Part shown: positions 1-64,000 of the stretch, in pieces | How the letters are laid out: every line of letters begins with the position of its first letter | Position numbering within the stretch: position 1 is the stretch's first letter | Assembly (NCBI GenBank): GCA_040769165.1 | Contig: JAXGLP010000001.1 | Location: forward strand, 1,451,702 to 1,515,701 | Length of the DNA stretch: 64,000 bases | Direction: 5' to 3' | Source of the DNA: Armatimonadota bacterium | Lineage (GTDB): Bacteria; Armatimonadota; UBA5829; DSUL01 | Notes under the pieces: model-generated | What the model was told of the DNA's origin: nothing | Database searches by the model: none | Seen by the model: only the letters and a program-made list of their open reading frames with translations | Program-made: the position numbers and the translations under genes

Positions 1-526
1 AGGGCTGGCCCGCGACGGGCTGGAGCGACGGAATCTGAAGCGCGAGCGCGCGGATGTGGATGATCTGCGAAGGCTGATAGATGGGCTTGTCGGTCGTCAG
101 GAGCACGCGCGAAAGGCGCTTGATGCGGATGTCTGAGGTGGCCTCGTCCTTTTCCCCCATTCCCTCGGCCACAACACGCAGGACGTAGTTCCCCTCACGC
201 TTCTCCGGCACGGCAAACGACGCCTCGATGGTCCCCTTGCCGTTCGTGCGCCCGTTGAACAGCGTCTCGAAGTCCTTCGAGTCCTTCTCGGCAAGCGAAA
301 TCCGCACGGGAGCGCCGGCGACCGGGCTACCGCTGAGGTGGTCGGCGGTGATGACGCGCACGGTGGCATTGCTGCCCGCCAGCCACTGATCCTGCCCGAG
401 CACGCGGGTCTCGAGGCGGATGCGCGGAACGGCCGCCTGCGCCATCAGCACACACCAGACGGCCGTGCTCCACACCGCGACCGCGCCGAACGCGACCAGT
501 TTTGTCAGCTTCCTGTCAGCTCTCAT
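1..526 (-). CDS. Alpha-2-macroglobulin family / MG-domain protein, N-terminal part (partial; runs off the window start)
   Basis: Open frame on minus strand from ATG at 526..524 (RBS GAGGAG 6 nt upstream) to position 1. N-terminus MRADRKLTKLVAFGAVAVWSTAVWCVLMAQAA is a signal peptide. Followed by MG-domain-like repeats including the hallmark 'TDKPIYQPSQ'. Not in the ORF track because no stop codon lies within the window. Confidence 0.5.
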   Translation of the reverse strand, partial: MRADRKLTKLVAFGAVAVWSTAVWCVLMAQAAVPRIRLETRVLGQDQWLAGSNATVRVITADHLSGSPVAGAPVRISLAEKDSKDFETLFNGRTNGKGTIEASFAVPEKREGNYVLRVVAEGMGEKDEATSDIRIKRLSRVLLTTDKPIYQPSQIIHIRALALQIPSLQPVAGQP

Positions 527-667
527 GGTTTCTCCTCAAGCCTGCCACTATTTGATGCTTTGATGAGCACCGGGCCGCATTCCTTCAACGGGCGCTTCTC
601 GCTGGCGCGCGCCGTGCGGTATAATGCGGCGGCTCTAAGGCGAAGGGGGACTGGACAGGACAAACGT

Positions 668-1846
668 ATGAGATCAGTGCACACAGTGATTCTGATTGCG
701 GCGTGCGCCGCGATTGTGTCAGCGCAGGGCGCCTGCGCCGCCGCAAAGAAGCAGGGCAAAATGACGAAGGTGAAAGACATCATCATCTACCAGGACAAGA
801 TGTTCTACAGCGCGTTTCCGTCGCTGGTCGCGCGCAAGGACGGCGAGATTCTGTGCGCATTCCGCCGTGCTCCCAACCGCAAGCTACTCTGGGACGGCTG
901 GTACACGCACACGGACGCAAACAGCTATCTTGTGCTCGTACGGTCTAAGGATGGCGGCAAGACCTGGACACATGACCCGGAGCTGATCTTCGCGCATCCG
1001 CTTGGAGGCTCGCAGGACCCCTGCATGGTGCAGCTCAAGGACGGTTCGATCGTCTGCACGAGCTACGCGTGGGCCATGATTCCCCAGCCCGGGCAGGACA
1101 AGATGGGCACGACCCTCTCACACCCCCCCTACTCCTTCCTGGGCGGGTACATCGTGCGCTCCGATGACGGCGGGAAGAGCTGGAAGGGCCCGTTCGTGCC
1201 GCCGGCGCTGCCGGGTGAGGCCTCGAAGGACGCGCTCGGCAAGCCCTGCCCCACCTTCAACCGGGGAGCGATGATCCAGATGAAGGACGGGCGGCTGCTC
1301 TGGGCTGTGGTTCAGATGCAGAGCGTGAAGCTGCACCACTCGTCAGTTCATCTCATTGAGTCCAAAGACCGGGGCGAAACCTGGACATACGTATGCCCCA
1401 TCGCACAGGATGACGCAGTCACCTTCAACGAGACCTCCCTCATAGAAACGTCGAACGGCGATATCGTCGCCTTTCTTAGAACGGACGGATTCGACGGCAA
1501 AGCAACGGTCGCGCGCTCGACAGACGGCGGCAAGAGCTTTCAGAAGTGGGAGGACGGCACGTTCTTCGGGCATCCGTTCCATATGCTCCGGCTGCCAGAC
1601 AAACGGGTGCTGCTTGTGTACGGCTATCGCCAGGCGCCGTTTGGAATACGAGCGCGGGTGCTGAACGCGGAGTGCGCCGACTTTGCGGAGGCCGAGGAGA
1701 TCGTCCTGCGCGAGGACGGCGGAAACAGCGACATCGGCTACCCGTGGTCGGCGATGCTGCCGAACGGCGACGTTTTGGTCTCCTACTACTTCAACGTCAA
1801 AGACGGCCCGAGGCATATTGCGGGCACGATTCTGCGGATGGAGTAG
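668..1846 (+). CDS. BNR/Asp-box repeat beta-propeller protein (sialidase/neuraminidase-like), secreted
   Basis: Start at ATG 668 (MRSVHTVILIAACAAIVSAQGA signal peptide) inside the longer ORF 338..1846. Four Asp-box motifs: SKDGGKTW, SDDGGKSW, SKDRGETW, STDGGKSF. Confidence 0.7.
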   Translation: MRSVHTVILIAACAAIVSAQGACAAAKKQGKMTKVKDIIIYQDKMFYSAFPSLVARKDGEILCAFRRAPNRKLLWDGWYTHTDANSYLVLVRSKDGGKTWTHDPELIFAHPLGGSQDPCMVQLKDGSIVCTSYAWAMIPQPGQDKMGTTLSHPPYSFLGGYIVRSDDGGKSWKGPFVPPALPGEASKDALGKPCPTFNRGAMIQMKDGRLLWAVVQMQSVKLHHSSVHLIESKDRGETWTYVCPIAQDDAVTFNETSLIETSNGDIVAFLRTDGFDGKATVARSTDGGKSFQKWEDGTFFGHPFHMLRLPDKRVLLVYGYRQAPFGIRARVLNAECADFAEAEEIVLREDGGNSDIGYPWSAMLPNGDVLVSYYFNVKDGPRHIAGTILRME

Positions 1847-1867
1847 AGCCTGGCTGGCTGAAGCAAC

Positions 1868-2566
1868 ATGCGGATTCTACTGGTATCCGACGACGAGCGC
1901 TCCATAGCCGGGGTCCGGCGTGAACTGGTGCTGGCCAACCATCAGGTGCTCTGGTGCGCCAGCGACAGCGACTCGCTGGCGGATGCGCTGGCAGCCATGG
2001 CGCCCGAGGCGCTGGTGCTCGACATGGCCGGGTCCGGCCCCGGGGCACGCACAGTTCGCCAGAGACTCGAAAACGAGTTCGCAATCCCTCCCATGCCCAC
2101 ATTCGCCCTCATCCACAGCGAAGCTCTTCCCGACTTCGACCTGGCGTGGGGAGCGGACGACTTCGTGGTTGTCCCGGCGGCGGCCGGTGAACTGGCGGTC
2201 AGAATCCGGCTGCTCTTCTGGACGCAAAGCCGGATTCGCGAAGAGGGGTCTATCAGCTTCGGCGATCTGGTTGTGGATTTCGCGAACTACGAAGTGCGCG
2301 CCAGCAGCCGCGCGCTCGACCTCACATACAAGGAGTTCGAGCTTCTGAAGTATCTGGTAACCCACCGCAGCCGCGTGCATACCCGCGAGTCGCTTCTTGC
2401 CCGGGTGTGGGGCTACGACTACTTCGGAGGCGAGCGCACCGTCGACGTTCACATCCGCAGGCTTCGCGGGAAACTCGGCCCCGAGTACGCCGACGTCATC
2501 GAAACGGTTCGCGGAGTCGGCTACCGCTTCGCGCCCCCGCGGCGCACTGACGGAACAGAAGATTAA
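1868..2566 (+). CDS. OmpR/PhoB-family winged-helix response regulator, atypical receiver (GlnR-like orphan regulator)
   Basis: Receiver domain with DD pair (LLVSDDE) and candidate Asp (LVLDM), but no conserved Lys in the expected position (VVVPAAAG where KP is expected). C-terminal OmpR-type winged helix (TYKEFELLKYL...VDVHIRRLRGKL...VRGVGYRF). Lies directly upstream of amtB-glnK-glnD. Confidence 0.8.
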   Translation: MRILLVSDDERSIAGVRRELVLANHQVLWCASDSDSLADALAAMAPEALVLDMAGSGPGARTVRQRLENEFAIPPMPTFALIHSEALPDFDLAWGADDFVVVPAAAGELAVRIRLLFWTQSRIREEGSISFGDLVVDFANYEVRASSRALDLTYKEFELLKYLVTHRSRVHTRESLLARVWGYDYFGGERTVDVHIRRLRGKLGPEYADVIETVRGVGYRFAPPRRTDGTED

Positions 2567-2600
2567 CATCCCCGAAACACAGCCGTAACATCCGCACCCC
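2563..2600 (+). promoter_or_regulatory. Candidate GlnR-box-like tandem a-site/b-site repeat upstream of amtB
   Basis: TTAAC-n6-GAAAC-n6-GTAAC-n6-ACCCC, read directly from the sequence about 50 nt upstream of the amtB ATG. It resembles the actinobacterial GlnR box gTnAc-n6-GaAAc-n6-GtnAC-n6-GAAAc; the last b-site is degenerate. Confidence 0.3.
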
Positions 2601-2647
2601 AGAATGGCTGCAGGCTGGGGAGACCTCCGGCCCGCGGAGAGTTGCAG

Positions 2648-3886
2648 ATGGTGACGACAGACAGCGGCGATACAGCGTGGATGCTCGCATCCACGGCCAT
2701 GGTGATGCTGATGACACCCGGGCTTGCGCTGTTCTACGCAGGAATGGTGCGGGCGAAGAACGTGCTCGGGACTATGATGCACAGCTTTGTGATGCTCGGA
2801 ATGGTGGGGGTAACGTGGGTTCTGTGGGGCTATGGCCTCTCATTCGGTGGCGACGGAGCGCTGATTGGCAACCTGAGCTGGTTCGGGCTTGCCGGAGTCG
2901 GCGATCTTCCGAATGCGGATTACGCGCCGACTATTCCGCACTCGCTCTTTGCGATGTATCAGGGCATGTTCGCCATAATCACCCCCGCCCTCATCTCGGG
3001 AGCGCTCGCGGAGCGGATGCGATTCGGGGCATTTCTCTGGTTCATGGCGCTGTGGTCCACGGTTGTGTACACGCCAATCGCGCACTGGGTGTGGGGTAAT
3101 GGCGGCTGGCTGAGAACCCTTGGCGCACTCGATTTCGCGGGAGGCACGGTCGTTCATATATCATCGGGCAGCGCGGCTCTCGCCGGAGCAATACTGCTCG
3201 GACGAAGGTTGCGCCTCGGGCACGAGGACCTTGCTCCGCATAACGTCACGATGACGGTTCTGGGGGCGGCGATTCTCTGGTTTGGATGGTTCGGATTCAA
3301 CGCCGGCAGCGCGCTGGCCGCTAACGGCCTCGCGTCGGCGGCGTTCCTGACCACCAACACGGCGGCGGCGGCGGCGACACTGAGCTGGCTGCTCGCGGAG
3401 CGCATTCATACTGGCAAGGCGACGGCGCTGGGAGCGGCGTCCGGCTGTGTGGCGGGGCTGGTTGCCATCACCCCTGCAGCCGGTTTCGTTCCGGCGTGGG
3501 CCGCGGTTATCATAGGTTTTGTGGTGAGTTTCCTGAGCTACGGCGCCATCCGCCTCAAGACCAGGCTGCGCTATGACGACGCTCTGGACGTTGTGGCGGT
3601 CCATCTCACCGGAGGAGCGTTCGGCGCTCTGGCGACCGGGCTGTTTGCCTCCCGAGCCGTGAACCAGAACGGCGCCGACGGGCTTTTCGCCGGAGGGGGC
3701 TTCGCGCTTCTCGGGCGGCAGGCGCTTGCTGTGAGCGCAACTGCGGCCTTCTCGTTTCTGGTGTCGTGGGCAATACTGAGGGCTATCAGTCTTGCAGTCC
3801 CTCTGCGTCTTGACCGCGATGACGAGACCGTCGGGCTGGACCTGTCGCAGCACGGTGAAGTCGGCTACAATCTGGAAGCCGTGTGA
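2648..3886 (+). CDS. amtB: Ammonium transporter (Amt family)
   Basis: Typical Amt sequence (DTAWMLASTAMVMLMTPGLALFYAGMVR..., multiple TM segments). Start taken at ATG 2648, with GGAGAG 7 nt upstream; the track ORF begins at TTG 2642. Confidence 0.9.
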   Translation: MVTTDSGDTAWMLASTAMVMLMTPGLALFYAGMVRAKNVLGTMMHSFVMLGMVGVTWVLWGYGLSFGGDGALIGNLSWFGLAGVGDLPNADYAPTIPHSLFAMYQGMFAIITPALISGALAERMRFGAFLWFMALWSTVVYTPIAHWVWGNGGWLRTLGALDFAGGTVVHISSGSAALAGAILLGRRLRLGHEDLAPHNVTMTVLGAAILWFGWFGFNAGSALAANGLASAAFLTTNTAAAAATLSWLLAERIHTGKATALGAASGCVAGLVAITPAAGFVPAWAAVIIGFVVSFLSYGAIRLKTRLRYDDALDVVAVHLTGGAFGALATGLFASRAVNQNGADGLFAGGGFALLGRQALAVSATAAFSFLVSWAILRAISLAVPLRLDRDDETVGLDLSQHGEVGYNLEAV

Positions 3887-3930
3887 TCCCGGGCGCCGGC
3901 CCGGCGTGTTCATCTTGAAAGGACAGACAG

Positions 3931-4272
3931 TTGACCAAAGTCGAAGCGATCATACGCCCGAACAAGCTGGAGGACGTGAAAGCGGCGCTGGACGCGCTCG
4001 GAGTGCAGGGCATGACGGTAACGCACCTGATGGGCTCGGGCAAGCAGCGCGGGCGGACGCAGCACTACAGGGGACAGGAGTACGTCGTCAACCTCCTCGA
4101 CAAGACGAAGATCGAAACCGTTGTTTCGGACGATCAGGTGGACGAGATCGTCAAAGCCATCACAAAGGCGGCATCGACAGGCGAGATCGGGGACGGCAAG
4201 ATATTCCTGTCGCGCATTGACGACGCCATCAGAATCCGCACGGGCGAATCGGGCGACTCCGCCCTCAGGTAG
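3931..4272 (+). CDS. glnK: PII nitrogen regulatory protein
   Basis: 113 aa, MTKVEAIIRPNKLEDVKAAL...; T-loop with Tyr (HYRGQEY). TTG start with AAAGGA RBS. Immediately downstream of amtB. Confidence 0.9.
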   Translation: MTKVEAIIRPNKLEDVKAALDALGVQGMTVTHLMGSGKQRGRTQHYRGQEYVVNLLDKTKIETVVSDDQVDEIVKAITKAASTGEIGDGKIFLSRIDDAIRIRTGESGDSALR

Positions 4273-4378
4273 CCCGCGCCGCGGAGCCCGGAGCGTGTGA
4301 GCAGCCGCCCCGGATCCCGCGCACGATACCGCATTCACACAACAAGGGCTGCTCGGATAAGGACGGAAGAGTAAAGCA

Positions 4379-7006
4379 GTGGCAGGGCCCAAAGAAGCGC
4401 CTTATGATCAGTCTTGGATTGCACAGGCACGCAAGGACCTGACCTCTCTGGCCATGGTCGAAGACCTTGCCGATTTCGTCACCGCGCGACGGAGCGAGGT
4501 GATCGAGCGCGCGGCGGACCTGCCGGGCGAGGCGCGCACGCGCCTCCTGAGCGATCTGATTGACATGGTCGTTCGCCGCATGCTCGAAGTTGCCTGCGAG
4601 CCCACCGATTCCACGCCGAGCCTGCTTTCGCAGGCGGAACGATCGCTGTCTATTGTGGCGACAGGCGGCTACGGGCGGCGCGAACTGGCCCCGTTCAGCG
4701 ATGTGGATATCAACTTTATCGCCGCCTCCGAGGACGATCCGGAAGTCGACGCTATCACCCGGCGCATGTTCCGCCTCATTATGGATGTCCTGCTTTCGGG
4801 GGCGAAGCTGAAGGTCGGATATGCCTACAGGCTAGTCGGAGAAGCCGGTGCCCTGCACCACCAGAATCAGACAGCTCAGCTCGACGCGCGGTTTGTGGCC
4901 GGGAGCCGGGAGGTGTACCAGTCCTTTCAAGACGAGCTTCGCCGCAGCATCCAGCCTGTCGCCTTCATTCACGACAAGATGAAGGAGCGCGAGGCGGTTA
5001 TAGCCAGGCAGGGGACCTCGCTCTATCTTGTGGAGCCGAACATCAAGGAGGGCGAGGGCTCGCTGCGCGATCTTCAGCTCGCGGGTTGGCTGGCTCAGGC
5101 GGCGTACGGATTCGAGAGCCGAACCGTGTGGGAGGATATGCGCATGCACGGATTGCTTTCGACAGCCGAGACAGCCGAGGCCGCCGAGGCAAGGGAGTTC
5201 TTTTCGCGGTTGCGCTGGGAGATGCACGTTGCGGCGGGCAAGCAGGCGGACACACTGACAGTGCCAAAGCAGGAAAGCGCGGCGGCGAGTCTGGGATATG
5301 CGGACACCCCGGAGGAGTCCGGCGTCGAGAAGCTGATGCGCGACTACTACCGGCATGCCGAGGTGGCCCGGCGAACGGCAGAGAAGGTGGTGAGGCGGGC
5401 AACGGGGCTGCAGCTCGAACTCGAGCACGGCCTCGACGCAAGGGACGGCAGGATTATCCTGCAGAATCCCGAGGCGTTCCAGAACGATCCCGCGGCCTGC
5501 ATTCGCGCATTCGCATACTGCCAGCGCTATGGGCTCACCTTCGACCAGCCCGTGATTGACGCGATACGCGCGGCGACCGCGAGTTGCCCCGCGCCGATTC
5601 ACGACCCCGAAGCCGCGAAGCTGTTCCTTATGATTCTGGGCGGCGCCAACGTCGCCACGACGCTGACGAGCATGGCACACTGCGGGGTGCTGCAGTGGTT
5701 CGTTCCGGAGTTCGGGCGCGTTATGCGGCTGGTGCCGTATGATCCGGCGCACGAGTTCACGGTAGGATGGCATTCGCTCACGGTTGTGCAGCACTGCGAG
5801 CGCCTCGGCACGAGCGGCGACGAGGACATGCGCAGGCTGTACTCAACGCTTCGCCAGCCCGAACTGCTGTATCTGCTGGCGCTTGTGCACGACAGCGGCA
5901 AGGCCGTACGGGGCGAGGAGCATGCCGAATCCGGCGCCCGGATAGCGGCGATGGCCGGGAAGCGGCTCGGACTGGACACGGAATCCGTTGAACGGCTGCA
6001 GTTCCTCGTCCGCAATCACCAGCTTATGTCGGACACCGCGCGGCTGCGCGACCTGACACTGAGAAAGACGGTTGACGATTTCACGGCAGTCGTGGACGAG
6101 GTTGATACCCTCACGATGCTTTTCATCTTCACGAATGCGGACATTCTGTCTGTCGGTTCCAGGGCGTGGAGCGAGGTGCAGGGTCGTTTCCTGCGCGAGT
6201 TGTATTTCCGCGCGGAGCGCGCCATTCTCACCCGCGCCCCCATTTCCGACACGGACGAGGACATGGCTTTGCATCGCAGCAGAGTGCGGCGCGAACTCTC
6301 GATCACGTCCCTGCCCGAGAAAGCCGTCGACGAGCACATAGCCCTGATGCCCGCGATGTATCTCCTCAACACCGGCCCCGAGGAGATGGCCGCGCACATC
6401 GCCGCGATTCAGCGGGCTCGCAACGGGCAGCCCTCGGCTGACCTTCGCACGGAGCCGGGATCGGGCTTCACGGAACTCACCGTGTGCGCGCTGGACGACC
6501 CGGAGCCGGGCCTGCTTTCGAAGATTGCCGGGGCACTGTGGGCGATCGACGTAAATGTCCACGCGGCTCAGGTGTTCACCCGGAAGGGGCAGGACAAGGT
6601 CGCGCTCGACCAGCTCTATGTTGACTTCGAGGGCAAGCCCCTGCCCGAGTTCAAGAAGGCTCAGGTTGAGAAGGAGCTTACGGAAGTGCTGAGGGGCGAC
6701 CAGACCGTGCACGGGCTTCTCGCCGAGCGGAACAAGGAGCTGAAGCCCGACTACAGTTCGCTGTCGCTCGAGGTGCTGAACCATCTGTCTGAGCAGCACA
6801 CGGTCATTGAGGTGCACGCAAGCGATCAGCCGGGGCTGCTGTACCGGTTCACCCGCGCAATCGCCAGCCTGGGCTGGGATATTCATTCGGCGAGGGTGAG
6901 CACATGGGGCGCCGAAGCCCGGGACGCGTTTTACGTGACGGCTCGCGGCGGCAAACTGGGCCCCGACGCCGCCGATCGGCTCGAGGAGGCTCTGAAACGG
7001 GCCTGA
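4379..7006 (+). CDS. glnD: [Protein-PII] uridylyltransferase/uridylyl-removing enzyme
   Basis: 875 aa. N-terminal nucleotidyltransferase (GGYGRRELAPFSDVDINF), HD domain (HDSGK), two C-terminal ACT-like regions. GTG start assumed; the exact start is uncertain. Confidence 0.85.
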   Translation: MAGPKEAPYDQSWIAQARKDLTSLAMVEDLADFVTARRSEVIERAADLPGEARTRLLSDLIDMVVRRMLEVACEPTDSTPSLLSQAERSLSIVATGGYGRRELAPFSDVDINFIAASEDDPEVDAITRRMFRLIMDVLLSGAKLKVGYAYRLVGEAGALHHQNQTAQLDARFVAGSREVYQSFQDELRRSIQPVAFIHDKMKEREAVIARQGTSLYLVEPNIKEGEGSLRDLQLAGWLAQAAYGFESRTVWEDMRMHGLLSTAETAEAAEAREFFSRLRWEMHVAAGKQADTLTVPKQESAAASLGYADTPEESGVEKLMRDYYRHAEVARRTAEKVVRRATGLQLELEHGLDARDGRIILQNPEAFQNDPAACIRAFAYCQRYGLTFDQPVIDAIRAATASCPAPIHDPEAAKLFLMILGGANVATTLTSMAHCGVLQWFVPEFGRVMRLVPYDPAHEFTVGWHSLTVVQHCERLGTSGDEDMRRLYSTLRQPELLYLLALVHDSGKAVRGEEHAESGARIAAMAGKRLGLDTESVERLQFLVRNHQLMSDTARLRDLTLRKTVDDFTAVVDEVDTLTMLFIFTNADILSVGSRAWSEVQGRFLRELYFRAERAILTRAPISDTDEDMALHRSRVRRELSITSLPEKAVDEHIALMPAMYLLNTGPEEMAAHIAAIQRARNGQPSADLRTEPGSGFTELTVCALDDPEPGLLSKIAGALWAIDVNVHAAQVFTRKGQDKVALDQLYVDFEGKPLPEFKKAQVEKELTEVLRGDQTVHGLLAERNKELKPDYSSLSLEVLNHLSEQHTVIEVHASDQPGLLYRFTRAIASLGWDIHSARVSTWGAEARDAFYVTARGGKLGPDAADRLEEALKRA

Positions 7007-7032
7007 GCGGGCCCGGCCGAGAGGTTGGACTG

Positions 7033-7371
7033 ATGAAACTCGTGATGGCGGTCATCCGGCCGCACAAACTGCAGGAGGTGAAGAACGCCCTATCGGAGAT
7101 AGGCCTGGCAGGCCTGACTGTGACAGAAGTGCGGGGGCACGGAAGGCAACGCGGCCAAGTCGAGAAGTACCGCGGTCTTGAGTATTCAATCGATCTGCTG
7201 CCCAAAGTGAAAATCGAAGTTGTCTGCAGCGACTCTCAATCCGAGGACGTGATTGAGATCATCGTGCGCGCGGCAAGAACAGGCGAAGTCGGGGACGGGA
7301 AAGTATTCGTCCTCCCTGTCGAGGAGTCGGTAAGAGTCCGAACCGGCGACAGGGGTCCCGGGTCGCTCTGA
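7033..7371 (+). CDS. glnB: PII nitrogen regulatory protein
   Basis: MKLVMAVIRPHKLQEVKNALSEIGLAGLTVTEVRGHG...YRGLEY. Start at ATG 7033 inside track ORF 6904..7371. Confidence 0.9.
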   Translation: MKLVMAVIRPHKLQEVKNALSEIGLAGLTVTEVRGHGRQRGQVEKYRGLEYSIDLLPKVKIEVVCSDSQSEDVIEIIVRAARTGEVGDGKVFVLPVEESVRVRTGDRGPGSL

Positions 7372-7425
7372 GCCGTCAGCCGGCAGACACAAGAAGCAAG
7401 GATCGAAAGAAGGAAGAGACCAGCA

Positions 7426-8847
7426 ATGGCAACCACACCGGCAGAAGTTCTGCAGATGATCAGGGACGTCGAAGCGCGCATCGTTGACGTGCGCTTCACC
7501 GACCTCCCGGGCGTCTGGCAGCATTTTTCAATACCAGCAGAGGATCTGGACGAAGCGGCATTCGAGGACGGTCTGGGCTTCGATGGCTCCAGCATCCGGG
7601 GGTTCCAGGACATACAGGAGTCGGACATGACCCTGATGCCCGACCCGAACACCGCCTTCGAGGACACGATGGTGGAGCACCCCACCGTGGCGATTATCTG
7701 CAATGTCCACGACCCCGCCACCGGCGAACGCTACAGCCGCGATCCCCGCTTCATCGCCGCAAAGGCCGAGCAGTATCTGATGTCAACGGGAATAGGCGAC
7801 ACGAGCTACTGGGGCCCCGAAGCCGAGTTCTTTATCTTTGACGACGTCCGCTTCGGACAGACGGCGAACGCGGGTTTCTATTCGGTTGACTCGAGCGAAG
7901 GCATCTGGAACTCCGGCCGCGATGAAATGCCGAATCTCGGCTACAAGATCCGGCACAAGGAAGGCTACTTCCCCTGCCCGCCCATGGACAGCACCCACGA
8001 CCTGAGGAGCGAGATGCTCCTCGCGCTCAGAGACGCGGGTGTAGATGCCGAGATGCACCATCACGAAGTCGGGACGGGGGGACAGGCCGAGATAGACCTC
8101 CGCTACGACACGCTGTTGACGATGGCCGATAAGCTGATGAAGTACAGGTACATCGTCAAGAACATCGCCAACCAGCACGGCAAGACGGTGACGTTCATGC
8201 CCAAGCCCCTGTTCGAGGACAACGGGTCGGGCATGCATGTCCACTCGAGCATCTGGAAGGGCGGGCGCAACGTGTTCTGGGACGAGACCGGCTATGCGGG
8301 GCTTTCGGACACCGCGCGGTACTACATCGGGGGGATTCTGAAACACGCGCCTGCGCTTCTCGCTTTGTGCGCCCCCACGACGAACTCGTACCGCAGGCTC
8401 GTTCCCGGGTACGAAGCGCCGATCAACCTCGTCTATTCGCAGAGGAATCGCAGCGCGGCGGTGAGGATTCCGGCCTACCTGCAGAGCGAGAAATCGAAGC
8501 GGATCGAGTTCCGCTGCCCCGACCCCAGCGCGAACGGGTATCTGTGCCTGGCTTCGATCCTGATGGCGGGTCTGGACGGGGTCCAGAACAGGATTGATCC
8601 CGGCCAGCCGATTGACAAGAACATCTACGACCTGCCGCCGGAGGAATCGAAGACGATTAGAGGCACTCCGGGCGACCTGCATGAGGCGCTCAATGCCCTG
8701 GAGGCCGATCACGAGTTCCTGTTGAAGGGCGACGTGTTCACTCCAGACGTCATTGAGACCTGGATCGGCTACAAGCGAAAGAAAGAGGTGGACGCGGTGC
8801 GCCTGCGGCCGCACCACCACGAGTTCCATCTCTACTTCGACATCTAG
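7426..8847 (+). CDS. glnA: Glutamine synthetase type I
   Basis: 473 aa, canonical GSI sequence throughout. AAGGAAGAG RBS upstream. Confidence 0.95.
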   Translation: MATTPAEVLQMIRDVEARIVDVRFTDLPGVWQHFSIPAEDLDEAAFEDGLGFDGSSIRGFQDIQESDMTLMPDPNTAFEDTMVEHPTVAIICNVHDPATGERYSRDPRFIAAKAEQYLMSTGIGDTSYWGPEAEFFIFDDVRFGQTANAGFYSVDSSEGIWNSGRDEMPNLGYKIRHKEGYFPCPPMDSTHDLRSEMLLALRDAGVDAEMHHHEVGTGGQAEIDLRYDTLLTMADKLMKYRYIVKNIANQHGKTVTFMPKPLFEDNGSGMHVHSSIWKGGRNVFWDETGYAGLSDTARYYIGGILKHAPALLALCAPTTNSYRRLVPGYEAPINLVYSQRNRSAAVRIPAYLQSEKSKRIEFRCPDPSANGYLCLASILMAGLDGVQNRIDPGQPIDKNIYDLPPEESKTIRGTPGDLHEALNALEADHEFLLKGDVFTPDVIETWIGYKRKKEVDAVRLRPHHHEFHLYFDI

Positions 8848-8863
8848 CGACGAGCGCGGAGAT

Positions 8864-8898
8864 TCGAGGAGGCGCGCTCTTTCGAGCGCGCCTCCTCC
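8864..8898. terminator. Bidirectional rho-independent terminator between convergent glnA and the GH42 gene
   Basis: Inverted repeat GAGGAGGCGCGCTC-TTTC-GAGCGCGCCTCCTC seen in the sequence. Confidence 0.5.
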
Positions 8899-11028
8899 TC
8901 ATGCCAGCCAGTAGCCCTCAACGGCGCGCCCCGGAAGCGCGAACTCCAGCCAGCCCCCGCCTGCGCGCGGCTCCGGCTCGTCTCCCAGAAACCCAGACAC
9001 CTGCCCGGAAGCCTTCAGACGGATGACCGCGCGCTCTTCCGATTCGTTCGACACGACCAGGAACCTGCGCGTATCCGCCTGCAGGATATCGGCCCGGCCG
9101 GGCCCCTCGACCAGAACGTCCGGATCTCCAATGCTTTCGCGCACAAGCTCGGCGATGAGATCACCGCAGGCCCCACCGTCCGGCTGAGACGCGCTGTACG
9201 CGAGGGGCGCTCCGGCCAGAAGCGCCCCGCCCTCCCCACTGCGCATCCGGGTTATCGCCGCGCCACCGTTCGGGAGAACGCCAAGGACTTCCGCTTCGCC
9301 CTCGTACTCGGAAACTGCGACGCACACGGGAATGGCGGTCCCGGCGGCCAGACCCCCGACATGGCGGGAAAGTCGAATGGCAAGCCCGCGGCCGCGGCCT
9401 TCGGCCGCCTGCATCATCGCATACGCGTCGAACCCGGTCGTGAGCGGCCAGGTCATGCGTTCGCGGCATCCGAAAAGCTGGTCCAGGCCCATCCCCGGCG
9501 TGACCGTGGAGTGCAGGCTCCGCGCGCTGTCGTAAGCGGCCGGCCAGATCTCGGACACCACTGATCCCCCACGCCTGACGTAGTCACCAAGGGCGCCCGC
9601 GACAGGCTCCGCAAGCCAGTACGGCACGGGCAGATAGAGGCAGCGATACTGCTGATGCAGCCCTGCCGCGAAGTCGGACGGGTGCACGAAATCCACCTGG
9701 TACCCCGCCCGCGCCAGGGCCCGGTACGCGCCGTCAAGGCTTCTCGAATAGAGATCACCCGCAAGGGTACCCGCCCAGCAGAAGATCTGGTTCTCCGGGT
9801 CGGCGAGTAGCGCGGCCTTAGCGGGAAGCGGGCTGGCGGCGAGGAAGAACTCCTCATCGGCAAGCAGGGCGCGCGCGATATGAGACGCAGGCTCAAGCCA
9901 CGGGGCCGGACTGCCGTCAGGGTTGGTCAGCCCCCACGCGGGCGATTCCCCGCCCAGCCTCTCCGGACGATACTGCCAGAACAGAAAGCCCTTGATGCCG
10001 TGCGCGAGCGGGATGAGGATGTGCCGCTTCATCTCAGCGCTCCCAATCGGTCGCGGTCGCGAGAAGGCGCCGCCGGGAAGCGCATGGATCTCCGCGTTGA
10101 TGACCGCCTTTCCCCGAGCCGCGCTGCGGAGCAGATCGGCCGCGAACGGGTCGGAACCAACGCTGTTGCCATGCAGGTCGCCCGGCTCCGCAAGCAGCCA
10201 GTCATCGGACCCGCAGGAAACAAGCGGGAAGATGGGAGGAGGCACGGTGTGGCACACGACCGGATGAACCGTGTCCCACCGCCGGACAGCCTCCTTGCGT
10301 CTCAGCAGTTCGTCCCGCATCGTCTCGGCGAAGAAGAGCCGCCAGTCCATGAAGTCGCGGTAGGTCTGCGGCTGGATGGGCAGTTCCACTTCATCCCACG
10401 ACTGGTAGTTCCGGCTCCACACGCGATTCAGAGTATCCAGCGACGAGTATCGGAGATGGAGCCAGTCGAGGAAGGCAGCGCGCGAACTCGGGCAGGTGCA
10501 GACGAGATCCTCGATCTTCGGCTCGCGCAGGAGACCCACTGTCAGCTCGGGCTCGTTCCACAGGTCCCAAAACGCCAGCGCGGGATGAGGGCCCAGCGCC
10601 TTCGCGGCCTCCTCTACAAAGCGCACCGAGTGTTCCACGGCGGCCTGATGGTGCAGGCAGTGCCCGGGCACGCCGCCGATCTGGCGATACGGTGTGGTTA
10701 CGGGCCCGAGGACCCGCCCATCAGCCGTTACCATGCGGCAGTCCGGATACGCCGCGAACAGCCACGCGGGAGCGCAGTCCATAATCAGGTTGACCACGAC
10801 GCGGAGCCCGTGAGCCTGCGCGGTGTCAAGGAGCAGAGTAAGATCGCTGAAATCGAAGCGGCCCTCGGCCGGGTTGTTCCAGCGCCACTGCGCCCAGACC
10901 TTGATCGTGTTGAATCCCGCGTCGCGCATTCGCCGCAGGTCGGCGTCCCATTCTTCGGGAAGCGGCGTCGGGGCACGGTAATACTGCGCGCCGAATGGCA
11001 TAAACGATAGTATGCGGTTCATGCTCAT
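8899..11028 (-). CDS. Glycoside hydrolase family 42 beta-galactosidase-like
   Basis: 709 aa. N-terminal (beta/alpha)8 region with QYYRAPTPLPEEWDADLRRMRDAGFNTIKV and WNEPE catalytic-acid motif, typical of GH42. Confidence 0.7.
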   Translation of the reverse strand: MSMNRILSFMPFGAQYYRAPTPLPEEWDADLRRMRDAGFNTIKVWAQWRWNNPAEGRFDFSDLTLLLDTAQAHGLRVVVNLIMDCAPAWLFAAYPDCRMVTADGRVLGPVTTPYRQIGGVPGHCLHHQAAVEHSVRFVEEAAKALGPHPALAFWDLWNEPELTVGLLREPKIEDLVCTCPSSRAAFLDWLHLRYSSLDTLNRVWSRNYQSWDEVELPIQPQTYRDFMDWRLFFAETMRDELLRRKEAVRRWDTVHPVVCHTVPPPIFPLVSCGSDDWLLAEPGDLHGNSVGSDPFAADLLRSAARGKAVINAEIHALPGGAFSRPRPIGSAEMKRHILIPLAHGIKGFLFWQYRPERLGGESPAWGLTNPDGSPAPWLEPASHIARALLADEEFFLAASPLPAKAALLADPENQIFCWAGTLAGDLYSRSLDGAYRALARAGYQVDFVHPSDFAAGLHQQYRCLYLPVPYWLAEPVAGALGDYVRRGGSVVSEIWPAAYDSARSLHSTVTPGMGLDQLFGCRERMTWPLTTGFDAYAMMQAAEGRGRGLAIRLSRHVGGLAAGTAIPVCVAVSEYEGEAEVLGVLPNGGAAITRMRSGEGGALLAGAPLAYSASQPDGGACGDLIAELVRESIGDPDVLVEGPGRADILQADTRRFLVVSNESEERAVIRLKASGQVSGFLGDEPEPRAGGGWLEFALPGRAVEGYWLA

Positions 11029-11177
11029 CCCCTTCCGCGCCCGCGCCGCGGCGTCCTACCTCAAGCGACATTGTCTTTGTGCCGAAACTGTGTTGACCGG
11101 CGAAATAGGAAGCTCGTATAATCGGGCGTCACGGTGGCCCGAAACGAGGGTCTATCATACTGAGGAGGCTATCATCC

Positions 11178-11876
11178 ATGAAACCAGCTCTGCTGCGAAT
11201 TCTGATCTCGGGAATGCTTTTCGCTCTGGCGGCGCCAGGGCTTCTTGCCTACAGCATTGTTGACGTGCCGACGGCGAACCAGGCGGCGCTTCACGAGGTC
11301 AATCTGGCGTACTACAGCCTTTCGATCAAGAAGTCCCTGCCGCCCACGCACAAGGACATCTACGTCGCCTATTCGACCGTGGCCCCGGGCCTCGAACTCG
11401 AGTACATTCACGTGGACATCAACAACGGGTTCGGCACTCAGGACCTCGTGAACGCAAGCTATAAGCTTATGCCCGAGACTGCCAAAACGCCTGACGTTGT
11501 CATCGGCGTCAAGAACATCTTCGAGGATGACACTTCACCCAGCCCGGACGAGCAGAAGCGTTCGTTCTATATCGCAACGGCGAAGACACTGAACCCACCC
11601 AGCCCGGACGAGCCGTGGCACCCCGTCGTCCGGCTGCACGTCAACTATGGCACGAAGGAGCATCGGGGTCTGTTCGGCGGCGTGCAGATCGCCATCACTC
11701 CGCGCCTCGGTTTCGCCGCGATGAAGATCACGAACTCCCCCTACAGCAAGATATTCCTCGGAAACGAATACGAGTTCGCGGTTGTCTATTCGCTCGGCCG
11801 CAAAAGCCCGAACCTCAAGGCAGGCACGCTCGGCCACAGCACCTGGGCAGGACTCGACTACAGCCTGCACTACTAG
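11178..11876 (+). CDS. Hypothetical secreted protein, possible small outer-membrane beta-barrel
   Basis: Signal peptide MKPALLRILISGMLFALAAPGLLA. C-terminus ends in alternating hydrophobic residues and terminal aromatic (...WAGLDYSLHY). Internal SPSPDE repeats. Confidence 0.4.
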   Translation: MKPALLRILISGMLFALAAPGLLAYSIVDVPTANQAALHEVNLAYYSLSIKKSLPPTHKDIYVAYSTVAPGLELEYIHVDINNGFGTQDLVNASYKLMPETAKTPDVVIGVKNIFEDDTSPSPDEQKRSFYIATAKTLNPPSPDEPWHPVVRLHVNYGTKEHRGLFGGVQIAITPRLGFAAMKITNSPYSKIFLGNEYEFAVVYSLGRKSPNLKAGTLGHSTWAGLDYSLHY

Positions 11877-11914
11877 TCGGAGTCGAACGGGGAGTTCGCC
11901 TGGCGAACAATGTG

Positions 11915-11950
11915 AGACGTGCCCGGCGCCGGTGCGCCGGGCACGTTGCT
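11915..11950. terminator. Hairpin between convergent genes (candidate bidirectional terminator)
   Basis: ACGTGCCCGGCGC-CGGT-GCGCCGGGCACGT inverted repeat. Confidence 0.4.
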
Positions 11951-11967
11951 CGTTACGAAGACAGCGC

Positions 11968-14900
11968 CTATCTGATGTCCCTGGGCCGTATGGCGGCTTC
12001 ACCTGCCGCATCCAACCCGACCCACCCCGGCTTTGCCACGACAACGATGTCTGACTGGGTCCTCGGCAGGAGCGTACTCACCAGATAGGTCTTGTACGCC
12101 TCACAGCTCGAGATGCCTGTAACCACGACAGCCACCCCCGCAGCAGGAATCTCCATCTCAGGCGCCCAGACAAACACGCCGCGGGTGCCTGTGCCGTCCG
12201 AAACGCCGCTTCCGTCGTCAATGTAGAACCAGTCCCGCCCCTTCAGCGTAACCACTCCGGACGTCTGGATCAGGAGGCCGATGTTGTTCAGACCGAGGCC
12301 TTTGCGTATGCCCCGCTGTGCCACGGAACCTCCAACCATCCAGTCTTCGCCACCAATGTATCCGCCGCGCATGAATACGGGGACTATGTCACCCAGTCCG
12401 GATTGCCTGGCCGCGGCAGCGGCGATGAACCGCTCACCGTCCTCATTAGTGCTGAGTTTTCCGACGATGTCGGCGCGCATGCCTGTGTCTAATGCGTGCC
12501 CATCGAGGTGTACGCGGATGCCGGCATTCCGCCCTTCGTCCTCGACATAGAAGACACCTGGCGCCGCATAGGTTACAGGAAGGCCCTGCAGAAAGACCGG
12601 CGCCCCGTCGGGTTTGGCCTTCCCTTCCGAGAGGGGCATGCCAGATGCACGCACCAGCCCGAATTTTGCCTGCGGTACCACAGCACCCAGCGCGCCTGCC
12701 GGACTTGTTCCGCACCAGGTGAGGGGGTCACCCGCCCCACTATCTGAATGATAGACAAGAGACCTGTTTCCCCCGGGCGAGAAGGCACAGACAAGACCAT
12801 TGCTCGTATAGTCCGTGCTGTTGTGCGAGAAGTCCACGATGAGGTTGTCGTTGCCGTTGTAATCAAACGGAGTGGTGAACGTGAACGTCTTCCAGCCGGT
12901 GGCGGATACCGTCTCACTGGCGGCCTGATACACCGTTGTCCACGGCGTGCATTCCCATGCCGCCGTGGCGTAGGAAGAAGCTGTTGTGTGCTTCATCCGG
13001 ATGTTCCAGTTATCCAGCGTCTGACCCGGAAGCTGCGAGATGTTCAGCGCCAGCGAGACTATCGTCGACGGACCCGCCCCAAGCTCCGATGCGAGGTATA
13101 TTACCTGTGTCCTGGAGTCGTGATACAAGGTGTGCAGCGGGTAGCTCCAGGTCGAGTCACACGTACCGACGGTGATTGTCGAAGGAGTCGTGAACGTGTA
13201 GCACTGGCCCCCGTTGTCGGCGAGCGTGCTGTTGCCGGGCGCATCCGCCGCCTCAACGACGAAGAAGTACTCAGTCTCCCGAGCGAGCCCTTCAACGGTG
13301 ATCGAGTGCGCCGTCGCCAACGACGTCTCACTCTCAACTACCGTATAGGGGCCTCCACAGACTGTACCGACCTTCACGACTCCGATAGCCGGCTCATCGG
13401 TGGTGAACGTGATCACCACGCCAACCTCTTCGGGCAGGCTGGAAATGGCGCTGATCACAGGACCAGCGCAGTCCAGAGATGCAGAACGCGTCTTCGTGAC
13501 GTTCGTGCCGCCCGTACCGTCATCGGCATCAAGATAGGTTACGGACAGCGTCCCCTGATGCGCAGTCTGCAGGGTTCCATCCTCGGGCCCCGCTTCTCCC
13601 GAACCTGTGGAAAGCGGACTCTCCGCATTGCTGAAGACGCCAGGAGTGGCCGGGACTTCGGCAAGAATGACAGTCTCCAGGTCACCGGCGGAACTCTCCG
13701 CGGTCACAGTGGCGGCGCCCATCCCTGCAAGGCCGGCATCTCGCAGCTCTATCACAACATGGTCAGCGCACGAGTAGATATCCCTGTCCAGCGCCAGACG
13801 TCCATCGGAAGGATGGAACCCGGCACTCCCGCTCAATGCCATCAGGACTGACGGCTCAGTCTCGTCGCTGCTCGCGATCACGAGAGTCCCCTCGTATTCG
13901 CCCACGGCGTCCGGCTGGAACTTCACATCGAATGTCACCGGGTCCCCTCCCGCCGGTATGGTGAACGGTGTTGCGGGCAGATTCTCCACGGAGAACACGT
14001 CACCGGCTGCCATTGCCGCGATGTCGGGCTGTTTGGGCAGAATCGGGCCCGGATACACGGGCCTGTCGCCCTCAGGAACGGCGTCAGGCGACAGCTCGCC
14101 TCCGAACGGGTGCGCGCAGTACCACTCCTGTTCCGCGGACATGACGTGGTCTGCCTCAATCGGTGGATCGAGCACGACATTGTCAAAATAGTCGTGCTTC
14201 ACTTCAGCTCCTCTGTAGGCGAATAGACCGATCCGGCCGGGACCGGCAAGACCTGAATCCGTCCCGCTCCACGCCAGGTTGCCGTTGAAGTACACCCGTA
14301 TCTGCGACCCCTGGAAGCTCACGTTCACAAGGTTGGGGGCCTCGCCCGTGGCAAGGTAAGGCGAAGACGTCCAACCGCCACTCAGCCAGGTCTCAGTGCT
14401 TCCGATGAATCGGATCACCCAGAACAAGCCTTGTGCGTTGATACCCACACCGTAAGCACTTCCCACTCCTCCATCGTAGACGAAATCATCCGAGCAGCGG
14501 AAGCACAGGCCCGACACGTAGCTTGTGTATCCGGTTCTGCGAAGGGTGACACTGAGGGACCCGTCTGCCCATTGATCCCCCGCATATAGCGACTGATAGG
14601 ACTGTCCGGAGGCCGTACTGTAGGCACTGTACTCACCCTGCAGGACGGTCCATGTGGGCGGTGGCAGCGGCTCCCATCCCTGAGCGGCCCCGTCTTCGAA
14701 GTCCTCCCGGTACTGGGCACCCGAAATACGCACATTGGAGACCTCCAGATCACCCCGTCCCGTGTTTGCTATCGTCACATGCTCGGTGCGCGCGTTATTG
14801 ATGAATACGGGACCGAAGGGCAGTTGGAGGTCATCCGCGGGCGGCAGGCTGTCCGTTACTTCGATCTCCGGCTGGAGGGGAATCACGTGTAGACTGACCA

Positions 14901-17900
14901 CACGAATCCAGTGGTGCTGAGTTGTCATGTTGGAGAACCGCACCTGTGCAGAGTAGTCCCCGGCTGTCAGGGCATTCACATCCGCTGTCAGAGACACCCT
15001 GACGGTAGCACTCTCACCCGGTGCCAGTACGCCGCCGGCCTGGCTGCACGCAGCCAGCCTCGAGCCCGAGACCGCAGCCCAGGTGAGCGCCTCGGTCCCC
15101 ATATTCTGGAGCGTATAGTCCGCCCCGTCCGGAATGAATGGTCCGCCCACCTGTCCGGTACTGGTGAATCCACTGGAAGGGGAAACCCTGAGCGCGTCGG
15201 CCGGCTCCACACCGAGCCGCAACTGTGGCACCTGTGTGCCCAGGGCGCCAGCCGGGGAACTGCCGCACCATGTGAGGGGGTCACCCGCTCCGCTATCTGA
15301 CTGATAGACAAGTGACCTGCTACCTCCCGGCGAGAAGGCACAGACCAGGCCGTTGCTCGTATAGTCCGTGCCGTTGTGCGAGAAGTCCACAATCAGATTG
15401 TCGGAACCGTTGTACTCGAACGGCGTGGGGAATGTGAACGTCTTCCAGCCGGTTGAGGTTACAGGATAACTGGAAGCCTGAAACACGGTTGTCCACGGCG
15501 AGCACTCCCACAACGCCGATGTGAACGAGGACGCGGGAGTGTGCTTCATCCGGATGTTCCAGTTATCCAGGGCCTGTCCCGGGATCTGTGAAACGTTCAG
15601 AGACAGTGAGGTAATCGTCCAGGGAGCCCCTCCAAGTTCCGAGGCAAGGTAGATTACCTGTGTCCTGGAGTCTTCATAGTAGGTATGCAGCGGGTAGCTG
15701 AACGTTGTGGCGCATGTGCCAACGGTTATTGTGGACGCAGTCGTAAACGGGTAGCACTGGCCGCCGTTGTCATCCGTCGCCACAGTGCCAACCACATCGG
15801 TTGCCTCCACAACGAAAACATAGCCAGTGGCGGGACTCAGCCCTGTCAGTTCAACCGTGTGCGCGGTGCCCCAAATCGGGTCCTCTGCTGCGATGATTTC
15901 CGGCCCACCGCAGACCATGGAGCAGTGCACGCGGCCCAGAGTGGGAACATTGGTGGCAAAGGTGACCGTTGCCGCCACACCGCTACTGGCATTCACGGCC
16001 ACATTCGTAATTGATATCGGCCTGCAGTCCGCAGTGGCCGTATCGGTCTTCGTCTCAGGCAGCCCGCTTCCATTATCAGCATCCTCGTACGAAGCTGTGA
16101 TCAACGCGCCGTCGCCAATCTGAAGAACCCCGTCGCCCTGCACGGGTTCTGCACCGGCCGTTTCTACCTGTCCCGCGAACACGCCCGGCTCTGGCGTCTC
16201 CGCAAGCGTCACAGTCTCTGTATCCCCTGTCGAACTGGAGACAGTCACAGGACATTCTCCGGCAGCCGCAAGATCGGAGTCGAGCACCTTGACAGAGACC
16301 GGCTCGCCACAGCGGTAGGTGACCTTGTCGAGCATGACCACCCCATCGGCCGACGCGCTTACGAGATTGCAGGCGACCAGCGCAAAATCCTGGTCGGTCG
16401 CATCAGCATTTCCCGGAACACCGTCACCACCAATCGAGACACCACGAACGACGATGTCAACAGCGCCGCTGGTCCCGGCGGGCAGCCGCACCAGTTCGTA
16501 GTTGTTGCGTACATCCGGCGCGCCGCCTGTCTGTGAGACATCCTTGTTGAAGACGTTTCCACGGTACAGGACGCCGTCCACGTACACCTCGAGATCAAGA
16601 TTGTTGACGTAGGCAGCCCCGGACAGCGCGCCCGGAGGGTCAGTCCACGCCAGAGACACTACCAGAGGTTCGCCCCCATCAGCCACAACCCCGCCAAGAT
16701 GGTATTGCTCCCCCGGCCCGGTGAGAATCTCCGTCTGGTCAACGACCTTCCTCGGCCTCGCTGCGTCGAAAGCGAAAGCGAGGTTGATGATCCCGAATCC
16801 CTGGCTGTTGCTGGGGAAGTTGTCGTTGGCGTAGAGCCCGGTCATGTGCCGCCCGGAATGAATGATGTAGGCCTTGAGCAGGGCCGGGCTTGGCTCGGCG
16901 ATACCGTACGTCCGCGAAAGGAAGTTATAAACGAGGGAACCGCAACCGGCCGCCGCCGGACACGAGTGGCTCGTTCCCGACGACCAGCAGTACAGAGTCT
17001 GCCCCGCTGGCATGTACTTGTCACAGACGCTGTCGCCAGTGTAGGCCGGGCTGGTAGATGTTGATGCCGCACCCTGAATGTGGGTGCCTGGCGCCTGGAT
17101 CTCCGGCTTGGCGCGGCCATCGTCGCACGGTCCACGGCTGGAGAAGTCTATGACGTCCTGCGCGTTGTTCGCCCCTGATGGTGGAACGTCGCAGCCATCT
17201 GTTATGCCGAGAGTATCGTAGTTCTCGCTGGCGCCGACCGAAATGACGTTCTTCCCGGTGGCGGGGCTGCCGATGCTGTACGACCCTGACCCTTCGTTTC
17301 CAGCGGAGAAGAAGAAGGCCATGGGCTGCTGTCCGGTAACCGTGGGCTGGCAGTCCCGGACAAAGCTATCGTACATCTGCGAGTCCGACGTGTAGTCGCC
17401 ATAGGCGTCAGTACCCCAGGAGTTGCTGCTGATGCGAACTCCCCACGCATACTGGCTGCTGACCATTGCAGCCTCGTTGATCGAAGACGGCCACAGTCCG
17501 CTATCAGAGAACACCTTGGTATGAGCCATCCTGCCGTAGGGCGAGATGCCCAGGCCGTAGTGGAACCCTGCCGCATCCTGAAACGGAGAGCCAGTGCTGT
17601 TGTTGCAGCCGCCCACAATGGAGGTATTGATGTTTCCGTGCCCGTCAACGCCGTTCGGGTTGGTGATCGTTGGAGACCCGCCGGGCGCAATTCCGGCAAA
17701 CACGACGCGTGAAGCAAGAGCGGGATCGCCCAGTTGCCTGAACTCGGAATTTCCCGGTGACGAGGCATTGCCGTTGTCAAAACCATCGTCAGTGACCACA
17801 ACAACGGGGTAGGCTTCAGGATCCGTTGGGAATCCGTACGATTCGAGGAAGGACAGGTAGCCAGGCCCGGTTGGCGCCGTCCTGCCCGCGTTGAGATTGT

Positions 17901-18792
17901 CGGCGAGGATCTGACCCTGCCGCTCGCAGTTGAGGTGTTTCTCGAGATACGGCTCTATCCACACCACCCCCGGCACAGCCGCCAGAGACTCCAGCAGACT
18001 GCCTGCGATTTCTATGGAGACGTTGATATATCGTCCGCTCAGAACCTCGCGCGGCGGAACGATAACAGACTGTGCATCCGCGGCGATCTGGTCTGCCGCC
18101 TGGACGGCATCCTCGCCGTAGTTGAAAACCTGCACGGTGACCCGGACAGGATCCTCCTTGCCACAGGCTTCATCCAGAGCGGGGCTCAGCGCAAACCACG
18201 GATGATACTCACCAACAAAGGCCGTGTAAGGCTCGGACAGGAGCGCTGATGCGAGTCCGGGGGACGACGCTTCGTCAACCCATATGAGATAGGCGTTTTG
18301 TGGAATGTAGTGGACAATGCTGGCCCCCACGGACTTGAGAAGGGCGAGGTCCTCGTCCACAGGCGGCGCGACAAATTGAACCAGCATCAGCCGGCTCTTC
18401 GCCTCAGAGCTGGCCGTCAGGCGTTCGGGCAACGCGAATTCGGGCTTGCGCGTATCTATCTTTTGGCGGCGCAGTTCAATGAAGTTGAAGTCTTCGCGCA
18501 CCACGGCGCCAGTGCTGTTCTCAAGCGTGGACTTCAGACTTGCCGGGGCTTCGTACACCAGATAGGAGTCGCGGCGCGCCAGCAGCTTCGCCCCGGCGGC
18601 ATCCAACCGCGTGATGTCTGCCCGGGCATCGGCCGACACCAGAACACGGACTTTCGTGTCCTGGTCCTCCCCGGCAATCGCCGGCCCAAACGCAACCGCG
18701 AACAGGAAAGCACACGAAAGAGCAAACGCCAGACGATAGCGCTTGCTAGACTTCCAGTAACCGAAGCACTCGACCAAACCGTTGGTCTTCAT
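11968..18792 (-). CDS. Giant secreted subtilisin-like serine protease (peptidase S8), 2274 aa, carrying the shared C-terminal module
   Basis: Signal peptide plus propeptide. S8 catalytic triad motifs VVTDDGFD (Asp), DGHGNINTS (His), SGTSHSCPAAAG (Ser). Then FN3-like and beta-sandwich repeats. C-terminal ~200 aa shared with six other proteins. AAGGAGGGGG RBS. Confidence 0.85.
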   Translation of the reverse strand: MKTNGLVECFGYWKSSKRYRLAFALSCAFLFAVAFGPAIAGEDQDTKVRVLVSADARADITRLDAAGAKLLARRDSYLVYEAPASLKSTLENSTGAVVREDFNFIELRRQKIDTRKPEFALPERLTASSEAKSRLMLVQFVAPPVDEDLALLKSVGASIVHYIPQNAYLIWVDEASSPGLASALLSEPYTAFVGEYHPWFALSPALDEACGKEDPVRVTVQVFNYGEDAVQAADQIAADAQSVIVPPREVLSGRYINVSIEIAGSLLESLAAVPGVVWIEPYLEKHLNCERQGQILADNLNAGRTAPTGPGYLSFLESYGFPTDPEAYPVVVVTDDGFDNGNASSPGNSEFRQLGDPALASRVVFAGIAPGGSPTITNPNGVDGHGNINTSIVGGCNNSTGSPFQDAAGFHYGLGISPYGRMAHTKVFSDSGLWPSSINEAAMVSSQYAWGVRISSNSWGTDAYGDYTSDSQMYDSFVRDCQPTVTGQQPMAFFFSAGNEGSGSYSIGSPATGKNVISVGASENYDTLGITDGCDVPPSGANNAQDVIDFSSRGPCDDGRAKPEIQAPGTHIQGAASTSTSPAYTGDSVCDKYMPAGQTLYCWSSGTSHSCPAAAGCGSLVYNFLSRTYGIAEPSPALLKAYIIHSGRHMTGLYANDNFPSNSQGFGIINLAFAFDAARPRKVVDQTEILTGPGEQYHLGGVVADGGEPLVVSLAWTDPPGALSGAAYVNNLDLEVYVDGVLYRGNVFNKDVSQTGGAPDVRNNYELVRLPAGTSGAVDIVVRGVSIGGDGVPGNADATDQDFALVACNLVSASADGVVMLDKVTYRCGEPVSVKVLDSDLAAAGECPVTVSSSTGDTETVTLAETPEPGVFAGQVETAGAEPVQGDGVLQIGDGALITASYEDADNGSGLPETKTDTATADCRPISITNVAVNASSGVAATVTFATNVPTLGRVHCSMVCGGPEIIAAEDPIWGTAHTVELTGLSPATGYVFVVEATDVVGTVATDDNGGQCYPFTTASTITVGTCATTFSYPLHTYYEDSRTQVIYLASELGGAPWTITSLSLNVSQIPGQALDNWNIRMKHTPASSFTSALWECSPWTTVFQASSYPVTSTGWKTFTFPTPFEYNGSDNLIVDFSHNGTDYTSNGLVCAFSPGGSRSLVYQSDSGAGDPLTWCGSSPAGALGTQVPQLRLGVEPADALRVSPSSGFTSTGQVGGPFIPDGADYTLQNMGTEALTWAAVSGSRLAACSQAGGVLAPGESATVRVSLTADVNALTAGDYSAQVRFSNMTTQHHWIRVVSLHVIPLQPEIEVTDSLPPADDLQLPFGPVFINNARTEHVTIANTGRGDLEVSNVRISGAQYREDFEDGAAQGWEPLPPPTWTVLQGEYSAYSTASGQSYQSLYAGDQWADGSLSVTLRRTGYTSYVSGLCFRCSDDFVYDGGVGSAYGVGINAQGLFWVIRFIGSTETWLSGGWTSSPYLATGEAPNLVNVSFQGSQIRVYFNGNLAWSGTDSGLAGPGRIGLFAYRGAEVKHDYFDNVVLDPPIEADHVMSAEQEWYCAHPFGGELSPDAVPEGDRPVYPGPILPKQPDIAAMAAGDVFSVENLPATPFTIPAGGDPVTFDVKFQPDAVGEYEGTLVIASSDETEPSVLMALSGSAGFHPSDGRLALDRDIYSCADHVVIELRDAGLAGMGAATVTAESSAGDLETVILAEVPATPGVFSNAESPLSTGSGEAGPEDGTLQTAHQGTLSVTYLDADDGTGGTNVTKTRSASLDCAGPVISAISSLPEEVGVVITFTTDEPAIGVVKVGTVCGGPYTVVESETSLATAHSITVEGLARETEYFFVVEAADAPGNSTLADNGGQCYTFTTPSTITVGTCDSTWSYPLHTLYHDSRTQVIYLASELGAGPSTIVSLALNISQLPGQTLDNWNIRMKHTTASSYATAAWECTPWTTVYQAASETVSATGWKTFTFTTPFDYNGNDNLIVDFSHNSTDYTSNGLVCAFSPGGNRSLVYHSDSGAGDPLTWCGTSPAGALGAVVPQAKFGLVRASGMPLSEGKAKPDGAPVFLQGLPVTYAAPGVFYVEDEGRNAGIRVHLDGHALDTGMRADIVGKLSTNEDGERFIAAAAARQSGLGDIVPVFMRGGYIGGEDWMVGGSVAQRGIRKGLGLNNIGLLIQTSGVVTLKGRDWFYIDDGSGVSDGTGTRGVFVWAPEMEIPAAGVAVVVTGISSCEAYKTYLVSTLLPRTQSDIVVVAKPGWVGLDAAGEAAIRPRDIR
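12660..13800 (-). repeat. Internal duplicated unit 2 of the S8 protease gene (approx. aa 1665-2045)
   Basis: Second copy '...ITFTTDEPAIGVVKVGTVCGGP...NLIVDFSHNSTDYTSNGLVCAFSPGGNRSLVYHSDSGAGDPLTWCG'. About 65-70% aa identity to unit 1 by eye. Confidence 0.6.
15210..16350 (-). repeat. Internal duplicated unit 1 of the S8 protease gene (approx. aa 815-1195)
   Basis: Protein segment '...DGVVMLDKVTYRCGEPVSV...VTFATNVPTLGRVHCSMVCGG...NLIVDFSHNGTDYTSNGLVCAFSPGGSRSLVYQSDSGAGDPLTWCG' recurs about 850 aa downstream. The antisense track ORFs 14988..15392 and 12573..12917 share 'WTSRTTARTIRA'. Coordinates approximate. Confidence 0.6.
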
Positions 18793-19123
18793 TCGCTAAC
18801 CCCCTCCTTTGCACAACTGCGAGCATTTCAGTAGCCACCGCTGCTACACCGTGTACGCAACGCATGTCTGTGCGCGCAAGGCACAGTCAGCAGCGTCATC
18901 TCCGCTCCTGACAATGCCACCACAGATAGAGTCCCGCGCCCAGTCAACCAGACTTAATGCTGACCGTCGAAAAACTCTGGAACTAAAATAACAGAAGCAT
19001 GCGCCAGGCTGCAAGAGCGCGGGGGCGATATTTCAATGAATTCTTTTACCAGTTATGCGACAAACACAAGTTGCGAATGTCACACGTGGCATCGAACGAT
19101 AACGATTCTGTGTCTCCACACCG

Positions 19124-19827
<704 letters not shown>

Positions 19828-19831
<4 letters not shown>

Positions 19832-20631
19832 GAAGATCCCTCCGTTCCCGGCGGCGCCTCGCCCAGGTACGCCTCAATCACCCCGGGGTCATTGCGGATG
19901 GCTTCCGGCGCCCCGGCGGCGATGAGCTTTCCATAGTCAAGAACGTAGATCGTCTCGCAGATGCCCATCACGAACCGCATGTCGTGCTCAATGAGTAGAA
20001 TGCTCAGAGAGCGCTCATCCCTGAGCCGCCGCAGGAGGTGCATCAGATCCTGCGTCTCCTGCGTGTTCAACCCGGCCGCGGGCTCGTCGAGCAAGAGCAC
20101 CGAAGGCCCCGGCGCAAGCGCACGCGCAATCTCGAGGCGCCGCTGCTCGCCATAGGGCAGACTTCGGGCGGGCACGTCCTTCCACCGCTCAATGCCGAGC
20201 ATTTCCAGGAGAGATACGGCCTGTGAGCGCAGCTCGCTCTCTCCAGCCCGCTGCCGTGCCCCCGAGAACAGCGCATCGGCAAGGGTCTGCGGCGAGCGCA
20301 GGTGCGAGCCGATGAGCACGTTGTCGAGCGCCGTGAGCGACCCGAACAGGCGGATGTTCTGGAACGTGCGGCAGATGCCATGGCGAGCCACCGCATGTGC
20401 GGGCAGCCCGGCAATCTCCTGCCCCATGAGCCTGATGCTGCCCGAATCCGGCTGGCAAAGCCCGGTAATCAGGTTGAAAACCGTCGTCTTGCCGGCGCCA
20501 TTCGGGCCAATGAGCCCGACAAGCCCACGCCCGGGCAGATCCAGCGAGAGTGCGTCCACGGCTACCAGTCCGCCGAAGCGCTTCGTCAGCTGGCGAATCT
20601 CAAGCAAGGCCACCGCCGGTCTCCTTGCCAC
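19828..20631 (-). CDS. livG: Branched-chain amino acid ABC transporter ATP-binding protein
   Basis: GPNGAGKTT, ...TFQNIRLF...; LivG-like. The start may be the downstream GTG, since the upstream start would overlap livM by ~30 nt. Confidence 0.8.
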
Positions 20632-21583
20632 GCGAACGAAGCGATGCCCAACTGAATTCGGAGGTGCCGAGCAGCCCCTGCGGCCGCACGAGCATGCAGA
20701 TCACCAGCAGCGCGGAGTAGATGACCATGCGGTAATCCGCGAACTCGCGCAGCGTCTCCGGAAGCACCGTCAGCACAACCGCCGCAATCACGGCCCCGGT
20801 CGTGCTGCCCAGCCCGCCCAGAACGACCATAATGATGATCTCGATGCTGCGGATGAAGTTGAACGAATCCGGCTGAAGATATCCGTCGAAGTGCGCATAG
20901 AGCGCTCCCGCGCAGCCGGCCATCGCCGCGCTGAGCACGAACGCCATCACTTTGTAGGATGTAATGTTGATCCCAAGCACGCTGGCCGCGGTCTCGTCGT
21001 CGCGCAGAGCCTGCAGCGCGCGTCCCTGCCGCGAATTCAGCAGGTTTCGCGACAGCCAGACGATGCCCACGGTGAACAGCCCGATCCAGAAGATCGAGTT
21101 GATGGGCGCGATAGAGAAGCCGCGAGCGCCGCCTACCCGGTCAATGTTGATGAAGATCACCCGGATCAGCTCGCCGAATCCAAGAGTCGCAATCGCGAGA
21201 TAGTCGCCGCGCAGGCGCAGCGACGGGAGCCCGACAATAAGCCCCGCGACAGCCGCGGCGACCGATCCGGCCACCACCGCAGCGAGCAGAACAGCACTGT
21301 CCGCGAGCCATGCAGGGAAGCTCGCCAGCCCGAGCGAGGCTTCCATCCACTCCCGGCCGAAATGGCTGAGCGACGCGCCCGTGTATGCCCCCACCGCATA
21401 GAAACCCGCATGCCCGATGGAGAACTGGCCAGCATACCCGTTGATGATGTTCAGGCTCACCGCCAGCATCACGCTGAAGCAGGAGAGCAGGAGCACACGC
21501 GAAACGTAGTGGTTGGGGTCAACGGTAAGCTGAAGCAGAAGCAGCAGCCCCAGGACAAGAAGTGCTTTGCCCCCTCGGAGCAT
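20600..21583 (-). CDS. livM: Branched-chain amino acid ABC transporter permease
   Basis: Polytopic membrane protein with LivM-type motifs (...NIINGYAGQFSIGHAGFYAVGAY...). Confidence 0.8.
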   Translation of the reverse strand: MLRGGKALLVLGLLLLLQLTVDPNHYVSRVLLLSCFSVMLAVSLNIINGYAGQFSIGHAGFYAVGAYTGASLSHFGREWMEASLGLASFPAWLADSAVLLAAVVAGSVAAAVAGLIVGLPSLRLRGDYLAIATLGFGELIRVIFINIDRVGGARGFSIAPINSIFWIGLFTVGIVWLSRNLLNSRQGRALQALRDDETAASVLGINITSYKVMAFVLSAAMAGCAGALYAHFDGYLQPDSFNFIRSIEIIIMVVLGGLGSTTGAVIAAVVLTVLPETLREFADYRMVIYSALLVICMLVRPQGLLGTSEFSWASLRSRGKETGGGLA

Positions 21584-21586
21584 CGG

Positions 21587-22489
21587 CTAGGCCCTGTCCG
21601 TGACGGGCGACCCGAACAGCCCGGTCGGCTTGACGATAAGGACGACGATGAGAATGGCGAACACGATGCCGTCGCGATAGCTGGACGCGAGATACCCGAC
21701 GACCATGATCTCCGCAATCCCCATCAGCAGGCCGCCGGCGATGGCCCCCCAGACATTCCCGATGCCTCCCAGAACCGCCGCCACAAAGGCCTTCAGTCCG
21801 GGCTGGACCCCCATAAACGGCAGGATCTGCGGATTGTTCATCGGGACGAGCACAGCGGCCGCTCCGGCAAGCGCCGACCCGAGCACGAAAGTGAATGAGA
21901 TGACGCGGTCAACGTTCACTCCCATCAACGAAGCGGCCTCTCTATCGAAACTGACCGCGCGCATGGCCCGGCCCATGGACGTGTGGTGGATAATGAACTG
22001 CAGTCCCAGCCCGAGCGCAAGCGAAACGGCAACGATGATAGCCTGCTGATTGCTGATAACGACGCCGCACGCGGAGACGACAGTGCGCGCGGGAACGAGC
22101 TGCGGGAACAGTCTCGGTTCCGACCCGAACGCGAGCTGAGCCGAATACTCGAGGAAGAGCGAGACGCCGATGGCCGCAATCAGAAGTGTCAGCCGCGGCG
22201 CCGCCCGCAGAGGCCGATACACGATCCGCTCAATTCCGTACCCGAGCAGTCCGCTTCCGGACATCGCGATGAGCATAACAACCAGCGCGCCTGCCGGCGA
22301 CCCCATCGCCAGCCCCCCCAGAGCCCCGGCTGTGAAGAACGCGACATACGCTCCCGCCATATACACATCGCCGTGCGCGAAATTGATGAGGCGTAGAATA
22401 CCGTAAACCATCGTGTAGCCGAGAGCAATGAGAGCGTACGCGCTTCCCCACACGATGCCGTTGACGAGTTGCTGAAGGAACTCCTGCAA
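21587..22489 (-). CDS. livH: Branched-chain amino acid ABC transporter permease
   Basis: MQEFLQQLVNGIVWGSAYALIALGYTMVYGILRLINFAHGDVYM..., typical LivH. Confidence 0.85.
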   Translation of the reverse strand: MQEFLQQLVNGIVWGSAYALIALGYTMVYGILRLINFAHGDVYMAGAYVAFFTAGALGGLAMGSPAGALVVMLIAMSGSGLLGYGIERIVYRPLRAAPRLTLLIAAIGVSLFLEYSAQLAFGSEPRLFPQLVPARTVVSACGVVISNQQAIIVAVSLALGLGLQFIIHHTSMGRAMRAVSFDREAASLMGVNVDRVISFTFVLGSALAGAAAVLVPMNNPQILPFMGVQPGLKAFVAAVLGGIGNVWGAIAGGLLMGIAEIMVVGYLASSYRDGIVFAILIVVLIVKPTGLFGSPVTDRA

Positions 22490-22520
22490 CTACGGCGTTC
22501 CCGTCTCCCGGGTCAAGTTG

Positions 22521-23663
22521 TCACTTGCGCGGCTCAATGGTTGTTACGTAGTGAACGGCCTTCCCGCGAATCTGCAGCACCACAGCCGATTTCTCGGCGT
22601 TCCGCTCGGGGTTTATCGTTATCTTGCCGGTAACCGCCGGATAGTCCTTCGTCTGGGCAATCTGCTTGCGGATTGTCGCCGGCTCGAGATCTTCCGAGCG
22701 CCTCATCGCTTCGGCCAGTATCCACGCCGCATCGTAGCCGAGAGCAGCCAGAGAGTTCGGCGCATGCCCGTAGCGCTTCGTGAACGACTGGACGAACTTG
22801 CGTACGTGCGGCTCATCGGAATCGGCGGAGTAGTGGTCGCTATGGTAGCAGCCCTCCAGAGAGTTGCCCGCGCGCTCAATGAGGCTCGCCGACGTCCAGC
22901 CGTCGCCGCCCATCATCGGGACCGTGATACCCAGTTCACGGGCCTTGCGTCCAATAAGAGCGACCTCCGTGTAATACCCCGGGACGTAGATCACATCGGG
23001 GTTCGTCGCGCGTATCTTCGTGAGCTGCGAGCTGAAGTCTATGTCCCCGGCGCGAAAGACCACATCACAGACGATCTTGCCGCCCATCTTCGGGAACTCC
23101 TCTTTGAAGACCTCCGCAAGGCCGGTGCTGTAGTCGGAGCCGTTGTCCCAGAGCACGGCCGCCGTCTTCGCGTTCAGATGCTCCGCGGCAAAACGCGCCA
23201 TCACGTAGCCCTGAAACGGGTCAATGAAGCATACGCGGAAGATGTTGTCGCCCGCTCTGGTAACTTCGGGGTTCGTGGACGAGGGGCTGATCATGGGGAT
23301 CTTGCGCATCTGCGCGACGGGCGCGGCGGCCAGGCTGTTGGAGCTGGCGACATCGCCGAGCAGGGCCACCACGCCGCTCTGGTCAACGAGCTTCGTGACG
23401 GCCGTGCGAGCCTCGGCGGGAATTCCCCGGTCGTCCTCGATGACCAGCTTCATCGGCTTGCCGTTGATGCCCCCCGCGGCGTTGATCTCGTCCACGGCGA
23501 GCTGGATGCCGTCCCTGGTGGTGAGTCCGAAGTCCGCTGTCGGACCCGTGAGAGGCATAAAGACGCCCACGAGCGGCTCGGACGAGCGCTTCGCGCAGCC
23601 TGCCAGGAGCCCCGCCGCAATAGCGGCGCAAAGAAGCGCCGCGCCGTGCCGTCGAATGTGCAT
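22521..23663 (-). CDS. livK: Branched-chain amino acid ABC transporter substrate-binding lipoprotein
   Basis: Start at ATG 23663 (GGAGGAA RBS) inside the longer track ORF. Lipoprotein signal ...LLAGC. Periplasmic binding protein type I fold motifs. Confidence 0.8.
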   Translation of the reverse strand: MHIRRHGAALLCAAIAAGLLAGCAKRSSEPLVGVFMPLTGPTADFGLTTRDGIQLAVDEINAAGGINGKPMKLVIEDDRGIPAEARTAVTKLVDQSGVVALLGDVASSNSLAAAPVAQMRKIPMISPSSTNPEVTRAGDNIFRVCFIDPFQGYVMARFAAEHLNAKTAAVLWDNGSDYSTGLAEVFKEEFPKMGGKIVCDVVFRAGDIDFSSQLTKIRATNPDVIYVPGYYTEVALIGRKARELGITVPMMGGDGWTSASLIERAGNSLEGCYHSDHYSADSDEPHVRKFVQSFTKRYGHAPNSLAALGYDAAWILAEAMRRSEDLEPATIRKQIAQTKDYPAVTGKITINPERNAEKSAVVLQIRGKAVHYVTTIEPRK

Positions 23664-23703
23664 GGTGTTCCTCCCCGTGCTCCGAGGGGGAGGAGGCAGT
23701 GTG

Positions 23704-24576
23704 CTACTCCCCACCCTGCAGAGCCGCCCTGATACTTCTTATGTGCGGTGGAGTGCTCCCGCAGCACCCGCCGACGATTTTGCAGCCCGCGGCCACGAAC
23801 GCTGGAGCATACTCACCAAAGGATTCCGGCGACTGCCCGTACACCGTCGTCCCATCCGGAGCTGTCTCCGGAAGACCCGCGTTCGGCTGGGCGATCAGCG
23901 CACCCGCGCCCGCCGCGCGCAGCGCCTCGATAATAGGGAGCATCTCATCCGGCCCCGTGCTGCAGTTTGCTCCGAATGCCAGCAGCCCCAGCCCGGCAAC
24001 CGCCTCCCAGGCCTGCGCCGGAGAGGTTCCCATCATCGTGCGCCCACCCGAGTCGAAAGTCATTGTCGCGAGCGCCGGGACGCCCAGTCCGCTGGCCGAC
24101 TTCACGGCGATTGCGAGTTCGGCCGCATCGTAGAATGTCTCAAACAATAGCGCATCAGCACCCGCGCTGGCAAGCGCCTCCGCATGTGCCCCGTACAGGG
24201 CGGCCGCGTCCTCCGCCGTCAGGTCTCCATACGGCTCGAGGAGCACGCCCAGAGGGCCGATTGACCCCACGACAGCCGCGTCACCCCCCGCGGCCCGGCG
24301 AGCGATCTCGACCGCCTTCGCATTGAGTTCATCGGCCCGGCACTCAGCGCCATACTGCGCCAGCTTGTGCCGGGAGCCTCCGAAGCTGTTCGTCGTGAGC
24401 AGCTCCGCGCCAGCTTCGATGTAGGCCGTGTGCACAGCTAGAACGTCGTCGGGCCTCTCGGCGTTCCAGAGTTCAGGACACGCGCCCACGCGCAAACCGC
24501 GAGCCTGCAGCATCGTGCCCATCGCCCCATCCGAAATCAGGTAATCCCGCTCGCGCAGCGCGCGTTCAATGTCCAT
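23704..24576 (-). CDS. Homocysteine S-methyltransferase domain protein (MmuM/MetH N-terminal-like)
   Basis: MDIERALRERDYLISDGAMGTMLQ...; Zn-binding Cys pair ...GGCCGSTP near the C-terminus. Confidence 0.75.
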   Translation of the reverse strand: MDIERALRERDYLISDGAMGTMLQARGLRVGACPELWNAERPDDVLAVHTAYIEAGAELLTTNSFGGSRHKLAQYGAECRADELNAKAVEIARRAAGGDAAVVGSIGPLGVLLEPYGDLTAEDAAALYGAHAEALASAGADALLFETFYDAAELAIAVKSASGLGVPALATMTFDSGGRTMMGTSPAQAWEAVAGLGLLAFGANCSTGPDEMLPIIEALRAAGAGALIAQPNAGLPETAPDGTTVYGQSPESFGEYAPAFVAAGCKIVGGCCGSTPPHIRSIRAALQGGE

Positions 24577-24578
24577 CG

Positions 24579-25667
24579 TCAGTTCTCCACAAAGAGCGAT
24601 CGTCCGTCCACGATGTATGCGCTCATCTCGATCTGAGATATCAGGCAGCAGATCGTGGACTCAGCGCCCTGGTTCGAGTTGCGGCCGGTCGCCATCAGAC
24701 CGTCGAAGCATCCTCCGGTGACAGGGTCGTGCACCGGCACACCAAGCGCATTGTGTCCGAAAAACCAGTCAAATGAGACCTTCGCCAACTCCAGATACTT
24801 CGGCGCGCCCGTAACTCGGAACCCCGCCACGGCGGCAAGGATCATCATCATGACGTCCACCGGCTGCTGATCGAACCACGCACGCTCGCGTCCCTTGAAA
24901 TACCACCCGTTGCACCCGACGACCTGCAGCATCCCGTCTATGATGCACTGCTTTTCGAGGAATGCGTAACTCTCCCGAGCCACCTCCAGATACCTGGTGT
25001 TTCCCGTGGTCTCGTACGAGCAAAACAGCGCAAGGGGCATGAGCGCGTTCGAGTAAGTCAGATACGGCTCGAACCACTCCCACCCCGGGCCGGCCTGGTT
25101 CTCATAGTCGCGAACAACCGAATCGGCCAGCGCGCGAACCCTGTCCACGGCCTCGGGCACGTAACCTGCGCCGATGGCCAGCGTCATGCCGAGCAGGCTG
25201 TAGCACCGCCCCCTGAGAGCGCTCATCGTCTCCGGGTAAGGCAGCGCGGGGACGAGCAGCTCGTGCGCAACCTGTTTGACATTGTCGTGGATGTTCGCCG
25301 CCAGGCACTGGCCCAGGCTCCACAGTGTGCGCCCCAGGCAGTCCTCCGACCCCTCACCGTCGAGGAATATCTGCTCAAAGCCCATAAAGTTGTGGAACTT
25401 GCCGTTCGTGAGCTGAGCATAGTGCACGAAACTGAGGTACGTGCTGACCAGGCGCAGAGATCGCCGCGAGCCCGTGATCTCGTGATGCCGCACCGCGGCG
25501 ACGAGCGCGCGGCAGTTGTCGTCCGTGCAGTAGCCCATCCGCCGGTTGGGAATCGAGTAGATGGCGTGCTGGATGACGCCCGTCCGGTCCGTGAGCGTCT
25601 CGAGGTGGCCCAGACTGATCTCGGGGTAGTGCCCGTCAATGAGCGGAGCGGCGTGTGGCGCAGACAT
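24579..25667 (-). CDS. Hypothetical protein; possible (alpha/alpha)6-toroid glycoside-hydrolase-like fold
   Basis: 362-aa ORF coupled by 3 nt to the downstream gene and 21 nt after the GT4 gene. No family recognised with confidence; the fold suggestion is an inference from composition and helical periodicity only. Confidence 0.4.
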   Translation of the reverse strand: MSAPHAAPLIDGHYPEISLGHLETLTDRTGVIQHAIYSIPNRRMGYCTDDNCRALVAAVRHHEITGSRRSLRLVSTYLSFVHYAQLTNGKFHNFMGFEQIFLDGEGSEDCLGRTLWSLGQCLAANIHDNVKQVAHELLVPALPYPETMSALRGRCYSLLGMTLAIGAGYVPEAVDRVRALADSVVRDYENQAGPGWEWFEPYLTYSNALMPLALFCSYETTGNTRYLEVARESYAFLEKQCIIDGMLQVVGCNGWYFKGRERAWFDQQPVDVMMMILAAVAGFRVTGAPKYLELAKVSFDWFFGHNALGVPVHDPVTGGCFDGLMATGRNSNQGAESTICCLISQIEMSAYIVDGRSLFVEN

Positions 25668-25688
25668 GGGTCCAGGTGGCGCGAACGC

Positions 25689-26996
25689 CTAAGCCTGCGC
25701 CCTTTCCGTGTGCTCCTCCACCACCTTCCGGAAAAGCGACAGGTAGTCCACCGCCACGTTGAACCAGGCCGCCCTCCGGCCGTACCTATAAGCGGCGTCC
25801 TCGATCTGAACTCGGCGCTCAGGATTCGCCAGAACCTCGATAATGGCTCTGGCCATGGCATCGGGGTCGCAGAAGTCCACCAGCATGCCGCGGCCGTCGG
25901 CCAGCACCTCCTCGGCGTACAGGTACTTCGTCGAAACGATGGCGCGCCCGCATCCCAGCGCATACGCAAGCGTCCCCGAAACGATCTGGTCCTTGTTGAC
26001 GTACGGCGTTATGTAGACGTCGGTTGCGGAAAGGTAGCGCACCAGTTCGCGAAGGGTGAGGAATCGGTTGTTAAACTTCACGTGCTCGTGGAGGTCGAGT
26101 TCGTCCAGCAAGCCCACGAGCATCTGGCGGTAGCTTTCGCCTTCATGGCTCCGGACGCCGGGATGGGTCTGGCCGAGCACGAGATAAAGCACATCCGGGA
26201 ACTTCTTGCGCACCTCCGCAATGGCGCGTATGGCGTACTCGATGCCCTTGCCCCGGCTGATAAGCCCGAACGTCGAGATGATATCGCGCCCCGGCATCCC
26301 CAGATCGCGCTTCACGATGTCCGCCGGAATCCGGTGCACGTTCGGGACGCCGTGCGGGATGAGAGAAATCTTCTCGGGAGGGATTCCGTACACTTCCTGC
26401 AGGATGTCCGCGCCGAGCTTCACCATCACCACGATGCCACTCGACAGCTCGCCCAGGCGCTGCACGATGCGCTTCTGATTGTCACCCGGGTTCTGGAGGA
26501 TGGTATGCATGGTGAGCACGAACGGCTTGGCCAGCCGCTCGGCGAAGTCGAGCACATACTCCCCGTCCGGCCCGCCGAATATCCCGTATTCGTGCTGCAG
26601 GCTCACGACGCTCGCCGAAGACTCGTTAAGAAAGTCGGCGCCCGCGGTGTGGCTGTCCAGGCTTCGGTCGAATATCTGGAAGCGCACCTCGCGCGGGTAC
26701 TGCTCGATTTCGTCGCCCTTGCTCATCGCCACCACCAGCTTGCGGGAGAATGGCGTGAACTTGTCTATCGCCGACGACAGGTCTTTCGTGAACGTCGCGA
26801 TGCCGCACTCGCGCGGAGGATACGTGGCCACGTAAGCGACATCCATGTTGTTCATGGTGTCGCGCAGGTAGCGGAAAAGCGTCTTGTCCGAAGACTCCAG
26901 CCATCCCACTTCGGCATTCAGCCCGCGCTCATCCTCGATGAACGCTCCCGGACGCGGCCCGCGCTTGCGGATTTTGCTCAGATCCTGTGTTGTCAC
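25689..26996 (-). CDS. Glycosyltransferase family 4 (GT4)
   Basis: 435 aa, GT-B fold. N-terminal domain VATYPPRECGIATF. C-terminal EX7E-like region (...GRAIVSTKYLYAEEVLADGRGMLVD...). Confidence 0.75.
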   Translation of the reverse strand: MTTQDLSKIRKRGPRPGAFIEDERGLNAEVGWLESSDKTLFRYLRDTMNNMDVAYVATYPPRECGIATFTKDLSSAIDKFTPFSRKLVVAMSKGDEIEQYPREVRFQIFDRSLDSHTAGADFLNESSASVVSLQHEYGIFGGPDGEYVLDFAERLAKPFVLTMHTILQNPGDNQKRIVQRLGELSSGIVVMVKLGADILQEVYGIPPEKISLIPHGVPNVHRIPADIVKRDLGMPGRDIISTFGLISRGKGIEYAIRAIAEVRKKFPDVLYLVLGQTHPGVRSHEGESYRQMLVGLLDELDLHEHVKFNNRFLTLRELVRYLSATDVYITPYVNKDQIVSGTLAYALGCGRAIVSTKYLYAEEVLADGRGMLVDFCDPDAMARAIIEVLANPERRVQIEDAAYRYGRRAAWFNVAVDYLSLFRKVVEEHTERAQA

Positions 26997-27371
26997 TTAT
27001 TGAACCACCTCGGAAACAGAAGGCCCCTCAAGCGCCGCACAGGCTGCCTCGACGCTCTCGAAAATCGGGAATACCCTCACCAGGCCTGTGATCTCGAAGA
27101 CCCTGGTCACCTGCGGTTTCGAGCATACGATGAGAATCCGCCCGTGCTGCTCGCTTGCTCTCTTCAAGCCGCCAACAAGCGCGCCCAGTCCGGAGGAGTC
27201 AATATACTCGACGCGTTCCATCGAGATAATGAGATCCTTCCTTCCCGTTCCAAGCGCGCTGATCATTGCTTCTCGGAAGCTGGGAGAGGTATAGGCGTCC
27301 ACCTCGCCCGTCAACTCGAGGACGGAAGTCGGTCCGTCCCGGCGCTCTGATATCTGAAGTTCACCCTGCAA
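26997..27371 (-). CDS. STAS-domain anti-sigma-factor antagonist (SpoIIAA-like)
   Basis: 124 aa, ...LELTGEVDAYTSPSFREAM...VEYIDSSGLGALV... typical STAS. Overlaps the GT4 gene end by 1 nt. Confidence 0.8.
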   Translation of the reverse strand: MQGELQISERRDGPTSVLELTGEVDAYTSPSFREAMISALGTGRKDLIISMERVEYIDSSGLGALVGGLKRASEQHGRILIVCSKPQVTRVFEITGLVRVFPIFESVEAACAALEGPSVSEVVQ

Positions 27372-27474
27372 TGCTCAAACCTCCTTTAGCGGCTGCGGAC
27401 AGCAATCCTCCGCCAGGCCCGTGATTACATAGGCCCGCGGGCTCCGCAGTGAGGCAGAGCGCTTTAGATCGCCG

Positions 27475-28533
27475 TCACTGCCGCCGAATCATCTGCCTGA
27501 GCTCGGTCAGGTTTCCCGCGTTCGCAAGGGCATCCTGCTCGGATATGAGCCCCTGCTTGAAATACTTGTCCAGACACTGGTTCATCGTCTGCATCCCATA
27601 GTAGTCACCCTCGCTGATCGCCGAGTAGAGCTGCCCCGAGCGGCCCTCCTCAATCAGCTTCACCGTTGTCGGGGTGGCTACCAGCACCTCGATAGCCGCA
27701 ATCCGTCCCGGCCCCGGATGCCGCGGGAGCAGCTTCTGGGACACGATGCCCATCAGCGAAGTCGAGAGACGCAGACAGATTTGCATCTTCTGATGCGGCG
27801 GGAACATGTTGATGATGCGCTCCATCGTGTCCCCGGCGCTGGTGGTGTGGACCGTCGAAAAGACCAGGTGCCCTGTTTCCGCCGCGGCCAGCGCAACGTT
27901 CATTGTCTCCACGTCACGCATCTCACCGATGAGGATGATGTCCGGGCTCTGCCGCACCACGTACTTGAGCGCATCGCTAAACGAATCGGTGTCAATGCTG
28001 ACTTCGCGCTGGCTGACGATGGACTTCTTGTCGGGATGCACGAACTCGATCGGGTCTTCGACGGTCACGATGTTGGTCGCCCGGTTCTGGTTGATGAGGT
28101 CAATCATCGCCGCCAGGGTGGTGGATTTCCCCGAACCCGTGGGCCCAGTTACGAGTATCAGCCCCTGCCGCAATCTGGCGAGTTCCGCAACTACCGGAGG
28201 CATACCCAGATCTTCAAGGCTGTACAGTTTGAGGGGAATCAGCCTGAGCACCAGTCCAAGCGTGCCGCGCTGCTGGTAAACGTTCACTCGGAACCTGCAG
28301 AGGTCCCTGTAGGTGAACGCGAGGTCCATCTCGTGCCGCTTCTCGAACAGGGCAATCTGCTCGGGGCTCATAATCCCGTAAGCCACCTCCCGAACTTCTT
28401 CGGGGGTGAGGCTCGCGAGATCGGTGCCGTGGACGCGGCCATCCACGCGAAGCGCAGGCGGGGAGTCGGCCTTCAGGAACAGGTCGGACGCGCGCGCGTC
28501 GTAGGCCATCTTCAGCAGATCGTCAAGCACCAT
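27475..28533 (-). CDS. pilT: Type IV pilus retraction ATPase
   Basis: Start at ATG 28533 inside the longer track ORF. Walker A GPTGSGKST. PilT motifs (VEDPIEF, ...GEMRD...HLVFSTVHT). Confidence 0.85.
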   Translation of the reverse strand: MVLDDLLKMAYDARASDLFLKADSPPALRVDGRVHGTDLASLTPEEVREVAYGIMSPEQIALFEKRHEMDLAFTYRDLCRFRVNVYQQRGTLGLVLRLIPLKLYSLEDLGMPPVVAELARLRQGLILVTGPTGSGKSTTLAAMIDLINQNRATNIVTVEDPIEFVHPDKKSIVSQREVSIDTDSFSDALKYVVRQSPDIILIGEMRDVETMNVALAAAETGHLVFSTVHTTSAGDTMERIINMFPPHQKMQICLRLSTSLMGIVSQKLLPRHPGPGRIAAIEVLVATPTTVKLIEEGRSGQLYSAISEGDYYGMQTMNQCLDKYFKQGLISEQDALANAGNLTELRQMIRRQ

Positions 28534-28760
28534 AGAGAAGCCGGAATCCTTTCGTACAGGCGGGCTGGAGTGCCGGGCGCCGGGCCCCGAATGCGAGCGG
28601 CCGCAAAGCCAAAGAAAAAACGAGAGCCTGACCGCGCAAGCTGAAGCGCTGGCTCCCGTCGAGATCTCTGGACCAGACTGGGACACCCCTCCAGCCAGGG
28701 CCTGACAGATTATAGCCCATGCCCGGCCGCCCCTGCAATCACGTGCGGCTGGCCGCTTAC

Positions 28761-30182
28761 TTACGGACCCAGCATTTCACCCGGCCGCACTGTCGCGTCG
28801 TACTCCTCGGGGGTGACATATCCGAGCGCCACGGCGGCCTCGCGCAGAGACACGCCCTCGCTGTGAGCTTTGTGCGCCACCTCCGCCGCCCGGTCGTAGC
28901 CGATGCGCGGCGAGAGCGCCGTCACAAGCATCAACGAGTTCGCCAGGTGCTCGCCGATGCGGCGGGTGTTTGCCTGCATACCCCGCACAAGATGCCGCTC
29001 GAACGACCGGCACGCGCCCGCCAGCAACCGCGCCGAGTTCAACACGTTGAAGATGATCACGGGCTTGAAGACGTTCAACTCGAAGTTGCCCTGCGACCCC
29101 GCGAAACCGACCGCCACGTCGTTGCCCATCACCTGCACGCACACCATCGTCATCGCCTCGCACTGAGTGGGGTTTACCTTCCCGGGCATGATGGACGACC
29201 CGGGCTCGTTCTCCGGAAGGAGGATCTCACCCAGGCCGCAGCGTGGACCCGAGGCAAGCCAGCGGATGTCGTTGGCGATCTTCATGAGCGAGCACGCGAG
29301 CGTCTTGAGGGCGCCGCTTGCCATGACCAGAGCGTCATGCGCCGCCAGAGCGGCGAACTTGTTCGGGGCGCTTGCGAACGGCAGCGAGGTCTGAGCGGCG
29401 ATGTTGGCCGCTACGCGCCCGGCAAACTCGGGGTGCGTGTTGAGGCCCGTCCCCACTGCTGTTCCACCGGCGGCAATCTCGTAGAGCTTCGGCAGGACGC
29501 CCTCGAGTCTCTCAATATCATCGTCCAGCTGGGACACCCAGCCGGAGAACTCCTGCCCCAGCGTCAGCGGCACCGCATCCATGAGGTGCGTGCGCCCGAT
29601 CTTGATGATGTCCCCGAACTCGCGCGCCTTCGCATCGAGCGAGTCACGGAGTGCTTTCACAGCCGGAAGCAGCTCGCGAACGATCTGCTCGGATGCGGCG
29701 ATGTGCATTGCGGTGGGAAACGTATCGTTCGAGGACTGCGACATGTTCACGTCGTCGTTCGGGTGCACCGGGCTGCGGGTCCCGAGGATTCCTCCCGCCA
29801 GCTGGATGGCCCTGTTCGCGATGACCTCGTTGGCGTTCATGTTCGTCTGCGTCCCGCTGCCGGTCTGCCACACTCGCAAGGGGAAGTGATCGTCCAGCAG
29901 CCCTTGAGTTACCTCGTCAGCGGCCTGCACAATCCAGCGCGCCTTATCGCCGCTCAGCTTGCCCAGACTGGCGTTCACCTCCGCCGCCGCCCGTTTCAGG
30001 ATTCCGAACGCGCGGATCATCTCGCGCGGCATCACATCCGCGCCGATGTCGAAGTGCGCCAGGGAGCGCTGAGTCTGCGCCCCCCAGTAGCGATCGGACG
30101 GGACCTGAACGGTCCCCATACTGTCACACTCGGCCCGGAACTCCCCCGGCTGGCTGTTCGTCGGCTGCATCTTCCTTCGCAT
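28761..30182 (-). CDS. fumC: Fumarate hydratase class II
   Basis: ...[25 protein letters not shown]..., [16 protein letters not shown] signature. Start ambiguous (30194, 30182 or 30170); none has ideal RBS spacing. Confidence 0.9.
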
Positions 30183-30256
30183 CCCCTTCGTCAAGGTCTG
30201 CCGGGCATGCTAACGGACAAGGCCGGGGGCGCGCAAGCCTTGTGCGGCAGTGCTCC

Positions 30257-32485
30257 TCAGAGCGGCATAATGTCCGCCTGGTCGCGCACCCTGAGCACTC
30301 GCACCAGCGCCCCTTCAACCAACTCGCACGAGCTGATGCCGGTGACGCCGACGTAATAGCCCTCCAGCGGAAGCACGACGCCCTCCGGCGCCGCGCACTT
30401 CAGAATCACGCCCGACCCGTCGTCAATGAAGAAGTACCCGCCGGACGATGAGAGCGCTCCCGTCTGAATCAGCCCCCAGGTCCTGACGAGAAGCCCCACG
30501 TTGTTCAGGCCGAAGAACCCCTCGACCCCGCGCTGGCCCGCGCCGGTGGCGGCATCGTAACTCCGATCCCCGCCAACAATCGCCCGGTTCGGCATTCCGA
30601 GCGGCGTCACGGCCTGCACGGCGCGCGACAGCGTCACCCCGTACGCCGCGATCTTGCGCTCACCATCCACCGTCACCATCGAGCCCTCGATGCTCGTGAC
30701 AACAGCGTCGCGGCTCACCTCAGCGCCCCCGATGACACCGATTCCGTAAGCCCTGTCAGAATCCTCGATCCACCAGTCCGAACCGTCAGCGTGTGTCACG
30801 GAGCAGAGGCCCGTGAAGTCCGCCGGCATACCGTCGGGCTGAGATTTCGCGGCCTCGAAGCCGGACTGCGCGGGAAGGGCCACTTCCGACATATCCTCAC
30901 CTGCGCTGCCGTCCGGATCAGTAGCGACAGCCTTCAGGAAGTAGAGCCCCGGCGGCTTCGCCGTTGTGTCCCACATCACCGACCAGCCGTCACTGGGATC
31001 TAAGTCGGCGCCAATCGGCTGCCACCCGTCGCTGGCCGATGCGCGCTCTCCCGCCGGCGGAGGGCTGCCGGTCATCTGAAAGCCGCTCCCCATGGATGCC
31101 GTGAACTGATTCGGCCCCGACGCAGGGTATGTGAGGGTGCCGTTCGGGCTGACCCTGTAGGTCTCGCTTTTGCCGTTCGCCGGGTTCGTGAACGTCACCT
31201 CGTTGTAGGGATTGCCCTTCTCGTCCTTCTTCTGGTTGTCGTCCACCTTGCTCACAGCCATTGCGTGTCCCCAGCCGTTCGGGCCGCGAATGCAGATTCC
31301 CACCCCCTGCACCTTTCCGGCGGGCTCGGTCATGGCTTTCTTGAGCTTCTTCATGTCAATCGGGCCGGTGATCTCGTTGTACTTCCAGTCAAAGCCCGGG
31401 CACTTCTCTTTCAGATTCCCGAGAACCAGTTGGGACCCTGACTTCGCGCCGTCATCGCTCGTGCCGCCAGCCGTTGTGCCTTTCTTGTCGGCAAGGTTGT
31501 AGACCAGAAGCTGCCTCCCCACCGTCTCGGAGTGGTTCGGGTTGTAGGGGTGATTGGTGTAGTAGTTCCTCACCTGCGGATTGGTCCAGAGGATGCTGGC
31601 CTGCGCGCAGGGGTGACACATGTACTTGCCCGGTTTCTCGGGCGGCCAGTTGTACTGGCCCTGAATGAAGCTTACTGTCGGCAGGGAGACAATCACGGGG
31701 GCCTGCTGCTCGAAGAAGAGCACCTGGTTTGCGCCCTGTGCTCCAGATGCTGTGACGGGCACAACTCCATAGCACCTCCCCCCGAAGGGCGGCGAAGTGA
31801 TCTCTGGCACTGGCGGCGTGTGGTCGAGCCACACCTGGCGGCTGCCGAAGTACACTCCGATGGCCGTGTTCATGGTGACGCGGGCAGTGTAGCCCCCTTC
31901 CGCGCACACACCCGTGTCCCAGTAGGCGCTCCAGCCGTCGCCCTCGGGCGCTGGCTCCGTGCCGTAGATCAGATCGGTCCCGTCGTTGTCCACACCGACG
32001 AACACGGTGAGTCCTGTGTCGTTCGAAACAACCTCGAACGCCGCGCTCAACACCTCGACCCGCGGCTGAGCCGCGCATCCCTTCAGCCGGACTTCGCCCG
32101 TTACGGTCTGCCCATTCTCCGGGTACTGGAAGGTCACAAGATCGGGCTGGTTCAGATACCAGTCGTAGCCTATGGCGGGCTCGGTGATGCCATCAGCCGA
32201 ACTGACCCGGAAGTCGTAGACGATTTCCGTTTCGAAGAGGGGCACGGTGACGCTGTGTTCCGTCACAAGCGCGGGGTCGTAAACGACGTGGGGGTACACA
32301 CCCTCGACGCCGTATTCGACAAGCGAGTCGCCCGGCAGGTCTGTATCCCACGATACCACCACAGTCATCGGCGAAGCCGGGGTGGTCTCGGGGAAGCCGG
32401 CGATCTCGACGCCGGAGGCGCAAGTCCGCAGAAGCACCAGCGCAATAGCCGCGCCGGCAAGCCTGGTCGCTCTCATCGCAGTCAT
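30257..32485 (-). CDS. Secreted multidomain protein (742 aa) with possible Cys/His peptidase core and the shared C-terminal module
   Basis: Signal peptide MTAMRATRLAGAAIALVLLRTCASG, GGAGG RBS. Central MCHPCAQAS...GWGHAMAV could be a papain-like Cys/His pair (speculative). C-terminal ~190 aa match the module shared with six other proteins. Contains a Lys-rich, lower-GC patch around 31200-31500. Confidence 0.7.
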   Translation of the reverse strand: MTAMRATRLAGAAIALVLLRTCASGVEIAGFPETTPASPMTVVVSWDTDLPGDSLVEYGVEGVYPHVVYDPALVTEHSVTVPLFETEIVYDFRVSSADGITEPAIGYDWYLNQPDLVTFQYPENGQTVTGEVRLKGCAAQPRVEVLSAAFEVVSNDTGLTVFVGVDNDGTDLIYGTEPAPEGDGWSAYWDTGVCAEGGYTARVTMNTAIGVYFGSRQVWLDHTPPVPEITSPPFGGRCYGVVPVTASGAQGANQVLFFEQQAPVIVSLPTVSFIQGQYNWPPEKPGKYMCHPCAQASILWTNPQVRNYYTNHPYNPNHSETVGRQLLVYNLADKKGTTAGGTSDDGAKSGSQLVLGNLKEKCPGFDWKYNEITGPIDMKKLKKAMTEPAGKVQGVGICIRGPNGWGHAMAVSKVDDNQKKDEKGNPYNEVTFTNPANGKSETYRVSPNGTLTYPASGPNQFTASMGSGFQMTGSPPPAGERASASDGWQPIGADLDPSDGWSVMWDTTAKPPGLYFLKAVATDPDGSAGEDMSEVALPAQSGFEAAKSQPDGMPADFTGLCSVTHADGSDWWIEDSDRAYGIGVIGGAEVSRDAVVTSIEGSMVTVDGERKIAAYGVTLSRAVQAVTPLGMPNRAIVGGDRSYDAATGAGQRGVEGFFGLNNVGLLVRTWGLIQTGALSSSGGYFFIDDGSGVILKCAAPEGVVLPLEGYYVGVTGISSCELVEGALVRVLRVRDQADIMPL

Positions 32486-32615
32486 CCCTCCATTTCTCCG
32501 GCGGGCACGGCCGCCGGAAGGATTCCGGCGGCGTCAGCGCCTGCCAGGACTGCTCAAGCCTGACACAAGACTATTTTACCACAGACCAGGACGCCTGAAG
32601 GCGGGGACGGGAATG

Positions 32616-35600
32616 CTAAAGCACAATCTGATCCGTATCAGAACGCGGCACGATCACGGGCGCGTAGCCGCCTTCCGCCGCCTCGATCCGGACGATGCCC
32701 GTCACGATGACGAAGTCCCCGGCCCCCGCCGGAGCGCTGAGCAGAGAGGCATCAACCTTCAGGCCCGCGCAGGACCCATCGGTGATGGTCAGGTAGCCAT
32801 TGCCCGCGGACAGCACCCTTCCCCAGGTTCTGACGAGCAGCCCGACGTTGTTCAGGCCCGCGCCTCCGGTGGCCCCGCGCTGTCCGGCTCCGGTCGCGCT
32901 GTCGTACAGCCAGTCCTCTCCCCCAACGTGGGAGTTAGTCATGCCGAGAGCTTCGGGCACGCCCACAAATCCGGTCTGCACAACCGACGAAGCCGCCAGA
33001 TACCGTTCCCCGCCGCTCGTGCCCAGGATTCCACACACGACAGCCGCCGCACCGTGCGGCAGTGCTGTGTTGACCACCCTGATGCCGCTGGCGCGGGAGG
33101 GATCCTCGAGGTAGTTCGCCATCGAGAACGCCGCGGTGACGACGGCGTCCGCGATGGCGACCTCCGCCGAATCAGGATAGGCCTTCATCTCGGCAACCGT
33201 GCCTCCCGGCACTTCCGTCAGCGTACAGTCGTCGAAGGCATTGATGTTCCACTCGAGAGGGAGAATCTGCTGAGCATCCAGATACACTGTGATATACGAA
33301 GAAGACGCGCGAGCGCAGACGCAGATCTGCTGCCAGCCGCCGGACGTCGAACGCGGCGACCAGACTATGGACGATGACCCGGAGTCCGTGCCGCCCGCCG
33401 GATCTATCCCCACCCTGTTGTTCGCATTCGCCGCGTCTCCGCCCGCGACGTAGGTCTGGCTGTAAGCGCAGAACCTGTAGAACCTACCCTGCACGACAGG
33501 CACGCGCTGATAGAACCCGCCGCTCTTCGCATCGTAGCTGGCCGCGCTCCCGGCGTAGTTCACCCCGCTTCTCGGATTGAAAGAGAAGTACCAGCCCGGC
33601 CCCTGAATCCCATTGTCTCCAGCGTCATCGAACCGCCCGTACCGCGTCCAGTACGCCTCCTGCGACTCGAAACCGGGGTTTCTCAGCACGCCGGGCTCCG
33701 GAAGAGTATCGAACGTGAAATCGCCGGACACGGCGGACGCGAAGCCCGTCGCGGAAGACACCACCCGGTAATGATAGGTCTGGCCGGGCAGCAGAGGCCC
33801 GAGCGCCAGCGCGTGGGATGTGACGGCCGCGCTCGAAACGGCCGACTGGCCGTAGCTGGTGTTCAGCCCATACTCGACCCTGCTGTCCGAGGGCACGTCC
33901 GTGGTCCACGAGATCGCCGCCCCCGTCTGCGAAATGCCGGAAGCCGTGGGCCCGGACGTGATGAGGATCGTGGGCGCGGATGCCGTCGTGAACTCCACAT
34001 CGCCCGAATAGACGCGGTTGTACCCCGCGGCGCCCGAGCTTGCGCGTGCGTGATACGTTCGGCCCGCCGACAGGCCGGAGACAAGCACGCTGTGACTCGT
34101 GACGCCGCCCGCTCCCGTCGCCGACTGCCCGTAGGCAGCCGTCTCCCCGTACTCGACCACGCTGTCGGACGCCACGTTCGTGCTCCACGTTATATACGCC
34201 GACGTGGCCGTGATGCTTTGCACGGTGGGCCCTGAAGTGATCTGCATGTTCTGCAGGCTCTGGTCCTCCGCGACGCAGATGTCGTCGAACGCGCTCTTGT
34301 TCCACTCGTACGAGCTGTTCTGCGAGTAGTGCAGGAAGACGGTGATATACGGCGAGGACGCCACAGCCTTCACCAGAGACGGTCCATACCTGTTGAACGA
34401 TGTATTCCAGTCGCTCCAGACGACGCCCGCCGCGGACGGATTTACGCCGCCAGCCGGGTCAATGCCGATGCGCCCGCGGCAGTTGCCCGGGTACTCGTTC
34501 TGGCGGTCTCCGCCCGACCAGGAATCGGAGTAGATGTATCCCGACGCCGCGTACTGAACGCCCGGAACCCCCGCCACCCGCTGATATGCCCCACCGTTCT
34601 TGACCCCCCAGCTGGCGACCGCTCCGGCGTACCTGGAGCCGCTGTGGGACGGTATCGCCCAGTTCAGGCTGCTGTACACCGTGAGGCCGTCACCAAAGCC
34701 GACCCAGGGGGAAGCCACCGCGCTTCCCGCGACGCCCGACTCGAAGCCGGGGTTCGTGAGCAGATTGGCGAGCGGGCTGATGTCAACCGTAACCGACGTT
34801 ACGCTGCCCGCCGCAACGGTCTGCGGCGCGCTCACGCCCTGAGTGTGACAGGGTTTCCAGGCTGTGACTGTGTACGAACCCGGCGGCAGGGTAGTAAACG
34901 CGAAGGAGCCGTCGGGCTGAGTCTCCTGCGTGTAATCCCCGGGAGACAGAGTCACGACAGCGCCCCCTGCGCCCGACCCGCCGCTCGTGACCGTGCCCTC
35001 TAGCGTCCCGGCGCTTGCCGACCCGACGCTCATGCAGCACACAAAGCCCTGCAGGTCCGTCGCCGGCATCGGCGCTCCGTTCAGGTGGTACGACCCGGCC
35101 GGGTAGTTGTTGCCGGTGACAAAGCAGTTGAGCCCGCCGGAGCGCGTGATCTTGAGATAGTAAGTCTGTCCCGGCACGACCGGGGCCTCGCTGACGCCGA
35201 ACGGCAGCACCCAGAGAATCGGCTGACGCACGGGAATGGACTTCGGCCCGGCCACCCGCGCGCCGTTCGGGCCGCCTTCCAGAATCTCGGCGGTCCAGCT
35301 CAGGGCGTAGTTCTCGCCGATGGCCCCGTGGAACTGGACGGCCGCCACACGGTCGCCGGTTGCGACGAAAGTCTGCCCGTGGCTGGCAACCCAGCTCGAC
35401 AGGCTGTACGTATCGCTGTCCGCACTGGCATAGTTCGTTGAGTAGTACGCCAGGCTTTTCGTGTGCGGCGCGTCGTTGTCGTAGGAGGTGGAGGTGTTCA
35501 GCGTGCCGTTCAGACTCGTATCGAAGGAGCCGGGCGTATTGCGGTCGGGCTTGTACACAAAGCCCAGCTCGTAGGAATAATGCCCCCAGTTGGGCCAGCG

Positions 35601-35945
35601 CCGGGTGGTCATCACCGGCGCGACGTCGCTCTCCGACCCCAGCGTATCAACGCACTTCATGTCGTACGCCGCATTGGCGACGTCCATCGGGACCTCGAGC
35701 CGCCCGTCCGTATCCGTCGTGCCCAACAGCACATCCCACGTGGTGTATACCTTTACCCCGGGTTTCGGGAAACCGTTCTGATCCCACACCCACACGAAAA
35801 TGGAGTGGTTCATCGCGTTCTCGTGAGAACCAATCTCGCGCCAGAACGCGAGCGAGTACCGTCCGGCGGCAAGCGCCGGAACACAGGCGAGGACGAAAGC
35901 GGCCAGAAGGATGCACAGCAGCGTCAGTCGCAGACTTTGTCGCAC
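32616..35945 (-). CDS. Secreted multidomain protein (1109 aa): carboxypeptidase-regulatory-like domain, two CBM4/9/22-like (NPGFES...) domains, two FN3 purple-acid-phosphatase-N-like domains, shared C-terminal module
   Basis: GTG start with AAAGGAG RBS; signal peptide. Internal repeats 'LTNPGFESGVAGSAVASPW...' / 'LRNPGFESQEAYWTRYGRF...' and 'ITSGPTVQSITATSAYITWSTNVASDSVVEYGETAAYGQSA' / 'ITSGPTASGISQTGAAISWTTDVPSDSRVEYGLNTSYGQSA'. C-terminal module at about 32616-33190. Confidence 0.8.
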   Translation of the reverse strand: MRQSLRLTLLCILLAAFVLACVPALAAGRYSLAFWREIGSHENAMNHSIFVWVWDQNGFPKPGVKVYTTWDVLLGTTDTDGRLEVPMDVANAAYDMKCVDTLGSESDVAPVMTTRRWPNWGHYSYELGFVYKPDRNTPGSFDTSLNGTLNTSTSYDNDAPHTKSLAYYSTNYASADSDTYSLSSWVASHGQTFVATGDRVAAVQFHGAIGENYALSWTAEILEGGPNGARVAGPKSIPVRQPILWVLPFGVSEAPVVPGQTYYLKITRSGGLNCFVTGNNYPAGSYHLNGAPMPATDLQGFVCCMSVGSASAGTLEGTVTSGGSGAGGAVVTLSPGDYTQETQPDGSFAFTTLPPGSYTVTAWKPCHTQGVSAPQTVAAGSVTSVTVDISPLANLLTNPGFESGVAGSAVASPWVGFGDGLTVYSSLNWAIPSHSGSRYAGAVASWGVKNGGAYQRVAGVPGVQYAASGYIYSDSWSGGDRQNEYPGNCRGRIGIDPAGGVNPSAAGVVWSDWNTSFNRYGPSLVKAVASSPYITVFLHYSQNSSYEWNKSAFDDICVAEDQSLQNMQITSGPTVQSITATSAYITWSTNVASDSVVEYGETAAYGQSATGAGGVTSHSVLVSGLSAGRTYHARASSGAAGYNRVYSGDVEFTTASAPTILITSGPTASGISQTGAAISWTTDVPSDSRVEYGLNTSYGQSAVSSAAVTSHALALGPLLPGQTYHYRVVSSATGFASAVSGDFTFDTLPEPGVLRNPGFESQEAYWTRYGRFDDAGDNGIQGPGWYFSFNPRSGVNYAGSAASYDAKSGGFYQRVPVVQGRFYRFCAYSQTYVAGGDAANANNRVGIDPAGGTDSGSSSIVWSPRSTSGGWQQICVCARASSSYITVYLDAQQILPLEWNINAFDDCTLTEVPGGTVAEMKAYPDSAEVAIADAVVTAAFSMANYLEDPSRASGIRVVNTALPHGAAAVVCGILGTSGGERYLAASSVVQTGFVGVPEALGMTNSHVGGEDWLYDSATGAGQRGATGGAGLNNVGLLVRTWGRVLSAGNGYLTITDGSCAGLKVDASLLSAPAGAGDFVIVTGIVRIEAAEGGYAPVIVPRSDTDQIVL

Positions 35946-36271
35946 AGGAAGGCTCCTTTCGCGCCCGGGGGCGCCACTCCACTTGTACCACCGACGCCGT
36001 GCGCTGTCAATCGCGAAAGCGCGAGCGCCTCGCCCGCCCTCCGGCGGCTGCTCCGCGCGCGCCTCGGGGTTGTTGACGGAAAAGGCTTGAAACGGTACAA
36101 AGCTGCAGAAAACTTGTGCGCAGCGGCAGGAGAGTCCAGGCCCGTTGTTGAACGCCCCGCTGATAGCGCACGAGCCAGGGAGTGGGCCGGGCCGGCGCTG
36201 ATCTGGACAGCGCTGGCTATGTGGCGGCTCGTCCGATGATGTGTATCTGTTATGAAAGGTAGACAGGGATC

Positions 36272-38776
36272 ATGAGAAACACACCCTCCATTCGCCCTGC
36301 TCGCTTACTCGGGCTTCTGGTGTGCCTGCTGGCGCTGGGAATGACGGCCGCGCCGTCGTTCGCCAACGTCTTTGCCGCACACCTGAGTGCCGCCGGAAGC
36401 GAGTGGAATTTCGGGACTCAGGGCAACCTGACCATCAACTACAGGCTCAACCAGCCTGCCACGTCCGTAACCATTGAGGTCTTCCGGGCCGCCGACCCGG
36501 CGACAGTGGTGAAGACCATCGCAGGAACGACAACCTGGGGTCTGAACACAGTTGTGTGGGACGGCACCAAGGATGGCGGCGGACTTGCTCCCAAGTCCGG
36601 CGGATACAAGTTCCGGGTCAAGGCTGAAGACGCCGTGGGCGCCAGCTCATGGACGAACATTACTCCGCTCGACGCCGGCGGCGAGATCGGCAGCGCGCAG
36701 TATTACGCGCCGCAGGGAATCGCCATCAACAAGGACCAGACGAGCCCGTTCTTCGGGCAGATCTACATCTCCAGCGCTGAGGACGCAAGCCCGTCCACCA
36801 ACCCGGGCGCGACAGCCATGGGCGACGGGCTGTTCCTGCTAATGAGTGACATGACGTTCCGGGGCGGCAGCGCCGAGACCGCCAAAGCGGCGGCCAACAG
36901 CAGCCTCATCACCGCAACTGCTGCGACACCTGACACCTACCGCTACAGCCCGTGGAAGCTGTCCATCAACCATGACAACTGGAACGAGATTGTCATGGCG
37001 GACTACCTTGACGGCTGGGAGGAAGTCTGGGTGTTCAACGCCGACGGGACGTCGGTTAAGCGGCTGCTGAACAAAGAGACCACCGGTCCGAACGCCGCGG
37101 TTGAGGCCTTCAACCACGGCAATCAGCTCGAGATCGCGATCAAGGGCGTAGGCGACAAGCGCAAGCTGTTCGGCCTCGATGAGGACAAGGACCCGGAGCC
37201 CGCGCACTCCATCACCGGGCCGCAGTTCCTGCGCTGGGACATCGGAACCGTGCAGGAGAACTTTGTTGGCCAGCCGGCGGAACTGCTGAACGGTGGATAC
37301 GTGATCCCGCCGGCGCAGATCGGCGGGGGCACCAGCACCAGCTTCTACACTGCGTTCGGAATGTACATCGGGCAGGTCAGCGGCGACGCCTACATCTGCA
37401 ACCGCCGCTATAACAACGATCTTGGTAATCAGGCCATGTTCAGGGCCGACCTGGACGCCGAAGGCAAGCTGCTTGGCACTGTTTGGGCATGGCAGACCAC
37501 GGAGCTTACCGCGGCAATACAGGCGATTGACCCGACCTTCCCGTGCTGGTGCCGCACGGACTCTATCGCGGTTGATGAAGGCCGCAAGAGAGGCGTGGCG
37601 ATCCGCGACGGATCGACAATCACTGACATAGGATGCCCTGGAACCGTCGCCGGTGGACGCGCTGTCGTGTTCGACACGGACAACGGCGCTGTGCTGGCCG
37701 CGTTCCCGGTCAGCGATACGGGCAACTCGGTCCGCGACTGCGAGTTTGACGCAGCCGGCAACCTGTACACGGGCTGCCAGTCGGACGAGCATGTGCGGAT
37801 GTGGTCACCGCCGGACGGACCGAACAGCTTCACGACCACCTACTACGGCAATGTGGCCACCAGCAACCTGAAAGTGACCGTCGAGCAGGCCGGCGCGCAG
37901 GCTGACCCGACCGGGACCAGCCCCATCAACTTCACCGCCACGTTCAGCGCCCCGGTCACCGGATTCGACTCGGCGGACGTTATCGTCGGCGGCACGGGCG
38001 AGCCGACTGGCGCAACCGTTACCGGCGGCCCGAGCGTTTACAACATCGCGGTCACCGGCATGTCCGGCAACGGCACCGTGACGGCTTCCATCGCCCCGGA
38101 CGCGGCGGTTGACGGCTCGGGCAACCCGAACCAGCCCTCCACCAGCGTGGACAACACCGTGCTGTATCAGGCGCCGGAGACGGTTGGCAAGGCGAAGACG
38201 CGCACGGACGGCACACTGGTCTGGCTGGCGGATGTTGTCGTGACGAAGATCATCGGCAACGACTTCTTCGTTCAGGACAAGGACCGCGCTGCTGGCGTGC
38301 GGGTGGTGGTTTCCGGCGGGACTCCGTCCGTTGCCGTGAACACGCTCGTTAGCCTCACCGGCACCATTGGCACGGCTGGCGCCGAGCGCATCCTCAACGT
38401 CGAACTCGCGAACATCACGGCTGGCGCCGCGTTCACGGCGGTTCCGCTGCAGACGCGCTCTGGCGATGCTGGCGGCGACAAGGTTGCCAGCGGCGCGGGG
38501 CTTCCGGATGACGGCCTGCTTGCCACCATGGCCGGCAAGGTGACCGAGACCGACTTCTACAGCTACGTCTATCTCGATGACGGCTCTGTCGTGTCGAACG
38601 ACTCCACGACCCCGGTGAAGGGCATCAAAATAGACCTGACGACGTCCACCATCGGCATCGTGCCCCTGCCCGATCAGTATGCGAAGGTCACGGGTGTGGT
38701 GCGCGCGCTTCAGGCTGGAGACAAGGTTATTCCTGTCATTCAGCCGCGCGACGACGCGGATATCGCTGTCGAGTAG
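36272..38776 (+). CDS. Secreted FlgD-Ig-like/Big-domain protein, paralog 1 (834 aa) with shared C-terminal module
   Basis: Signal peptide (...AAPSFA|NVFAAHL). N-terminal FlgD-Ig-like domain (VTIEVFRAADPATVVKTI...WDGTKDGGGLAPKSGGYKFRVKAED). Central region with NHL/propeller-like DxGNSVRD...AAGNLY. Bacterial Ig-like domain. C-terminal module at about 38180-38776. Confidence 0.85.
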   Translation: MRNTPSIRPARLLGLLVCLLALGMTAAPSFANVFAAHLSAAGSEWNFGTQGNLTINYRLNQPATSVTIEVFRAADPATVVKTIAGTTTWGLNTVVWDGTKDGGGLAPKSGGYKFRVKAEDAVGASSWTNITPLDAGGEIGSAQYYAPQGIAINKDQTSPFFGQIYISSAEDASPSTNPGATAMGDGLFLLMSDMTFRGGSAETAKAAANSSLITATAATPDTYRYSPWKLSINHDNWNEIVMADYLDGWEEVWVFNADGTSVKRLLNKETTGPNAAVEAFNHGNQLEIAIKGVGDKRKLFGLDEDKDPEPAHSITGPQFLRWDIGTVQENFVGQPAELLNGGYVIPPAQIGGGTSTSFYTAFGMYIGQVSGDAYICNRRYNNDLGNQAMFRADLDAEGKLLGTVWAWQTTELTAAIQAIDPTFPCWCRTDSIAVDEGRKRGVAIRDGSTITDIGCPGTVAGGRAVVFDTDNGAVLAAFPVSDTGNSVRDCEFDAAGNLYTGCQSDEHVRMWSPPDGPNSFTTTYYGNVATSNLKVTVEQAGAQADPTGTSPINFTATFSAPVTGFDSADVIVGGTGEPTGATVTGGPSVYNIAVTGMSGNGTVTASIAPDAAVDGSGNPNQPSTSVDNTVLYQAPETVGKAKTRTDGTLVWLADVVVTKIIGNDFFVQDKDRAAGVRVVVSGGTPSVAVNTLVSLTGTIGTAGAERILNVELANITAGAAFTAVPLQTRSGDAGGDKVASGAGLPDDGLLATMAGKVTETDFYSYVYLDDGSVVSNDSTTPVKGIKIDLTTSTIGIVPLPDQYAKVTGVVRALQAGDKVIPVIQPRDDADIAVE

Positions 38777-38840
38777 CAGTTCCGAAGCGAACTGACTGAT
38801 TCGAATGAGGGGCCCGGAGCGGAAACGCTCCGGGCCTTCT
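36450..38840 (+). repeat. Near-identical ~2.4-kb direct repeat, copy A (paralog 1 body plus terminator)
   Basis: Identical track ORFs at 36552..36842 and 42233..42523 give an offset of 5681 bp. The protein alignment shows roughly 15 substitutions over ~760 aa. Boundaries approximate. Confidence 0.8.
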
Positions 38841-38845
38841 TTCGT
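38809..38845 (+). terminator. Rho-independent terminator after paralog 1
   Basis: GGCCCGGAGCG-GAAA-CGCTCCGGGCC followed by TTCTTTCG. Confidence 0.7.
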
Positions 38846-39076
38846 CCGGGAGCAGTGCGGGCAGGTATTTGTACGGATTGACGGGAGGCGCGAGAAGCAG
38901 TACAAAGAACTAAGAAATGCGTGTCAGCCGCCCATCGCACGAGGATGCGAGCGCGTCGGCCGCATAGGCCAGCGCACTCATGTTCCGTCTTGTGCCAGGC
39001 AGCCGCCGTTCTGGATGGCGCCCGCGGGTGGCTTCCGCTTTGCTTGCTGCCTCTGCATCGAAAGGAAGAGAGGGAC

Positions 39077-41590
39077 ATGAATAGAACCCAGTTCAATCGC
39101 TCCACGGTTTACCCCGTCCTCATTCTCGCTCTGCTCGCTGTCGCCGCGCCGTCCTACGCGAACGTGTATGCGGCGCACCTGGCGCCAGCGGCAAATGAGT
39201 GGGATTTCGGGACTCAGGGCAACCTCACCATCACTTACAGGCTCAACCAGCCTGCCACTTCAGTCACCATCGAGATCTTTCGTGCGGCTGAGCCCGGGAC
39301 GGTGGTGAAGACCATCACCGGGACCACCACGTGGGGTCTCAACACAGTTGTCTGGGACGGTACGAAGGACGGCGGCGGACTCGCCCCGAAATCCGGCGGC
39401 TACAAGTTCCGGGTCAAGGCCGAGGACAACGTCGGCTCCAGTTCGTGGACGAATATCACCCCGCTGGACGGCGGCAATGAGATCGGCAGCGCGCAGTTCT
39501 ACGCGCCCGAGGGCATCGCGATCAACAGGGACCAGAACAGCCCCCGGTTCGGACAGATCTACATATCGAGCGGGTACGACGTTGGCCCGTCGGCCAACCC
39601 CGGGGCGAGCGCGTTCGGTGACGGTCTCTTCCTGCTGATGAGCGACATGACATTCAGAGGAGGCACGGCCGACGGGGCGAAGGCCGCGGCAAACAGCAGC
39701 CTCATCACCAGCCTCTTCGCCGGCACGCCCGCCGACGCAAACAGCTACAGCCCCTACAAGCTGAGCATCAACAACGACAACTCCGACGAGATCGTGATGT
39801 CGGACTACTGGTTCCTGTCGGGGTCGAGCGCCTTCGAGAACGTGTGGGTGTTCAACGGCGACGGCACGTCGGTCAAGCGGCTGCTGAACAGCGATACGAC
39901 GGGACCGACCACAGGCGACGCCTTCAACCACGGCAACCAGACGGAAGCTGCCATCAAGGGCATCGGCGAGTCGCGAAGGCTGTTCGGGCTGGATGCGGAC
40001 AAAGACGCCGGCGTGGCCCATTCCATCACGGGCCCCGACTTTCTCCGCTGGGATATCGGCCAGACACAGGAGAACTTCACCAGCCAGCCTGTCGAGTTGC
40101 TGAACGGAGGCTACGTCATTCCCGTAGCCCAGACAGGGGCGGGAACGAGAACCAGCTTCTACTCTGCCCGAGGGCTCAGCATTGGCCAGGTGAGCGGCGA
40201 CGCGTACATCTGCAACCTTCGCTACAACAACTCGCTTGGGAACCAGGCCATGTTCAGGGCGGACCTCGACGCTGAGGGCAATGTCGCGGGGACCGTCTGG
40301 GCGTGGCAGAATCCGCAGTTGACCACGGCCATTCAGGCGGTTGACCCTACGTTCCCCTGCTGGACGCAGAGCACGGCCATTGCAGTGGATGAAGCCCGCC
40401 AGAGGGGCGCGGCGCTGCGGCTGGGTGCAACGTATACGGATACCGGATGCCCCGGGACTGTGCCGGGCGCCCGCGCTGTCGTCTTTAACACGAATGACGG
40501 GACGGTGCTTGCGGCGTTTCCGATCAGCGACACGGGCAACTCGGCGCGCGACCTGGATTTCGATGCGGCCGGGAACCTGTACACGACCAACCAGGCTGAT
40601 GAACACGTGCGGATGTGGTCGCCTCCGGACGGTCCGAACAGCTTCACGACGACCTACTACGGCAATGTCGCTACCAGTTCGCTGAAGGTTACGGTGGAGC
40701 AGGCCGCCGCGCAGGCTGACCCGACGGGCGCCAGCCCCATTAACTTCACCGCCACGTTCAGCGCGCCCGTTACCGGGTTCACTTCGTCGGATGTGAACCT
40801 CGGCGGCACAGGCGAACCGACAACCGCGACAGTTACCGGCGGCCCGAGCGTTTACAACATTGCGGTCACCGGCATGTCCGGCAACGGCACGGTGACGGCG
40901 TCGGTCGCTCCGGACGCGGCGGTTGACGGCTCCGGCAACCCGAACCAGCCCTCCACGAGCGCGGATAACACGGTGCTGTATCAGGCGCCGGAGTCGGTCG
41001 GCAAAGCCAAGACCCGTTTGGACGGCACGCTGGTCTGGCTGGCCGATGTCGTTGTGACGAAGATCATCGGCAACGACTTCTTCGTGCAGGACAAGGACCG
41101 CGCCGCGGGCGCGCGCATTCTGGTTTCGGGCGGCACGCCGTCCGTGGCCGTTAACACGCTGGTCAGTCTGAGGGGCACGGTGGCAACGGCTGGCGCGGAG
41201 CGCGTCGTGAATGCCGAGCTGGCAAACATCACCAGCGGCGCCGCGTTCACGGCGGTACCGCTTCAGACGCGCTCGAGCGATGCTGGCGGCGACAAGGTTG
41301 CCGGCGGCGCCGGGCTTCCGGATGACGGCCTGCTGGCTACAGTGGCCGGGAGGGTGACCGAGACGGACTTCTACAGCTATGTCTATCTGGACGATGGCTC
41401 TGTTGTGGCCAACGACGCGACAACCACCGCAAAGGGCATCAAGATAGACCTGACGACGTCCACAATCGGCATCGTGCCCATGCCCGATCAGTATGCGAAG
41501 ATCACGGGTGTGGTGCGGGCGCTTCAGGCTGGGGACAAGGTCATTCCTGTCATTCAGCCCCGCGACGACGCGGATATCGCTGTCGAGTAG
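39077..41590 (+). CDS. Secreted FlgD-Ig-like/Big-domain protein, paralog 2 (divergent copy, 837 aa) with shared C-terminal module
   Basis: Start at ATG 39077 (AAAGGAAGAGAGGGAC RBS) inside track ORF 38921..41590. About 70-75% identical to paralogs 1 and 3 in the N-terminal two-thirds, and near-identical in the last ~300 aa. Confidence 0.85.
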   Translation: MNRTQFNRSTVYPVLILALLAVAAPSYANVYAAHLAPAANEWDFGTQGNLTITYRLNQPATSVTIEIFRAAEPGTVVKTITGTTTWGLNTVVWDGTKDGGGLAPKSGGYKFRVKAEDNVGSSSWTNITPLDGGNEIGSAQFYAPEGIAINRDQNSPRFGQIYISSGYDVGPSANPGASAFGDGLFLLMSDMTFRGGTADGAKAAANSSLITSLFAGTPADANSYSPYKLSINNDNSDEIVMSDYWFLSGSSAFENVWVFNGDGTSVKRLLNSDTTGPTTGDAFNHGNQTEAAIKGIGESRRLFGLDADKDAGVAHSITGPDFLRWDIGQTQENFTSQPVELLNGGYVIPVAQTGAGTRTSFYSARGLSIGQVSGDAYICNLRYNNSLGNQAMFRADLDAEGNVAGTVWAWQNPQLTTAIQAVDPTFPCWTQSTAIAVDEARQRGAALRLGATYTDTGCPGTVPGARAVVFNTNDGTVLAAFPISDTGNSARDLDFDAAGNLYTTNQADEHVRMWSPPDGPNSFTTTYYGNVATSSLKVTVEQAAAQADPTGASPINFTATFSAPVTGFTSSDVNLGGTGEPTTATVTGGPSVYNIAVTGMSGNGTVTASVAPDAAVDGSGNPNQPSTSADNTVLYQAPESVGKAKTRLDGTLVWLADVVVTKIIGNDFFVQDKDRAAGARILVSGGTPSVAVNTLVSLRGTVATAGAERVVNAELANITSGAAFTAVPLQTRSSDAGGDKVAGGAGLPDDGLLATVAGRVTETDFYSYVYLDDGSVVANDATTTAKGIKIDLTTSTIGIVPMPDQYAKITGVVRALQAGDKVIPVIQPRDDADIAVE

Positions 41591-41621
41591 GCGTTCATCA
41601 GAGAGCTGACCTGTTCGATTC

Positions 41622-41658
41622 GAGGCCCGGAGCGGAAACGCTCCGGGCCCTCTTTTCC
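41622..41658 (+). terminator. Rho-independent terminator after paralog 2
   Basis: GGCCCGGAGCGGAAACGCTCCGGGCC followed by CTCTTTTCC. Confidence 0.7.
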
Positions 41659-41952
41659 TGGGCTCCTGATACTGTAGAGCACGGCAGAGTGCGGCACGGA
41701 GAAGGTTTTTTGCGTTGATTTTGCCTGCACGAGGCCTGCATGGATTGACTTTGGCGCGGCTGAAGATGTACACATTAGGCAGGGTCCGCGCGCCCGTGGA
41801 GGTCTCAGGAACTCTGCCGGGACGCTGACTGTGGCCGAATCGCGTGGGCTCGAATGTCGTCGAAAGCCCCGCAGGCGCCGTTTGCGGAGGGTGCTTGCAC
41901 GAGGGCTTTATGTCAGTCGTCTGTTAATGGGAAGGAAAGGAAGAGAGGGATC

Positions 41953-44457
41953 ATGACTCGCAAACCCTCTACACTCTTTGCTCGATCGCTGGCGCTGTTG
42001 GTGTGCGCTCTCGCGCTTGGCATGGCGGCCGCGCCGTCTTATGCCAACGTGTATGCCGCGCACCTGGGCGCTGCCGGAAACGAATGGGATTTCGGCACCC
42101 AGGGCAACCTGGCTATCACCTACAGGCTCAATCAGCCTGCGACATCGGTTACCATCGAGATCTACCGCGTTGCCGACCCGGCGACAGTGGTGAAGACCAT
42201 CGCAGGAACGACAACCTGGGGTCTGAACACAGTTGTGTGGGACGGCACCAAGGATGGCGGCGGACTTGCTCCCAAGTCCGGCGGATACAAGTTCCGGGTC
42301 AAGGCTGAAGACGCCGTGGGCGCCAGCTCATGGACGAACATTACTCCGCTCGACGCCGGCGGCGAGATCGGCAGCGCGCAGTATTACGCGCCGCAGGGAA
42401 TCGCCATCAACAAGGACCAGACGAGCCCGTTCTTCGGGCAGATCTACATCTCCAGCGCTGAGGACGCAAGCCCGTCCACCAACCCGGGCGCGACAGCCAT
42501 GGGCGACGGGCTGTTCCTGCTGATGAGTGACATGACGTTCCGGGGCGGCACTGTCGAGACCGCCAAAGCTGCGGCCAACAGCAGCCTCATCACCGCAACA
42601 GCCGCGACACCCGACACCTACAACTACAGCCCTTGGAAGCTGACGATCAACCATGACAACTGGAACGAGATCGTCATGTCGGACTACCTTGACGGCTGGG
42701 AGGAAGTCTGGGTGTTCAACGCCGACGGGACGTCGGTTAAGCGGCTGCTGAACAAAGAGACCACCGGTCCGAACGCCGCGGTTGAGGCCTTCAACCACGG
42801 CAATCAGCTCGAGATCGCGATCAAGGGCGTCGGCGACAAGCGCAAGCTGTTCGGCCTCGATGAGGACAAGGACCCGGAGCCCGCGCACTCCGTCACCGGG
42901 CCGCAGTTCCTGCGCTGGGACATCGGAACCGTGCAGGAGAACTTTGTTGGCCAGCCGGCGGAACTGCTGAACGGTGGATACGTGATCCCGCCGGCGCAGA
43001 TCGGCGGGGGCACCAGCACCAACTTCTACACTGCGTTCGGCATGTACATCGGGCAGGTCAGCGGCGACGCCTACATCTGCAACCGCCGCTATAACAACGA
43101 TCTTGGTAATCAGGCCATGTTCAGGGCCGACCTGGACGCCGAAGGCAAGCTGCTTGGCACTGTTTGGGCATGGCAGACCACGGAGCTTACCGCGGCAATA
43201 CAGGCGATTGACCCGACCTTCCCGTGCTGGTGCCGCACGGACTCTATCGCGGTTGATGAAGGCCGCAAGAGAGGCGTGGCGATCCGCGACGGATCGACAA
43301 TCACTGACATAGGATGCCCTGGAACCGTCGCCGGTGGACGCGCTGTCGTGTTCGACACGGACAACGGCGCTGTGCTGGCCGCGTTCCCGGTCAGCGATAC
43401 GGGCAACTCGGTCCGCGACTGCGAGTTTGACGCAGCCGGCAACCTGTACACGGGCTGCCAGTCGGACGAGCATGTGCGGATGTGGTCACCGCCGGACGGA
43501 CCGAACAGCTTCACGACCACCTACTACGGCAATGTGGCCACCAGCAACCTGAAAGTGACCGTCGAGCAGGCCGGCGCGCAGGCTGACCCGACCGGGACCA
43601 GCCCCATCAACTTCACCGCCACGTTCAGCGCCCCGGTCACCGGATTCGACTCGGCGGACGTTATCGTCGGCGGCACGGGCGAGCCGACTGGCGCAACCGT
43701 TACCGGCGGCCCGAGCGTTTACAACATCGCGGTCACCGGCATGTCCGGCAACGGCACCGTGACGGCTTCCATCGCCCCGGACGCGGCGGTTGACGGCTCG
43801 GGCAACCCGAACCAGCCCTCCACCAGCGTGGACAACACCGTGCTGTATCAGGCGCCGGAGACGGTTGGCAAGGCGAAGACGCGCACGGACGGCACACTGG
43901 TCTGGCTGGCGGATGTTGTCGTGACGAAGATCATCGGCAACGACTTCTTCGTTCAGGACAAGGACCGCGCTGCTGGCGTGCGGGTGGTGGTATCCGGCGG
44001 GACTCCGTCCGTTGCCGTAAACACGCTCGTTAGCCTCACCGGCACCGTGGGCACCGCTGGCGCGGAGCGCATCCTCAACGTGGCCCTGGCGGACATCACT
44101 GCGGGCGCGGCGTTCACGGCGGTTCCGCTGCAGACGCGCTCGAGCGATGCTGGCGGCGACAAGGTTGCCAGCGGCGTCGGCCTTCCGGACGACGGCCTGC
44201 TTGCCACGGTTGCCGGTCAGGTGACCGAGACGGACTTCTACAGCTACGTTTACCTTGATGACGGCTCTGTCGTGGCGAACGACTCCACGACCCCGGTCAA
44301 GGGCATCAAGATAGACCTGACGACGTCCACCATCGGCATCGTGCCCCTGCCTGAGCAGTATGCGAAGGTCACGGGTGTGGTGCGCGCGCTTCAGGCTGGA
44401 GACAAGGTTATTCCTGTCATTCAGCCGCGCGACGATGCGGATATCGCTGTCGAGTAG
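41953..44457 (+). CDS. Secreted FlgD-Ig-like/Big-domain protein, paralog 3 (834 aa) with shared C-terminal module
   Basis: Start at ATG 41953 (GGAAGGAAAGGAAGAGAGGGATC leader) inside track ORF 41854..44457. About 98% identical to paralog 1 after residue ~75; the N-terminal signal-peptide region differs. Confidence 0.85.
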   Translation: MTRKPSTLFARSLALLVCALALGMAAAPSYANVYAAHLGAAGNEWDFGTQGNLAITYRLNQPATSVTIEIYRVADPATVVKTIAGTTTWGLNTVVWDGTKDGGGLAPKSGGYKFRVKAEDAVGASSWTNITPLDAGGEIGSAQYYAPQGIAINKDQTSPFFGQIYISSAEDASPSTNPGATAMGDGLFLLMSDMTFRGGTVETAKAAANSSLITATAATPDTYNYSPWKLTINHDNWNEIVMSDYLDGWEEVWVFNADGTSVKRLLNKETTGPNAAVEAFNHGNQLEIAIKGVGDKRKLFGLDEDKDPEPAHSVTGPQFLRWDIGTVQENFVGQPAELLNGGYVIPPAQIGGGTSTNFYTAFGMYIGQVSGDAYICNRRYNNDLGNQAMFRADLDAEGKLLGTVWAWQTTELTAAIQAIDPTFPCWCRTDSIAVDEGRKRGVAIRDGSTITDIGCPGTVAGGRAVVFDTDNGAVLAAFPVSDTGNSVRDCEFDAAGNLYTGCQSDEHVRMWSPPDGPNSFTTTYYGNVATSNLKVTVEQAGAQADPTGTSPINFTATFSAPVTGFDSADVIVGGTGEPTGATVTGGPSVYNIAVTGMSGNGTVTASIAPDAAVDGSGNPNQPSTSVDNTVLYQAPETVGKAKTRTDGTLVWLADVVVTKIIGNDFFVQDKDRAAGVRVVVSGGTPSVAVNTLVSLTGTVGTAGAERILNVALADITAGAAFTAVPLQTRSSDAGGDKVASGVGLPDDGLLATVAGQVTETDFYSYVYLDDGSVVANDSTTPVKGIKIDLTTSTIGIVPLPEQYAKVTGVVRALQAGDKVIPVIQPRDDADIAVE

Positions 44458-44521
44458 CAGTTCCGAAGCGAACTGACTGATTCGAATGAGGGGCCCGGAG
44501 CGGAGACGCTCCGGGCCCTTG
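42131..44521 (+). repeat. Near-identical ~2.4-kb direct repeat, copy A' (paralog 3 body plus terminator)
   Basis: See copy A. 3' flank CAGTTCCGAAGCGAACTGACTGATTCGAATGAGGGGCCCGGAGCGGA(A/G)ACGCTCCGGGCC is conserved. Confidence 0.8.
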
Positions 44522-44528
44522 TTTTCGC
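44489..44528 (+). terminator. Rho-independent terminator after paralog 3
   Basis: GGGCCCGGAGCGGAGACGCTCCGGGCCC followed by TTGTTTTCG. One substitution relative to the paralog-1 terminator. Confidence 0.7.
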
Positions 44529-44540
44529 CTCAGGAATCCG

Positions 44541-45629
44541 TCAGGAAGCGCGCGTGAGTATGAAATGGGCCATGCCGCCGAGCGTTTCCCGCCAGTCCGC
44601 CCCGATGCGAGCAGCGGCAAGGGCGTCGAGCGCCTCCCGAACAAGGCGCTCAGCCGTCTGCTCGGCATAGCGCCGGGCGCCTGTGCTGGTGACGATCTCT
44701 CTCACCTTCTCGACGTCCGCGGGCGATGCCGCGTCATCGCCCCACACCCGCCTCAGGAGATCGCGCCCGGCTTCGTCCGAAGTCTCATAGGCTCGCGATA
44801 TCAGGAGCGTTGACTTGCCCTCACGAATGTCGGAGTCAACCGGCTTCCCGGTCGCGACTTCATCGCCAAAAAGGCCCAGAATATCGTCCTTGATCTGAAA
44901 GGCCCGGCCAAGTGGTATTCCAAAACTTGTGAACGCCGCGAAGACAGAATCATCCGCGCCCGCGGCGGCCGCGCCGAGGTGAAGCGGGCGCTCGAGGGTG
45001 TACTTTCCGGACTTGAGACTGAGGATGCTCCAGATGTCCTGTTCGGGCGCCGGAGCTGGGCGGCTCGATGCGACCACATCCAGAAACTGACCCTCGATCA
45101 CTTCCTCGCGCATCGTGTTCCAGACGTCCCGGACAGCCTCCCGCCGCTCCGAGTCGAGCCGGGCGCTGTCGATGAGCGTATCGGAGAGCGCCAGCGCGAG
45201 ATCGCCGATTAGCAGGGCCGCCGAGACTCCGAAATGCGCCGCGTCGCCGCGCAGCCCATGTTTGCCGTGCCACGCCTCCCACATCCGGTGCGCGGTCGGC
45301 AGACCCCGGCGCAGATCGGACCTGTCCATTACGTCGTCGTGGGCGAGCGCGAAGACGTGCAGCATCTCCGCGGCAGCCGCCACGGGCATTACATCATCGT
45401 AGCGTGCTCCACCGCCGGCAAGATATCCGGCCTCAACCAGAAACGGCCGAATCCGTTTGCCCGGACGCAGCGCATAGTCCTGAACCCCTGAGAGAAACTC
45501 GTCTAGGCCCCCGTCCCGCGCGGCCGCGATGGCGCGCCGCTCGGCCACGAAGGCCGCAAGCCACGCGTCAAACCGGGTCTGGAAGCCGCGGAGATCCTCC
45601 GCGAACCCTCCGGCGGATGCCGCGCTCAA
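44541..45629 (-). CDS. Polyprenyl diphosphate synthase (trans-isoprenyl diphosphate synthase family)
   Basis: First and second Asp-rich motifs (ALAHDDVMDRSDLRRG and FQIKDDILGLFGD). Confidence 0.75.
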   Translation of the reverse strand: MSAASAGGFAEDLRGFQTRFDAWLAAFVAERRAIAAARDGGLDEFLSGVQDYALRPGKRIRPFLVEAGYLAGGGARYDDVMPVAAAAEMLHVFALAHDDVMDRSDLRRGLPTAHRMWEAWHGKHGLRGDAAHFGVSAALLIGDLALALSDTLIDSARLDSERREAVRDVWNTMREEVIEGQFLDVVASSRPAPAPEQDIWSILSLKSGKYTLERPLHLGAAAAGADDSVFAAFTSFGIPLGRAFQIKDDILGLFGDEVATGKPVDSDIREGKSTLLISRAYETSDEAGRDLLRRVWGDDAASPADVEKVREIVTSTGARRYAEQTAERLVREALDALAAARIGADWRETLGGMAHFILTRAS

Positions 45630-45671
45630 TTGCCGCCTCGCAGGGCCCAGGCAACGTACGAATGTGCGGTG

Positions 45672-48122
45672 TTACGCAAGTTCAAGGATCTCCTCCACAC
45701 TCGGAAGGCCGGACGGCCCAGCGCCGTCGCGCAGCACGGACGACTGCGTGTCCTGATCGTAGTCCACCCAGATGCAGCGATCCACCATGTCGTGTATCGA
45801 ATCAATGTGGGTGATGAGCAGAATCTGCGGGAAGCTGCCCTTCAGGTTGTCGAGAAGAGCGATCACGTTCTCCCGGCGCAACTCGTCGAGAGAACCAAAG
45901 ACCTCGTCCAGAATCAGCAAGCCGAGTTCGATGCCCGCGCGCTCGGCGATCATCTGCGAAACTCCGAGCCGCAGGCACAGATGCAGGATATCCTCCTCGC
46001 CCCCGGAGACAACCGGCTTGTGCTCTCCCTCTTCGTAAAGCCGGGGCGCGAAATCGTCGTCGAGGTCCATCTGGCTGTAGCGCTCGGGTGCAACCTGCGA
46101 CAGGAAATCCGACGCGGCCTCTTCCAGGCGCGGCTTGATCTGAGCGCTGAGGGCGGCGCGCAGCTCATCCAGAGCCTGCACGAGCGCCTCGAGGTGCCGC
46201 TGCTCGGACTTCTTCTCATCGAGCACCTTCAGGCGGGACTTCTGCTCTTCTTCCTGCCTTTCAGTATCCTTGAGCAGTGCCTCCGCAGTCCGAACATCCG
46301 ACTTCAGGCTGACGGCCTCTTCGCGTGCCGTCCGGGCAGCGAACTCAGCCTTCTGGCGGCTCGCGACGAGGTCGTTGTGCGCCTTTTCGTCGAAGGCAAG
46401 CGCGGCGATCTGGGCCTCCACTTCCGCCGCGTTCTTGAGCAGATCGTTAAGGCGCGCGGTCTGTGCGCTCAGGTCACGCTCCACCTCATCGCGCCGAGCC
46501 ACTCGCGCCTGCAACTGGGTGAGGCGGTCGCGCTGTGGCTTGAGTTCCCTGCCGCGACTGCGTACCCGCTCAAGCTCATCCGGATCGAAGTCGCCTTCGA
46601 TTGCGCTCAGCTTCTTCTCGCTCGCCTGCAACTGCGCCCGCAGGTCTGCAAGCTGCGTCTGCTCGCGCTTGAGCTGCTCCCCGGCGGTTTCCGCGCGGGT
46701 GACGGCTTCACGGGCAACGGAAAGGGACTTCTCGGAATCCTCGAACTGCGTCTTGAGGCGTGTCAGTTCGGCAGGCTGTGCTTTGAGGCTCGCAATCTCC
46801 GCGTCCATCTCGCGCACAGATTGGCCGGCAGCCGACAGGTCGCGCTTCATCTGACCCGTGACTTTGTCGAACTCCGCGCCCAGCGGACGCTCACAGGTGG
46901 GGCACACTCCATCAGGCCCGGCCTTCTCGACCTGCCGGAGATGCTCCGCAAGCTCGCTCTGGCGCGCCCGCGCTGTGCGTGCCCCGGCCTCCGCCGACGA
47001 CCTCCGCCGCACGAGATCACTCTGGGCGGCTTCGAGTTCGGAGCGCATCTCCGCGTTCTGCTGTGCCGCCGCCTCCGCCCGCTTGCGCAACTCAATGAGG
47101 GAAGCGAACTGCTCTTCAAGAACCCGTATGCTCTCCAGCGTCCGGGATATCTGAGTTGTCGTCTGGGTTATCGCTGTCCGAATGCCGCTTCTCTGGGCGT
47201 CGGCGGCCTTCAGCTCCAGGAGATGCTCGTTGCGCGTTTTGAGTTCTTCGTATTCCCGGGCGAGGGGTTGCAGCTCCTGCACTTCGGCCTGCGCGGCCTC
47301 GATCCCGTCCCGCTCGCCCTGCACCCGGGCGATGTTCTCGCGAATCACTGCTTCCTGACTGCGCACGAGGTTGAGGTTCGCGCCGAGCGACTCATGGAGT
47401 TTATGTTTGTTCAGGGATGCGTCTACTTCCGGAACAATCTTGTCCAGTTCCGCCTGAGCCTGCAACGCCAGCGCCTCCCCCTCCTCTAGCTTCGCGCGCG
47501 CCTCCTTCACCGCCGCTTTCTGCTCGGCCTTGCGCGCCTTGATGCTTTCGGGGTCCCCCAGCCCCTGCACCAACCCGTCTATCGTGCGGCCGCACTGCAG
47601 CTTCTCGTCATTCGCAAGCGCGCGCGCCTTCGAGAGCCGCTCGTAGCCGAGAAGCTTCCCGATGTAGGCCTCGCGTCCTTTCGAGCTGACATCCTTCAGA
47701 AACGCAAGGTCCTTCTGCCCTGTAAAGAAGCTGGTAAAGAAGGCCTGAGGATCCATGCCCAGCAGCTGCCCAACCTTCTGGGTCACATTCTCCGTGCCGG
47801 TCGCCAGCTGCGTATCGCCGGAGAAGAGTGCGGCATCGTTGAGACGGCGCACCACACGGAAGGGCTGGCCCGCAAGGTCGAAATCGAGGGTCACTTCCGG
47901 AACTTCGCCCCTCTTCGAGCCGCGCGACCGGATGGTGTCCGCCTTGCCGCGCTCCATCCGCTGAACGGCCTTCTGGCCGTAGAGTGCCCACGCGATAGCT
48001 TCGAGGAGCGTGCTCTTGCCCGCCCCGTTGCGGCCGATGATGCCGGTGATCCCGTCCTGAAACAGGATGTCCGTCTCTTTGTGCTGACGGAAGCTGCGCA
48101 GCTTCAGTGAAAGCAGTCTCAC
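45672..48122 (-). CDS. sbcC: DNA double-strand break repair ATPase SbcC/Rad50
   Basis: N-terminal Walker A GRNGAGKSTLLEAI. Long coiled-coil with CPTCERPL zinc hook. C-terminal signature/D-loop LILDEVFGSLD. Confidence 0.85.
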   Translation of the reverse strand: MRLLSLKLRSFRQHKETDILFQDGITGIIGRNGAGKSTLLEAIAWALYGQKAVQRMERGKADTIRSRGSKRGEVPEVTLDFDLAGQPFRVVRRLNDAALFSGDTQLATGTENVTQKVGQLLGMDPQAFFTSFFTGQKDLAFLKDVSSKGREAYIGKLLGYERLSKARALANDEKLQCGRTIDGLVQGLGDPESIKARKAEQKAAVKEARAKLEEGEALALQAQAELDKIVPEVDASLNKHKLHESLGANLNLVRSQEAVIRENIARVQGERDGIEAAQAEVQELQPLAREYEELKTRNEHLLELKAADAQRSGIRTAITQTTTQISRTLESIRVLEEQFASLIELRKRAEAAAQQNAEMRSELEAAQSDLVRRRSSAEAGARTARARQSELAEHLRQVEKAGPDGVCPTCERPLGAEFDKVTGQMKRDLSAAGQSVREMDAEIASLKAQPAELTRLKTQFEDSEKSLSVAREAVTRAETAGEQLKREQTQLADLRAQLQASEKKLSAIEGDFDPDELERVRSRGRELKPQRDRLTQLQARVARRDEVERDLSAQTARLNDLLKNAAEVEAQIAALAFDEKAHNDLVASRQKAEFAARTAREEAVSLKSDVRTAEALLKDTERQEEEQKSRLKVLDEKKSEQRHLEALVQALDELRAALSAQIKPRLEEAASDFLSQVAPERYSQMDLDDDFAPRLYEEGEHKPVVSGGEEDILHLCLRLGVSQMIAERAGIELGLLILDEVFGSLDELRRENVIALLDNLKGSFPQILLITHIDSIHDMVDRCIWVDYDQDTQSSVLRDGAGPSGLPSVEEILELA

Positions 48123-49267
48123 AGTTTCGCCTCCTCTTCGGCGGCCTTCGCCAGATACTGCGAGCCAAGAGCCGAGAGCCGTTTCGGGTCTATTCCGCGG
48201 GGCAGGCCCTCGAGGGCCTCCGCGAACTCACGCCACTCCACCTCCAGCGGCCGGGACGATCCAGCGACGCCATCAGCGGCCGCCTGACCGGCGCGGGCAG
48301 GCGGGCGGAGCGCAAGCTCGAGATGCATCGCCTGGCTCTTGAGTTCACGAAGCCGCCCCCAGTCCAGGTCGCGCTGGATGGAACGCGGAATGCCGTCAAC
48401 GACAACCCGCACAATCCGGTCCTGCAGCCCGTTCAGCCCGGCAAGCTGTGTTTCGATAGCACCCATAATCTCTTCGCCGCAGAGGTCTTCGGCGGCCAAC
48501 GGGGCCAGATCGTGGACTTCGCGAAGTCCGGGCGTCCCGTGAACCTCCACTTCCGGGCCCTCGCTGTCGTAGATCAGATATCCCTTGGAAGGCCCGCGGG
48601 CCTCCTCCCAGATGTTCGTGCTCGTGTATTCGGTGGCGCCAGAGTAGAAGCAGTTCGGCGCGATCTCGGTTCGAATGTGATAGTGCCCGACGGCAATGTA
48701 GTTCCACTCGTCGAAGTACAGCTCGCCCGGGTCAAGCTGCACCGGGTCGTGCATTCCGTACGCCACTCCCCGGACGGTTCCGTGAAGCGCCAGAACATTG
48801 ACGCCGCCTCCTTCCGCCGGGCGAACCTGCGTGTTGCGTTCGTGAAGCGCGAAATAGGGCAGGCAATAGACCCTGCAGCCGAGACCGTCAAACCCTAGGC
48901 CCTCGTACCCGTGATGCCTCACATACACATGCTCGAAAGCATCCGGAAACAGGTCGAGAATGCACCCCGCGTCGGTGGATTTCGGCGTGTCGTGGTTTCC
49001 TCCCACAATCACGATGGGCGTGTCGTATTTCCGCCGGAACCGCGAGAACAGACGGAACGTCTTCTGGATGACCAGGTTGCTCGGGCGCACGGTGTGGAAC
49101 ATATCGCCAGCGATGACGATCAGGTCCACGTTCCTGCCCGTGACATCAACCAGCACCCGCTCGAAGGCGCCGAACACATCATCCTCACGCTGATTGACCC
49201 CCTCCGGCGTCAGGCGCGCGTAGGCGCGATACCCGAGATGCACATCAGAAATGTGGGCTATTCGCAT
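48119..49267 (-). CDS. sbcD: DNA repair nuclease SbcD/Mre11
   Basis: Calcineurin-like phosphoesterase motifs DVHLG, GDMFH, GNHD, ...HGT.... ATGA overlap with sbcC start. Confidence 0.85.
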   Translation of the reverse strand: MRIAHISDVHLGYRAYARLTPEGVNQREDDVFGAFERVLVDVTGRNVDLIVIAGDMFHTVRPSNLVIQKTFRLFSRFRRKYDTPIVIVGGNHDTPKSTDAGCILDLFPDAFEHVYVRHHGYEGLGFDGLGCRVYCLPYFALHERNTQVRPAEGGGVNVLALHGTVRGVAYGMHDPVQLDPGELYFDEWNYIAVGHYHIRTEIAPNCFYSGATEYTSTNIWEEARGPSKGYLIYDSEGPEVEVHGTPGLREVHDLAPLAAEDLCGEEIMGAIETQLAGLNGLQDRIVRVVVDGIPRSIQRDLDWGRLRELKSQAMHLELALRPPARAGQAAADGVAGSSRPLEVEWREFAEALEGLPRGIDPKRLSALGSQYLAKAAEEEAKL

Positions 49268-49270
49268 CTG

Positions 49271-51298
49271 CTATCCCTTCTCGAAAGGATCGTAGTCATC
49301 GCCGCCCGCGGACGCCACGCGCGGCGCTCCGAAGCCGCCCGGTCCCGCCGGGGCAACCTGAGGCTGGCTCTTCGCGAGCTTCTTCAGCACCGCCAGCGGA
49401 TCGGGCGGGCATTCGAGCCTGATCCGGTTCAGCGCATTGATGACCGACTCGCGGTCGGATTCCTCCACCACCGCGCGCACCGCGTCGGTCGTTACCGTGC
49501 GGTCGTACTCGCGGCACACCCGCACCGCGACATCTTCGAGCGAAAGCTCCCCGGCCTCCGGAAACAGCTTGATGCCGTCCGACCCGCGCAGGATGTTCGG
49601 ACGCGGGAACTTCACGAATATCGCCTGGCTGAAGTGCGGATGCCGCACCATAAGTTGCCCCTTGGAAAGCGTCGCGAGCTTCTCGCGCTCAGCCCGGCTT
49701 AGAACCTGATACCCCGGCGTCGAGAGTTCGTCCATATCCATGCGCCCGTACATTGACGTGCCGCAGTTGCCAACGACCCGCTTGTGCACCTGGCTGCGAA
49801 ACTGCTGCGCGCTGAACAGAACCAGCCCGATATAGCGGCCGCGCTCCGAGATATCGAGAAGCGTCTTCTTGAGATATGTCTCCGGTCCGTCGCTCGGGGC
49901 GTACTTGTTCAGCTCGTCAACGACAACGACGCACTTCTCGACGCCTAGCTTCTTCTTCTCGAGATACTCCCGCAGCTTGCTGACGACGCGCGTCACGACA
50001 AGGTCCTGCCCCTGGGCATCCATCTTCGCGATGTCTATGACGTAGATGCTGCCCGGCTTGAACTCGCCCCACGGCAGGTCGGCGCAGCGCTCGTCGCGCT
50101 CGACGAGCAGCCCCCGGTAGCGCGTCACGAGGTTGGAGAGGCGGTTGTACACCTTGCGGATGGTCATCACGTTGTGCGTGCGGAACTGCTCTTCGCCGCG
50201 GCCGCCTTTCTCGTCTTCCAGATGCTTGAGGAGCTGCCGGAACCAGCGCTCGAGGTCCTGAAACGTGCGGACAGGGGGAAGGCAATCGCCATTCGAGAGT
50301 TTGATCCCGTTTTCGTCCCGGATGACCGTCTGGTTGATGTACTGGATGAACGCGTCGGCCTTGGCGTCTATGTCATCGCGGTTGAGAACAACCTCCGCGA
50401 ACTCGAGAATGTCGGTGAGGCCCCAGGCGAGCGCCGAGACGTTGTGCGTCACATCAGGGTTCGACCGGAGGGTGCTGAGGTTGAACTGGTCCTCTTTATA
50501 CGGCGCGTAGTAATGGACATCCCGAAACGCTTCGCAGGGCACGCCGAGCGCGTCGTACATCGCGAAGTCGTCGGGCGTGAGCTGCCCCACCCCGAGCTTC
50601 TCGTACCGCTCCGCCAGATCGGGGTCCTCGGGGCTCTGATCCGGGTAGTCCAGGAACAGCATGTCGTGTCCCTTCACGTTGAAGCAGACACACGCGACGT
50701 TGTCCTGAGTCGCGAAGATGCTTTGAAGCAGAAACTCGATGGCGCTCGTCTTGGTCGCGAGCCCCGAGACGCCCGTCAGCGTAGCGTGGGCCGCCTCGGG
50801 CCCCAGCAGGAACTCGGCGTCGAGCAGCACGGGTGAGAGCATCTCGCCGTTCTGATAGACGCCGATGGGCACGCCGGTCTTTTCGGCATAGGTGTCCATC
50901 CGCAGCGAGCGCTTGACGCAGAAATCGTCCGACAGGTACACCGGGCCCACCGGAACGGGCTGGACAGGCTCCTCCGGGTCTCGCCGGAGCACCGCCGCTG
51001 TGTAGCAACGAACTTCCGGCCTGCGGGTCATCGGCTCGTTGTCGGGCCGCTCCTCCATGCCGATGTAGTCGTGCATGGCTGAGGCCACATCGGTAAATGA
51101 CCACGCCTCGATCACGACGCCGTACACCTGGGTCGCACCCGCGTCAACAACGACCAGCGTCCCGATTCCCACCGGCGACCCCTCGCCCGTCCAGAAGTGG
51201 AACTCGTACGCGGTATTCGGCTTCGCTTCGGTCGCGACGACACGCCCGACCTGCCGCAGATCGGCGCTGAACCCCGCCTTCTCGCCTTCCATAGTCAT
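49271..51298 (-). CDS. herA: HerA-like DNA helicase/ATPase (FtsK-HerA superfamily)
   Basis: N-terminal HAS-barrel-like region (GRVVATEAKPNTAYEFHFWTG...GTLVVVDAGATQVYGVVIE). Walker B VVVVDELNKY. Putative P-loop reads GVSGLATKTS, which is non-canonical by eye. Sits between nurA and sbcD. Confidence 0.65.
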   Translation of the reverse strand: MTMEGEKAGFSADLRQVGRVVATEAKPNTAYEFHFWTGEGSPVGIGTLVVVDAGATQVYGVVIEAWSFTDVASAMHDYIGMEERPDNEPMTRRPEVRCYTAAVLRRDPEEPVQPVPVGPVYLSDDFCVKRSLRMDTYAEKTGVPIGVYQNGEMLSPVLLDAEFLLGPEAAHATLTGVSGLATKTSAIEFLLQSIFATQDNVACVCFNVKGHDMLFLDYPDQSPEDPDLAERYEKLGVGQLTPDDFAMYDALGVPCEAFRDVHYYAPYKEDQFNLSTLRSNPDVTHNVSALAWGLTDILEFAEVVLNRDDIDAKADAFIQYINQTVIRDENGIKLSNGDCLPPVRTFQDLERWFRQLLKHLEDEKGGRGEEQFRTHNVMTIRKVYNRLSNLVTRYRGLLVERDERCADLPWGEFKPGSIYVIDIAKMDAQGQDLVVTRVVSKLREYLEKKKLGVEKCVVVVDELNKYAPSDGPETYLKKTLLDISERGRYIGLVLFSAQQFRSQVHKRVVGNCGTSMYGRMDMDELSTPGYQVLSRAEREKLATLSKGQLMVRHPHFSQAIFVKFPRPNILRGSDGIKLFPEAGELSLEDVAVRVCREYDRTVTTDAVRAVVEESDRESVINALNRIRLECPPDPLAVLKKLAKSQPQVAPAGPGGFGAPRVASAGGDDYDPFEKG

Positions 51299-52305
51299 AT
51301 CAACCTCGCATCCATCTCAACCTGACTGGGCGATATCGCCTTCAGATACTGCTCGCAATCCCTTATCGGGTAGATCATCCTGTCCCACCGGCCGTCGGGG
51401 AGGCTCACGGGGCATCGTTCGGCCAGAATCCACGCCGAGATCGCGTCTGCATGCCTGATCGCCTCCGGCCCCGGCTTGGCCTCCACGCGCACGAGTCCGA
51501 ACGATGGGTCTTGAGCCCTGTCTTCGCGCAGCCGCACGTACCACGAATACGCCGAGTGGAAATCGCCTTTGTGCGTGCGGAAGACGCTCGTCCGGCGCCC
51601 TTCCGGCAGCTCCATAATCCGCCGGTACTCCTCGCCGGTGAAATAGCGCGTCTGGTGGCTTTTGATAAGCCCCACCACCCGTTCGGAACCCGGGCTATCG
51701 AGCGACAGCGGAATGCCGCCGTCCACAAGCAGCCAATCGTGCGGCCCCGCAGCCGGACACCACTGCCGCGTGAGTTCCTGCTCCAGTTCGGCCCGCGCCT
51801 TTCCGACAGCCCTGTGGGCGGCTTCGCGCACAGCGGCGGGATGGTCGCGGTCGGCCGGCTTCATGTCGCGGGGGAAAGACGGTGCGCAGTCGAGACAATC
51901 CAGAGCGTCTTCGAGAAACCGCTCCGGCGGGCACAGTTCGAACGGCATGACGAGCGCCTCGCGGGTGCGGACAAAGCCGCGGAAGGTGGACATACGCCGG
52001 TCGGCGCCGCGCACCCGGACGGCGGCCGCCACGAACGCCCGCACAACTGGCAGGAGATTGTAGGTCAGGACGATCTTCGTCCTCTGCACGCCGTCCAGAA
52101 AGTGAGTCAGACCGGACACGTCCGCGACAGCCACTTCGCGCTGCTCCAGGGACGTGCCTTCCACCACTTCGGCTTCGACGGTGTGCGCTTCGGCGTCCGG
52201 CAGACGCATGCCGTCTTCGTCCCAGATGTGACCAGTAACAGGCCGAACCGAACTGTCGCCGGCGTTCCGGCGCAGGTGATGCTGCAGTTTTTGTCCAAAG
52301 CTCAT
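51295..52305 (-). CDS. nurA: NurA-like 5'-3' nuclease
   Basis: 336 aa, acidic catalytic-type residues, in operonic position with an ATGA overlap to herA. Assignment rests on family resemblance plus the conserved HerA partnership. Confidence 0.55.
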   Translation of the reverse strand: MSFGQKLQHHLRRNAGDSSVRPVTGHIWDEDGMRLPDAEAHTVEAEVVEGTSLEQREVAVADVSGLTHFLDGVQRTKIVLTYNLLPVVRAFVAAAVRVRGADRRMSTFRGFVRTREALVMPFELCPPERFLEDALDCLDCAPSFPRDMKPADRDHPAAVREAAHRAVGKARAELEQELTRQWCPAAGPHDWLLVDGGIPLSLDSPGSERVVGLIKSHQTRYFTGEEYRRIMELPEGRRTSVFRTHKGDFHSAYSWYVRLREDRAQDPSFGLVRVEAKPGPEAIRHADAISAWILAERCPVSLPDGRWDRMIYPIRDCEQYLKAISPSQVEMDARLI

Positions 52306-52404
52306 CGCTGCCTCCCGGGCAGAATGGTATCACACGCGGACATGTTCGAGACCAAACATCCGTTCCCCTGCGTTATCGGGGGCGGAATTCAGAAATCCAG
52401 CGTC

Positions 52405-53298
52405 TCAGGGCGCGAGAATCCGGTCGAGCCCTTCAGCAAACGGCGTTAGGGGCAGATGCAGGGCTTCGACGGCGTGATTTGGCTCCGCTATGTTGTCTTC
52501 TCCGAGCATTATGAGCTGATCGGGAGTGAGCGGAAAGCGTGAAGTGACCCTGGACATTGTGCCCGAGAGCAAACGCATCAGCGCCGCCGGAACGTGCACG
52601 AACGGCTTTCGCGATTTCATCCGCCCCGCGATCACGCGAAGAATGGTCTCGAAGGAGAGGCGCTCCGGACCGCCCAACTCGAACGTATTCCCCGCCATCG
52701 CGGCGGCATCTTCAAGGCAGGCGGCGAACGCGTTGCAGACATCCTCGACGGCAATCGGCTGGAACAGATTCCTGCCGCTGCCGATGACCGGCACGACCGG
52801 CGCCTTTCGCACGAGATCAATCAGCATCGTCGTGAAGCCGTCGCCTTTGCCGAAGATGAGAGACGGCCGAAGTATGGTCCATTCCAGGCCGGAGGCTCGC
52901 GCGGCCTCCTCTGCCCTCCACTTGCTCTGGTGATATCTGCTTGCCGCCCCCGGCCTCGTCCCAGCCGCGCTCATATGCACGATGCGGCGAACTCCGCACG
53001 CGGCGGCGGCCTCGAGCACGTTGTCCGTGCCCAGCACGTGAACCGCCTCGAACGACGCCCGCGAACTCTCGCGAATGATGCCGACAAGGTGAACAACGGC
53101 ATCGCAGTCCTCAAACGCTCGCGCAAGCGAATCCGGGCTCAGGATGTCGCCGCGCGCGACCGTGACCCCCTCCGCCGGAAGCTGCCCCGGACGCGGATCA
53201 GACCGTACAAGGCAGGTCAGGTGATGGCCACGGCCGGCAAGCTCGCGCGCCATCGCGCGGCCTACAAACCCGGTGGCTCCCGTAAGTGCTATCCTCAC
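52405..53298 (-). CDS. NAD-dependent epimerase/dehydratase family protein (NmrA/NDUFA9-like)
   Basis: N-terminal Rossmann motif LTGATGFVGRAMARELAGRGH. SDR-extended fold. Confidence 0.8.
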   Translation of the reverse strand: MRIALTGATGFVGRAMARELAGRGHHLTCLVRSDPRPGQLPAEGVTVARGDILSPDSLARAFEDCDAVVHLVGIIRESSRASFEAVHVLGTDNVLEAAAACGVRRIVHMSAAGTRPGAASRYHQSKWRAEEAARASGLEWTILRPSLIFGKGDGFTTMLIDLVRKAPVVPVIGSGRNLFQPIAVEDVCNAFAACLEDAAAMAGNTFELGGPERLSFETILRVIAGRMKSRKPFVHVPAALMRLLSGTMSRVTSRFPLTPDQLIMLGEDNIAEPNHAVEALHLPLTPFAEGLDRILAP

Positions 53299-54443
53299 CC
53301 GCTGCCTCCATTGCTCGCGGCCAGCATCAGCCGCCCAAGATTGCAGGAAGCCAGCTCCAGCAGATCCGGCGTGCGCCGCAGGGCTTCCTCCAGAGTCATC
53401 GGCCTGTCCGCCGCCGCAATGAGAGCGGTCGCTCCGCGCGCATAGAACGGTTCGGAATCGTCAACCGTGACAGCGCCGGACAGAATGACGCACGGCTTTT
53501 TCGCCTGCCTCGCAAGCTCCAGCACACGACAGACAACCTTGCCGCTCAGCGTCGAAGCGTCGGTCTTGCCTTCGCCCGTGATGACCCAGTCCGCGCGCTC
53601 CATGCGCTCCGGCAGACGGATCGCGTCCGCAATCAGCCCCGCGCCGCTCAGGATACGAGCGCCGCAAAACGCGAGCAGCCCCGCCCCCAGCCCGCCTGCC
53701 GCTCCCGCGCCCTCCGCGTGTTCCACGTCAACGCCCAGACTGCTGCGAAGCACATCAGCATAGCGCGCCAGCGCCCTGTCAAGAAGCTGCACGTCAGCCC
53801 GAGACGCGCCTTTCTGAGGGCCATACACAGCCGATGCGCCGTCATCTCCTGTAAGCGGGTTGCGGACGTCGGACGCGACGTCAATGGGTGTACTGACGAT
53901 GCGGGGGTCGAGCCCGGATACGTCCACCCGCGCCAGAGTCTGAAGAGCCTGCCCGCCGGGCCCGATCTCTTCGCCGTGTTCATCCAGCAGGCGCGCCCCC
54001 AGCGCCGACGCCATTCCCGCGCCGCCGTCGTTGGTGGCGCTTCCGCCGATGCCGATGATGACCCGTTTTGCCCCGCAGTCCAGCGCGCGCAGGATGAGTT
54101 CGCCCACCCCGCGGGTTGTCGCGACAAGCGGGTTCCGCTCGTCCGGCCGAAGAAGTTGCAGGCCGGCGGCTTCGGCCATCTCCAGAACCGCCGTCTCGCC
54201 GTCTTCCAGAAACCCAAAACGCGCCTCCACGGGAGCACCCACGGGTCCGGTGACCCGATGCGTCTGAAGCCGCCGCCCTCGCGCGCACAGAGCGTCCACC
54301 GTGCCCTCGCCGCCATCAGCCATCGGCGCGAGGTCGCTCTGGATGCGCTTCGACGCGCGCGTCAGGCCAGTTTCCATGTGCTCCGCCACAGCCGAGGCAG
54401 AGAGAGCCTCCTTGTAGGAGTCGGGGCAGACGAGTATCTTCAC
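53295..54443 (-). CDS. glxK: Glycerate kinase
   Basis: GTG start at 54443 (AGGGA RBS) inside the longer track ORF. VKILVCPDSYKEALSA...MADGGEGTVDAL matches the GlxK/GckA N-terminus. 4-nt overlap with the epimerase gene. Confidence 0.8.
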   Translation of the reverse strand: MKILVCPDSYKEALSASAVAEHMETGLTRASKRIQSDLAPMADGGEGTVDALCARGRRLQTHRVTGPVGAPVEARFGFLEDGETAVLEMAEAAGLQLLRPDERNPLVATTRGVGELILRALDCGAKRVIIGIGGSATNDGGAGMASALGARLLDEHGEEIGPGGQALQTLARVDVSGLDPRIVSTPIDVASDVRNPLTGDDGASAVYGPQKGASRADVQLLDRALARYADVLRSSLGVDVEHAEGAGAAGGLGAGLLAFCGARILSGAGLIADAIRLPERMERADWVITGEGKTDASTLSGKVVCRVLELARQAKKPCVILSGAVTVDDSEPFYARGATALIAAADRPMTLEEALRRTPDLLELASCNLGRLMLAASNGGSG

Positions 54444-54469
54444 GGCGGCGTCCCTGCCATCTGAGTTCA

Positions 54470-56581
54470 CTACGGCCTCACGATATCCCCCGGAGACCTT
54501 GGCACAAGAACGGGTATGCTGCCGGTGGGGCCGGCCTCGAGTTGCGCGATGCCCGTAACGCGCACCATCGCGCCCAGCGAAGGCGGAGTGCCCGCGACAG
54601 GCGTGATCACCTTGAGACCCGAACCCGAAGCCGACCCGTCGTTGAGCGTGAAGTAGCCGGTACTGCGTATTGTTACGCGGCCCCAGGTGTCCACAAGCAG
54701 CCCTATCGTGCCAAGCCCCTTCGCTGCGGGATCGCCGGACGTCCAGGTAACTTGTGCCGGGCGGCATGCCAGACTACGTATATCGCCCCCGTATTCGATG
54801 TCGGAGACTCTCTGACAGTCGCGCAGGTAACGCTCGCCCGTCGGCTTCGTCCCGAGCACTCCGACGATCTGCACCATTCGCCCGGGCGTGAACACGTCCG
54901 TGGACTCGGCGCGAATGCCCGCGCTGCGATCCTGCTGCTGCACGTAGTTTGCCCCGGCCTGCTGCGAGCTTGCTGTGACGAGCAGCCCCGAAGCGATGAC
55001 GCGGGTGCCATCGACGAACTGACCCGCCTCCCCCAGCCTGCTCATCTGGACGGGCTGCGGAGCAAGCGGGCTGACGGCGAAATCCTCGCGCGACACCGCG
55101 CCGGGAAGCACGCGCACATCACGCCGCGAGGCGATATACCCCGCCCCGTTGATGGCATAGACCGGGTACACCGTCCCGGACGCCGCGGCCGGCATTCCTG
55201 TAATGGTATAGTAGCCGTTGCCGTCCGTCTGAGCGGTATAGGCCGACCCGGGGCGCAGCACGGTGGCGTTGTCTATCGGCTCGCCCGTTATCGCATCCAC
55301 AACTCGCCCGAAGAGCACCCCGTCCGTCGCCAGAGCCGGGTCGCGCCAGGGCATGGCAGGCGTCGGCGCGGGTAGTGCGAACAGCGTGCTGCCGATGTAG
55401 CTGTACCAGGACCAGTCTGTCTCCCCCGTGCCGTCTTCGTTGCTGTCCACGGTCACGGCATACGAGTAGTTGACGGTGCCGTTCGCCCCGGCGTCCAGGC
55501 AGTACTGCATCTGGGTGACGCTGTCCGGCATAGTGTTGAGGTAGTTCGCCTGCCCGCAGAAAACGTGGCGGTCGTGCCGCCAGACGACTACCCTGTTGAT
55601 CCAGTTCCGGTACCAGAGCGCATTGTTGGGGACCGCCTCGCGCTTGTAGTTCATGGGACAGGCAGCGTCGAGCCATCCCTGCGCCATCCAATGCTCCCAG
55701 TTCTGAAAGAGCTTGTATGCGCTGGTTGAGGTGAAGAGCGAAGGGGCATCTCCAAAGGAGATGAGCGCGGCAGTGTGCCTGAGCGGCTGCCGCGGGTTTG
55801 TGGTGATTAGCGGGAGTTCGGCCCGGACGCGCGCTACGAGTTCGTTGATGGTGCGCCGTCTGAAATCATCCCACTGAGCGTCACCCGAGGCGGCTGGCAC
55901 ATCGGTGCGGCCCGTGATCCGCTGAAACCGGCTGAGGCCGGATTTGTTATACGACGCGACGGCCGGGTAGCCTGCATCGGCCGAGGTGTAGCGGATGTAA
56001 TCCCAGTGTATCCCGTCAATCGCGTAGTTCGTCGCCAGCTCCCTGACGATGGAAACGAGATGCTCCTGAACTGCGGGGCAGCCCGGGTCGAGCGTGTACT
56101 TGCCATCCACCGTTGCCACCGAGCCCATCGAGCCAGACGGTACCATTAGCCACTCGGGGTGGCTGGCGAGCAGGCTGTTGCCAGCGGGCGGCCACGATGT
56201 GGACACCCTGTATGCCACCAGCCAGCAATGCACCTCGATGCCGGCGGCGTGCGCCTTCTGGACAAGATACGCCAGCGGGTCTATCCCGCCGGAGATGTCG
56301 GTGGCTTTCGGGACGAGAGAGGAGTTCCAGTAAGCCCCGTGGCCGCCGCCCGCGGTGTCGTGGTAGGCCAGCACTTCGGGGATGATTGCATTGTACTTGC
56401 CCGCCACGGCCCTGGCGACAAGAGAGTCAATCTGAGACGTGCTCTTGAAGCCGGAATGGAAGGCATCCGCCCAGAAAGCCCGGAACACTCCATCGGCGCT
56501 TACTGGCAGGTGAGCAGCAGCCAGGGTAAGCGCAGTAACCAGCGCAGCCATGAGAGAACGAGGGAACTGCTTGACGATCAT
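54470..56581 (-). CDS. Secreted glycoside-hydrolase-like family 10 (GHL10) protein with carboxypeptidase-regulatory-like domain and the shared C-terminal module
   Basis: Start at ATG 56581 (GGAAAGG RBS) inside the longer track ORF; signal peptide MIVKQFPRSLMAALVTALTLAAA. FRAFWADAFHSGFK TIM-barrel start typical of GHL10. C-terminal module at about 54470-55040. Confidence 0.75.
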   Translation of the reverse strand: MIVKQFPRSLMAALVTALTLAAAHLPVSADGVFRAFWADAFHSGFKSTSQIDSLVARAVAGKYNAIIPEVLAYHDTAGGGHGAYWNSSLVPKATDISGGIDPLAYLVQKAHAAGIEVHCWLVAYRVSTSWPPAGNSLLASHPEWLMVPSGSMGSVATVDGKYTLDPGCPAVQEHLVSIVRELATNYAIDGIHWDYIRYTSADAGYPAVASYNKSGLSRFQRITGRTDVPAASGDAQWDDFRRRTINELVARVRAELPLITTNPRQPLRHTAALISFGDAPSLFTSTSAYKLFQNWEHWMAQGWLDAACPMNYKREAVPNNALWYRNWINRVVVWRHDRHVFCGQANYLNTMPDSVTQMQYCLDAGANGTVNYSYAVTVDSNEDGTGETDWSWYSYIGSTLFALPAPTPAMPWRDPALATDGVLFGRVVDAITGEPIDNATVLRPGSAYTAQTDGNGYYTITGMPAAASGTVYPVYAINGAGYIASRRDVRVLPGAVSREDFAVSPLAPQPVQMSRLGEAGQFVDGTRVIASGLLVTASSQQAGANYVQQQDRSAGIRAESTDVFTPGRMVQIVGVLGTKPTGERYLRDCQRVSDIEYGGDIRSLACRPAQVTWTSGDPAAKGLGTIGLLVDTWGRVTIRSTGYFTLNDGSASGSGLKVITPVAGTPPSLGAMVRVTGIAQLEAGPTGSIPVLVPRSPGDIVRP

Positions 56582-56970
56582 AAAGAACCTTTCCGGGGAC
56601 AGGGCAGGCCTGCCACCCCGGCCCGCCGATGCTGTTACTACCATCATATTGTAGCACGATGAGCCCTTCCGGGGGCAGGCAGGTCCACCCAGCGCCGGCC
56701 CCTTTTGTGATTTTGGGGAGGAGAAGCGGACGCGGGCGCGCAAATAGTGGGCAGAACATACGAGTTGTTGGACACCCGTGGGCCATCCGGCGGAAAGTTT
56801 TCGCAGACGGGCTCGGGATTGTTGGAGCAAAGGTCGCAATTCTGGCGTCTATCCTGTAAGATGTACCAGTGCGGCCGGACTTCCCGCCGCGCGGCTCGCG
56901 TTAGAATATGCCCCGCTAAGAGGGCAGATGCCTTGACAGCTGGACCTTCACGTCCCGGTGGAGCCAAAAC

Positions 56971-57702
56971 ATGATTTTGAGAAACACGCTGATACTGTCT
57001 ATTATCGCCCTGATAACAGTGTCCTCGGTCGGTTTCTGCGCTACGAGCAGGACTCCACCCGGGTCGTTTTTGCGGCACCGTGTGTCGAGCACGTCCGATC
57101 TTGTTAATCAGGTTCAGAACGACAAGGTGGTTGGCCTGCGCTACAGGAACTTCTACCACACCGACCGCGACAAAGTCGTGGACGTCTTCAAGGGCCTCCG
57201 CCTCATCCCGCTGCCCGAGACGCGGAAGTTGCGCGTCTATTACTACGATGCTCACGGGCGTGTGGTCAGCGAGGCAAGGACCATACGCAAGGGCACGCCG
57301 GTTTTCGTTGACATTTACGGCAATCCGGTTCTCGAGGTGAAGTGCGGCAACCCGGTGGCGACGAAGCTGCCGGAGGTGAAAGTCTCACAGGCGCTTCCCC
57401 CGCCGCCGGTCAGTTCGTTCACCGTGACTCCCGATGTCTTCCCGGCGGTTCCCGAACTGCCGCCGTTCCCGCCGACAGAGACAACGTTTGCGGAGTTCAT
57501 GGTTCCGGGCCAGCCTGCCGCGGCCGAAGCGGCGCTTCCCGAGGTGCTCGCCCGGCACGGCCGTTCGTTCCCGTTCATTCCTTTCTGGTGGCCGGATGAC
57601 GACGACGACCACCCACCCGTTCCCGAGCCCGTATCGCTGGTTCTGTCCGGAATCGGACTGGCGGGGCTGGGCATCTACCGCAGGTTCGCCCGCGGGCGGT
57701 AG
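56971..57702 (+). CDS. PEP-CTERM sorting-domain protein (hypothetical)
   Basis: Signal peptide. C-terminus VPEPVSLVLSGIGLAGLGIYRRFARGR, i.e. PEP motif, TM helix, then Arg-rich tail (exosortase substrate architecture). Confidence 0.75.
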   Translation: MILRNTLILSIIALITVSSVGFCATSRTPPGSFLRHRVSSTSDLVNQVQNDKVVGLRYRNFYHTDRDKVVDVFKGLRLIPLPETRKLRVYYYDAHGRVVSEARTIRKGTPVFVDIYGNPVLEVKCGNPVATKLPEVKVSQALPPPPVSSFTVTPDVFPAVPELPPFPPTETTFAEFMVPGQPAAAEAALPEVLARHGRSFPFIPFWWPDDDDDHPPVPEPVSLVLSGIGLAGLGIYRRFARGR

Positions 57703-57705
57703 CGC

Positions 57706-57735
57706 CGCGCACATCGGCGCGCGAGGTTTTGCGGC
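57706..57735 (+). terminator. Possible hairpin terminator after the PEP-CTERM gene
   Basis: CGCCGCGC-ACATCG-GCGCGCG followed by AGGTTTTG. Weak. Confidence 0.3.
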
Positions 57736-57819
57736 CTGGTTCCGGCTCTGCCGGGCCAGGCCGTTTCGGCAACTGGCGGGGAGCCGCGCATAAGTCTGGT
57801 GGATCGAGAGGGTTCTGGC

Positions 57820-58782
57820 GTGAAAGCAATACGAGTGCACAGACCGGGCGGCCCGGAAGTGATGGAACTCGAGGATGTGGACATCCGCGAGCCGGACGAG
57901 GGTGAGGTGCTGGTACGCATTCGAGCGGCCGGCGTCAACCCTGTCGATACTTACATCCGCTCGGGCAGCGCGAACTACACCCCGGCTTGCCCCTACACTC
58001 CAGGCACCGACGGCGCGGGGATCATCGAGCGAACGGGCCGGGGCGTCAGGCGGCTCAGGGAAGGCCAGCGGGTCTTCGTGGGAGGCTCGGCCACGGGCAC
58101 GTACGCCGAAATGGCGATCTGCGCCGAGTCGCAGGCGCATGCTCTGCCACCGAAGGTCTCATTCGCGCAGGGGGCGGGCGTGTTCGTGCCTTACGCGACC
58201 GCCTACCACGCTCTTTTCCACAAAGCGCACGGCAGCCCCGAGGAGACGGTGCTGGTCCACGGCGCCACAGGCGGCGTCGGGTCGGCGGCGGTTCAGATCG
58301 CGAAGGCCGCCGGATTCACTGTCATCGCAACGGGCGGCACCGAGCAGGGGCGGCAGATGGTGAAGAACCAGGGCGCTGAACACGTCCTGGACCACAGCCA
58401 GTCCGGCTATCTGGATGCCGCTCACGAGCTGACCGGCGGCCGGGGCGTTGATATCATCCTCGAGATGCTCGCAAACGTGAACCTGGGCCGCGACCTCGGG
58501 GTTCTCGCGAAGGGCGGCCGCGTGGTAGTTATCGGCAGCCGGGGGCCGGTGGAGATCAATCCGCGCGACGCGATGTCTCGCGATGCCACGATTACGGGAA
58601 TGCTGCTCGCGAACAGCTCACCGCGCGAAATGGAGGCGATCGTTGCCGCGCTGGAGGCCGGGCTGGAAAGCGGAGTCCTGTCGCCGGTTACGGGAAAGGA
58701 GCTTCCGCTTGCCGAGGCGGCGCAGGCTCACCGCGATGTCATGGCCGCGGGCGCTTACGGAAAGATCGTGCTGATTCCCTGA
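57820..58782 (+). CDS. qor: NADPH:quinone oxidoreductase (zeta-crystallin-like MDR family)
   Basis: ...GVNPVDTYIRSG...HGATGGVGSAAVQIAKAAG... GTG start at 57820 (GAGAGGG RBS) preferred over GTG 57799. Confidence 0.75.
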   Translation: MKAIRVHRPGGPEVMELEDVDIREPDEGEVLVRIRAAGVNPVDTYIRSGSANYTPACPYTPGTDGAGIIERTGRGVRRLREGQRVFVGGSATGTYAEMAICAESQAHALPPKVSFAQGAGVFVPYATAYHALFHKAHGSPEETVLVHGATGGVGSAAVQIAKAAGFTVIATGGTEQGRQMVKNQGAEHVLDHSQSGYLDAAHELTGGRGVDIILEMLANVNLGRDLGVLAKGGRVVVIGSRGPVEINPRDAMSRDATITGMLLANSSPREMEAIVAALEAGLESGVLSPVTGKELPLAEAAQAHRDVMAAGAYGKIVLIP

Positions 58783-58816
58783 GGGATTGCGAGAGCAGGG
58801 GCTGGAGGTGTAGACA

Positions 58817-59029
58817 ATGGCAGAAAAGGGTCTTGTCTGGGAGCTTCTTTCTGAAACAGGCGGCTCGATTGACACCCAGATTCATCGAGCCAGAGTGCCG
58901 GGCGGGTGGCTTGTGCTCGCGCATGCGTATGACAAGTACGGGCATACGTCCGGCCAGAAGTCGCTGGCGTTGACGTTCTACCCCGACCCGTCCCACGAAT
59001 GGGACGGCGGATCACCCGGCCAAGACTGA
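58817..59029 (+). CDS. Small hypothetical protein (70 aa)
   Basis: Good RBS (GGAGGTG 7 nt upstream), but overlaps the 3' end of mnmG by 18 nt on the opposite strand and has no recognisable family. Confidence 0.25.
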
Positions 59030-60898
59030 CTCGCGGCGCTCGCCGGACGCGGCCTGCGACCTGCGCAGGCGCGACAGGTGCACCATCAGAATGGAGATGT
59101 CGGCGGGCGTCAGCCCGGGAATTCGTGAGGCCTGCCCGAGCGTGGCCGGCCGTATCTGCGAGAGCTTGTCGCGTCCCTCGCGCGAGATGGCCGGGTAGTC
59201 CTGGTAGACCAGATCGGCCGGAATGGCCCACGCCTCGAGGTCGCGGCCACGCGATGCTTCGGCGTTCTGCATCCGGATGTAGCCTTCGTACTTGATCTCG
59301 ATCTCCACCTGCCGCGCCACCTCGGGCGCAACGGCCGCGCCGGAGGCGATATCACCGTATGTGATTTCGGGCCTGCGCAGCAGATCGGCCAGCGAAAGCC
59401 CCTGGGATCGTGACAGATCGAGCCGATGGCAGAGATCCGGTGGAACACGCGTCTCCCTGAGCCGCCGGTGCTCTGCTTCCAGCCACTGCCTGCGCTGCTG
59501 ATACACCTCCCACCTCGCGTCGTCAACGAGTCCGGCCTCCCGTCCGAGGGGGGTGAGGCGCATGTCGGCGTTGTCGTGCCGCAGCAGAAGGCGATACTCG
59601 GCGCGGGAGGTGAGCAGGCGGTAAGGGTCGCTCACGCCCTTTGTCACCAGATCGTCTATCATCACGCCGATGTAGCTCTGGGTGCGGTCCATAATGAAAG
59701 GCGGGCGGGCTTCGAGCTTGAGGCTGGCGTTGATCGCGGCGACAAGGCCCTGACCGGCCGCCTCCTCGTATCCGGACGTCCCGTTGATCTGCCCGGCGAA
59801 GTAGAGCCCGCTGATGCGCTTGGTTTCGAGCGTCGGGTAAAGCTCCGTCGGAGGGACGAAGTCATACTCGACCGCGTAGCCCGGAAGCAGCATCTCGGCG
59901 TTCTCGAGCCCCGGGATCGATCGCAGAAACGCGATCTGCACATCCTCCGGCAGGCTGGTGGACATTCCCTGAACGTAGATGGAGTTCGTGTCCCAGCCCT
60001 CCTGCTCCAGAAAGACCTGGTGGCGCTCGCGGTGCGGGAACTTGACGATCTTGTCCTCGATGGAGGGGCAGTACCTCGGCCCGATGCCGTCAATCCGCCC
60101 GCCGTACATCGCCGACCGTGAGAGGTTGGCTTCGATGATTCTCTTCGTTTCGGGGGTGGTGGCCGTGATCCAGCACGCAAGCAGGTCGTGGCGCTCCCGT
60201 GGAGGTGTGAGGTAGGAGAACGCCAGCGGAGAGGGATCCGACGGCTGAAGCGCGAGGCGGGAGGTGTCGAGCGACTCGCGGGCGACGCGCGCGGTCGTTC
60301 CGGTCTTGAGGCGTCCCAGCGGGAAACCCATCTGGCGCAGGGAGTCCGACAGCTCGTCCGCTCCCGGCTCGCCCCGGCGTCCTTCCCTTGTCTGGACTTC
60401 GCCGCAGTGGCAGAGACCGTTCAAAAATGTGCCCGTGGTGACAATCACGGCATGCGCTTCCAACTCGCGTCCGCTGGCCAGGCGCACACCGCGCACCTGC
60501 CCGTCTTCGTGGAGAATGGCGACAGCGCGGTCTTCAACGAGCGTCAGGCCTGGCTGGCGGTCCACAACCGCTCGCATAGCCCTGCAATACAGCAACGTGT
60601 CGCACTGCGCGCGGAGAGCCTGCACAGCAGGTCCCTTGCCCGTATTGAGCATGCGGCGATGGGTGGTGGTGGCGTCGGCCACGAGCGCCATCTGCCCACC
60701 GAGAGCGTCAATCTCGCGCACGACCTGCCCCTTCGCCGACCCGCCGATGGAGCAGTTGCACGGCATGAGTGCCATCTTGTCCGCGGACAGCGTGACGGCG
60801 CAGGTGTTCGCGCCGAGACGCGCCGCCGCAAGCGCGGCCTCGCAGCCCGCGTGGCCCGCGCCCACAACGACGATGTCAAAAGAGGTCGCGCTGATCAT
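59012..60898 (-). CDS. mnmG: tRNA uridine 5-carboxymethylaminomethyl modification enzyme MnmG/GidA
   Basis: FAD motif [16 protein letters not shown], plus conserved MnmG core and C-terminal domain. Start at ATG 60898, since the long upstream extension of the track ORF is not conserved and a separate gene ends at 60918. Confidence 0.85.
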
Positions 60899-60917
60899 AG
60901 ACGCCGGCAGCCGGGCC

Positions 60918-61295
60918 CTACCCGGCCCTCTTCCTGCGCATGATGTTTCTGACCGCGCCCTGCAGCAGCTTGAGAGCCTCGTCGAATGCGACTTCGCCCT
61001 CCCAGAGTTCATCAACGACATCACGCGGCAGCCACCGCGCGGCAAGGCCGAGGGCGGCAGCCGCGATAAAGGCGTCGTCCACATACCCGAGCACCGGGAC
61101 GGCATCGGGGACGATGTCGAGGGGCGACGCGAGGTACACGCCCAGCCCCACCAGCAGGAACTTGACGCGTTTCGGCACCTTCGGGCTGCGGAAGAGCCTG
61201 AAGACGAACTTTGCCACGTCCCCGACGAGGGTCAGGCTCAGTCTTCCCGCCTGCTTTGCCGATGATTCCCCGGTTTGTGTCTTCTGCGCATTCAT
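60918..61295 (-). CDS. DUF1232 (YkvA-like) small membrane protein
   Basis: ...[34 protein letters not shown]... is the hallmark of DUF1232. Confidence 0.6.
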
Positions 61296-61574
61296 AGTTT
61301 TCCCCGGCCATTATGACCGCGCGGGGCTTCGGGGGACAACACACCCGCAAAGACGATGCCCGACGCCTCGGGAATGAGGGGGCTGAGAAGACATCCCGGA
61401 ACGGCCCCAGGAACTTCCTGTCCGGCGACCAGTCGGTGATGGCAAAGACCACTTCAGGTGCCTCGAGTGCGGCAATGGCATGGTCCGGCCGGCAGGGTCG
61501 CGGGAGCGGAGATCCCGCGACACGACAGGCGGACGGCGTTGGTCACGGCGGCGGCGAAGTGGTAACATCAGGGC

Positions 61575-62795
61575 ATGAGCACGAAATACGCGGGCGCGCT
61601 GTCGGGACAGTTCGACGGCAAGAAACCTTTTCTCATCGTCAGCACCGAGTCTGACGAGCCTTTCGCCATAGACATAGGCGCCTACTGCCGCCAGCGCGTG
61701 GACATCGCGGATATCGTCTCGCTGAAGACGTTCGTAAACACCGAGTTCTGCCCGCGCTTCATCAGCGACGAACAGGACATGGCCGAGATCGGCAACAAGC
61801 TGGCGGGCACGAATGTCGTGCTGGTTTCAACGGTCTCGAGCACGCTCAGCCGCAACGAACTGGCCTGGCGCTCGCTGCTGATAGCCAGAGCGGCGAAGGA
61901 TAACGGGGCAGCGGGAGTCGTGCTCGTGGAACCAGATCTCTTCTTCAGCGCGCAGGACCGGGGCCCCCGTTCCGATCACGGCGACACCGACTACAAGCGC
62001 ACCATCGGGGATTACAAGAAGTTCGACGGGCAGCCCTTCACCAGTCTCTTCTACGCGCAGGCTCTCGCGCTTGCCGGGGTGGACTGCGCGATCACAGTGC
62101 ACAATCACTCTGTCTCCGTCCAGAGGCTGTTCGAAGCCACCCTGAACAGGGGCTTTCTGAACCTGAGCCCGGCCGATGTTTTCGCCGACTACATTCTGAA
62201 ATCCGACGTGACGCCCAGCCTGCACAACGGAACGGGCCTGCTGATGTGCGCCCCAGACCTGGGAGCGCGGGCGTTTGTGAGCGAGGTGGACGACGAGATC
62301 CGGCGGCAGTCTGCCGGAAACGCGAAGACGGGCCTGATCTGGTACACCAAACGCCGAACCGGCGAGCGGTCAGTTTCGAGCATCATAGACGACTGCTCGC
62401 CGTGCGCGGTGGAGGACATCGCCGGACGGGACGTAATCGTCATTGACGACATGGTCCGGACGGGAACCACCATCCGCGAATGCTGCCGCCAGCTTAAAGC
62501 AGCGGGCGCCGGGCGCGTGGTCTACTTCGTCACGCACTTCTACTCGTCGCCCGAAGCCCGCGAGAACCTGAGCAGCGCGGAGATTGACGAGATCGTCACG
62601 ACGAACACGCTCCCGCTGATCCTCAACAGAGACAGGCAGGGGCGTCTGCGGCGCAAGATGACGGTGATCAAAATCGAGAAGTGGATATCGCGCGTCATTC
62701 TTGACGTTCTGGGCAGGCCCACCGACCATCTGAAGGGCCGCATCTACAACGTGGACATCTCAACCAAGAACCCCAGGGCGCATCCGCCCGCGTAA
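61575..62795 (+). CDS. Ribose-phosphate pyrophosphokinase-like protein (divergent Prs/PRTase family)
   Basis: PRPP-binding loop DVIVIDDMVRTGTTI. N-terminal domain with EPDLFFSAQDRG matching the Prs 'YARQDRK' region. Overall divergent, 406 aa. Confidence 0.6.
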   Translation: MSTKYAGALSGQFDGKKPFLIVSTESDEPFAIDIGAYCRQRVDIADIVSLKTFVNTEFCPRFISDEQDMAEIGNKLAGTNVVLVSTVSSTLSRNELAWRSLLIARAAKDNGAAGVVLVEPDLFFSAQDRGPRSDHGDTDYKRTIGDYKKFDGQPFTSLFYAQALALAGVDCAITVHNHSVSVQRLFEATLNRGFLNLSPADVFADYILKSDVTPSLHNGTGLLMCAPDLGARAFVSEVDDEIRRQSAGNAKTGLIWYTKRRTGERSVSSIIDDCSPCAVEDIAGRDVIVIDDMVRTGTTIRECCRQLKAAGAGRVVYFVTHFYSSPEARENLSSAEIDEIVTTNTLPLILNRDRQGRLRRKMTVIKIEKWISRVILDVLGRPTDHLKGRIYNVDISTKNPRAHPPA

Positions 62796-62802
62796 GGCGC
62801 CC

Positions 62803-64000
62803 TCAGACTTCGGGCTCGTCCGGCGGGCGCTGATCGGCAAGTGAGCCGAGAGCCCTTATCTCCGGCCACAGGCCGGCCACAGCCGCCACCACCGCGATTG
62901 TGCCTATCCCGCCCGCGACAACAGAAACGACCGGTCCGAACAACTGCGCCACCAGCCCCGACTCGAACCCCCCGAGTTCGTTCGACGACCCTATGAAGAC
63001 GCCATTGACAGCGGACACCCTCCCTCGGAGCACGTCCGGCGTGCGCACCTGAACGAGCGTGTGCCGGATCACGACGCTGATGTTGTCGAACGCCCCCGCC
63101 AGAAACAGCATCGCAAGCGACAGCAGGAACGAACGCGAGAGCCCGAACACAATCGTAACAGCCCCGAACCCGGCGACCGCGAGAAGCAGCGCGCGCCCGG
63201 CGCGGCGGAACGGCGGACTGTGCGCAACGACGGTCGCCATCACAAGCGCGCCAACGGCCGGGGCGGCCCGCAGCCAGCCGAACCCCTGTGGCCCCACGTG
63301 CAGGATATCCTTGGCGTAGATCGGCAACAGCGTCGTCGCGCCGCCCAGCAGAACGGCGAACATGTCCAGAGCGATAGCTGACAAGATGACTTTCTCACGC
63401 TGTACGAAAGCCAGTCCGGCGGCGAGAGTCTTGAGAGACGGTGGCTCGCCCGGCCTCTGGCGCGGGCGGGCCGGTATCAGCCAGACAAACGCGAAAAACG
63501 TCAGCGCGGCAAGCGCATCCAGTATGTAAACAGGCCAGGCCCGGTGGGCAATGGCGATGATCGCGCCGCCCACGGCCGGGCCGCTCATGCAGGCGATCTC
63601 GAAGGTCGTGCTGCTCCACGCCGCGGCGTTGCCCAGAATCCTGAGCGGAACGAGCTGCGGTATGAGCGCGGCGCGCGCAGGCCCTTTGATGGCGTTCGCG
63701 ATTCCCGCCAGAAGCAGACACAGATACATCAGGAGCACCGGGCCCTGCACGAAGGAGATTGCGGCAAGGCCGAGCGACGCGACCGCCATCAGGAGCTGCC
63801 CGGCGAGCAAGATCAGGCGTCTGTCCATTCGATCGGCGAGGTGTCCGGACGGGAGAAAGAGCGCGATTACCGGCAGCACCTGCACCAGCCCCACATAGCC
63901 CAGCATCATAGGGGAGCGCGTTCGTTCATACAGCTCCCATCCGACGGCGATGGTGAGCATCTGCTGGCCAAAGTTCGCGACAAGGTTCCCCACCACGTAC
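62803..64000 (-). CDS. MFS transporter (EntS/YbdA-like), probably 5'-truncated by the window end
   Basis: Multiple TM helices. MFS signature-like ...PSGHLADRMDRRLILL.... The ORF reaches the last bases of the window. Confidence 0.7.
   Translation of the reverse strand, partial: YVVGNLVANFGQQMLTIAVGWELYERTRSPMMLGYVGLVQVLPVIALFLPSGHLADRMDRRLILLAGQLLMAVASLGLAAISFVQGPVLLMYLCLLLAGIANAIKGPARAALIPQLVPLRILGNAAAWSSTTFEIACMSGPAVGGAIIAIAHRAWPVYILDALAALTFFAFVWLIPARPRQRPGEPPSLKTLAAGLAFVQREKVILSAIALDMFAVLLGGATTLLPIYAKDILHVGPQGFGWLRAAPAVGALVMATVVAHSPPFRRAGRALLLAVAGFGAVTIVFGLSRSFLLSLAMLFLAGAFDNISVVIRHTLVQVRTPDVLRGRVSAVNGVFIGSSNELGGFESGLVAQLFGPVVSVVAGGIGTIAVVAAVAGLWPEIRALGSLADQRPPDEPEV

Follow-up and report, generated by a model that had tools for sequence, protein, structure and literature searches.

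Gene content of the locus

Six co-directional genes occupy positions 1868-8847 on the forward strand of the window, i.e. the whole 64-kb stretch of DNA that was analysed, and Pfam and NCBIfam assignments confirmed the order that had been read from the sequence alone: regulator, amtB, PII, glnD, PII and glnA. The first gene (1868-2566) encodes a glnR-like orphan OmpR/PhoB-type regulator of 232 aa (Trans_reg_C 95 bits, GlnR_1st 36.7 bits). The gene directly upstream of it (338-1846) encodes a BNR/sialidase-like protein and not a cognate histidine kinase. The ammonium channel gene amtB (2648-3886; Ammonium_transp 420 bits, TIGR00836 458 bits) was assigned the ATG at 2648 rather than the TTG at 2642 of the mechanical ORF, on the basis of a GGAGAG Shine-Dalgarno sequence and alignment with relatives. 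The two PII genes lie at 3931-4272 (P-II 110 bits) and 7033-7371 (P-II 106 bits), and their products are ∼47% identical and both contain the T-loop Tyr51 (in RGQEY and RGLEY respectively). The start of the second was placed at 7033, which is residue 44 of a longer ORF (from 6904, overlapping glnD) and the point where the PII match begins. The sequence-only reading had named these genes glnK and glnB; their identity as PII genes stands, but the two names reflect gene position only, and for both proteins the GlnK model gave the slightly higher score.

Between the PII genes lies glnD (4379-7006), which encodes a PII uridylyltransferase/uridylyl-removing enzyme (TIGR01693 530 bits, cut-off 519) with nucleotidyltransferase, HD and ACT domains (GlnD_UR_UTase match); its GTG start was taken from N-terminal alignment with relatives. 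The last gene, glnA (7426-8847), encodes a type I glutamine synthetase (GS; TIGR00653 658 bits) with the adenylylation-type Tyr motif NIYDLP. Just 5' of glnA, the leader ATCGAAAG-AAGGAAG (7402-7416, forward strand) forms a block conserved in six clade loci; it matched no Rfam family and is probably a ribosome-binding region. The gaps among the five genes from amtB to glnA are short (26-106 nt, with 106 nt between glnK and glnD), and the 81-nt gap between the regulator gene and amtB contains a predicted promoter. A perfect 14-bp GC-rich hairpin, read directly from the sequence at 8866-8897, where glnA and a GH42 gene converge, is likely the 3' end of the operon; it has no T-run, and we infer its terminator function. 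GC content is even across the whole window.

Textbook nitrogen clusters include glnK-amtB pairs, actinobacterial amtB-glnK-glnD and proteobacterial glnB-glnA, as well as NtrBC/sigma-54 control. The locus has the five structural and signalling genes of these clusters and pairs them likewise, amtB with PII and PII with glnA, but here all five follow the regulator gene as a single co-directional block with one recognisable regulated promoter, which bears out the earlier suggestion of a consolidation beyond the textbook arrangements. In contrast to NtrBC/sigma-54 control, the ORFs of 100 aa or longer across the whole window yielded no HisKA/HATPase, NtrC-type or RpoN protein, and no sigma-54-type promoter was found within 1868-8847, glnA included. 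Matches to such a promoter across the window numbered 16, compared with 28.5 expected.

The regulator has an atypical receiver and a GlnR-type DNA-binding domain

Alignments with canonical OmpR/PhoB proteins upheld what had been noticed about the receiver: the acidic pair (D8-D9) and the candidate phospho-Asp (D52) are present, and the conserved Lys is replaced by V102 (DDFVVVP versus canonical DDYxxKPF). H83 stands at the position of the conserved Thr (LIHSE aligned to canonical LTAR), a point absent from the sequence-only reading. Both replacements hold throughout the regulator clade, across which the motifs of the acidic pair and the Asp (SDDERS and xDxxGS) are strictly conserved. The Lys is also missing in the best 120 homologues from a set of 5.8 billion proteins, except for P0015 and P0045, which have an IKG motif at this position, where their alignment is uncertain. 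The regulator gave no match to Pfam Response_reg even at E<=10, whereas canonical regulators used for calibration scored 104-115 bits, and its full-length NCBIfam alignments to PhoB, MtrA and YycF were sub-threshold. In BLAST comparisons the receiver scored 23-34 bits against actinobacterial GlnR receivers and similarly against canonical receivers, and was thus no closer to the former than to the latter.

Among solved structures, the best sequence matches were the GlnR entries 8hig, 8hih and 8hml, confirmed as GlnR in PMC10235972, with S. erythraea and M. tuberculosis GlnR at 160 and 146 bits and other response regulators at no more than 90 bits (RegX3 90). Of these entries, 8HIH is a GlnR-RNAP complex, and 8HML and 8HIG are the DNA-binding domain with DNA. 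Full-length identity to actinobacterial GlnR is 39-44% (up to 56% over segments covering the DNA-binding domain only), and for the winged-helix DNA-binding domain the identity is 56-67% to actinobacterial GlnR compared with 35-45% to canonical regulators. When the 14 DNA-contact residues listed for M. tuberculosis GlnR (PMC10235972) were mapped by hand from the PDB alignment, 13 were identical in the regulator. A Foldseek search with an AlphaFold model (pLDDT 89) returned M. tuberculosis GlnR as the best match (GlnR identity 37-39%), and the modelled DNA-binding domain superposed on that of S. erythraea GlnR with an rmsd of 1.2-1.3 Å at 61-66% identity. In a simple NJ tree all of the Lys-less regulators were placed apart from the canonical ones, and the regulator clade lay outside the actinobacterial clade, as its sister with 39% bootstrap. 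We read the regulator as a non-canonical orphan of the OmpR/PhoB type whose DNA-binding domain is of the GlnR type. The earlier description of it as GlnR-like is supported by the PDB matches, the GlnR_1st match, the DNA-binding domain and the tree, although by BLAST the receiver is not specifically GlnR-like.

A four-site element and a predicted promoter precede amtB

A GlnR-box-like double box of four half-sites phased at 11 bp lies on the forward strand at 2552-2589 (GGAAC 2552-2556, TTAAC 2563-2567, GAAAC 2574-2578 and GTAAC 2585-2589), as identified by pattern, PWM and conservation. It begins within the last codons of the regulator gene, and TTAAC overlaps the stop codon. The only exact match to GWAAY-N6-GWAAC in the window falls inside the array, which a tetramer PWM scored at 26.4, compared with 5.3 for the next independent site. 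With the window left out of the PWM the array scored 25.6, while over 200 dinucleotide shuffles the top score was 19.7 and the mean per-shuffle maximum 2.3. The strict pattern matched seven times in 132 kb (∼0.7 expected), each time on the sense strand and directly upstream of amtB or glnR. In the window no box was found ahead of the glnR gene itself, and the tetramer PWM scan gave no high-scoring site upstream of glnA.

A predicted -10 hexamer for the amtB operon, CAGAAT (2600-2605, forward strand), begins precisely 10 nt beyond the final half-site; there is no good -35 (GAAACA/ACACAG), and with the predicted -10 as reference the two proximal half-sites extend from about -38 to -23. In the published GlnR element four protomers bind head-to-tail to four sites 6 nt apart (PMC10235972; PMC5826061), and in the GlnR-RNAP complex on the amtB promoter b2 lies downstream of -35 in an activating geometry (PMC10235972). 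Judged from the DNA sequence, the array and its spacing to the predicted -10 are arranged like the GlnR double box of actinobacteria.

Conservation in relatives and other lineages

The gene block recurs in six diverged relatives, with regulator identities of 74-80% and different flanking genes (one contig ends after glnK and one locus is without amtB); as compared across these loci, the gene arrangement is not a chance adjacency. A phased array stands at the equivalent place in all six, with four sites in five of them and three in L176, and the four-site array was the top-scoring tetramer in every clade locus. The aligned -10 position reads TAGCAT, TACCAT, CACAAT, TATCAT or similar, and in the relatives boxes also precede the regulator gene itself. 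Because the two distal half-sites overlap the coding end of glnR, part of this conservation could reflect coding constraint; the equivalent array in L168, which lies in purely intergenic DNA, counts against this. Diverged versions that have the same box also occur in other Armatimonadota lineages and in Dehalococcoidia, e.g. four sites, N10 and then TAAAAT between the regulator gene and amtB in Dehalococcoidales (L011), and four sites, N10 and then TAGAAT upstream of glnA in another Armatimonadota lineage (L174). An Acidimicrobiales genome has phased sites upstream of a glnA adjoining glnR, and some members of the regulator family (L175 and L178) are not adjacent to nitrogen genes. The conserved array before amtB supports the earlier proposal of a single GlnR-type regulon unit.

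Proposed mechanism and alternatives

We consider it likely that the genes from amtB to glnA form one operon driven by an orphan activator of the GlnR type, i.e. that a GlnR-type nitrogen regulon has been gathered in one place in this Armatimonadota genome. The regulator would bind head-to-tail, probably as four protomers, on the G(T/A)AAC-like half-sites 11 bp apart. The two proximal sites would lie over the spacer and the place of a -35, with 10 nt left to the -10 hexamer, a layout that matches the transcription activation complex of M. tuberculosis GlnR; given this geometry, the bound regulator most likely takes over the role of the absent -35 element and so activates transcription. The genes amtB-glnK-glnD-glnB-glnA would then be activated as one unit, presumably in response to nitrogen limitation, ending at the hairpin. 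As glnA has no box and an internal promoter could lie in the 106 nt between glnK and glnD, the single transcript is one that we infer. The GlnD/PII pair and AmtB would add post-translational control downstream: Tyr51 is present in both PII paralogs and an adenylylation-type Tyr in GS.

Alternatively, the regulator could be a repressor: seated on the -35 and spacer of the amtB promoter, it would obstruct RNA polymerase when nitrogen is in excess, and in the relatives it would repress its own promoter. The proximal half-sites do lie where many regulators repress, and actinobacterial GlnR represses some of its targets (review PMC10704036), but in the solved structure of GlnR with RNAP at the amtB promoter the same b2 geometry is activating (PMC10235972). 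This promoter has no usable -35 hexamer, as is typical where transcription depends on an activator. Activators of the PhoB type likewise have direct repeats that end ∼10 bp from the -10 and replace the -35. On balance, repression is unlikely.

It is rather improbable that the protein is an ordinary two-component response regulator, phosphorylated on D52 through an intact D8/D9/D52 pocket by a kinase encoded elsewhere, with its GlnR likeness confined to the DNA-binding domain. The clade-wide conservation of the acidic pair and Asp, a receiver no closer to GlnR than to canonical receivers and the full-length NCBIfam alignments would all fit such a protein; however, both switch residues are replaced clade-wide, the Lys is lost in nearly all of the best homologues, Response_reg does not match, and no kinase was found in the window or beside the regulator gene in the six relatives. 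A recent block transfer from an actinobacterium, which would make the locus uninformative on Armatimonadota or on an older origin of the system, would account for the classical actinobacterial order amtB-glnK-glnD (PMC10704036 and related papers) and for the best characterised regulator relatives being actinobacterial. Such a transfer is very improbable given the modest full-length identity to actinobacterial GlnR, the position of the clade in the tree, the diverged versions in other lineages and the uniform GC content, and also because GlnD reaches 530 bits on the general models and those of alphaproteobacterial type, compared with only 303 on the actinobacterial-type PRK03381.

Comparison with known regulators

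The favoured GlnR-type activator shares with GlnR of Streptomyces, Mycobacterium, Saccharopolyspora and Amycolatopsis its domain architecture, the lack of an adjacent kinase, a receiver without the Lys but with the central Asp, nearly all DNA-contact residues and the targets amtB-glnK-glnD and glnA (here predicted). Also shared are gTnAc/GaAAc-type half-sites 6 nt apart, four of them at the amtB promoter with the proximal one downstream of -35, and boxes before the regulator gene (here in the relatives). It differs in its host phylum (Armatimonadota, not Actinomycetota) and in its receiver, which scores 36.7 bits on PF21695 compared with 140-149 for the actinobacterial proteins. Whereas actinobacterial GlnR has lost the acidic pair and has Arg at D+2 (PMC10704036), the regulator keeps D8/D9, carries His where the Thr would be and has no Arg at D+2. 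Its gene, whose stop codon overlaps the box, stands directly before the target operon; glnB and a boxless glnA are joined to amtB-glnK-glnD, and GlnD is of a non-actinobacterial subtype.

PhoB with its Pho box (Enterobacteria) and PhoP with its PHO boxes (Streptomyces) have the same OmpR/PhoB fold, an almost identical recognition helix (RTVDVHIRRLR) and direct repeats of 11-bp period in place of the -35, ending ∼10 bp upstream of the -10. PhoB, however, is canonical and phosphorylated, has the adjacent kinase PhoR and reaches 104 bits on Response_reg; the repeats it recognises are of the TGTCA/GTTCA type and its targets are phosphate genes, and the regulator is just 35% identical to it. The phosphorylation-independent orphan HP1043 of Helicobacter (PDB 2HQR) is similar in its fold, degenerate receiver and lack of a partner kinase, but its targets and DNA motifs are unrelated, and it came at rank 41 among the fold matches with 21% identity, compared with 37-39% for GlnR.

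To our knowledge, the GlnR nitrogen switch has been experimentally characterised so far in actinobacteria only. The locus would place GlnR-type regulation in a little-studied phylum, and what is new within this known type of regulation is the divergent receiver and the unusual consolidation of the operon.

Gene content of the locus

The ORF listing and family scans bore out the six co-directional genes that the sequence-only reading had described, all on the + strand i.e. the OmpR-type regulator gene (1868-2566, +), amtB (2648-3886, +), a first PII gene (3931-4272, +; glnK by position), glnD (4379-7006, +), a second PII gene (7033-7371, +; glnB by position) and glnA, which encodes a type I glutamine synthetase (GS; 7426-8847, +). 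The intergenic gaps are, in order, 81, 44, 106, 26 and 54 nt. The glnD product scored 530 bits against TIGR01693, over the cut-off, and the GTG start of its gene at 4379 agrees with the alignment of the relatives. The T-loop residue Tyr51 is present in both PII proteins, and the GS contains the adenylylation-type motif NIYDLP. A ATCGAAAGGAAC-like block at 7402-7416, 10-25 nt before the glnA start codon, is conserved in six of the clade loci (the clade being the window and its six diverged relatives L167-L170, L176 and L177; the block is found in the window, L167-L170 and L176); it matched no Rfam family and is probably a ribosome-binding region. An Rfam scan of the whole window likewise matched no family and so gave no sign of a glutamine riboswitch or any other known leader RNA ahead of glnA. 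Between glnA and the convergent GH42 gene, a perfect 14-bp GC-rich hairpin (8866-8897, GAGGAGGCGCGCTC-TTTC-GAGCGCGCCTCCTC) fills the gap; it lacks a T-run and probably acts as a bidirectional terminator.

NtrBC/sigma-54 control of nitrogen metabolism is marked by ntrB-ntrC genes and a TGGCAC-N5-TTGCW promoter at glnA. All non-overlapping ORFs ≥ 100 aa in the 64-kb window were scanned, and no histidine kinase, NtrB/NtrC, RpoN or GlnE was among them. The sigma-54 promoter pattern had no matches at up to two mismatches within 1868-8847, and its count in the 64-kb window was below expectation. Neither the genes nor the glnA promoter pattern of an NtrBC/sigma-54 system were thus found by the ORF scan and promoter-pattern search, and the earlier statement to this effect holds within the 64-kb window. 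A kinase gene immediately upstream of the regulator had been named as an arrangement that would refute the GlnR-like reading; the gene at that place (338-1846) encodes a BNR/sialidase-like product, not a kinase. With this gene upstream, amtB downstream and kinase domains absent from the 64 kb, the regulator is, within the window, an orphan of the kind found in the GlnR family.

Several other features of the window were recorded. Three tandem paralogues of 834, 889 and 867 aa (36272-44457, +) have an N-terminal FlgD_ig domain as their sole Pfam match; identity is 95.7% between the first and third and ∼80% between the middle one and either of these, a pattern that resembles recent duplication in tandem of large genes for surface-protein-like products. 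A 2274-aa protein (11968-18792, -) combines a subtilase (Peptidase_S8) domain with Ig-like/fn3-like repeats, and further large secreted-looking proteins with CarboxypepD_reg, fn3 or GHL10 domains are encoded at 32616-35945 and 54470-56839. An SbcC/SbcD-like nuclease gene pair (SMC_N/AAA_23 and metallophosphoesterase; 45672-49267, -) has two ORFs without a Pfam match upstream of it (49271-52305).

The regulator has a divergent receiver and a GlnR-like DNA-binding domain

We aligned the receiver of the 232-aa regulator with canonical OmpR/PhoB proteins, i.e. E. coli PhoB and OmpR and canonical paralogues from the fetched loci. D8, D9 and D52 are retained, in agreement with the DD pair and candidate phospho-Asp of the sequence-only reading. 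The Lys position is occupied by V102 (DDFVVVP vs canonical DDYxxKPF), which confirms the Lys loss reported there, although that report slightly understated the divergence, as the Thr position is also replaced, by H83 (LIHSE vs canonical LTAR). The regulator gave no match to PF00072 (Response_reg) even at E ≤ 10, a profile on which PhoB, OmpR and a Streptomyces paralogue score 104-115 bits. It gave a weak match to GlnR_1st (PF21695), 36.7 bits against a 27-bit cut-off, where actinobacterial GlnR proteins score 140-149 bits and other non-actinobacterial relatives 20-36 bits. An incomplete phosphorylation pocket that keeps the central Asp (here D52) is a property of the GlnR family. In the account of Lin et al. 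2014 given in PMC10704036, Arg52 of GlnR, at Asp+2, builds the charge network that centres on the Asp in the homodimer. Compared with actinobacterial GlnR (PMC10704036), the window regulator retains the acidic pair D8/D9 but has no Arg at Asp+2 (LDMAGS in the window and IDLPGS or IDFPGS in the clade, vs VDARTD in actinobacterial GlnR). The strictly conserved acidic pocket formed by SDDERS and D52, without Thr and Lys, suggests a non-canonical input.

Domain-wise BLAST placed the receiver about equally far from actinobacterial GlnR and from canonical receivers (23-35 bits), whereas the DNA-binding domain (95 bits against PF00486) is 56-67% identical to actinobacterial GlnR and 35-45% identical to canonical regulators; the kinship to GlnR is therefore carried by the DNA-binding domain. 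The top three PDB sequence matches were S. erythraea GlnR (8hig, 160 bits), M. tuberculosis GlnR (8hih, 146 bits) and the S. erythraea GlnR DNA-binding domain (8hml, 135 bits), followed by RegX3 at 90 bits as the next-best regulator; 8HIH and 8HML are GlnR according to PMC10235972. An AlphaFold model of the regulator (pLDDT 89.4) had chains of Mtb GlnR as its best Foldseek matches, and its DNA-binding domain superimposed on that of S. erythraea GlnR with an rmsd of 1.2-1.3 Å at 61-66% identity. When the DNA-contact residues of Mtb GlnR were mapped by hand from the PDB sequence-search alignment, 13 of the 14 were identical in the window regulator, the exception being N214, which is replaced by Gly. 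The earlier description of the regulator as GlnR-like is therefore supported by the PDB matches, GlnR_1st and the identity of the DNA-binding domain, as well as by a four-site DNA element.

A four-site array precedes amtB

In the actinobacterial GlnR element, a-sites (gTnAc) and b-sites (GaAAC) lie 6 nt apart, and a promoter typically has four sites (PMC10235972; PMC5826061). The regulator-amtB spacers of all clade loci have GAAAY-N6-GTAAC in common, with a TAnnAT-like hexamer exactly 10 nt further on, and 11-bp steps upstream from the shared motif give a phased set of four half-sites. The window has GGAAC (2552-2556), TTAAC (2563-2567, overlapping the glnR stop codon), GAAAC (2574-2578) and GTAAC (2585-2589), and the predicted -10 hexamer is CAGAAT (2600-2605). 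The array at 2552-2589 followed by the -10 at 2600-2605 corresponds to a GlnR-family element, which is conserved in the seven clade loci and present in two more distant loci (L011 and L174), and which is predicted from its sequence to be bound by the regulator. A generic sigma-70 scan paired TTAACA and TAACAT inside the array; we judged this to be a by-product of the repeats rather than a real promoter.

In 132 kb of clade sequence, both strands included, the strict two-site pattern occurs 7 times compared with ∼0.7 expected, and all 7 occurrences are on the sense strand directly 5' of amtB or glnR. The four-site array is the highest-scoring tetramer in every clade locus. Scored with a matrix trained on the relatives' sites only, the window array reached 25.6, whereas the highest score in 200 dinucleotide shuffles was 19.7 and the per-shuffle maxima averaged 2.3. 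The two-site box alone is not significant in the 64 kb (1 match vs 0.29 expected, with shuffles reaching similar dimer scores), and evidential weight lies only in the four-site array and its conserved position. The L168 array is in purely intergenic DNA, so that coding constraint is not its explanation.

In the structure of Mtb GlnR with RNAP at the amtB promoter, four head-to-tail protomers are arranged around the -35, with site b2 downstream of it (PMC10235972). A 17-18-bp spacer counted from the window -10 puts the -35 position at GAAAC (2574-2578) or directly beside it and leaves GTAAC (2585-2589) within the spacer i.e. the window array has the same geometry as the Mtb promoter, with the proximal site downstream of the -35.

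In four relatives, one to one-and-a-half boxes also stand before the regulator gene (L167 8219-8234, L169 9949-9964, L170 1027-1042 and L177 4402-4428), with N10-N11 spacing to TAGAAT, TACAAT or TATGAT; their placement suggests that the regulator may be autoregulated in these loci. In the window there is no box before glnR, where the BNR gene (in place of a DUF6785 gene) ends 21 nt before glnR, and none was found before glnA or glnD. Beyond the clade, four sites, N10 and a -10 lie between a GlnR-like regulator and amtB-PII-glnA in L011 (1119-1156), and the same arrangement precedes glnA in L174 (10959-10996), which belongs to a different Armatimonadota lineage and has a regulator with only 42% identity. 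An Acidimicrobiales genome has TTCAC-n6-TTCAC-n6-GCAAC-n6-GAAAC 5' of glnA, next to glnR. No cleanly phased box was present in L179, and the high-scoring sites in L007 (Armatimonadota) lie between unrelated minus-strand ORFs and are not interpretable.

Conservation of the gene block and relationships of the regulator

The complete block (regulator, amtB, PII, glnD, PII, glnA) is found in L167, L168, L169 and L170, and L177 has the same gene order up to its contig end, which lies past glnK in the first part of the following gene. L176 (2781-8681) has lost amtB, its regulator being followed by PII, glnD, PII and glnA, with the box array directly after the regulator stop codon. The upstream neighbour is usually a DUF6785 gene in the relatives and a BNR gene in the window, and the downstream neighbours are CheW, M48 peptidase or GH42 genes. 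As the flanking genes vary, the block is a selected unit rather than a chance adjacency. GlnR-like genes adjoin glnA-like genes in the more distant loci L007, L087, L121 and L179 as well, whereas family members in L175 and L178 are away from nitrogen genes, so the tie is frequent but not universal. Two Chloroflexota loci differ in detail: in L011 (403-3642, Dehalococcoidales) the GlnR-like regulator adjoining amtB-PII-glnA keeps the receiver Lys, unlike the window protein, and in L179 (1994-5045, Dehalococcoidia) the glnA gene next to the GlnR-like regulator is followed by a second regulator with a Trans_reg_C domain only.

The identical regulator protein is encoded on many metagenomic contigs and one NCBI contig. 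Those close relatives that carry a name, at 74-80% identity, all come from MAGs labelled 'Armatimonadota bacterium', and one of them, BCW97372.1 (80% identical), is already auto-annotated as 'transcriptional regulatory protein GlnR'. Among its best 120 homologues in a collection of 5.8 billion proteins, the receiver Lys is missing from nearly all, P0015 and P0045 being possible exceptions (IKG motif, with an uncertain alignment at that position); this points to atypical regulators of GlnR-like type as a large family that spans several phyla. Among the matches listed in a scan of GTDB species genomes, most were Actinomycetota GlnR, together with Armatimonadota, Dehalococcoidales and Omnitrophota loci; the close relatives, absent among the matches listed in the genome and metagenome scans, were fetched individually. 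A GlnR with motifs identical to those of Mycobacteriales GlnR (WGLDDILLPGTGP) is encoded in L068 (5545-6024), which is binned as 'Candidatus Sericytochromatia'; the contig is probably actinobacterial and mis-binned, and we left it out of the count of phyla. In a neighbour-joining tree of Kimura distances, whose deep nodes are poorly supported, every Lys-less regulator stood apart from the canonical ones, and the window clade was sister to the actinobacterial group and a few other lineages with a bootstrap of only 39%, which makes orthology with actinobacterial GlnR plausible at most.

Regulatory model and alternatives

We consider it likely that the four-site array is where the orphan regulator binds to activate a -35-less promoter, so driving amtB-glnK-glnD-glnB-glnA as one nitrogen-limitation operon. 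Under this model the bound regulator would take the place of the -35 element that the promoter lacks, a single transcript would carry the five genes, and GlnD, PII, AmtB and GS would add the usual post-translational layer. Activation rather than repression, the single transcript and the nitrogen signal are what we infer here.

The same array could instead serve a repressor, as its two proximal half-sites cover the -35 position and the promoter spacer; the proximal site is, however, placed as in the GlnR-activated Mtb amtB promoter, and we think repression unlikely. A canonical regulator answering to a distant kinase would fit the retained D8, D9 and D52, and yet the features of a canonical two-component response regulator are missing, in that Thr and Lys are replaced, a PF00072 match is absent and no kinase is encoded in the window; nor does a kinase gene adjoin the regulator in the six relatives. 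Such a regulator therefore seems quite improbable. Recent transfer from an actinobacterium is, in our view, highly improbable.

Within the favoured model, i.e. activation of one operon by the orphan regulator, the operon could further be a self-contained feedback module, in which the pseudo-receiver of the kinase-less regulator would sense nitrogen by direct contact with one of the two PII proteins that it induces, or with a GlnD-modified form of them. PII-PipX-NtcA, GlnK-TnrA and GlnK-AmtR are analogues of such feedback; we know of no description of direct PII control for any GlnR-type regulator, and regard the idea as attractive but speculative and unlikely. More probable than this module is that the GlnR regulator, the four-site box and the promoter geometry are common to Armatimonadota, Dehalococcoidia and Actinomycetota, and either predate or cross the actinobacterial boundary.

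Implications

The locus can be described as a GlnR-type system with variants i.e. its phylum, the divergent receiver, a regulator directly ahead of its target, and the fusion of amtB-glnK-glnD and glnB-glnA modules. The regulator gene and its promoter lie within the same 7 kb as the genes for the channel, the two PII proteins, GlnD and GS, and this compactness makes the locus a handy cassette for reconstituting signal reception by an orphan GlnR-type protein, a question that extends to the actinobacterial proteins. The papers that we searched treat OmpR-type GlnR as the actinobacterial global nitrogen regulator, and in the searchable literature (subscription-only papers being outside its scope) none was found that links it to Armatimonadota or Dehalococcoidia. 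Conservation outside Actinomycetota extends to the regulator protein, to its four-site DNA element and to the unusual promoter geometry, in which one site is downstream of the -35. The analysis yields a precise and testable model of regulation for a little-known phylum, provides evidence that the GlnR circuit also exists beyond actinobacteria, and suggests that this circuit is older or more mobile than has been assumed.

Follow-up and report, generated by a model that had tools for sequence, protein, structure and literature searches.

A GlnR-type pentamer array was identified at the junction of a glnR-like regulator gene and the ammonium transporter gene amtB in the 64-kb stretch of Armatimonadota DNA analysed here (the window). 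We consider it quite likely that this array is the operator of an activator-dependent promoter of amtB-glnK-glnD-glnB-glnA, which would be recognised by the GlnR-type, putatively orphan regulator encoded upstream. The repeats were read directly from the DNA; what we infer is that the regulator binds them, that it activates rather than represses, where transcription starts, that nitrogen is the signal and how far the operon extends.

Re-reading of positions 2563-2600 on the forward strand gave TTAAC-atcccc-GAAAC-acagcc-GTAAC-atccgc-ACCCC, identical in sequence and coordinates to the repeat described in the first-pass annotation. Site 1 (TTAAC, 2563-2567) contains the TAA stop codon of the regulator gene (2564-2566), as had been claimed, and the distance to amtB, given earlier as about 50 nt, was measured as 48 nt from the end of the array (2600) to the ATG at 2648. 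Site 2 (GAAAC) is located at 2574-2578, in the position where a -35 element would be expected, and the promoter-proximal site 3 (GTAAC) together with a following invariant A occupies 2585-2590. The arrangement TTAAC-n6-GAAAC-n6-GTAAC follows the pentamer format, with 5-nt gTnAc/GaAAc elements, exact 6-nt spacing and head-to-tail direct repeats, and fits the published GlnR consensus gTnAc-n6-GaAAc (PMC10704036, PMC10235972) as well as the M. smegmatis form t/gTAAC-n6-Gc/aAAC. A weak, a1-like pentamer, GGAAC (2552-2556), lies 11 bp upstream of TTAAC within the C-terminal codons of the regulator gene. The window thus lacks two full a-b boxes (a1-b1-a2-b2), having only three strong sites besides the weak distal GGAAC; according to the literature, the number of boxes ranges from one to three, and three out of four sites suffice.

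The array is beyond chance expectation. The exact three-pentamer pattern, allowing up to three mismatches, was found once in the 64-kb window as compared to 0.22 matches in shuffled sequences. Using a weight matrix trained solely on orthologous promoters from other genomes, the array scored 31.0 bits and the next unrelated match in the window 16.5 bits, while the best matches in 300 random 64-kb sequences averaged 10.9 bits and reached at most 20.4 bits. The second-best matrix matches in the window (48924-48951 and 63144-63171) are situated inside coding regions, antisense to the gene, and were dismissed as chance matches.

Comparison of orthologous amtB upstream regions, which had been suggested earlier, demonstrated that the element is conserved. 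Relatives were gathered by metagenome queries with the N-terminal domain of the regulator alone and by exact-protein look-ups; a query of reference genomes with the whole regulator was dominated by actinobacterial GlnR via the motif VWGYDYFG and returned no close relative. The resulting 13 non-redundant orthologous loci encode regulators that are 73-82% identical over the N-terminal domain, and have in common the gene order regulator, amtB, P-II, glnD, followed by a second P-II gene and glnA where the contig reaches that far. An alignment anchored on the array yielded the consensus TTAAC-n6-GAAAY-n6-GWAAC-A. Over the 13 loci, the pentamers had a mean pairwise identity of 0.86 and an information content of 1.38 bits, as compared to 0.37 and 0.42 bits for the spacers. 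Site 1 reads TTAAC in 11 of the 13 lineages and TTCAC or TTAGT in the remaining two. Site 2 is GAAAC, GAAAT or GTAAC in every lineage, with both flanking 6-nt spacers variable, and site 3 is GTAAC, GAAAC or TTAAC followed by A in all 13 amtB/glnK promoters, a pattern seen again upstream of glnR and glnA in relatives. The a1-like position, with a mean information content of 0.9 bits, is occupied by GAAAA, GAAGC or GTAAT in eight lineages (non-coding in L081 and L096) and is poor in the other five.

The fourth element, ACCCC (2596-2600), which had been described as a degenerate b-site, did not withstand this comparison. Its conservation equals that of the spacers (0.43 versus 0.42 bits), relatives show CGGCT, TGCCC, CGACT, GTGTT, GGGCT or GCATT at this position, and it shares its last base with the start of the predicted -10 hexamer; we regard it as spacer sequence separating site 3 from the -10 element. 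The proposal of a GlnR-type tandem repeat therefore stands for three pentamers with 6-nt spacers but not for the fourth site, and the a/b labels have to be shifted because ACCCC is not a site. Counted from the -10 element, the strong pentamers correspond, by analogy with the actinobacterial boxes, to b1-a2-b2.

Location of the array relative to the neighbouring genes differed among the relatives. In L081, L085 and L096 the intact array is found 24-140 nt past the stop codon, so that site 1 is no longer on the stop, arguing that its conservation is no coding artefact. In L100, which lacks amtB, the array is placed in front of the P-II (glnK) gene. The distance between the array and the start codon ranges from about 60 to more than 200 nt, which argues for a promoter element rather than a leader or translational element. 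The position of the array tracks a -10-like element and follows neither the stop codon (L081, L085, L096) nor the start codon. The earlier placement of the repeat in the amtB leader consequently has to be revised to a predicted promoter/operator upstream of the predicted transcription start, outside the transcribed leader.

The -10 hexamer predicted for the window is CAGAAT (2600-2605, forward strand), as compared to TAnnAT as the consensus of the relatives. A2, A5 and T6 of this hexamer are invariant in 13 of 13 lineages, its variants being TACCAT, TAGCAT, TAATAT, TATCAT, TACTAT, CACAAT and CACCAT besides the CAGAAT of the window. The proximal pentamer is separated from the -10 element by 10 nt in most of 19 promoters, with 11 nt in L100 and 11-12 nt in two glnR promoters. 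Transcription is predicted to start near 2611-2613. A -35-like hexamer 17 nt upstream of the -10 element was not found; pentamer 2 sits there. In the GlnR activation complex (PMC10235972), the proximal b2 site is on the downstream side of the -35 element, which is itself covered by a2, and the alpha subunit is contacted by the protomers further upstream; by comparison, the spacing between array and -10 element is consistent with this geometry.

A GC-rich hairpin (2608-2637, forward strand) would form the 5′ end of the predicted amtB transcript. The region 2608-2665 has a minimum free energy of -24 kcal/mol with a z-score of -2.7 relative to shuffled sequences; the hairpin sequence is unconserved in the relatives, and their leader lengths differ. 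Rfam and tRNA scans of the 64-kb window returned nothing, hence no known leader RNA or riboswitch. Neither the sigma-54 -24/-12 element TGGCAC-n5-TTGC nor the NtcA palindrome GTA-n8-TAC matched within 2400-2700, and window-wide matches to both were at or below chance.

The gene upstream of the array (1868-2566, forward strand) encodes a putative orphan OmpR/PhoB-type regulator of 232 amino acids. Pfam assignment revealed a winged-helix domain (PF00486 Trans_reg_C, 95 bits, residues 149-221) and an atypical receiver domain (PF21695 GlnR_1st, 36.7 bits versus a cut-off of 27). When compared with all solved structures, the protein matched best S. erythraea GlnR (8hig/8hml, E 6.5e-46), followed by the M. 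tuberculosis GlnR transcription activation complex (8hih, E 8.8e-42), and the next OmpR-family structure after GlnR was RegX3 (E 1.2e-24). The corresponding bit scores were 160, 146 and 135 for GlnR, 90 for RegX3 and 73 for PhoB. In a species-level collection of reference genomes the best matches were likewise actinobacterial GlnR with about 40% identity, and one of them, when translated, proved to be the canonical Streptomyces GlnR; over the C-terminal part with the DNA-binding domain, identity to actinobacterial GlnR rises to about 50-56%. These comparisons identify the adjacent regulator, as judged from its sequence, as a specific GlnR homologue.

The DNA-contacting surface is retained almost completely. 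The same recognition helix, RTVDVH[I/V]RR[L/I]R, occurs in the window protein (RTVDVHIRRLR), the relatives and Streptomyces GlnR. Out of 14 DNA-contacting residues given for M. tuberculosis GlnR (PMC10235972), 13 are identical in the window protein (R188, T189, H193, R195, R196, R198, R171, T151, K153, W179, T211, R213 and Y217), and N214 is replaced by G. S. erythraea GlnR makes base-specific contacts through R186, V190 and R193, all of which are identical here. In the receiver domain the conserved lysine is replaced (DDFVVVP), as in the GlnR proteins of Streptomyces, S. erythraea and M. tuberculosis, and both the acidic DD pair and the equivalent of Asp52 are still present. An adjacent kinase gene was found neither in the window nor in the relatives, the neighbours being a BNR or DUF6785 protein and amtB. 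The sole named close homologue of the regulator derives from an Armatimonadetes MAG; further GlnR_1st-type homologues carry the labels Dehalococcoidia and Omnitrophica.

Scanning the loci of the relatives with a generic three-site matrix uncovered the same architecture at further promoters. In L105, a distant Armatimonadota MAG with a regulator 42% identical to that of the window, GAAAC-n6-TTAAT-n6-GAAAC-n6-GAAAC-A-n9-TAGAAT is present about 150 nt upstream of glnA, providing this promoter with four good sites. Upstream of glnR, seven relatives carry two- or three-site arrays followed after 10-12 nt by TACAAT, TAGAAT, TATGAT or AACAAT, which suggests autoregulation of glnR in these lineages. 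An autoregulatory box was not found before the glnR gene of the window itself, whose upstream neighbour is a BNR-repeat protein gene at a gap of 21 nt; in the relatives this neighbour is DUF6785. All matches of at least 19 bits in about 134 kb of relatives' loci are intergenic, in sense orientation and situated before amtB, glnK, glnA or the regulator gene. Altogether, boxes are located before amtB in the window and 11 relatives, before glnK in L100, before glnA in L105 and before glnR in seven relatives. About 0.95 Mb of actinobacterial glnR loci, used as control, gave a maximum of 15.5 bits compared to 22-26 bits for these sites.

Other nitrogen genes were not found within the 64-kb window. 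Association of the motif with nitrogen genes, which had been proposed as a genome-wide enrichment, was accordingly judged in the relatives rather than in this genome, and holds there for glnA of L105, glnK of L100 and the seven glnR genes. Two further homologues had no boxes nearby, namely L104, an Abditibacteriales protein encoded beside an MFS transporter, and P0038 (L106), encoded beside acetyltransferase and polyphosphate kinase genes; thus, not every GlnR_1st-type protein belongs to this arrangement.

Downstream of the array, five genes follow on the forward strand. The ammonium transporter gene amtB (2648-3886; TIGR00836 with 457.8 bits, PF00909) is preceded by GGAG at 2636-2639, with an in-frame TTG at 2642. 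It is followed after 44 nt by a glnK-type P-II gene (3931-4272; PF00543, NF007946), after a further 106 nt by glnD encoding the P-II uridylyltransferase (4379-7006; TIGR01693, 530 bits), and then, 26 nt after glnD, by a second P-II gene (glnB, 7033-7371, 112 amino acids). This last assignment is based on reading the sequence, and the syntenic 112-amino-acid P-II genes of the relatives carry PF00543. The type I glutamine synthetase gene glnA (7426-8847; TIGR00653, 658 bits) starts 54 nt after the second P-II gene. Neither a box nor a promoter-like site was found in the gaps between these genes (26-106 nt). The simplest reading of these short gaps is a single operon, and amtB-glnK-glnD-glnB-glnA is probably transcribed as one unit from the amtB promoter with glnA as its last gene. 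A weak terminator-like hairpin after amtB (3893-3907) makes this assumption less certain. The earlier observation that no equally good copy precedes glnA, glnD or glnB agrees with the weight-matrix scan and would be explained by such a single operon.

From these data the following mechanism is proposed. The pentamers at 2563, 2574 and 2585, possibly together with the weak one at 2552, would recur every 11 bp along the same face of the helix, and each would be bound by one winged-helix domain, with the domains stacked head to tail. With the proximal pentamer 10 nt before the -10 element CAGAAT and no usable -35 element available, the regulator would substitute for -35 recognition, as in the actinobacterial GlnR activation complex, and recruit RNA polymerase, and transcription would begin near 2612.

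Other explanations of the array were weighed against this mechanism. The repeats might simply represent an ordinary sigma-70 promoter with TTAACA (2563-2568) as -35 and TAACAT (2586-2591) as -10 element, carrying either no regulator site or a repressor on the promoter. A consensus scan indeed finds TTAACA-17-TAACAT with 9 of 12 matches. However, conservation in the relatives is the opposite of what is seen for -10 elements: T6 of TAACAT is kept in only about 6 and T1 in 8 of the 13 loci while the AAC core is invariant, and in L083, L086 and L088 the hexamer is replaced by AAACAC. Moreover, the middle pentamer, which would be a mere spacer, is as conserved as the outer two, and a better -10 element (TAnnAT) is present 10 nt further downstream in all 13 lineages as well as in the glnR and glnA promoters. 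An ordinary promoter of this type is therefore improbable. Least credible, to the point of being negligible, is the idea that the repeat arose by chance or reflects coding constraint on the C-terminus and stop codon of the regulator. The first pentamer does coincide with the stop codon, the preceding AGA/GAT codons are conserved, and the looser two-site consensus KTNAC-n6-GNAAC on its own is not enriched in the window (3 observed versus 1.7 expected). Nevertheless, sites 2 and 3 are conserved outside coding sequence, the array is kept in full past the stop codon in L085, L096 and L081, and the weight-matrix score is far beyond the random maxima.

A regulator of the same family encoded elsewhere might also be the main binder of the repeats, for instance a PhoP- or MtrA-like protein, as 11-bp-phased direct repeats are bound by all OmpR/PhoB proteins, and Streptomyces has both a PhoP that competes at promoters under GlnR control and an MtrA that binds GlnR boxes. 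Yet the pentamers conform to the GlnR consensus rather than to the PHO box, and PhoP-dependent promoters are not bound by GlnR. In addition, the DNA-contact residues of GlnR are present in the adjacent regulator, gene and array remain linked in all lineages examined, and an array is found before the regulator gene itself as well. We rate this possibility as unlikely, if marginally less so than the ordinary sigma-70 promoter, and favour recognition by the adjacent GlnR-type regulator.

In its main features the system resembles GlnR of the actinobacteria (S. coelicolor, M. smegmatis, M. tuberculosis, S. erythraea; 8hih). Both are OmpR/PhoB regulators whose receiver domain is atypical, the one in the window being a putative orphan; the 5-nt sites are spaced by 6 nt and run head to tail, the proximal site is placed, as predicted here, between the -35 position and the -10 element, and the apparent targets are amtB-glnK-glnD and glnA. 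It differs from the actinobacterial system in several respects. The host phylum is Armatimonadota; glnR is joined to the amtB-glnK-glnD-glnB-glnA cluster; the first strong site falls on the stop codon of the regulator gene itself; instead of two full a-b boxes, three strong sites and a weak distal one are present; and the acidic DD pair is retained in the receiver domain. The canonical Streptomyces glnR loci examined have no comparable box beside glnR. Similarity also exists to the pho box of E. coli class II promoters, in which 11-bp direct repeats end about 10 bp before the -10 element and replace the -35 element, and to PhoB as a winged-helix regulator contacting sigma region 4 (PMC10235972), but the half-site sequence is different and PhoB is the phosphorylated partner of the PhoR kinase. 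The PHO boxes of Streptomyces PhoP and the MtrA sites share the OmpR-family binder and the 11-nt direct repeat units at nitrogen-gene promoters, whereas their core sequence differs and PhoP and MtrA are not encoded beside amtB; a second regulator of this kind was not identified in the present analysis. GlnR and TnrA of Bacillus, members of the MerR family, have only the name and the role in nitrogen regulation in common with the system described here; they belong to an unrelated family with a palindromic operator, from which the window regulator differs by its Pfam assignment.

GlnR has consistently been presented as the nitrogen master regulator of actinobacteria, and our literature search found no paper linking GlnR with Armatimonadota. 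For the MnmG protein encoded in the window, all named best matches were Armatimonadota MAGs with 58-73% identity, which places the window in this phylum and not among the actinobacteria. As far as can be judged from the DNA, the finding credibly represents a taxonomic extension of the well-understood actinobacterial GlnR/GlnR-box mechanism and not a new mechanism. We lean, by a small degree, towards the view that GlnR-type control is no actinobacterial speciality but an older system, or one passed between phyla, which would operate in Armatimonadota as a self-contained glnR-amtB-glnK-glnD-glnB-glnA module, with the operon promoter overlapping the regulator's stop codon and, in most relatives, control of the regulator over its own gene. 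This raises the question of whether the GlnR system is ancestral or horizontally transferred. These loci also supply an independent natural promoter set showing what appear to be the essentials, namely three sites, 11-bp phasing and 10 nt to the -10 element, and they would provide a testable model for nitrogen control in a mostly uncultured phylum.

Arrays of GlnR-box sites, 5-nt elements with 6-nt spacers, were also detected upstream of the gene encoding the GlnR-like regulator itself in seven relatives. They were located at positions 5938-5964 in locus L082 and 2831-2857 in L098; for L083, L086, L088, L102 and L085, the distance to the regulator start codon was approximately 60-170 nt. In all seven relatives a strong -10 element (TACAAT, TAGAAT or TATGAT) follows 10-12 nt past the array. 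This arrangement suggests that the regulator controls its own transcription in these relatives. Unlike these genes, the regulator gene of the window lacks an upstream GlnR-box array of its own. Its upstream neighbour, separated by a gap of only 21 nt, encodes a BNR-repeat protein, whereas a DUF6785 protein is encoded at this position in the relatives.

In one lineage (L100 and L101) amtB has been lost, and the P-II gene and glnD come immediately after the regulator gene. The GlnR-box array is kept, approximately 275 nt 5′ of the P-II start. In the more distant locus L105 (MAG GCA_030649165.1), two glnA genes flank a GlnR-like regulator (42% identical). The four-site array GAAAC-n6-TTAAT-n6-GAAAC-n6-GAAAC (7959-7996), followed after 10 nt by TAGAAT, is located upstream of one glnA; the second (1136-2464) has no such array. 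A three-site array, ATAAC-n6-GAAAC-n6-TTAAC (20.7 bits in the weight matrix scan), was present at positions 125-151 of the metagenomic contig L094, 5′ of a regulator homologue that is distant and matched in part.

Elsewhere in the window, three paralogous genes lie in tandem at 36272-44457 (834, 889 and 867 aa), each with an FlgD Ig-like domain at the N-terminus and no further Pfam match; a pattern scan revealed DNA words repeated between them, for example, at 37464/43145 and 38008/43689. The minus strand carries a very large ORF at 11968-18792 (2274 aa). The ORF run at 20192-27350 (568, 137, 404 and 695 aa) yielded no Pfam match among the ORFs tested; its third-position GC (0.61-0.69) is lower than elsewhere (~0.8), and its overall GC content is unremarkable.

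A GC-rich, stable hairpin (2608-2637) lies where the amtB mRNA is predicted to begin, shortly before the ribosome-binding site. Folding of 2608-2665 gives a minimum free energy of −24 kcal/mol and a z-score of −2.7. The hairpin sequence shows no conservation among the relatives, whose leaders are longer. A second GC hairpin, GCGCCGGCCCGGCGT, whose T-tract is weak, lies between amtB and glnK (3893-3907); it resembles a terminator and might attenuate read-through into glnK-glnD-glnB-glnA.

Follow-up and report, generated by a model that had tools for sequence, protein, structure and literature searches.

The window analyzed here, by which we mean the whole 64,000-nt stretch of DNA, contains seven ORFs for secreted proteins, and reading of these ORFs and their translations indicates that every one of them closes with a C-terminal module of ~190 residues. 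Copy A (11971-12633, minus strand) constitutes the C-terminal 221 aa of a 2274-aa S8 subtilase (gene 11968-18792) that has a Pfam match to Peptidase_S8; the last 22 of these aa (11971-12036, minus strand) form a tail past the module and end in ...AAIRPRDIR. Copy B (30260-30862, minus strand) is the C-terminal 201 aa of a 742-aa secreted protein without a Pfam domain (gene 30257-32485), and the label of "putative peptidase" that an initial annotation gave to this protein finds no support in Pfam or NCBIfam. Copy C (32619-33197, minus strand) forms the C-terminal 193 aa of a 1109-aa protein (gene 32616-35945) with CarboxypepD_reg and FN3/Pur_ac_phosph_N domains. On the plus strand, the C-terminal 197 aa of each of three paralogs are made up by copy D (38183-38773; FlgD_ig-domain paralog 1, gene 36272-38776), copy E (40997-41587; paralog 2, ORF 38921-41590) and copy F (43864-44454; paralog 3, ORF 41854-44457). 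Finally, copy G (54473-55036, minus strand) is the C-terminal 188 aa of a GHL10 and CarboxypepD_reg protein (ORF 54470-56839).

Sec-type signal peptides are recognizable by direct reading in all seven carriers, in the case of E, F and G only from an internal start codon (MNRTQF..., MTRKPS... and MIVKQFPRSL..., respectively) that is likely the true start. A crude signal-peptide heuristic applied to raw ORFs is non-discriminating (73% of carriers versus 40% of non-carriers); our statement on export signals is taken exclusively from what was read in the sequences themselves, for the seven window proteins and for a 281-aa family described below.

A genuine domain common to heterogeneous exported proteins

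An HMM built from the seven copies matched exactly these seven in a six-frame translation of the window. HMMs built with one group left out recovered the omitted copy with E-values of 6e-31 (A), 3e-32 (B), 9e-40 (C), 7e-21 to 8e-23 (D, E and F) and 6e-27 (G), and found no further window ORF at E≤10. Pairwise identity between modules is 25-39% among non-paralogs and 89-95% within the D/E/F group. The leave-one-group-out HMMs, together with the family size and distribution given below, rule out chance or local duplication as the origin of this likeness. Thus, the module is a genuine, ancient domain that is common to heterogeneous signal-peptide-bearing proteins, and the proposal that seven proteins in this region end in one common module is confirmed by the ORFs, the seven-copy HMM and the leave-one-group-out HMMs alike.

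Several details of that proposal need adjustment. The single ordered motif series ascribed to all seven proteins does not hold for all of them: in D, E, F and G the "GGEDW...GQRG" segment is deleted and GLPDD or GLGT stands in place of the GLNN of the other copies. Similarly, a stop within 1-10 residues of the module does not hold for the S8 protein with its 22-aa tail, and the "IRPRDIR" quoted for it belongs to this tail rather than to the PR...DI of the module. The N-terminal parts, described as unrelated, are indeed heterogeneous, but they represent five independent architectures and not seven, as the carriers of D, E and F are paralogs with 76-96% identity and those of B and C have a short FN3-like stretch in common.

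A large and so far unnamed family

No family in Pfam-A or NCBIfam, be it SLH, PPC, PEP-CTERM or a choice-of-anchor family, covers the module in the seven window proteins, nor do these libraries contain a domain that falls on the module in common among 59 other carriers. Searches with isolated modules at E≤10 gave only sub-threshold OB-type hints (RMI2, tRNA_anti-codon and DUF5818). The window carriers have no match to Por_Secre_tail, TIGR04183 or other sorting HMMs, and a sub-threshold choice_anch_D match in protein A is located at aa 1599-1645, outside of the module. A known domain is therefore ruled out within Pfam-A, NCBIfam, PDB sequences and PDB folds, and the Pfam and NCBIfam searches bear out the initial impression that the module corresponds to no named anchoring or sorting domain. 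Relatives are annotated in databases only as "hypothetical protein", and we found no description of the module in literature on secreted C-terminal domains of Armatimonadota/Armatimonadetes, OB-folds and Fervidibacter. The C-terminal 58-aa barrel of the Fervidibacter GH10 is a different and much smaller element. Within the libraries searched, the module is a large and so far unnamed domain family.

Direct reading of the module C-termini likewise upheld the observation that they lack a terminal hydrophobic or TM helix and a basic tail, which rules out a PEP-CTERM, LPXTG or other sortase- or exosortase-type signal; PF07589 (PEP-CTERM) also has no match on the window carriers. In contrast, a neighboring ORF (56971-57702) encodes a borderline PEP-CTERM protein, which scores 20.8 bits where the cutoff is 20.7.

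An exhaustive search of representative sequences identified 4,977, 3,697 and 899 representatives at E≤1e-3, 1e-10 and 1e-30, respectively. The census is taken from this search; a word-indexed homology search with a 29-sequence profile returned 11 matches only. A degenerate DNA pattern, designed by hand to encode GLNN[IV]GLL[VI]xTxG, served to scan genomes; only ~40% of family members have it. Among the matches listed, 110 of 111 loci from at least ~35 assemblies were confirmed by HMM, nearly all of the named assemblies belong to the Armatimonadota, and a single assembly has up to at least 13 modules. The fumarase encoded in the window, too, is most similar to those of Armatimonadota MAGs. A tblastn search of 72,556 plasmids gave no match. 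Judged by the matches listed for a scan pattern that covers ~40% of its members, the family is centered on and expanded in the phylum Armatimonadota and is probably largely phylum-specific. The suspicion that seven copies in one region signal a large genome-wide family is substantiated by both the representative search and the motif scan. Within the libraries searched the module is not an already characterized domain, and it is not a piece duplicated locally but is spread genome-wide and phylum-wide.

The position of the module within its carriers is biased but not fixed. In 120 of 154 representatives no more than 30 aa separate the module from the C-terminus, in 23 it is followed by more than 60 aa, and 21 (~14%) contain 2-3 copies. 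The genomic copies among the matches listed are similarly distributed, with 73 of 95 (~77%) C-terminal versus 22 of 95 (~23%) internal with >60 aa downstream, and internal modules may be followed by up to 900 aa. There is also a stand-alone family of secreted 281-aa proteins, one member of which is on a 3.29-Mb contig, that consists of the module with essentially no cargo. Carriers overall range from 281 to >2,500 aa and include S8, GHL10, NosD/beta-helix, LRR, RCC1, LVIVD, SBBP, Chlam_PMP and Ig passenger domains, a variety which argues for a generic rather than a substrate-specific role. A subset of the family exhibits an extra conserved RPRD or NPRH motif at the extreme C-terminus.

Clustering of neighboring genes at 110 loci among the matches listed revealed no co-conserved processing or anchoring gene and no specific partner; the only recurrent neighbors are large surface proteins and the abundant class of proteins with a prepilin-type N-terminus. 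The gene neighborhoods consequently offer no receptor candidate, and the co-conserved processing or anchoring enzyme that the initial annotation had envisaged does not adjoin the carriers at these loci.

Tandem OB fold of the module

A model of copy C indicates that the module is a tandem OB-fold comprised of two homologous five-stranded beta-barrels that are connected by a conserved linker, GGGDW...GQxG...GLNNIGLL. It has the five-stranded closed beta-barrel and topology of an OB fold and is superposable on known OB folds. The two barrels are the product of an ancient internal duplication. The best structural matches among PDB folds are the RPA32/RPA14 trimerization core, Stn1/Ten1 and the RMI1/RMI2 OB folds, but no solved structure in this search fits the whole two-barrel unit (TM normalized to query ≤0.40). 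A search of viral structures in BFVD gave generic OB folds only. An AF2 model of the copy A module with its tail has a pLDDT of 89.1, and the RPRD tail is predicted by AF2 to be docked onto the module (pLDDT 85) rather than free.

Conservation reaches its maxima in OB loops L23 and L45 (DRSxGIRV, GER, DDGS and TGISSC) and in the linker. Judging from secondary-structure topology rather than from coordinates, these loops probably correspond to the usual ligand-contacting elements of OB folds. The conserved cysteine of the second barrel has no significant partner column in an analysis of disulfide covariation. Six of the seven window copies are acidic (pI 4.5-5.2), as is the family (median pI 5.1, 73% below 6, median net charge -4), and aromatic content in the family is modest (median 6.6%).

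Possible envelope tethering and alternative roles

As the best explanation we tentatively favor a non-catalytic module that binds one conserved envelope or matrix ligand. The module is fused to many enzymes and repeat proteins that are exported via Sec but otherwise unrelated, in most cases as their C-terminal part. It would recognize a single ligand belonging to the envelope or matrix of the cell itself, for example a scaffold protein, a glycan on the surface or a protein of the outer membrane, and this binding would keep the diverse exoproteins tethered at the cell surface. The occurrence of internal, multi-copy and stand-alone modules, and the absence of a conserved neighbor gene, are a better fit to position-tolerant binding or tethering of the SLH, CBM or dockerin type than to an obligate C-terminal tag. 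A precedent for envelope binding is provided by YgiW, YdeI and SipA, periplasmic OB-fold members of the BOF family that bind outer-membrane porins or OmpA as well as peptides (PMC6370654). Points that count against tethering are the weakness of the link to BOF (E 0.23 by sequence), the lack of a conserved partner gene, and hence of a receptor candidate, at the 110 listed loci, and the C-terminal bias of ~77%, which would fit a sorting role as well.

A sorting role was also the initial proposal, which viewed the module as a dedicated signal comparable to the T9SS CTD, LPXTG and PEP-CTERM. In such a scheme the module would be a secretion or sorting domain for a lineage-specific outer-membrane translocation or attachment machinery. 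Its function would then be analogous to that of the T9SS CTD or of the PPC domain, which is cleaved, and export may be followed by its removal. This appears unlikely, even though most modules are located at the extreme C-terminus of heterogeneous signal-peptide-bearing cargo, the family is lineage-restricted and multi-copy per genome as are T9SS CTDs in Bacteroidota, and a subset has the additional RPRD/NPRH motif. It is at odds with the internal position of ~23% of modules, with up to 900 aa downstream, with the 2-3 copies in ~14% of carriers and with the secreted family that essentially lacks cargo. Moreover, the fold is a tandem OB and not the Ig-like sandwich of known CTDs, no sorting HMM matches, no machinery gene is co-located at the 110 listed loci, and AF2 places the RPRD tail against the module instead of leaving it free. 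We regard as doubtful, too, the more specific version in which the tandem OB is the address tag of a previously unrecognized Armatimonadota-specific surface-display or outer-membrane translocation system, with a dedicated receptor or translocon and with the RPRD/NPRH subfamily marking a processing variant.

The module could instead function as a CBM does, with the tandem OB binding an environmental polysaccharide or other polymer and so bringing the attached enzymes to it. OB stands for oligonucleotide/oligosaccharide-binding and OB-fold CBMs such as CBM10 exist; glycosidase-like and beta-helix proteins (GHL10, NosD/Beta_helix) are among the carriers, and CBMs, too, typically occur internally, in tandem and on their own. 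However, the carriers include many proteins that are not carbohydrate-active, namely S8 proteases, LRR, RCC1 and Ig repeat proteins and LVIVD/SBBP propellers. Aromatic content is modest, and conservation of the putative binding loops extends to all carriers and genomes, so that these different proteins would all need a single polymer target. Polymer targeting is also an improbable explanation.

We consider it quite improbable that the module mediates protein-protein assembly, either by homo- or hetero-oligomerization or by a cohesin-dockerin-like docking to a scaffold that would form multi-enzyme complexes. Its best structural matches are indeed OB protein-protein interaction modules, and the predicted docking of the RPRD tail in one subfamily hints at a peptide-binding surface. 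Nevertheless, this structural likeness reflects fold class and not function, and no scaffold-like partner with repeated receptor domains is located near carriers at the 110 listed loci. Binding of extracellular DNA or another nucleic acid via the canonical OB surface, which could for example anchor enzymes in an eDNA-containing biofilm matrix, is very improbable given the acidity of the modules and the lack of a nuclease domain among the recurrent families of the carriers scanned.

Armatimonadota are widespread polymer degraders that have barely been cultured, and to our knowledge their protein export and envelope display are essentially unknown. One domain is common to thousands of predicted exoproteins of this phylum, including proteases, glycosidase-like enzymes and adhesin-like repeat proteins. 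The module thus marks the extracellular proteome of the phylum and offers a starting point for learning by what means these proteins are retained or sorted. At a minimum it deserves a family definition, by which several thousand "hypothetical" regions become annotatable. If the module does tether or sort proteins, it would be the first built from OB folds to do so and a possible surface-display tag; if it is specifically an address tag, it would be a functional equivalent of the T9SS CTD made from OB folds.

Comparison with known systems highlights several similarities and differences. The BOF family (YgiW/VisP, YdeI and SipA; PDB 1nnx) resembles the module in being exported proteins with a YgiW-like OB fold, but the link at the sequence level is not significant (carrier profile versus YgiW, E 0.23; no PF04076 match at E≤10). 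BOF proteins are also stand-alone, single-domain proteins of ~110-130 aa from Proteobacteria, whereas the module is a tandem duplicate with a unique conserved linker that is fused to large exoproteins in Armatimonadota. The OB folds of RPA32/RPA14, Stn1/Ten1, RMI2 and the aaRS anticodon-binding domain (tRNA_anti-codon, PF01336) are cytoplasmic or nuclear and bind nucleic acid or form complexes, in contrast to the secreted, acidic module. The T9SS CTD (Por_Secre_tail/TIGR04183, Bacteroidota) and the module are both lineage-specific, mostly C-terminal, present many times per genome and attached to heterogeneous Sec-exported carriers. However, the T9SS CTD is an Ig-like beta-sandwich of ~80-100 aa that is obligatorily C-terminal, while the tandem OB of ~190 aa is also found internally, repeated and as a stand-alone protein. 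SLH, dockerin, CBM and LysM domains have no sequence or fold kinship with the module, but like the module they are non-catalytic and occur on diverse secreted enzymes, at the ends of proteins, within them, in repeats or on their own; each binds one common class of ligand.

A shared C-terminal module and its carriers in the window

All seven ORFs that the initial annotation had credited with a common C-terminal module are present, and the translation of each closes with a stretch of 188-221 aa that is colinear with the others. By translation and HMM, these modules lie at 11971-12633 (minus strand; copy A, in an S8 subtilase), 30260-30862 (minus; B, in a 742-aa protein), 32619-33197 (minus; C, in a 1109-aa protein), 38183-38773, 40997-41587 and 43864-44454 (all plus; D, E and F, in three paralogs) and 54473-55036 (minus; G, in a GHL10 protein). 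An HMM built from the seven copies matched these seven alone in a six-frame translation of the window, which is ~63% GC over 64 kb. In the module region non-paralogous copies are 25-39% identical, while D, E and F are 89-95% identical. When the HMM was built without each independent group in turn, the omitted copy was regained at E values of 1e-21 to 1e-40, with no further window match at E<=10. Since the group-omitted HMMs regain each copy and nothing else, the similarity is, on this sequence evidence, real, ancient and specific. The motif series previously listed for all seven copies is incomplete in D, E, F and G, where the GGEDW...GQRG segment is missing and the GLNN motif varies.

Sec-type signal peptides can be read directly in all seven carriers, with an internal start codon required in E, F and G. 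Apart from the paralogy of D, E and F and a brief FN3-like stretch common to B and C, the passenger regions are unrelated, as had been claimed. Pfam matches are Peptidase_S8 in A, CarboxypepD_reg and FN3/Pur_ac_phosph_N in C, FlgD_ig in D, E and F, and GHL10 and CarboxypepD_reg in G, with no match in the B passenger. The stretch common to B (30257-32485) and C (32616-35945) covers ~80 aa at 30-33% identity and corresponds to FN3/Pur_ac_phosph_N repeats on the C side; B has no other recognisable domain, leaving its description as a putative peptidase unsupported. D, E and F are three tandem paralogous genes (36272-44457, plus strand) with passengers 76-96% identical, each laid out as an N-terminal FlgD_ig domain, ~500 aa without a Pfam match and the module. 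They are transcribed divergently from B and C, so that a single cluster at 30.2-44.5 kb takes in five of the seven carriers. A segment of at least 300 nt occurs twice within the S8 gene in direct orientation, at 81% identity (12670-12969 and 15223-15522, spacing 2553 nt), and one of the two copies is directly upstream of the module; from the sequence, this indicates a domain duplication inside the gene.

Several neighbouring genes were also noted. A 232-aa ORF (11178-11876, plus strand), which has a signal peptide and matches no Pfam family, is convergent to the S8-gene 3' end, and its synteny is kept in three metagenome contigs (L112-L114). The ORF at 56971-57702 (plus strand), divergent from the GHL10 carrier and previously called a canonical PEP-CTERM protein, matches that Pfam family only at the border (20.8 bits, cutoff 20.7; E 4e-4) and has a weak DUF6777 match. 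Additionally, two ORFs of 675 and 336 aa without Pfam matches (49271-52305, minus strand) are directly upstream of, and co-oriented with, SbcD- and SbcC-like genes at 45672-49267, with which they may constitute an uncharacterised DNA repair or defence operon.

Size, distribution and naming of the family

Searched exhaustively with HMMER, a set of 1.84 billion representatives at 50% identity contained 4,977 proteins with E<=1e-3, of which 3,697 reached E<=1e-10 and 899 reached E<=1e-30. In GTDB species-representative genomes, the motif GLNN[IV]GLL[VI]xTxG, found in ~40% of members, was also scanned for at the DNA level, with a degenerate pattern made by hand. This yielded at least 111 loci, 110 of the 111 listed being HMM-confirmed, in about 35 assemblies, with up to at least 13 confirmed modules in a single assembly. 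A separate tblastn search of 72,556 plasmids gave no match. The expectation of a large genomic family was therefore borne out. Among the matches listed, all phylum-labelled assemblies are Armatimonadota/Armatimonadetes except one Gemmatimonadales-binned contig, and the remainder are labelled "uncultured bacterium". The exceptional contig (L070, WVYX01000253.1, 1241 bp) has a confirmed module; it may have been binned wrongly, or the module may occasionally occur in other phyla. The family is centred on the Armatimonadota, with strict restriction to that phylum not proven as the scan rests on one motif and its list of loci is a lower bound. Its size and distribution define a genome-wide and phylum-wide class, which rules out local duplication as the source of the module. 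One close homologue of D/E/F, P0005 (GX616_19900), is labelled "Planctomycetes bacterium" at NCBI; the MAG holding it is probably taxonomically mislabelled. The window itself is Armatimonadota: its fumarase is 100% identical to proteins on large NCBI contigs, and the nearest named relatives, at ~80% identity, are Armatimonadota MAGs.

Profile searches of Pfam-A and NCBIfam gave no match across the module in the seven window proteins, confirming within these collections that no named domain corresponds to it. Among 59 carriers of other genomes no Pfam/NCBIfam family was common to more than six, and those found were all passenger domains. Isolated modules searched at E<=10 gave only sub-threshold OB-type hints (RMI2, tRNA_anti-codon and DUF5818), with tRNA_anti-codon reaching 15.6 bits against a cutoff of 27. 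Homologues are labelled "hypothetical protein" in public sources, and no description of the module was found in the literature. The module does not belong to BOF, tRNA_anti-codon, T9SS CTD, PEP-CTERM or another Pfam/NCBIfam family, and is a member of the OB-fold class at the level of fold.

Predicted fold, conservation and a tail subfamily

An AlphaFold2 model of copy C from a 13-sequence alignment (mean pLDDT 91.8, pTM 0.87) contains two five-strand blocks, OB1 and OB2, separated by a ~40-residue linker. No solved structure in Foldseek fits the whole two-barrel unit (query-normalised TM-score <=0.40). The module sequence profile matches archaeal RPA14 over OB2 (E 0.004), and the OB1 profile matches that of OB2 (95.5% probability, E 1.6e-8), which indicates that the module arose by internal duplication. 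Against PDB sequences, the sole match of the 59-carrier profile is a weak one (E 0.23) to E. coli YgiW of the periplasmic BOF family, with which it has in common the N-terminal pattern AK-l-D-t-V-L-G-V ... YV..D.S..I.V. Conservation across a 162-sequence module alignment peaks at DRSxGIRV (beta2-L23-beta3) and GER (L45) in OB1, at GGGDW...GQxG...GLNNIGLL in the linker, and at DDGS (beta2/L23) and TGISSC (beta4) in OB2; from the model secondary structure and standard OB topology, these motifs are predicted to map to OB loops. The TGISSC cysteine (profile column 173) occurs in 78% of the 162 members, among them copies A and B of the window, and no other cysteine covaries with it significantly in that alignment. 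A lone conserved cysteine is unusual in an exported domain and might be functional.

The initial annotation had every protein stopping soon after the module. This fails for the S8 protein, which has a 22-aa extension (11971-12036, minus strand) that includes the quoted IRPRDIR. Such tails, present in 14 of 166 carriers (~8%), consist of a 20-25-aa Pro/Ser/Ala-rich linker and, in the final 10 residues, a conserved [TVI]RPRD.. or NPRH.. motif (also in P0017, P0041, P0044, P0047, P0049, P0051, P0054, P0055, P0060, P0064, P0065 and P0118). In the AlphaFold2 model of the S8 module with its tail, the linker has a pLDDT of 59 and the terminal AAIRPRDIR block one of 85, so the tail is predicted to be placed on the module rather than free. 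A tail docked in this way would hint that the module has a surface for binding peptides, or that the strand is intramolecular or swapped, and the tail could be a docking strand, pseudo-ligand or processing motif.

Possible roles of the module

The extracytoplasmic tandem OB-fold domains described here, borne by heterogeneous exported proteins, form a new family that is large and centred on the Armatimonadota. Our tentative preference, at somewhat less than even chances, is for a binding or tethering module that would attach its carriers by recognising a single conserved ligand belonging to the envelope or matrix of the cell itself. This is favoured because the passengers are functionally diverse and the module tolerates several positions (both set out below), because conservation gathers in the loops and linker and not in the barrel core alone, because the OB fold is a binding fold, and because the BOF proteins, the nearest exported OB proteins, have outer-membrane proteins and peptides as ligands (PMC6370654).

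The proposal of a candidate new surface-anchoring or sorting domain stands in that the module is new and common to exoproteins genome-wide, and an anchoring role is plausible, but positional data speak against a dedicated sorting signal, and a secretion or sorting domain is unlikely. Among 154 representatives with a near-full module, it ends within 30 aa of the C-terminus in 120 and within 10 aa in 89, while more than 60 aa (up to 919) follow in 23; by eye, these downstream parts include sequences similar to CarboxypepD_reg repeats, and C-terminal ends similar to the FGE-sulfatase family. Two or three copies occur in 21 of the 154. Of 95 modules at genomic loci that could be followed as far as a stop codon, 73 are terminal and 22 internal. 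There is also a 281-aa family, kept in several MAGs and with one member on a 3.29-Mb contig, in which only ~60 aa separate a signal peptide from the module; other short matches are mostly gene fragments. Such internal, repeated and stand-alone arrangements argue against a signal that must be C-terminal. Beside carriers at 110 loci, there is no specifically recurring gene family.

A CBM-like module binding polymers is about equally improbable. The passengers of the carriers, which include NosD/Beta_helix/DUF1565, S8, LRR, RCC1, LVIVD, SBBP, NHL, Chlam_PMP, Ig and CarboxypepD_reg, form a typically extracellular or surface repertoire in which carbohydrate-active enzymes do not dominate, and this functional diversity argues against substrate targeting. 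Oligomerisation or docking is more doubtful still. Binding of eDNA, despite the fold class, is very improbable since acidic modules argue against electrostatic nucleic-acid binding: six of the seven window modules have a pI of 4.5-5.2, and the family has a median pI of 5.1 (73% below 6) and a median net charge of -4.

The module is a solid, annotatable domain from a phylum that has been little studied, and the proposed binding of an envelope or matrix ligand is a hypothesis on its function that can be tested. That many secreted proteins of one lineage have a non-catalytic module in common is a known kind of phenomenon; this family, and the use of its fold in such a role, appear undescribed in the resources searched. 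In its internal, repeated and stand-alone occurrence the module resembles SLH, CBM, dockerin and LysM domains, which are similarly tolerant of position.

Follow-up and report, generated by a model that had tools for sequence, protein, structure and literature searches.

In Helicobacter pylori, the babA/babB/babC and homA/homB genes are families of several intact, separately expressed surface-protein paralogues (PMC4552749, PMC2795765, PMC3960876). The ends of these genes are homogenised or locus-specific and the middle, which is ligand-binding there, is diverse; recurrent intragenomic gene conversion is found together with allelic diversity between strains. tufA/tufB and the cases in PMC6053082 are old duplicates kept alike by repeated conversion, in which the flanks show the true age. 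With respect to protein architecture, FlgD_ig (PF13860) proteins of Bacteroidota, Planctomycetota and Verrucomicrobiota carry a signal peptide, a FlgD-type Ig domain and a beta-propeller-like module, and BOF/YgiW (PF04076; PDB 1nnx) is a small stand-alone periplasmic OB-fold.

Described here is a tandem array of three genes from an environmental uncultured bacterium of the Armatimonadota. It resembles the bab and hom families in having several intact paralogues, whose separate expression is predicted here, in the pattern of homogenised or locus-specific ends around a diverse middle, and in the combination of conversion within a genome and allelic diversity between strains. However, the H. pylori genes are dispersed, encode beta-barrel outer-membrane proteins of host adhesion and are unrelated in sequence to the array, whereas the array consists of adjacent direct repeats that encode a soluble-type multidomain secreted protein. 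Most tufA/tufB-type cases concern housekeeping genes, homogenised along the whole length, but the array is mosaic and shows strongly diverged alleles of one domain. The reading favoured here, to which we give a probability of about 0.8, is that three old tandem paralogues evolve in concert by gene conversion, with reshuffling of head alleles that differ between strains.

Organization of the array

The window, i.e. the whole 64 kb stretch of DNA analysed, contains the three genes A1, B and A2 and, upstream, two genes on the opposite strand that share a C-terminal domain with them:

36272..38776, + strand: copy A1, 834 aa
39077..41590, + strand: copy B, the divergent middle paralogue, 837 aa
41953..44457, + strand: copy A2, 834 aa, 5681 bp downstream of A1
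32616..35945, - strand: divergent neighbour gene, 1109 aa, secreted, with CarboxypepD_reg, fn3 and Pur_ac_phosph_N and a C-terminal tandem-OB domain as in the array proteins
30257..32485, - strand: second neighbour gene (742 aa), which has a signal peptide and ends in a tandem-OB domain as in the array proteins
36254..36271 (A1), 39060-39076 (B) and 41935-41952 (A2), + strand: conserved purine-rich leader/ribosome-binding region, 3 motif matches in the window
38811..38836 (A1), 41624-41649 (B) and 44492-44517 (A2), + strand: intrinsic-terminator hairpin, 11-12 bp GC stem, GAAA loop, T-rich tail

A1, B and A2 are all intact full-length open reading frames, co-directional, each with leader, ATG and terminator. 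The start of B is taken as the homologous ATG that follows the leader, at 39077, although the longest open reading frame would begin at 38921; likewise A2 is started at the homologous ATG at 41953, in a frame open from 41854. The 5681 bp offset between A1 and A2 is the same at the start and at the stop, with 0 indels. The preliminary description of this DNA had given three co-directional genes of 834-837 aa, each with its own leader and hairpin, and an exact 5681 bp offset; open reading frames, motif counts and spacing all agree with this. The order A1-B-A2 is also tiled independently by other assemblies, L004 covering the flank, A1 and the start of B, and L001/L002 covering the end of A1, B, A2 and the flank. 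A search of the 64 kb window with Rfam and a tRNA scan yielded no match.

The leader, GAAAGGNAGANAGGGA, is a purine-rich sequence of 16 nt and is found in the 64 kb window at 36254, 39060 and 41935 only (0.27 matches expected by chance). Its junction with the start codon reads GGGAC-ATG in B as against GGGATC-ATG in the other copies. The hairpin, GGCCCGGAGCGGARACGCTCCGGGCC, is likewise present in the window only at 38811, 41624 and 44492 (0 expected). It is identical in A1 and B and has one loop change in A2; the fold energy lies between -39 and -48 kcal/mol, with z scores of -4 to -5.9, and a T-rich tail follows. The three intergenic spacers have only the terminator and the leader in common, which leaves about 220-280 nt of promoter region unique to each gene. 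A sigma-70 scan of 35800-44800 showed no promoter. Since each gene has its own putative promoter region, the common leader and its own terminator, all three look independently expressed.

Protein domains

The A1 protein displays the following predicted plan:

aa 1-31: signal peptide (…APSFA/NVFAAHL)
aa 44-120: FlgD_ig
aa ~125-525: beta-propeller-like centre
aa 534-634: Ig-like
aa ~636-834: tandem OB-fold

The FlgD_ig domain (PF13860) gives 35.7-40.5 bits in all three copies, against a cutoff of 27. Flagellar FlgD itself was rejected (FlgD equivalog score of 23 vs a cutoff of 230 bits). The central domain shows weak matches only, to WD40 proteins at aa 450-511 (E 0.009-0.1) and to WD40_Prp19 (E 0.13), and on these hits it is predicted to be a beta-propeller-like "head". 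A full-length AlphaFold2 model from a 9-sequence alignment has a pLDDT of 37, which is too low to use for the fold. The C-terminal domain fits the OB fold as known from solved structures, with its closed beta-barrel of five strands; against PF04076 it scores 15 bits, short of the Pfam threshold of 25.8 bits. Unlike the single stand-alone BOF/YgiW fold, two OB folds stand in tandem here at the end of large multidomain proteins.

For the N-terminal module, word-indexed homologue searches gave no more than 7 and 12 related sequences, and an exhaustive search returned mostly Ig repeat matches. The FlgD_ig homologues in Bacteroidota, Planctomycetota and Verrucomicrobiota are 24-50% identical, some of them in tandem pairs. 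The Bacteroides homologue of the N-terminal module, in which an NHL match is found, is a T9SS-sorted protein that adjoins SusC. The C-terminal ends are of different kinds: the Bacteroides protein has a T9SS sorting domain, the Phycisphaerae homologue Ig and a dockerin-like tail (read from sequence), and the array proteins Ig and a tandem OB-fold. Neither the array proteins nor their C-terminal 214 aa have a Pfam/NCBIfam match to the sorting domains T9SS Por_Secre_tail, PEP-CTERM or LPXTG. Signal peptides visible in the translations, the FlgD_ig and Ig domains, the T9SS-sorted Bacteroides homologue and the presence of the C-terminal domain in other secreted proteins together suggest that the array proteins are Sec-secreted and probably envelope-associated, presumably at the surface.

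Mosaic identity of A1 and A2

Along A1 and A2, stretches of perfect identity alternate with diverged segments:

36272..36490 (A1) and 41953-42171 (A2), + strand: locus-specific 5′ end, nt 1-219, outside all putative conversion tracts; 60+ informative sites, all of pattern Y
36491..36840 (A1), equal to 42172-42521 (A2), + strand: perfect-identity tract of 350 nt, nt 220-569, 100% identity
37361..38310 (A1), equal to 43042-43991 (A2), + strand: perfect-identity tract of 950 nt, nt 1090-2039, 100% identity
38311..38674 (A1), + strand: 3′ island, nt 2040-2403, where A1 and A2 differ by ~10%

A1 and A2 had been described as ~98% identical over ~2.4 kb. Near-identity that includes the 3′ flank holds, with a measured value of 97.4% over 2386 nt (nt 220 to 70 nt past the stop). 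The first ~75 codons are clearly different, as had been stated: the first 225 nt are 76% identical as DNA, and the encoded proteins agree at 63% in aa 1-30 and at 80% in aa 31-75. Two diverged islands inside the genes had escaped the earlier inspection, nt 570-1089, which is patchy, and nt 2040-2403 (90%). The first ~266 nt of the 350-nt tract (nt 220-485) are also identical in the A2 copy of L001.

Silent sites follow the same boundaries. Differences between A1 and A2 at four-fold sites number 0/50, 0/78 and 1/105 inside the tracts (0-0.03), and 18/36 in the first 75 codons. In these same tracts the four-fold divergence between A and B is 0.38-0.54, thus the tracts are not mutational cold spots. 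The longest run of unchanged four-fold sites between A1 and A2 is 188, vs a maximum of 112 in a permutation test; 0/20000 shuffles reach the observed run. The tract boundaries are sharp, with silent-site identity within and old divergence outside, as concerted evolution predicts.

Comparison between strains

The comparison set consists of independent metagenome assemblies; L001, L002, L003 and L039 come from SPAdes, MEGAHIT and JGI and from different samples. L042 was left out of the analysis as error-ridden at 0.5x coverage, and L038 and L040 were given low weight, as their coverage is 1.8-4x and adapter sequence and a foreign tail are present. Over 5.7-16 kb, L001-L003 share 99.2-99.4% identity with the window. 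Nearly all differences of L002 and L003 fall in 42500-43750, the centre of A2, as do 87 of the 138 differences of L001, of which 25 more fall in the 3′ end of A1. The flanks agree with those of the other assemblies at 99.9-100%, and B is stable, with 98.9-100% identity in five assemblies.

The A2 copies of L001, L002, L003 and L039 match the window A2 at 100% at both ends and at 77-97% in nt 570-1645. Within nt 1148-1645 the window A2 is 100% identical to the window A1 vs 77-96% to these orthologous A2 copies, and ~70 consecutive informative sites show A2 of the window equal to A1 and unlike the A2 of the other strains. Paralogues of one genome are therefore closer here than orthologues of close relatives, and nt 1148-1645 appears to be a young conversion tract in the window lineage. 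The window-type A2 centre is found in no other assembly examined. In L004 and L001, A1 is of A2 type in its 3′ part, at nt 2040/2095-2358, with switches within 20-40 nt. These different tract boundaries in other strains, together with the A1-like centre of the window A2, bear out the earlier suggestion that gene conversion is ongoing. The segments nt 220-485 and nt 1646-2039 are identical in all strains compared.

In the central domain the window A1 and the A1 of L004 have a DNA identity of 50-87%, with a dN/dS of 0.16-0.32. The region variable between strains is thus the central domain, and the Ig and C-terminal tandem OB-fold domains are homogenised. L038 and L040, both low-coverage contigs, hint at an L001-type centre in the A1 of an L001-type strain; L040 combines the A1 5′ end with such a centre.

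Copy B

Between B and A the DNA identity is 72.5% for nt 1-1600 and 86% for nt 1601-2505; at the protein level the first 534 aa are 74% identical and the last 300 aa 90%. The figure of ~70-75% given earlier for the first two-thirds of copy 2 stands; near-complete identity of the last ~300 aa was overstated. Four-fold divergence between A and B declines along the gene, being 0.58 over the first 520 codons, 0.38 for aa 521-790 and 0.20 over the final 44 codons. The run-length test for A1 and B is marginal, the longest observed run being matched in 732/20000 permutations. The 5′-to-3′ gradient of silent divergence, the one basis for an older A-B exchange, suggests that B is partly homogenised with A, and stronger codon constraint could also give such a gradient.

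Age of the duplication and alternative explanations

In the first 75 codons four-fold divergence is 18/36 for A1-A2, 16/30 for A1-B and 20/31 for A2-B (0.48-0.65). Two cleanly aligned flanking genes show a four-fold divergence of 0.22-0.28 from the sister species L007, in which the position of the array is kept. The 5′ ends are about twice as diverged as this, thus all three paralogues are old. The A1 and A2 5′ ends (nt 1-219) have a dS of 0.78-0.87 and a dN/dS of 0.12-0.31. dN/dS along the genes is 0.06-0.38 outside the signal peptide, i.e. purifying throughout.

These values bear on the proposal, made in the preliminary description, of a recent duplication of A followed by fast divergence of hypervariable N-termini under positive selection or relaxed constraint. 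It would explain an A1/A2 identity of 97% past codon 75 and 76% before it, but the A1-A2 silent divergence of ~0.5 at the 5′ end equals the divergence from B and exceeds that of the flanks from L007; for aa 31-75 a dS of 0.78 with a dN/dS of 0.12 points to old sequence under purifying selection and not to fast protein evolution. Each 5′ end is moreover kept between strains (97-99% for A1 of the window and L004, 99-100% for A2 of the window and L001), and nt 2040-2403 form a second island of old divergence. We regard recent duplication as very improbable; the N-termini would differ simply by lying outside the conversion tracts, as an unconverted remnant of the old duplication. Programmed variation is, if anything, still less probable, even though secreted proteins that are encoded in tandem and vary in one domain invite the comparison. 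Silent cassettes of the pilE/pilS or vlsE type are rejected since all copies are full-length with leader, ATG and terminator. The ~38 genes of the window include no reverse transcriptase, integrase or invertase domains. A diversity-generating retroelement is rejected, as no reverse transcriptase is found among the window genes and the substitutions show no adenine specificity (11 and 8 of 54) and fall in all base classes. An invertible promoter is rejected as well, the terminator palindromes being the only inverted repeats and no recombinase being found among the window genes.

An assembly artefact, in which chimeric or collapsed repeats and co-existing strains produced the A1/A2 near-identity and some mosaic alleles, is quite improbable. 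The 950-nt perfect repeat is too long for short reads, so a chimeric graph path may have used the A1 centre twice. Every related short-read contig (L001-L007) breaks inside the array, and L038 is a one-copy A1/A2 hybrid of poor quality that contains Nextera adapter sequence, and this supports, for assembly breaks and perhaps for deletion, the earlier warning about the repeats; L040 has a foreign or chimeric tail at 1.8x coverage. The restriction of the window-type centre to the window would also fit an artefact, and look-ups of the exact products of A1, both upstream neighbours and a fumarase-family gene found no record. However, the window A2 has ~10 private variants (pattern Z, nt 600-1089 and 2040) unlike A1 and unlike the other A2 allele, which argues against a simple splice of the two. 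The patch boundaries in L004 and L001 are <141 nt apart, under the assembler k-mer, and are thus not graph artefacts; their 20-40 nt switches are common to SPAdes and MEGAHIT. Neither the graded homogenisation of B nor the identity of nt 220-485 and nt 1646-2039 in all strains hangs on any single assembly. Allelic replacement with other strains or species, i.e. horizontal import of head domains, has evidence of its own: the A1 centre of L004 is 50-87% identical to every window copy next to 3′ sequence that is 100% identical, and the upstream gene at 32616..35945 is 3-16% divergent between strains, as against 100% identity of the downstream flanks. As the main source of the mosaic it is nevertheless unlikely, since it leaves unexplained the 950 nt and 350 nt of perfect paralogue identity in one genome and the A2-type patches within A1. 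Import complements gene conversion but does not replace it as the main explanation.

Discussion

Concerted evolution of three old paralogues is drawn from what is directly observed, namely the layout of the array, its mosaic of site patterns, the statistics of silent sites and the differences between strains. Under this reading, non-reciprocal homologous recombination between the direct repeats would repeatedly copy segments from one gene to another, in tracts of tens of nt to >0.5 kb. In the window lineage a recent tract would have made the A2 centre equal to A1, while in other strains different tracts would have given the 3′ part of A1 its A2-type sequence, and the third of B that holds the Ig and OB-fold domains may have become partly uniform with A through an older exchange. 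The first ~220 nt, like the flanking spacers, would escape the tracts and retain the original divergence. The head of A1, and less so that of A2, has strongly diverged alleles between strains, which probably stem from homologous recombination with other lineages and may then have been spread or reshuffled by conversion. We infer a RecA-type mechanism, as we do the direction of transfer and any adaptive value.

The array appears to be a real, clear but ordinary case of the upkeep of a bacterial surface-protein family by gene conversion. Gene conversion among surface paralogues is well documented in pathogens and rarely in uncultured environmental phyla, and metagenome population data here capture tracts of different ages at one locus. 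The locus breaks short-read assemblies and may yield chimeric alleles, thus copy number and alleles in metagenome-assembled genomes of this lineage are not to be trusted without long reads.

The array may plausibly be a surface-variation locus. The C-terminal tandem-OB domain is a candidate for a new anchoring or sorting signal of Armatimonadota secreted proteins. A wider and tentative proposal, which we hold to be unlikely, is that a strain-variable island encodes at least five secreted proteins in which the C-terminal tandem OB-fold would be an Armatimonadota-specific, previously undescribed module for envelope anchoring or sorting, that conversion would keep this anchor and the Ig spacer uniform, and that imported heads would be shuffled among three expression sites. 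If true, the array would be an environmental analogue of adhesin/antigen variation, perhaps driven by phages or predators.

Organization of the array

The array spans window positions 36272-44528 and consists of three co-directional genes for secreted proteins:

36272-38776, + strand, A1, 834 aa
39077-41590, + strand, B, 837 aa
41953-44457, + strand, A2, 834 aa

For B and A2 the start is placed at the homologous ATG preceded by the common leader; the mechanical open reading frames begin upstream, at 38921 and 41854. The leader GAAAGGNAGANAGGGA has three matches in the 64 kb, all directly 5′ of the A1, B and A2 start codons (0.27 expected by chance). The hairpin GGCCCGGAGCGGARACGCTCCGGGCC is also found three times in the window, 35–36 nt past the three stop codons (0 expected). 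Folding energies of the hairpins are −39 to −48 kcal/mol (z = −4 to −5.9), with a T-rich tail following. Thus each gene does carry its own leader and terminator, as the preliminary description had proposed. The three spacers have in common only the terminator (~60 nt) and the leader (~16–18 nt), therefore the repeat unit extends from leader to terminator and is ~2.6 kb long. The 220–280 nt between these elements are unrelated, which points to a separate promoter region for each gene.

A1 and A2 are spaced 5681 bp apart both start-to-start and stop-to-stop, with no indels. Counting from the ATG, the first 225 nt are 76% identical, and the 2386 nt from position 220 to 70 nt beyond the stop codon show 97.4% identity. 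There are no mismatches at nt 220–569 (350 nt) and nt 1090–2039 (950 nt); divergence is found in islands, patchy at nt 570–1089 and with ~90% identity at nt 2040–2403. These measurements agree with the array as first described, i.e. three co-directional genes, near-identical A1 and A2 at a 5681-bp offset, and different N-termini. The last 300 residues of B had been called almost identical to the other copies, which is an overstatement: B and A share 72.5% DNA identity at nt 1–1600 and 86% at nt 1601–2505, and 74% and 90% protein identity over the corresponding two parts.

Age of the copies and selection

Copy divergence by region is seen most clearly at four-fold degenerate sites.

Table. Four-fold degenerate sites differing between copies
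First 75 codons: A1–A2 18/36; A1–B 16/30; A2–B 20/31
aa 76–160: A1–A2 0/50; A1–B 23/43; A2–B 23/43
aa 381–520: A1–A2 0/78; A1–B 32/59; A2–B 32/59
aa 521–680: A1–A2 1/105; A1–B 36/94; A2–B 37/94

The divergence of A1, B and A2 in the first 75 codons is equal and deep. Where A1–A2 divergence vanishes, A–B divergence remains at 0.38–0.54, which rules out that the tracts are mutational cold spots. The longest A1–A2 run of unchanged four-fold sites is 188, with a maximum of 112 among 20000 permutations. Flanking genes compared with the sister species (contig L007, ~90% DNA identity) show a four-fold divergence of 0.22–0.28 for the two genes that aligned cleanly, thus the paralogues predate that species split. 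The duplication, previously taken to be recent, is not: in the first 75 codons A1 and A2 are as far from each other as from B. Nor are the N-termini hypervariable, since Nei-Gojobori estimates for A1 versus A2 at aa 31–75 give dN/dS = 0.12 at dS = 0.78. With dN/dS of 0.12–0.17 in the A–B centre, the estimates show purifying selection throughout the copies. The A1 and A2 N-termini are a remnant of the old duplication left unconverted. A–B silent divergence at four-fold sites falls toward the 3′ end (0.58, 0.38, 0.20), which suggests that B took part in older exchange; for the A–B pair the run-length test is only marginal.

Exchange between A1 and A2 in other strains

Contigs of the same species were recovered from several independent metagenome assemblies by exact-protein look-ups and one DNA-pattern scan. 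L001, L002 and L003 align from window positions 38168, 38606 and 41476 onward, at 99.2–99.4% identity. In L002 and L003, 87–88 of 91–97 differences from the window lie within 42500-43750, the centre of A2; L001 has 87 of 138 there and 25 more in the A1 3′ end. The A2 allele of L001 recurs in a JGI contig (L039), and B is 98.9–100% identical across five assemblies.

Table. Site patterns among window A1, window A2 and L001 A2 (gene nt)
−30 to 219: all sites A2 = A2, locus-specific
220–485: zero differences
486–1100: short mixed patches, among them ~10 variants private to window A2
1148–1645: ~70 consecutive sites at which window A2 equals window A1, not L001 A2
1646–2039: zero differences
2040 to end: locus-specific again

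Contig L004 reaches from the upstream flank through the whole of A1 into the beginning of B. The A1 copy on it is A1-specific at the 5′ end (97–99% identity), only 50–87% identical to any window copy in the centre, 100% identical at nt 1644–2039, A2-type at nt 2040–2358 and A1-type from nt 2400 onward. At the start of L001 (A1 3′ end), A1-type and A2-type patches of 20–60 nt alternate. Several independent A1–A2 exchange events have thus occurred in very closely related genomes. Differing exchange tracts between such close strains are the signature of ongoing gene conversion, and that earlier proposal is borne out.

Window positions 34080-36270, which hold a divergently transcribed gene for a 1109-aa secreted protein and the spacer before A1, are 74–97% identical between the window and L004 or L040. 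Downstream of the array, the flank matches the window at 100% in L038 and at 99.9% in L001; thus the variable region reaches upstream past the array.

Could the window array be an assembly chimera? Every related short-read contig ends inside the array, the window contig crosses the 950-nt perfect repeat, and the window-type A2 centre is absent from all other assemblies recovered. Exact-product look-ups for A1, both upstream neighbours and the fumarase-family gene found none on record. However, the private variants of window A2 and the patches in other strains argue for a real process even should one tract prove artefactual. The patch switches are below assembler k-mer size and common to SPAdes and MEGAHIT contigs, and so are not graph artefacts. 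A chimeric array is considered improbable. Two contigs are given little weight because of adapter sequence, a foreign tail and 1.8–4x coverage. L038 (ERZ1026814 NODE_5257; Nextera adapter sequence at one end, 4x) runs from the flank upstream of A1 through one A1/A2 hybrid gene into the flank downstream of A2; this one-copy form is the product expected from an A1 × A2 deletion, and assembly collapse is equally possible. The tail of L040 (nt 4642–5317 of the reverse-complemented contig, 1.8x) is unrelated to the window, encodes on its opposite strand part of an ABC-transporter-like membrane protein and is most likely a chimeric join.

Protein domains and homologues

As read from the sequence, every protein has an N-terminal signal peptide of the Sec type with a final A-x-A, and then a conserved NV[FY]AAHL. 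FlgD_ig (PF13860) is above threshold in all three copies at aa ~42–120; the match to the FlgD equivalog is far under its cutoff, which rejects flagellar FlgD itself. The ~400-aa centre gives WD40/NHL-type matches, all weak, and may be beta-propeller-like; a full-length AlphaFold model of the protein has a pLDDT of 37. The Ig-like domain at aa 534–634 matches thousands of multi-repeat giant proteins.

A word-indexed search gives few relatives of the N-terminal module. Homologues with 24–50% identity occur in Phycisphaerae, Planctomycetota, Verrucomicrobiota, Neomarinimicrobiota, Omnitrophota and Bacteroides, in some as adjacent pairs; the closest named genome is the Armatimonadota MAG of L007. 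Adjacent pairs of distant relatives of the FlgD_ig plus propeller-like module are seen in Bacteroides and Planctomycetales (L024 5350-7964, Bacteroides nordii; L018 10001-12946; L010 10058-15209). In B. nordii a SusC/RagA transporter gene lies beside the pair, and one member of the pair is a fusion with an amidase and a T9SS sorting domain, a context that fits an extracellular role.

The C-terminal ~200 aa form a tandem-OB domain (two OB folds), common to five neighbouring secreted proteins of the window:

38177-38773, + strand, C-terminus of A1
40991-41587, + strand, C-terminus of B
43858-44454, + strand, C-terminus of A2
32619-33260, − strand, first upstream neighbour
30260-30901, − strand, second upstream neighbour

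It has no match among Pfam or NCBIfam models. It is found in ~50 further proteins whose N-terminal parts are unrelated (choice-of-anchor Q, fn3, beta-helix, FKBP, RCC1, subtilase), nearly always at the very C-terminal end and with a final motif [VL]xPRxxxD[IV]. All carriers with a name are called Armatimonadota. The domain is a candidate anchoring or sorting domain specific to the lineage. The tail is missing from a giant protein of the subtilase family (2274 aa; 11968-18792, − strand) that has Ig-like and purple-acid-phosphatase-N-like domains. The B allele of L041 (1.3x coverage) has an in-frame 108-nt deletion (window 41224-41331), with CTGGC microhomology at its flanks, which takes out the stretch linking one OB fold to the other.

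Chromosomal setting and proposed mechanism

The window is ordinary chromosome, with genes for a branched-chain amino-acid ABC transporter, a fumarase-family lyase, SbcCD, polyprenyl synthase and MnmG. This setting is confirmed by a complete nitrogen-regulation cluster:

1868-8847, + strand, GlnR-type regulator, AmtB, PII, GlnD and GlnA (glutamine synthetase)

No reverse transcriptase, integrase, transposase or invertase was found in the window, there are no inverted repeats apart from the terminators, the substitution spectrum has no adenine bias, and an Rfam search and tRNA scan gave no matches. Programmed variation is therefore not supported and is rejected.

The gene-conversion behaviour of the array matches that of the bab and hom adhesin paralogues of H. 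pylori (PMC4552749, PMC2795765, PMC3960876) and general prokaryotic concerted evolution (PMC6053082). It differs from these known systems in protein family, tandem arrangement and organism.

The genes are old tandem paralogues, each presumably expressed independently. Their mosaic homogenisation, a pattern that the data show, would result from non-reciprocal homologous recombination between direct repeats; we infer this enzymology and the direction of transfer. Conversion would keep uniform the third of the gene that holds the Ig and OB-fold domains, together with parts of the FlgD_ig region. The ~400-aa central (head) domain is present as diverged alleles across strains. At least the A1 head allele differs by 13–50% in DNA between strains with identical neighbouring sequence. 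Such alleles were probably imported by recombination with other lineages, then copied between sites, and any benefit to the organism is presumptive. Tentatively, with a probability of about 0.2, the locus may be a head-swapping surface array built on a shared, undescribed tandem-OB anchor domain.
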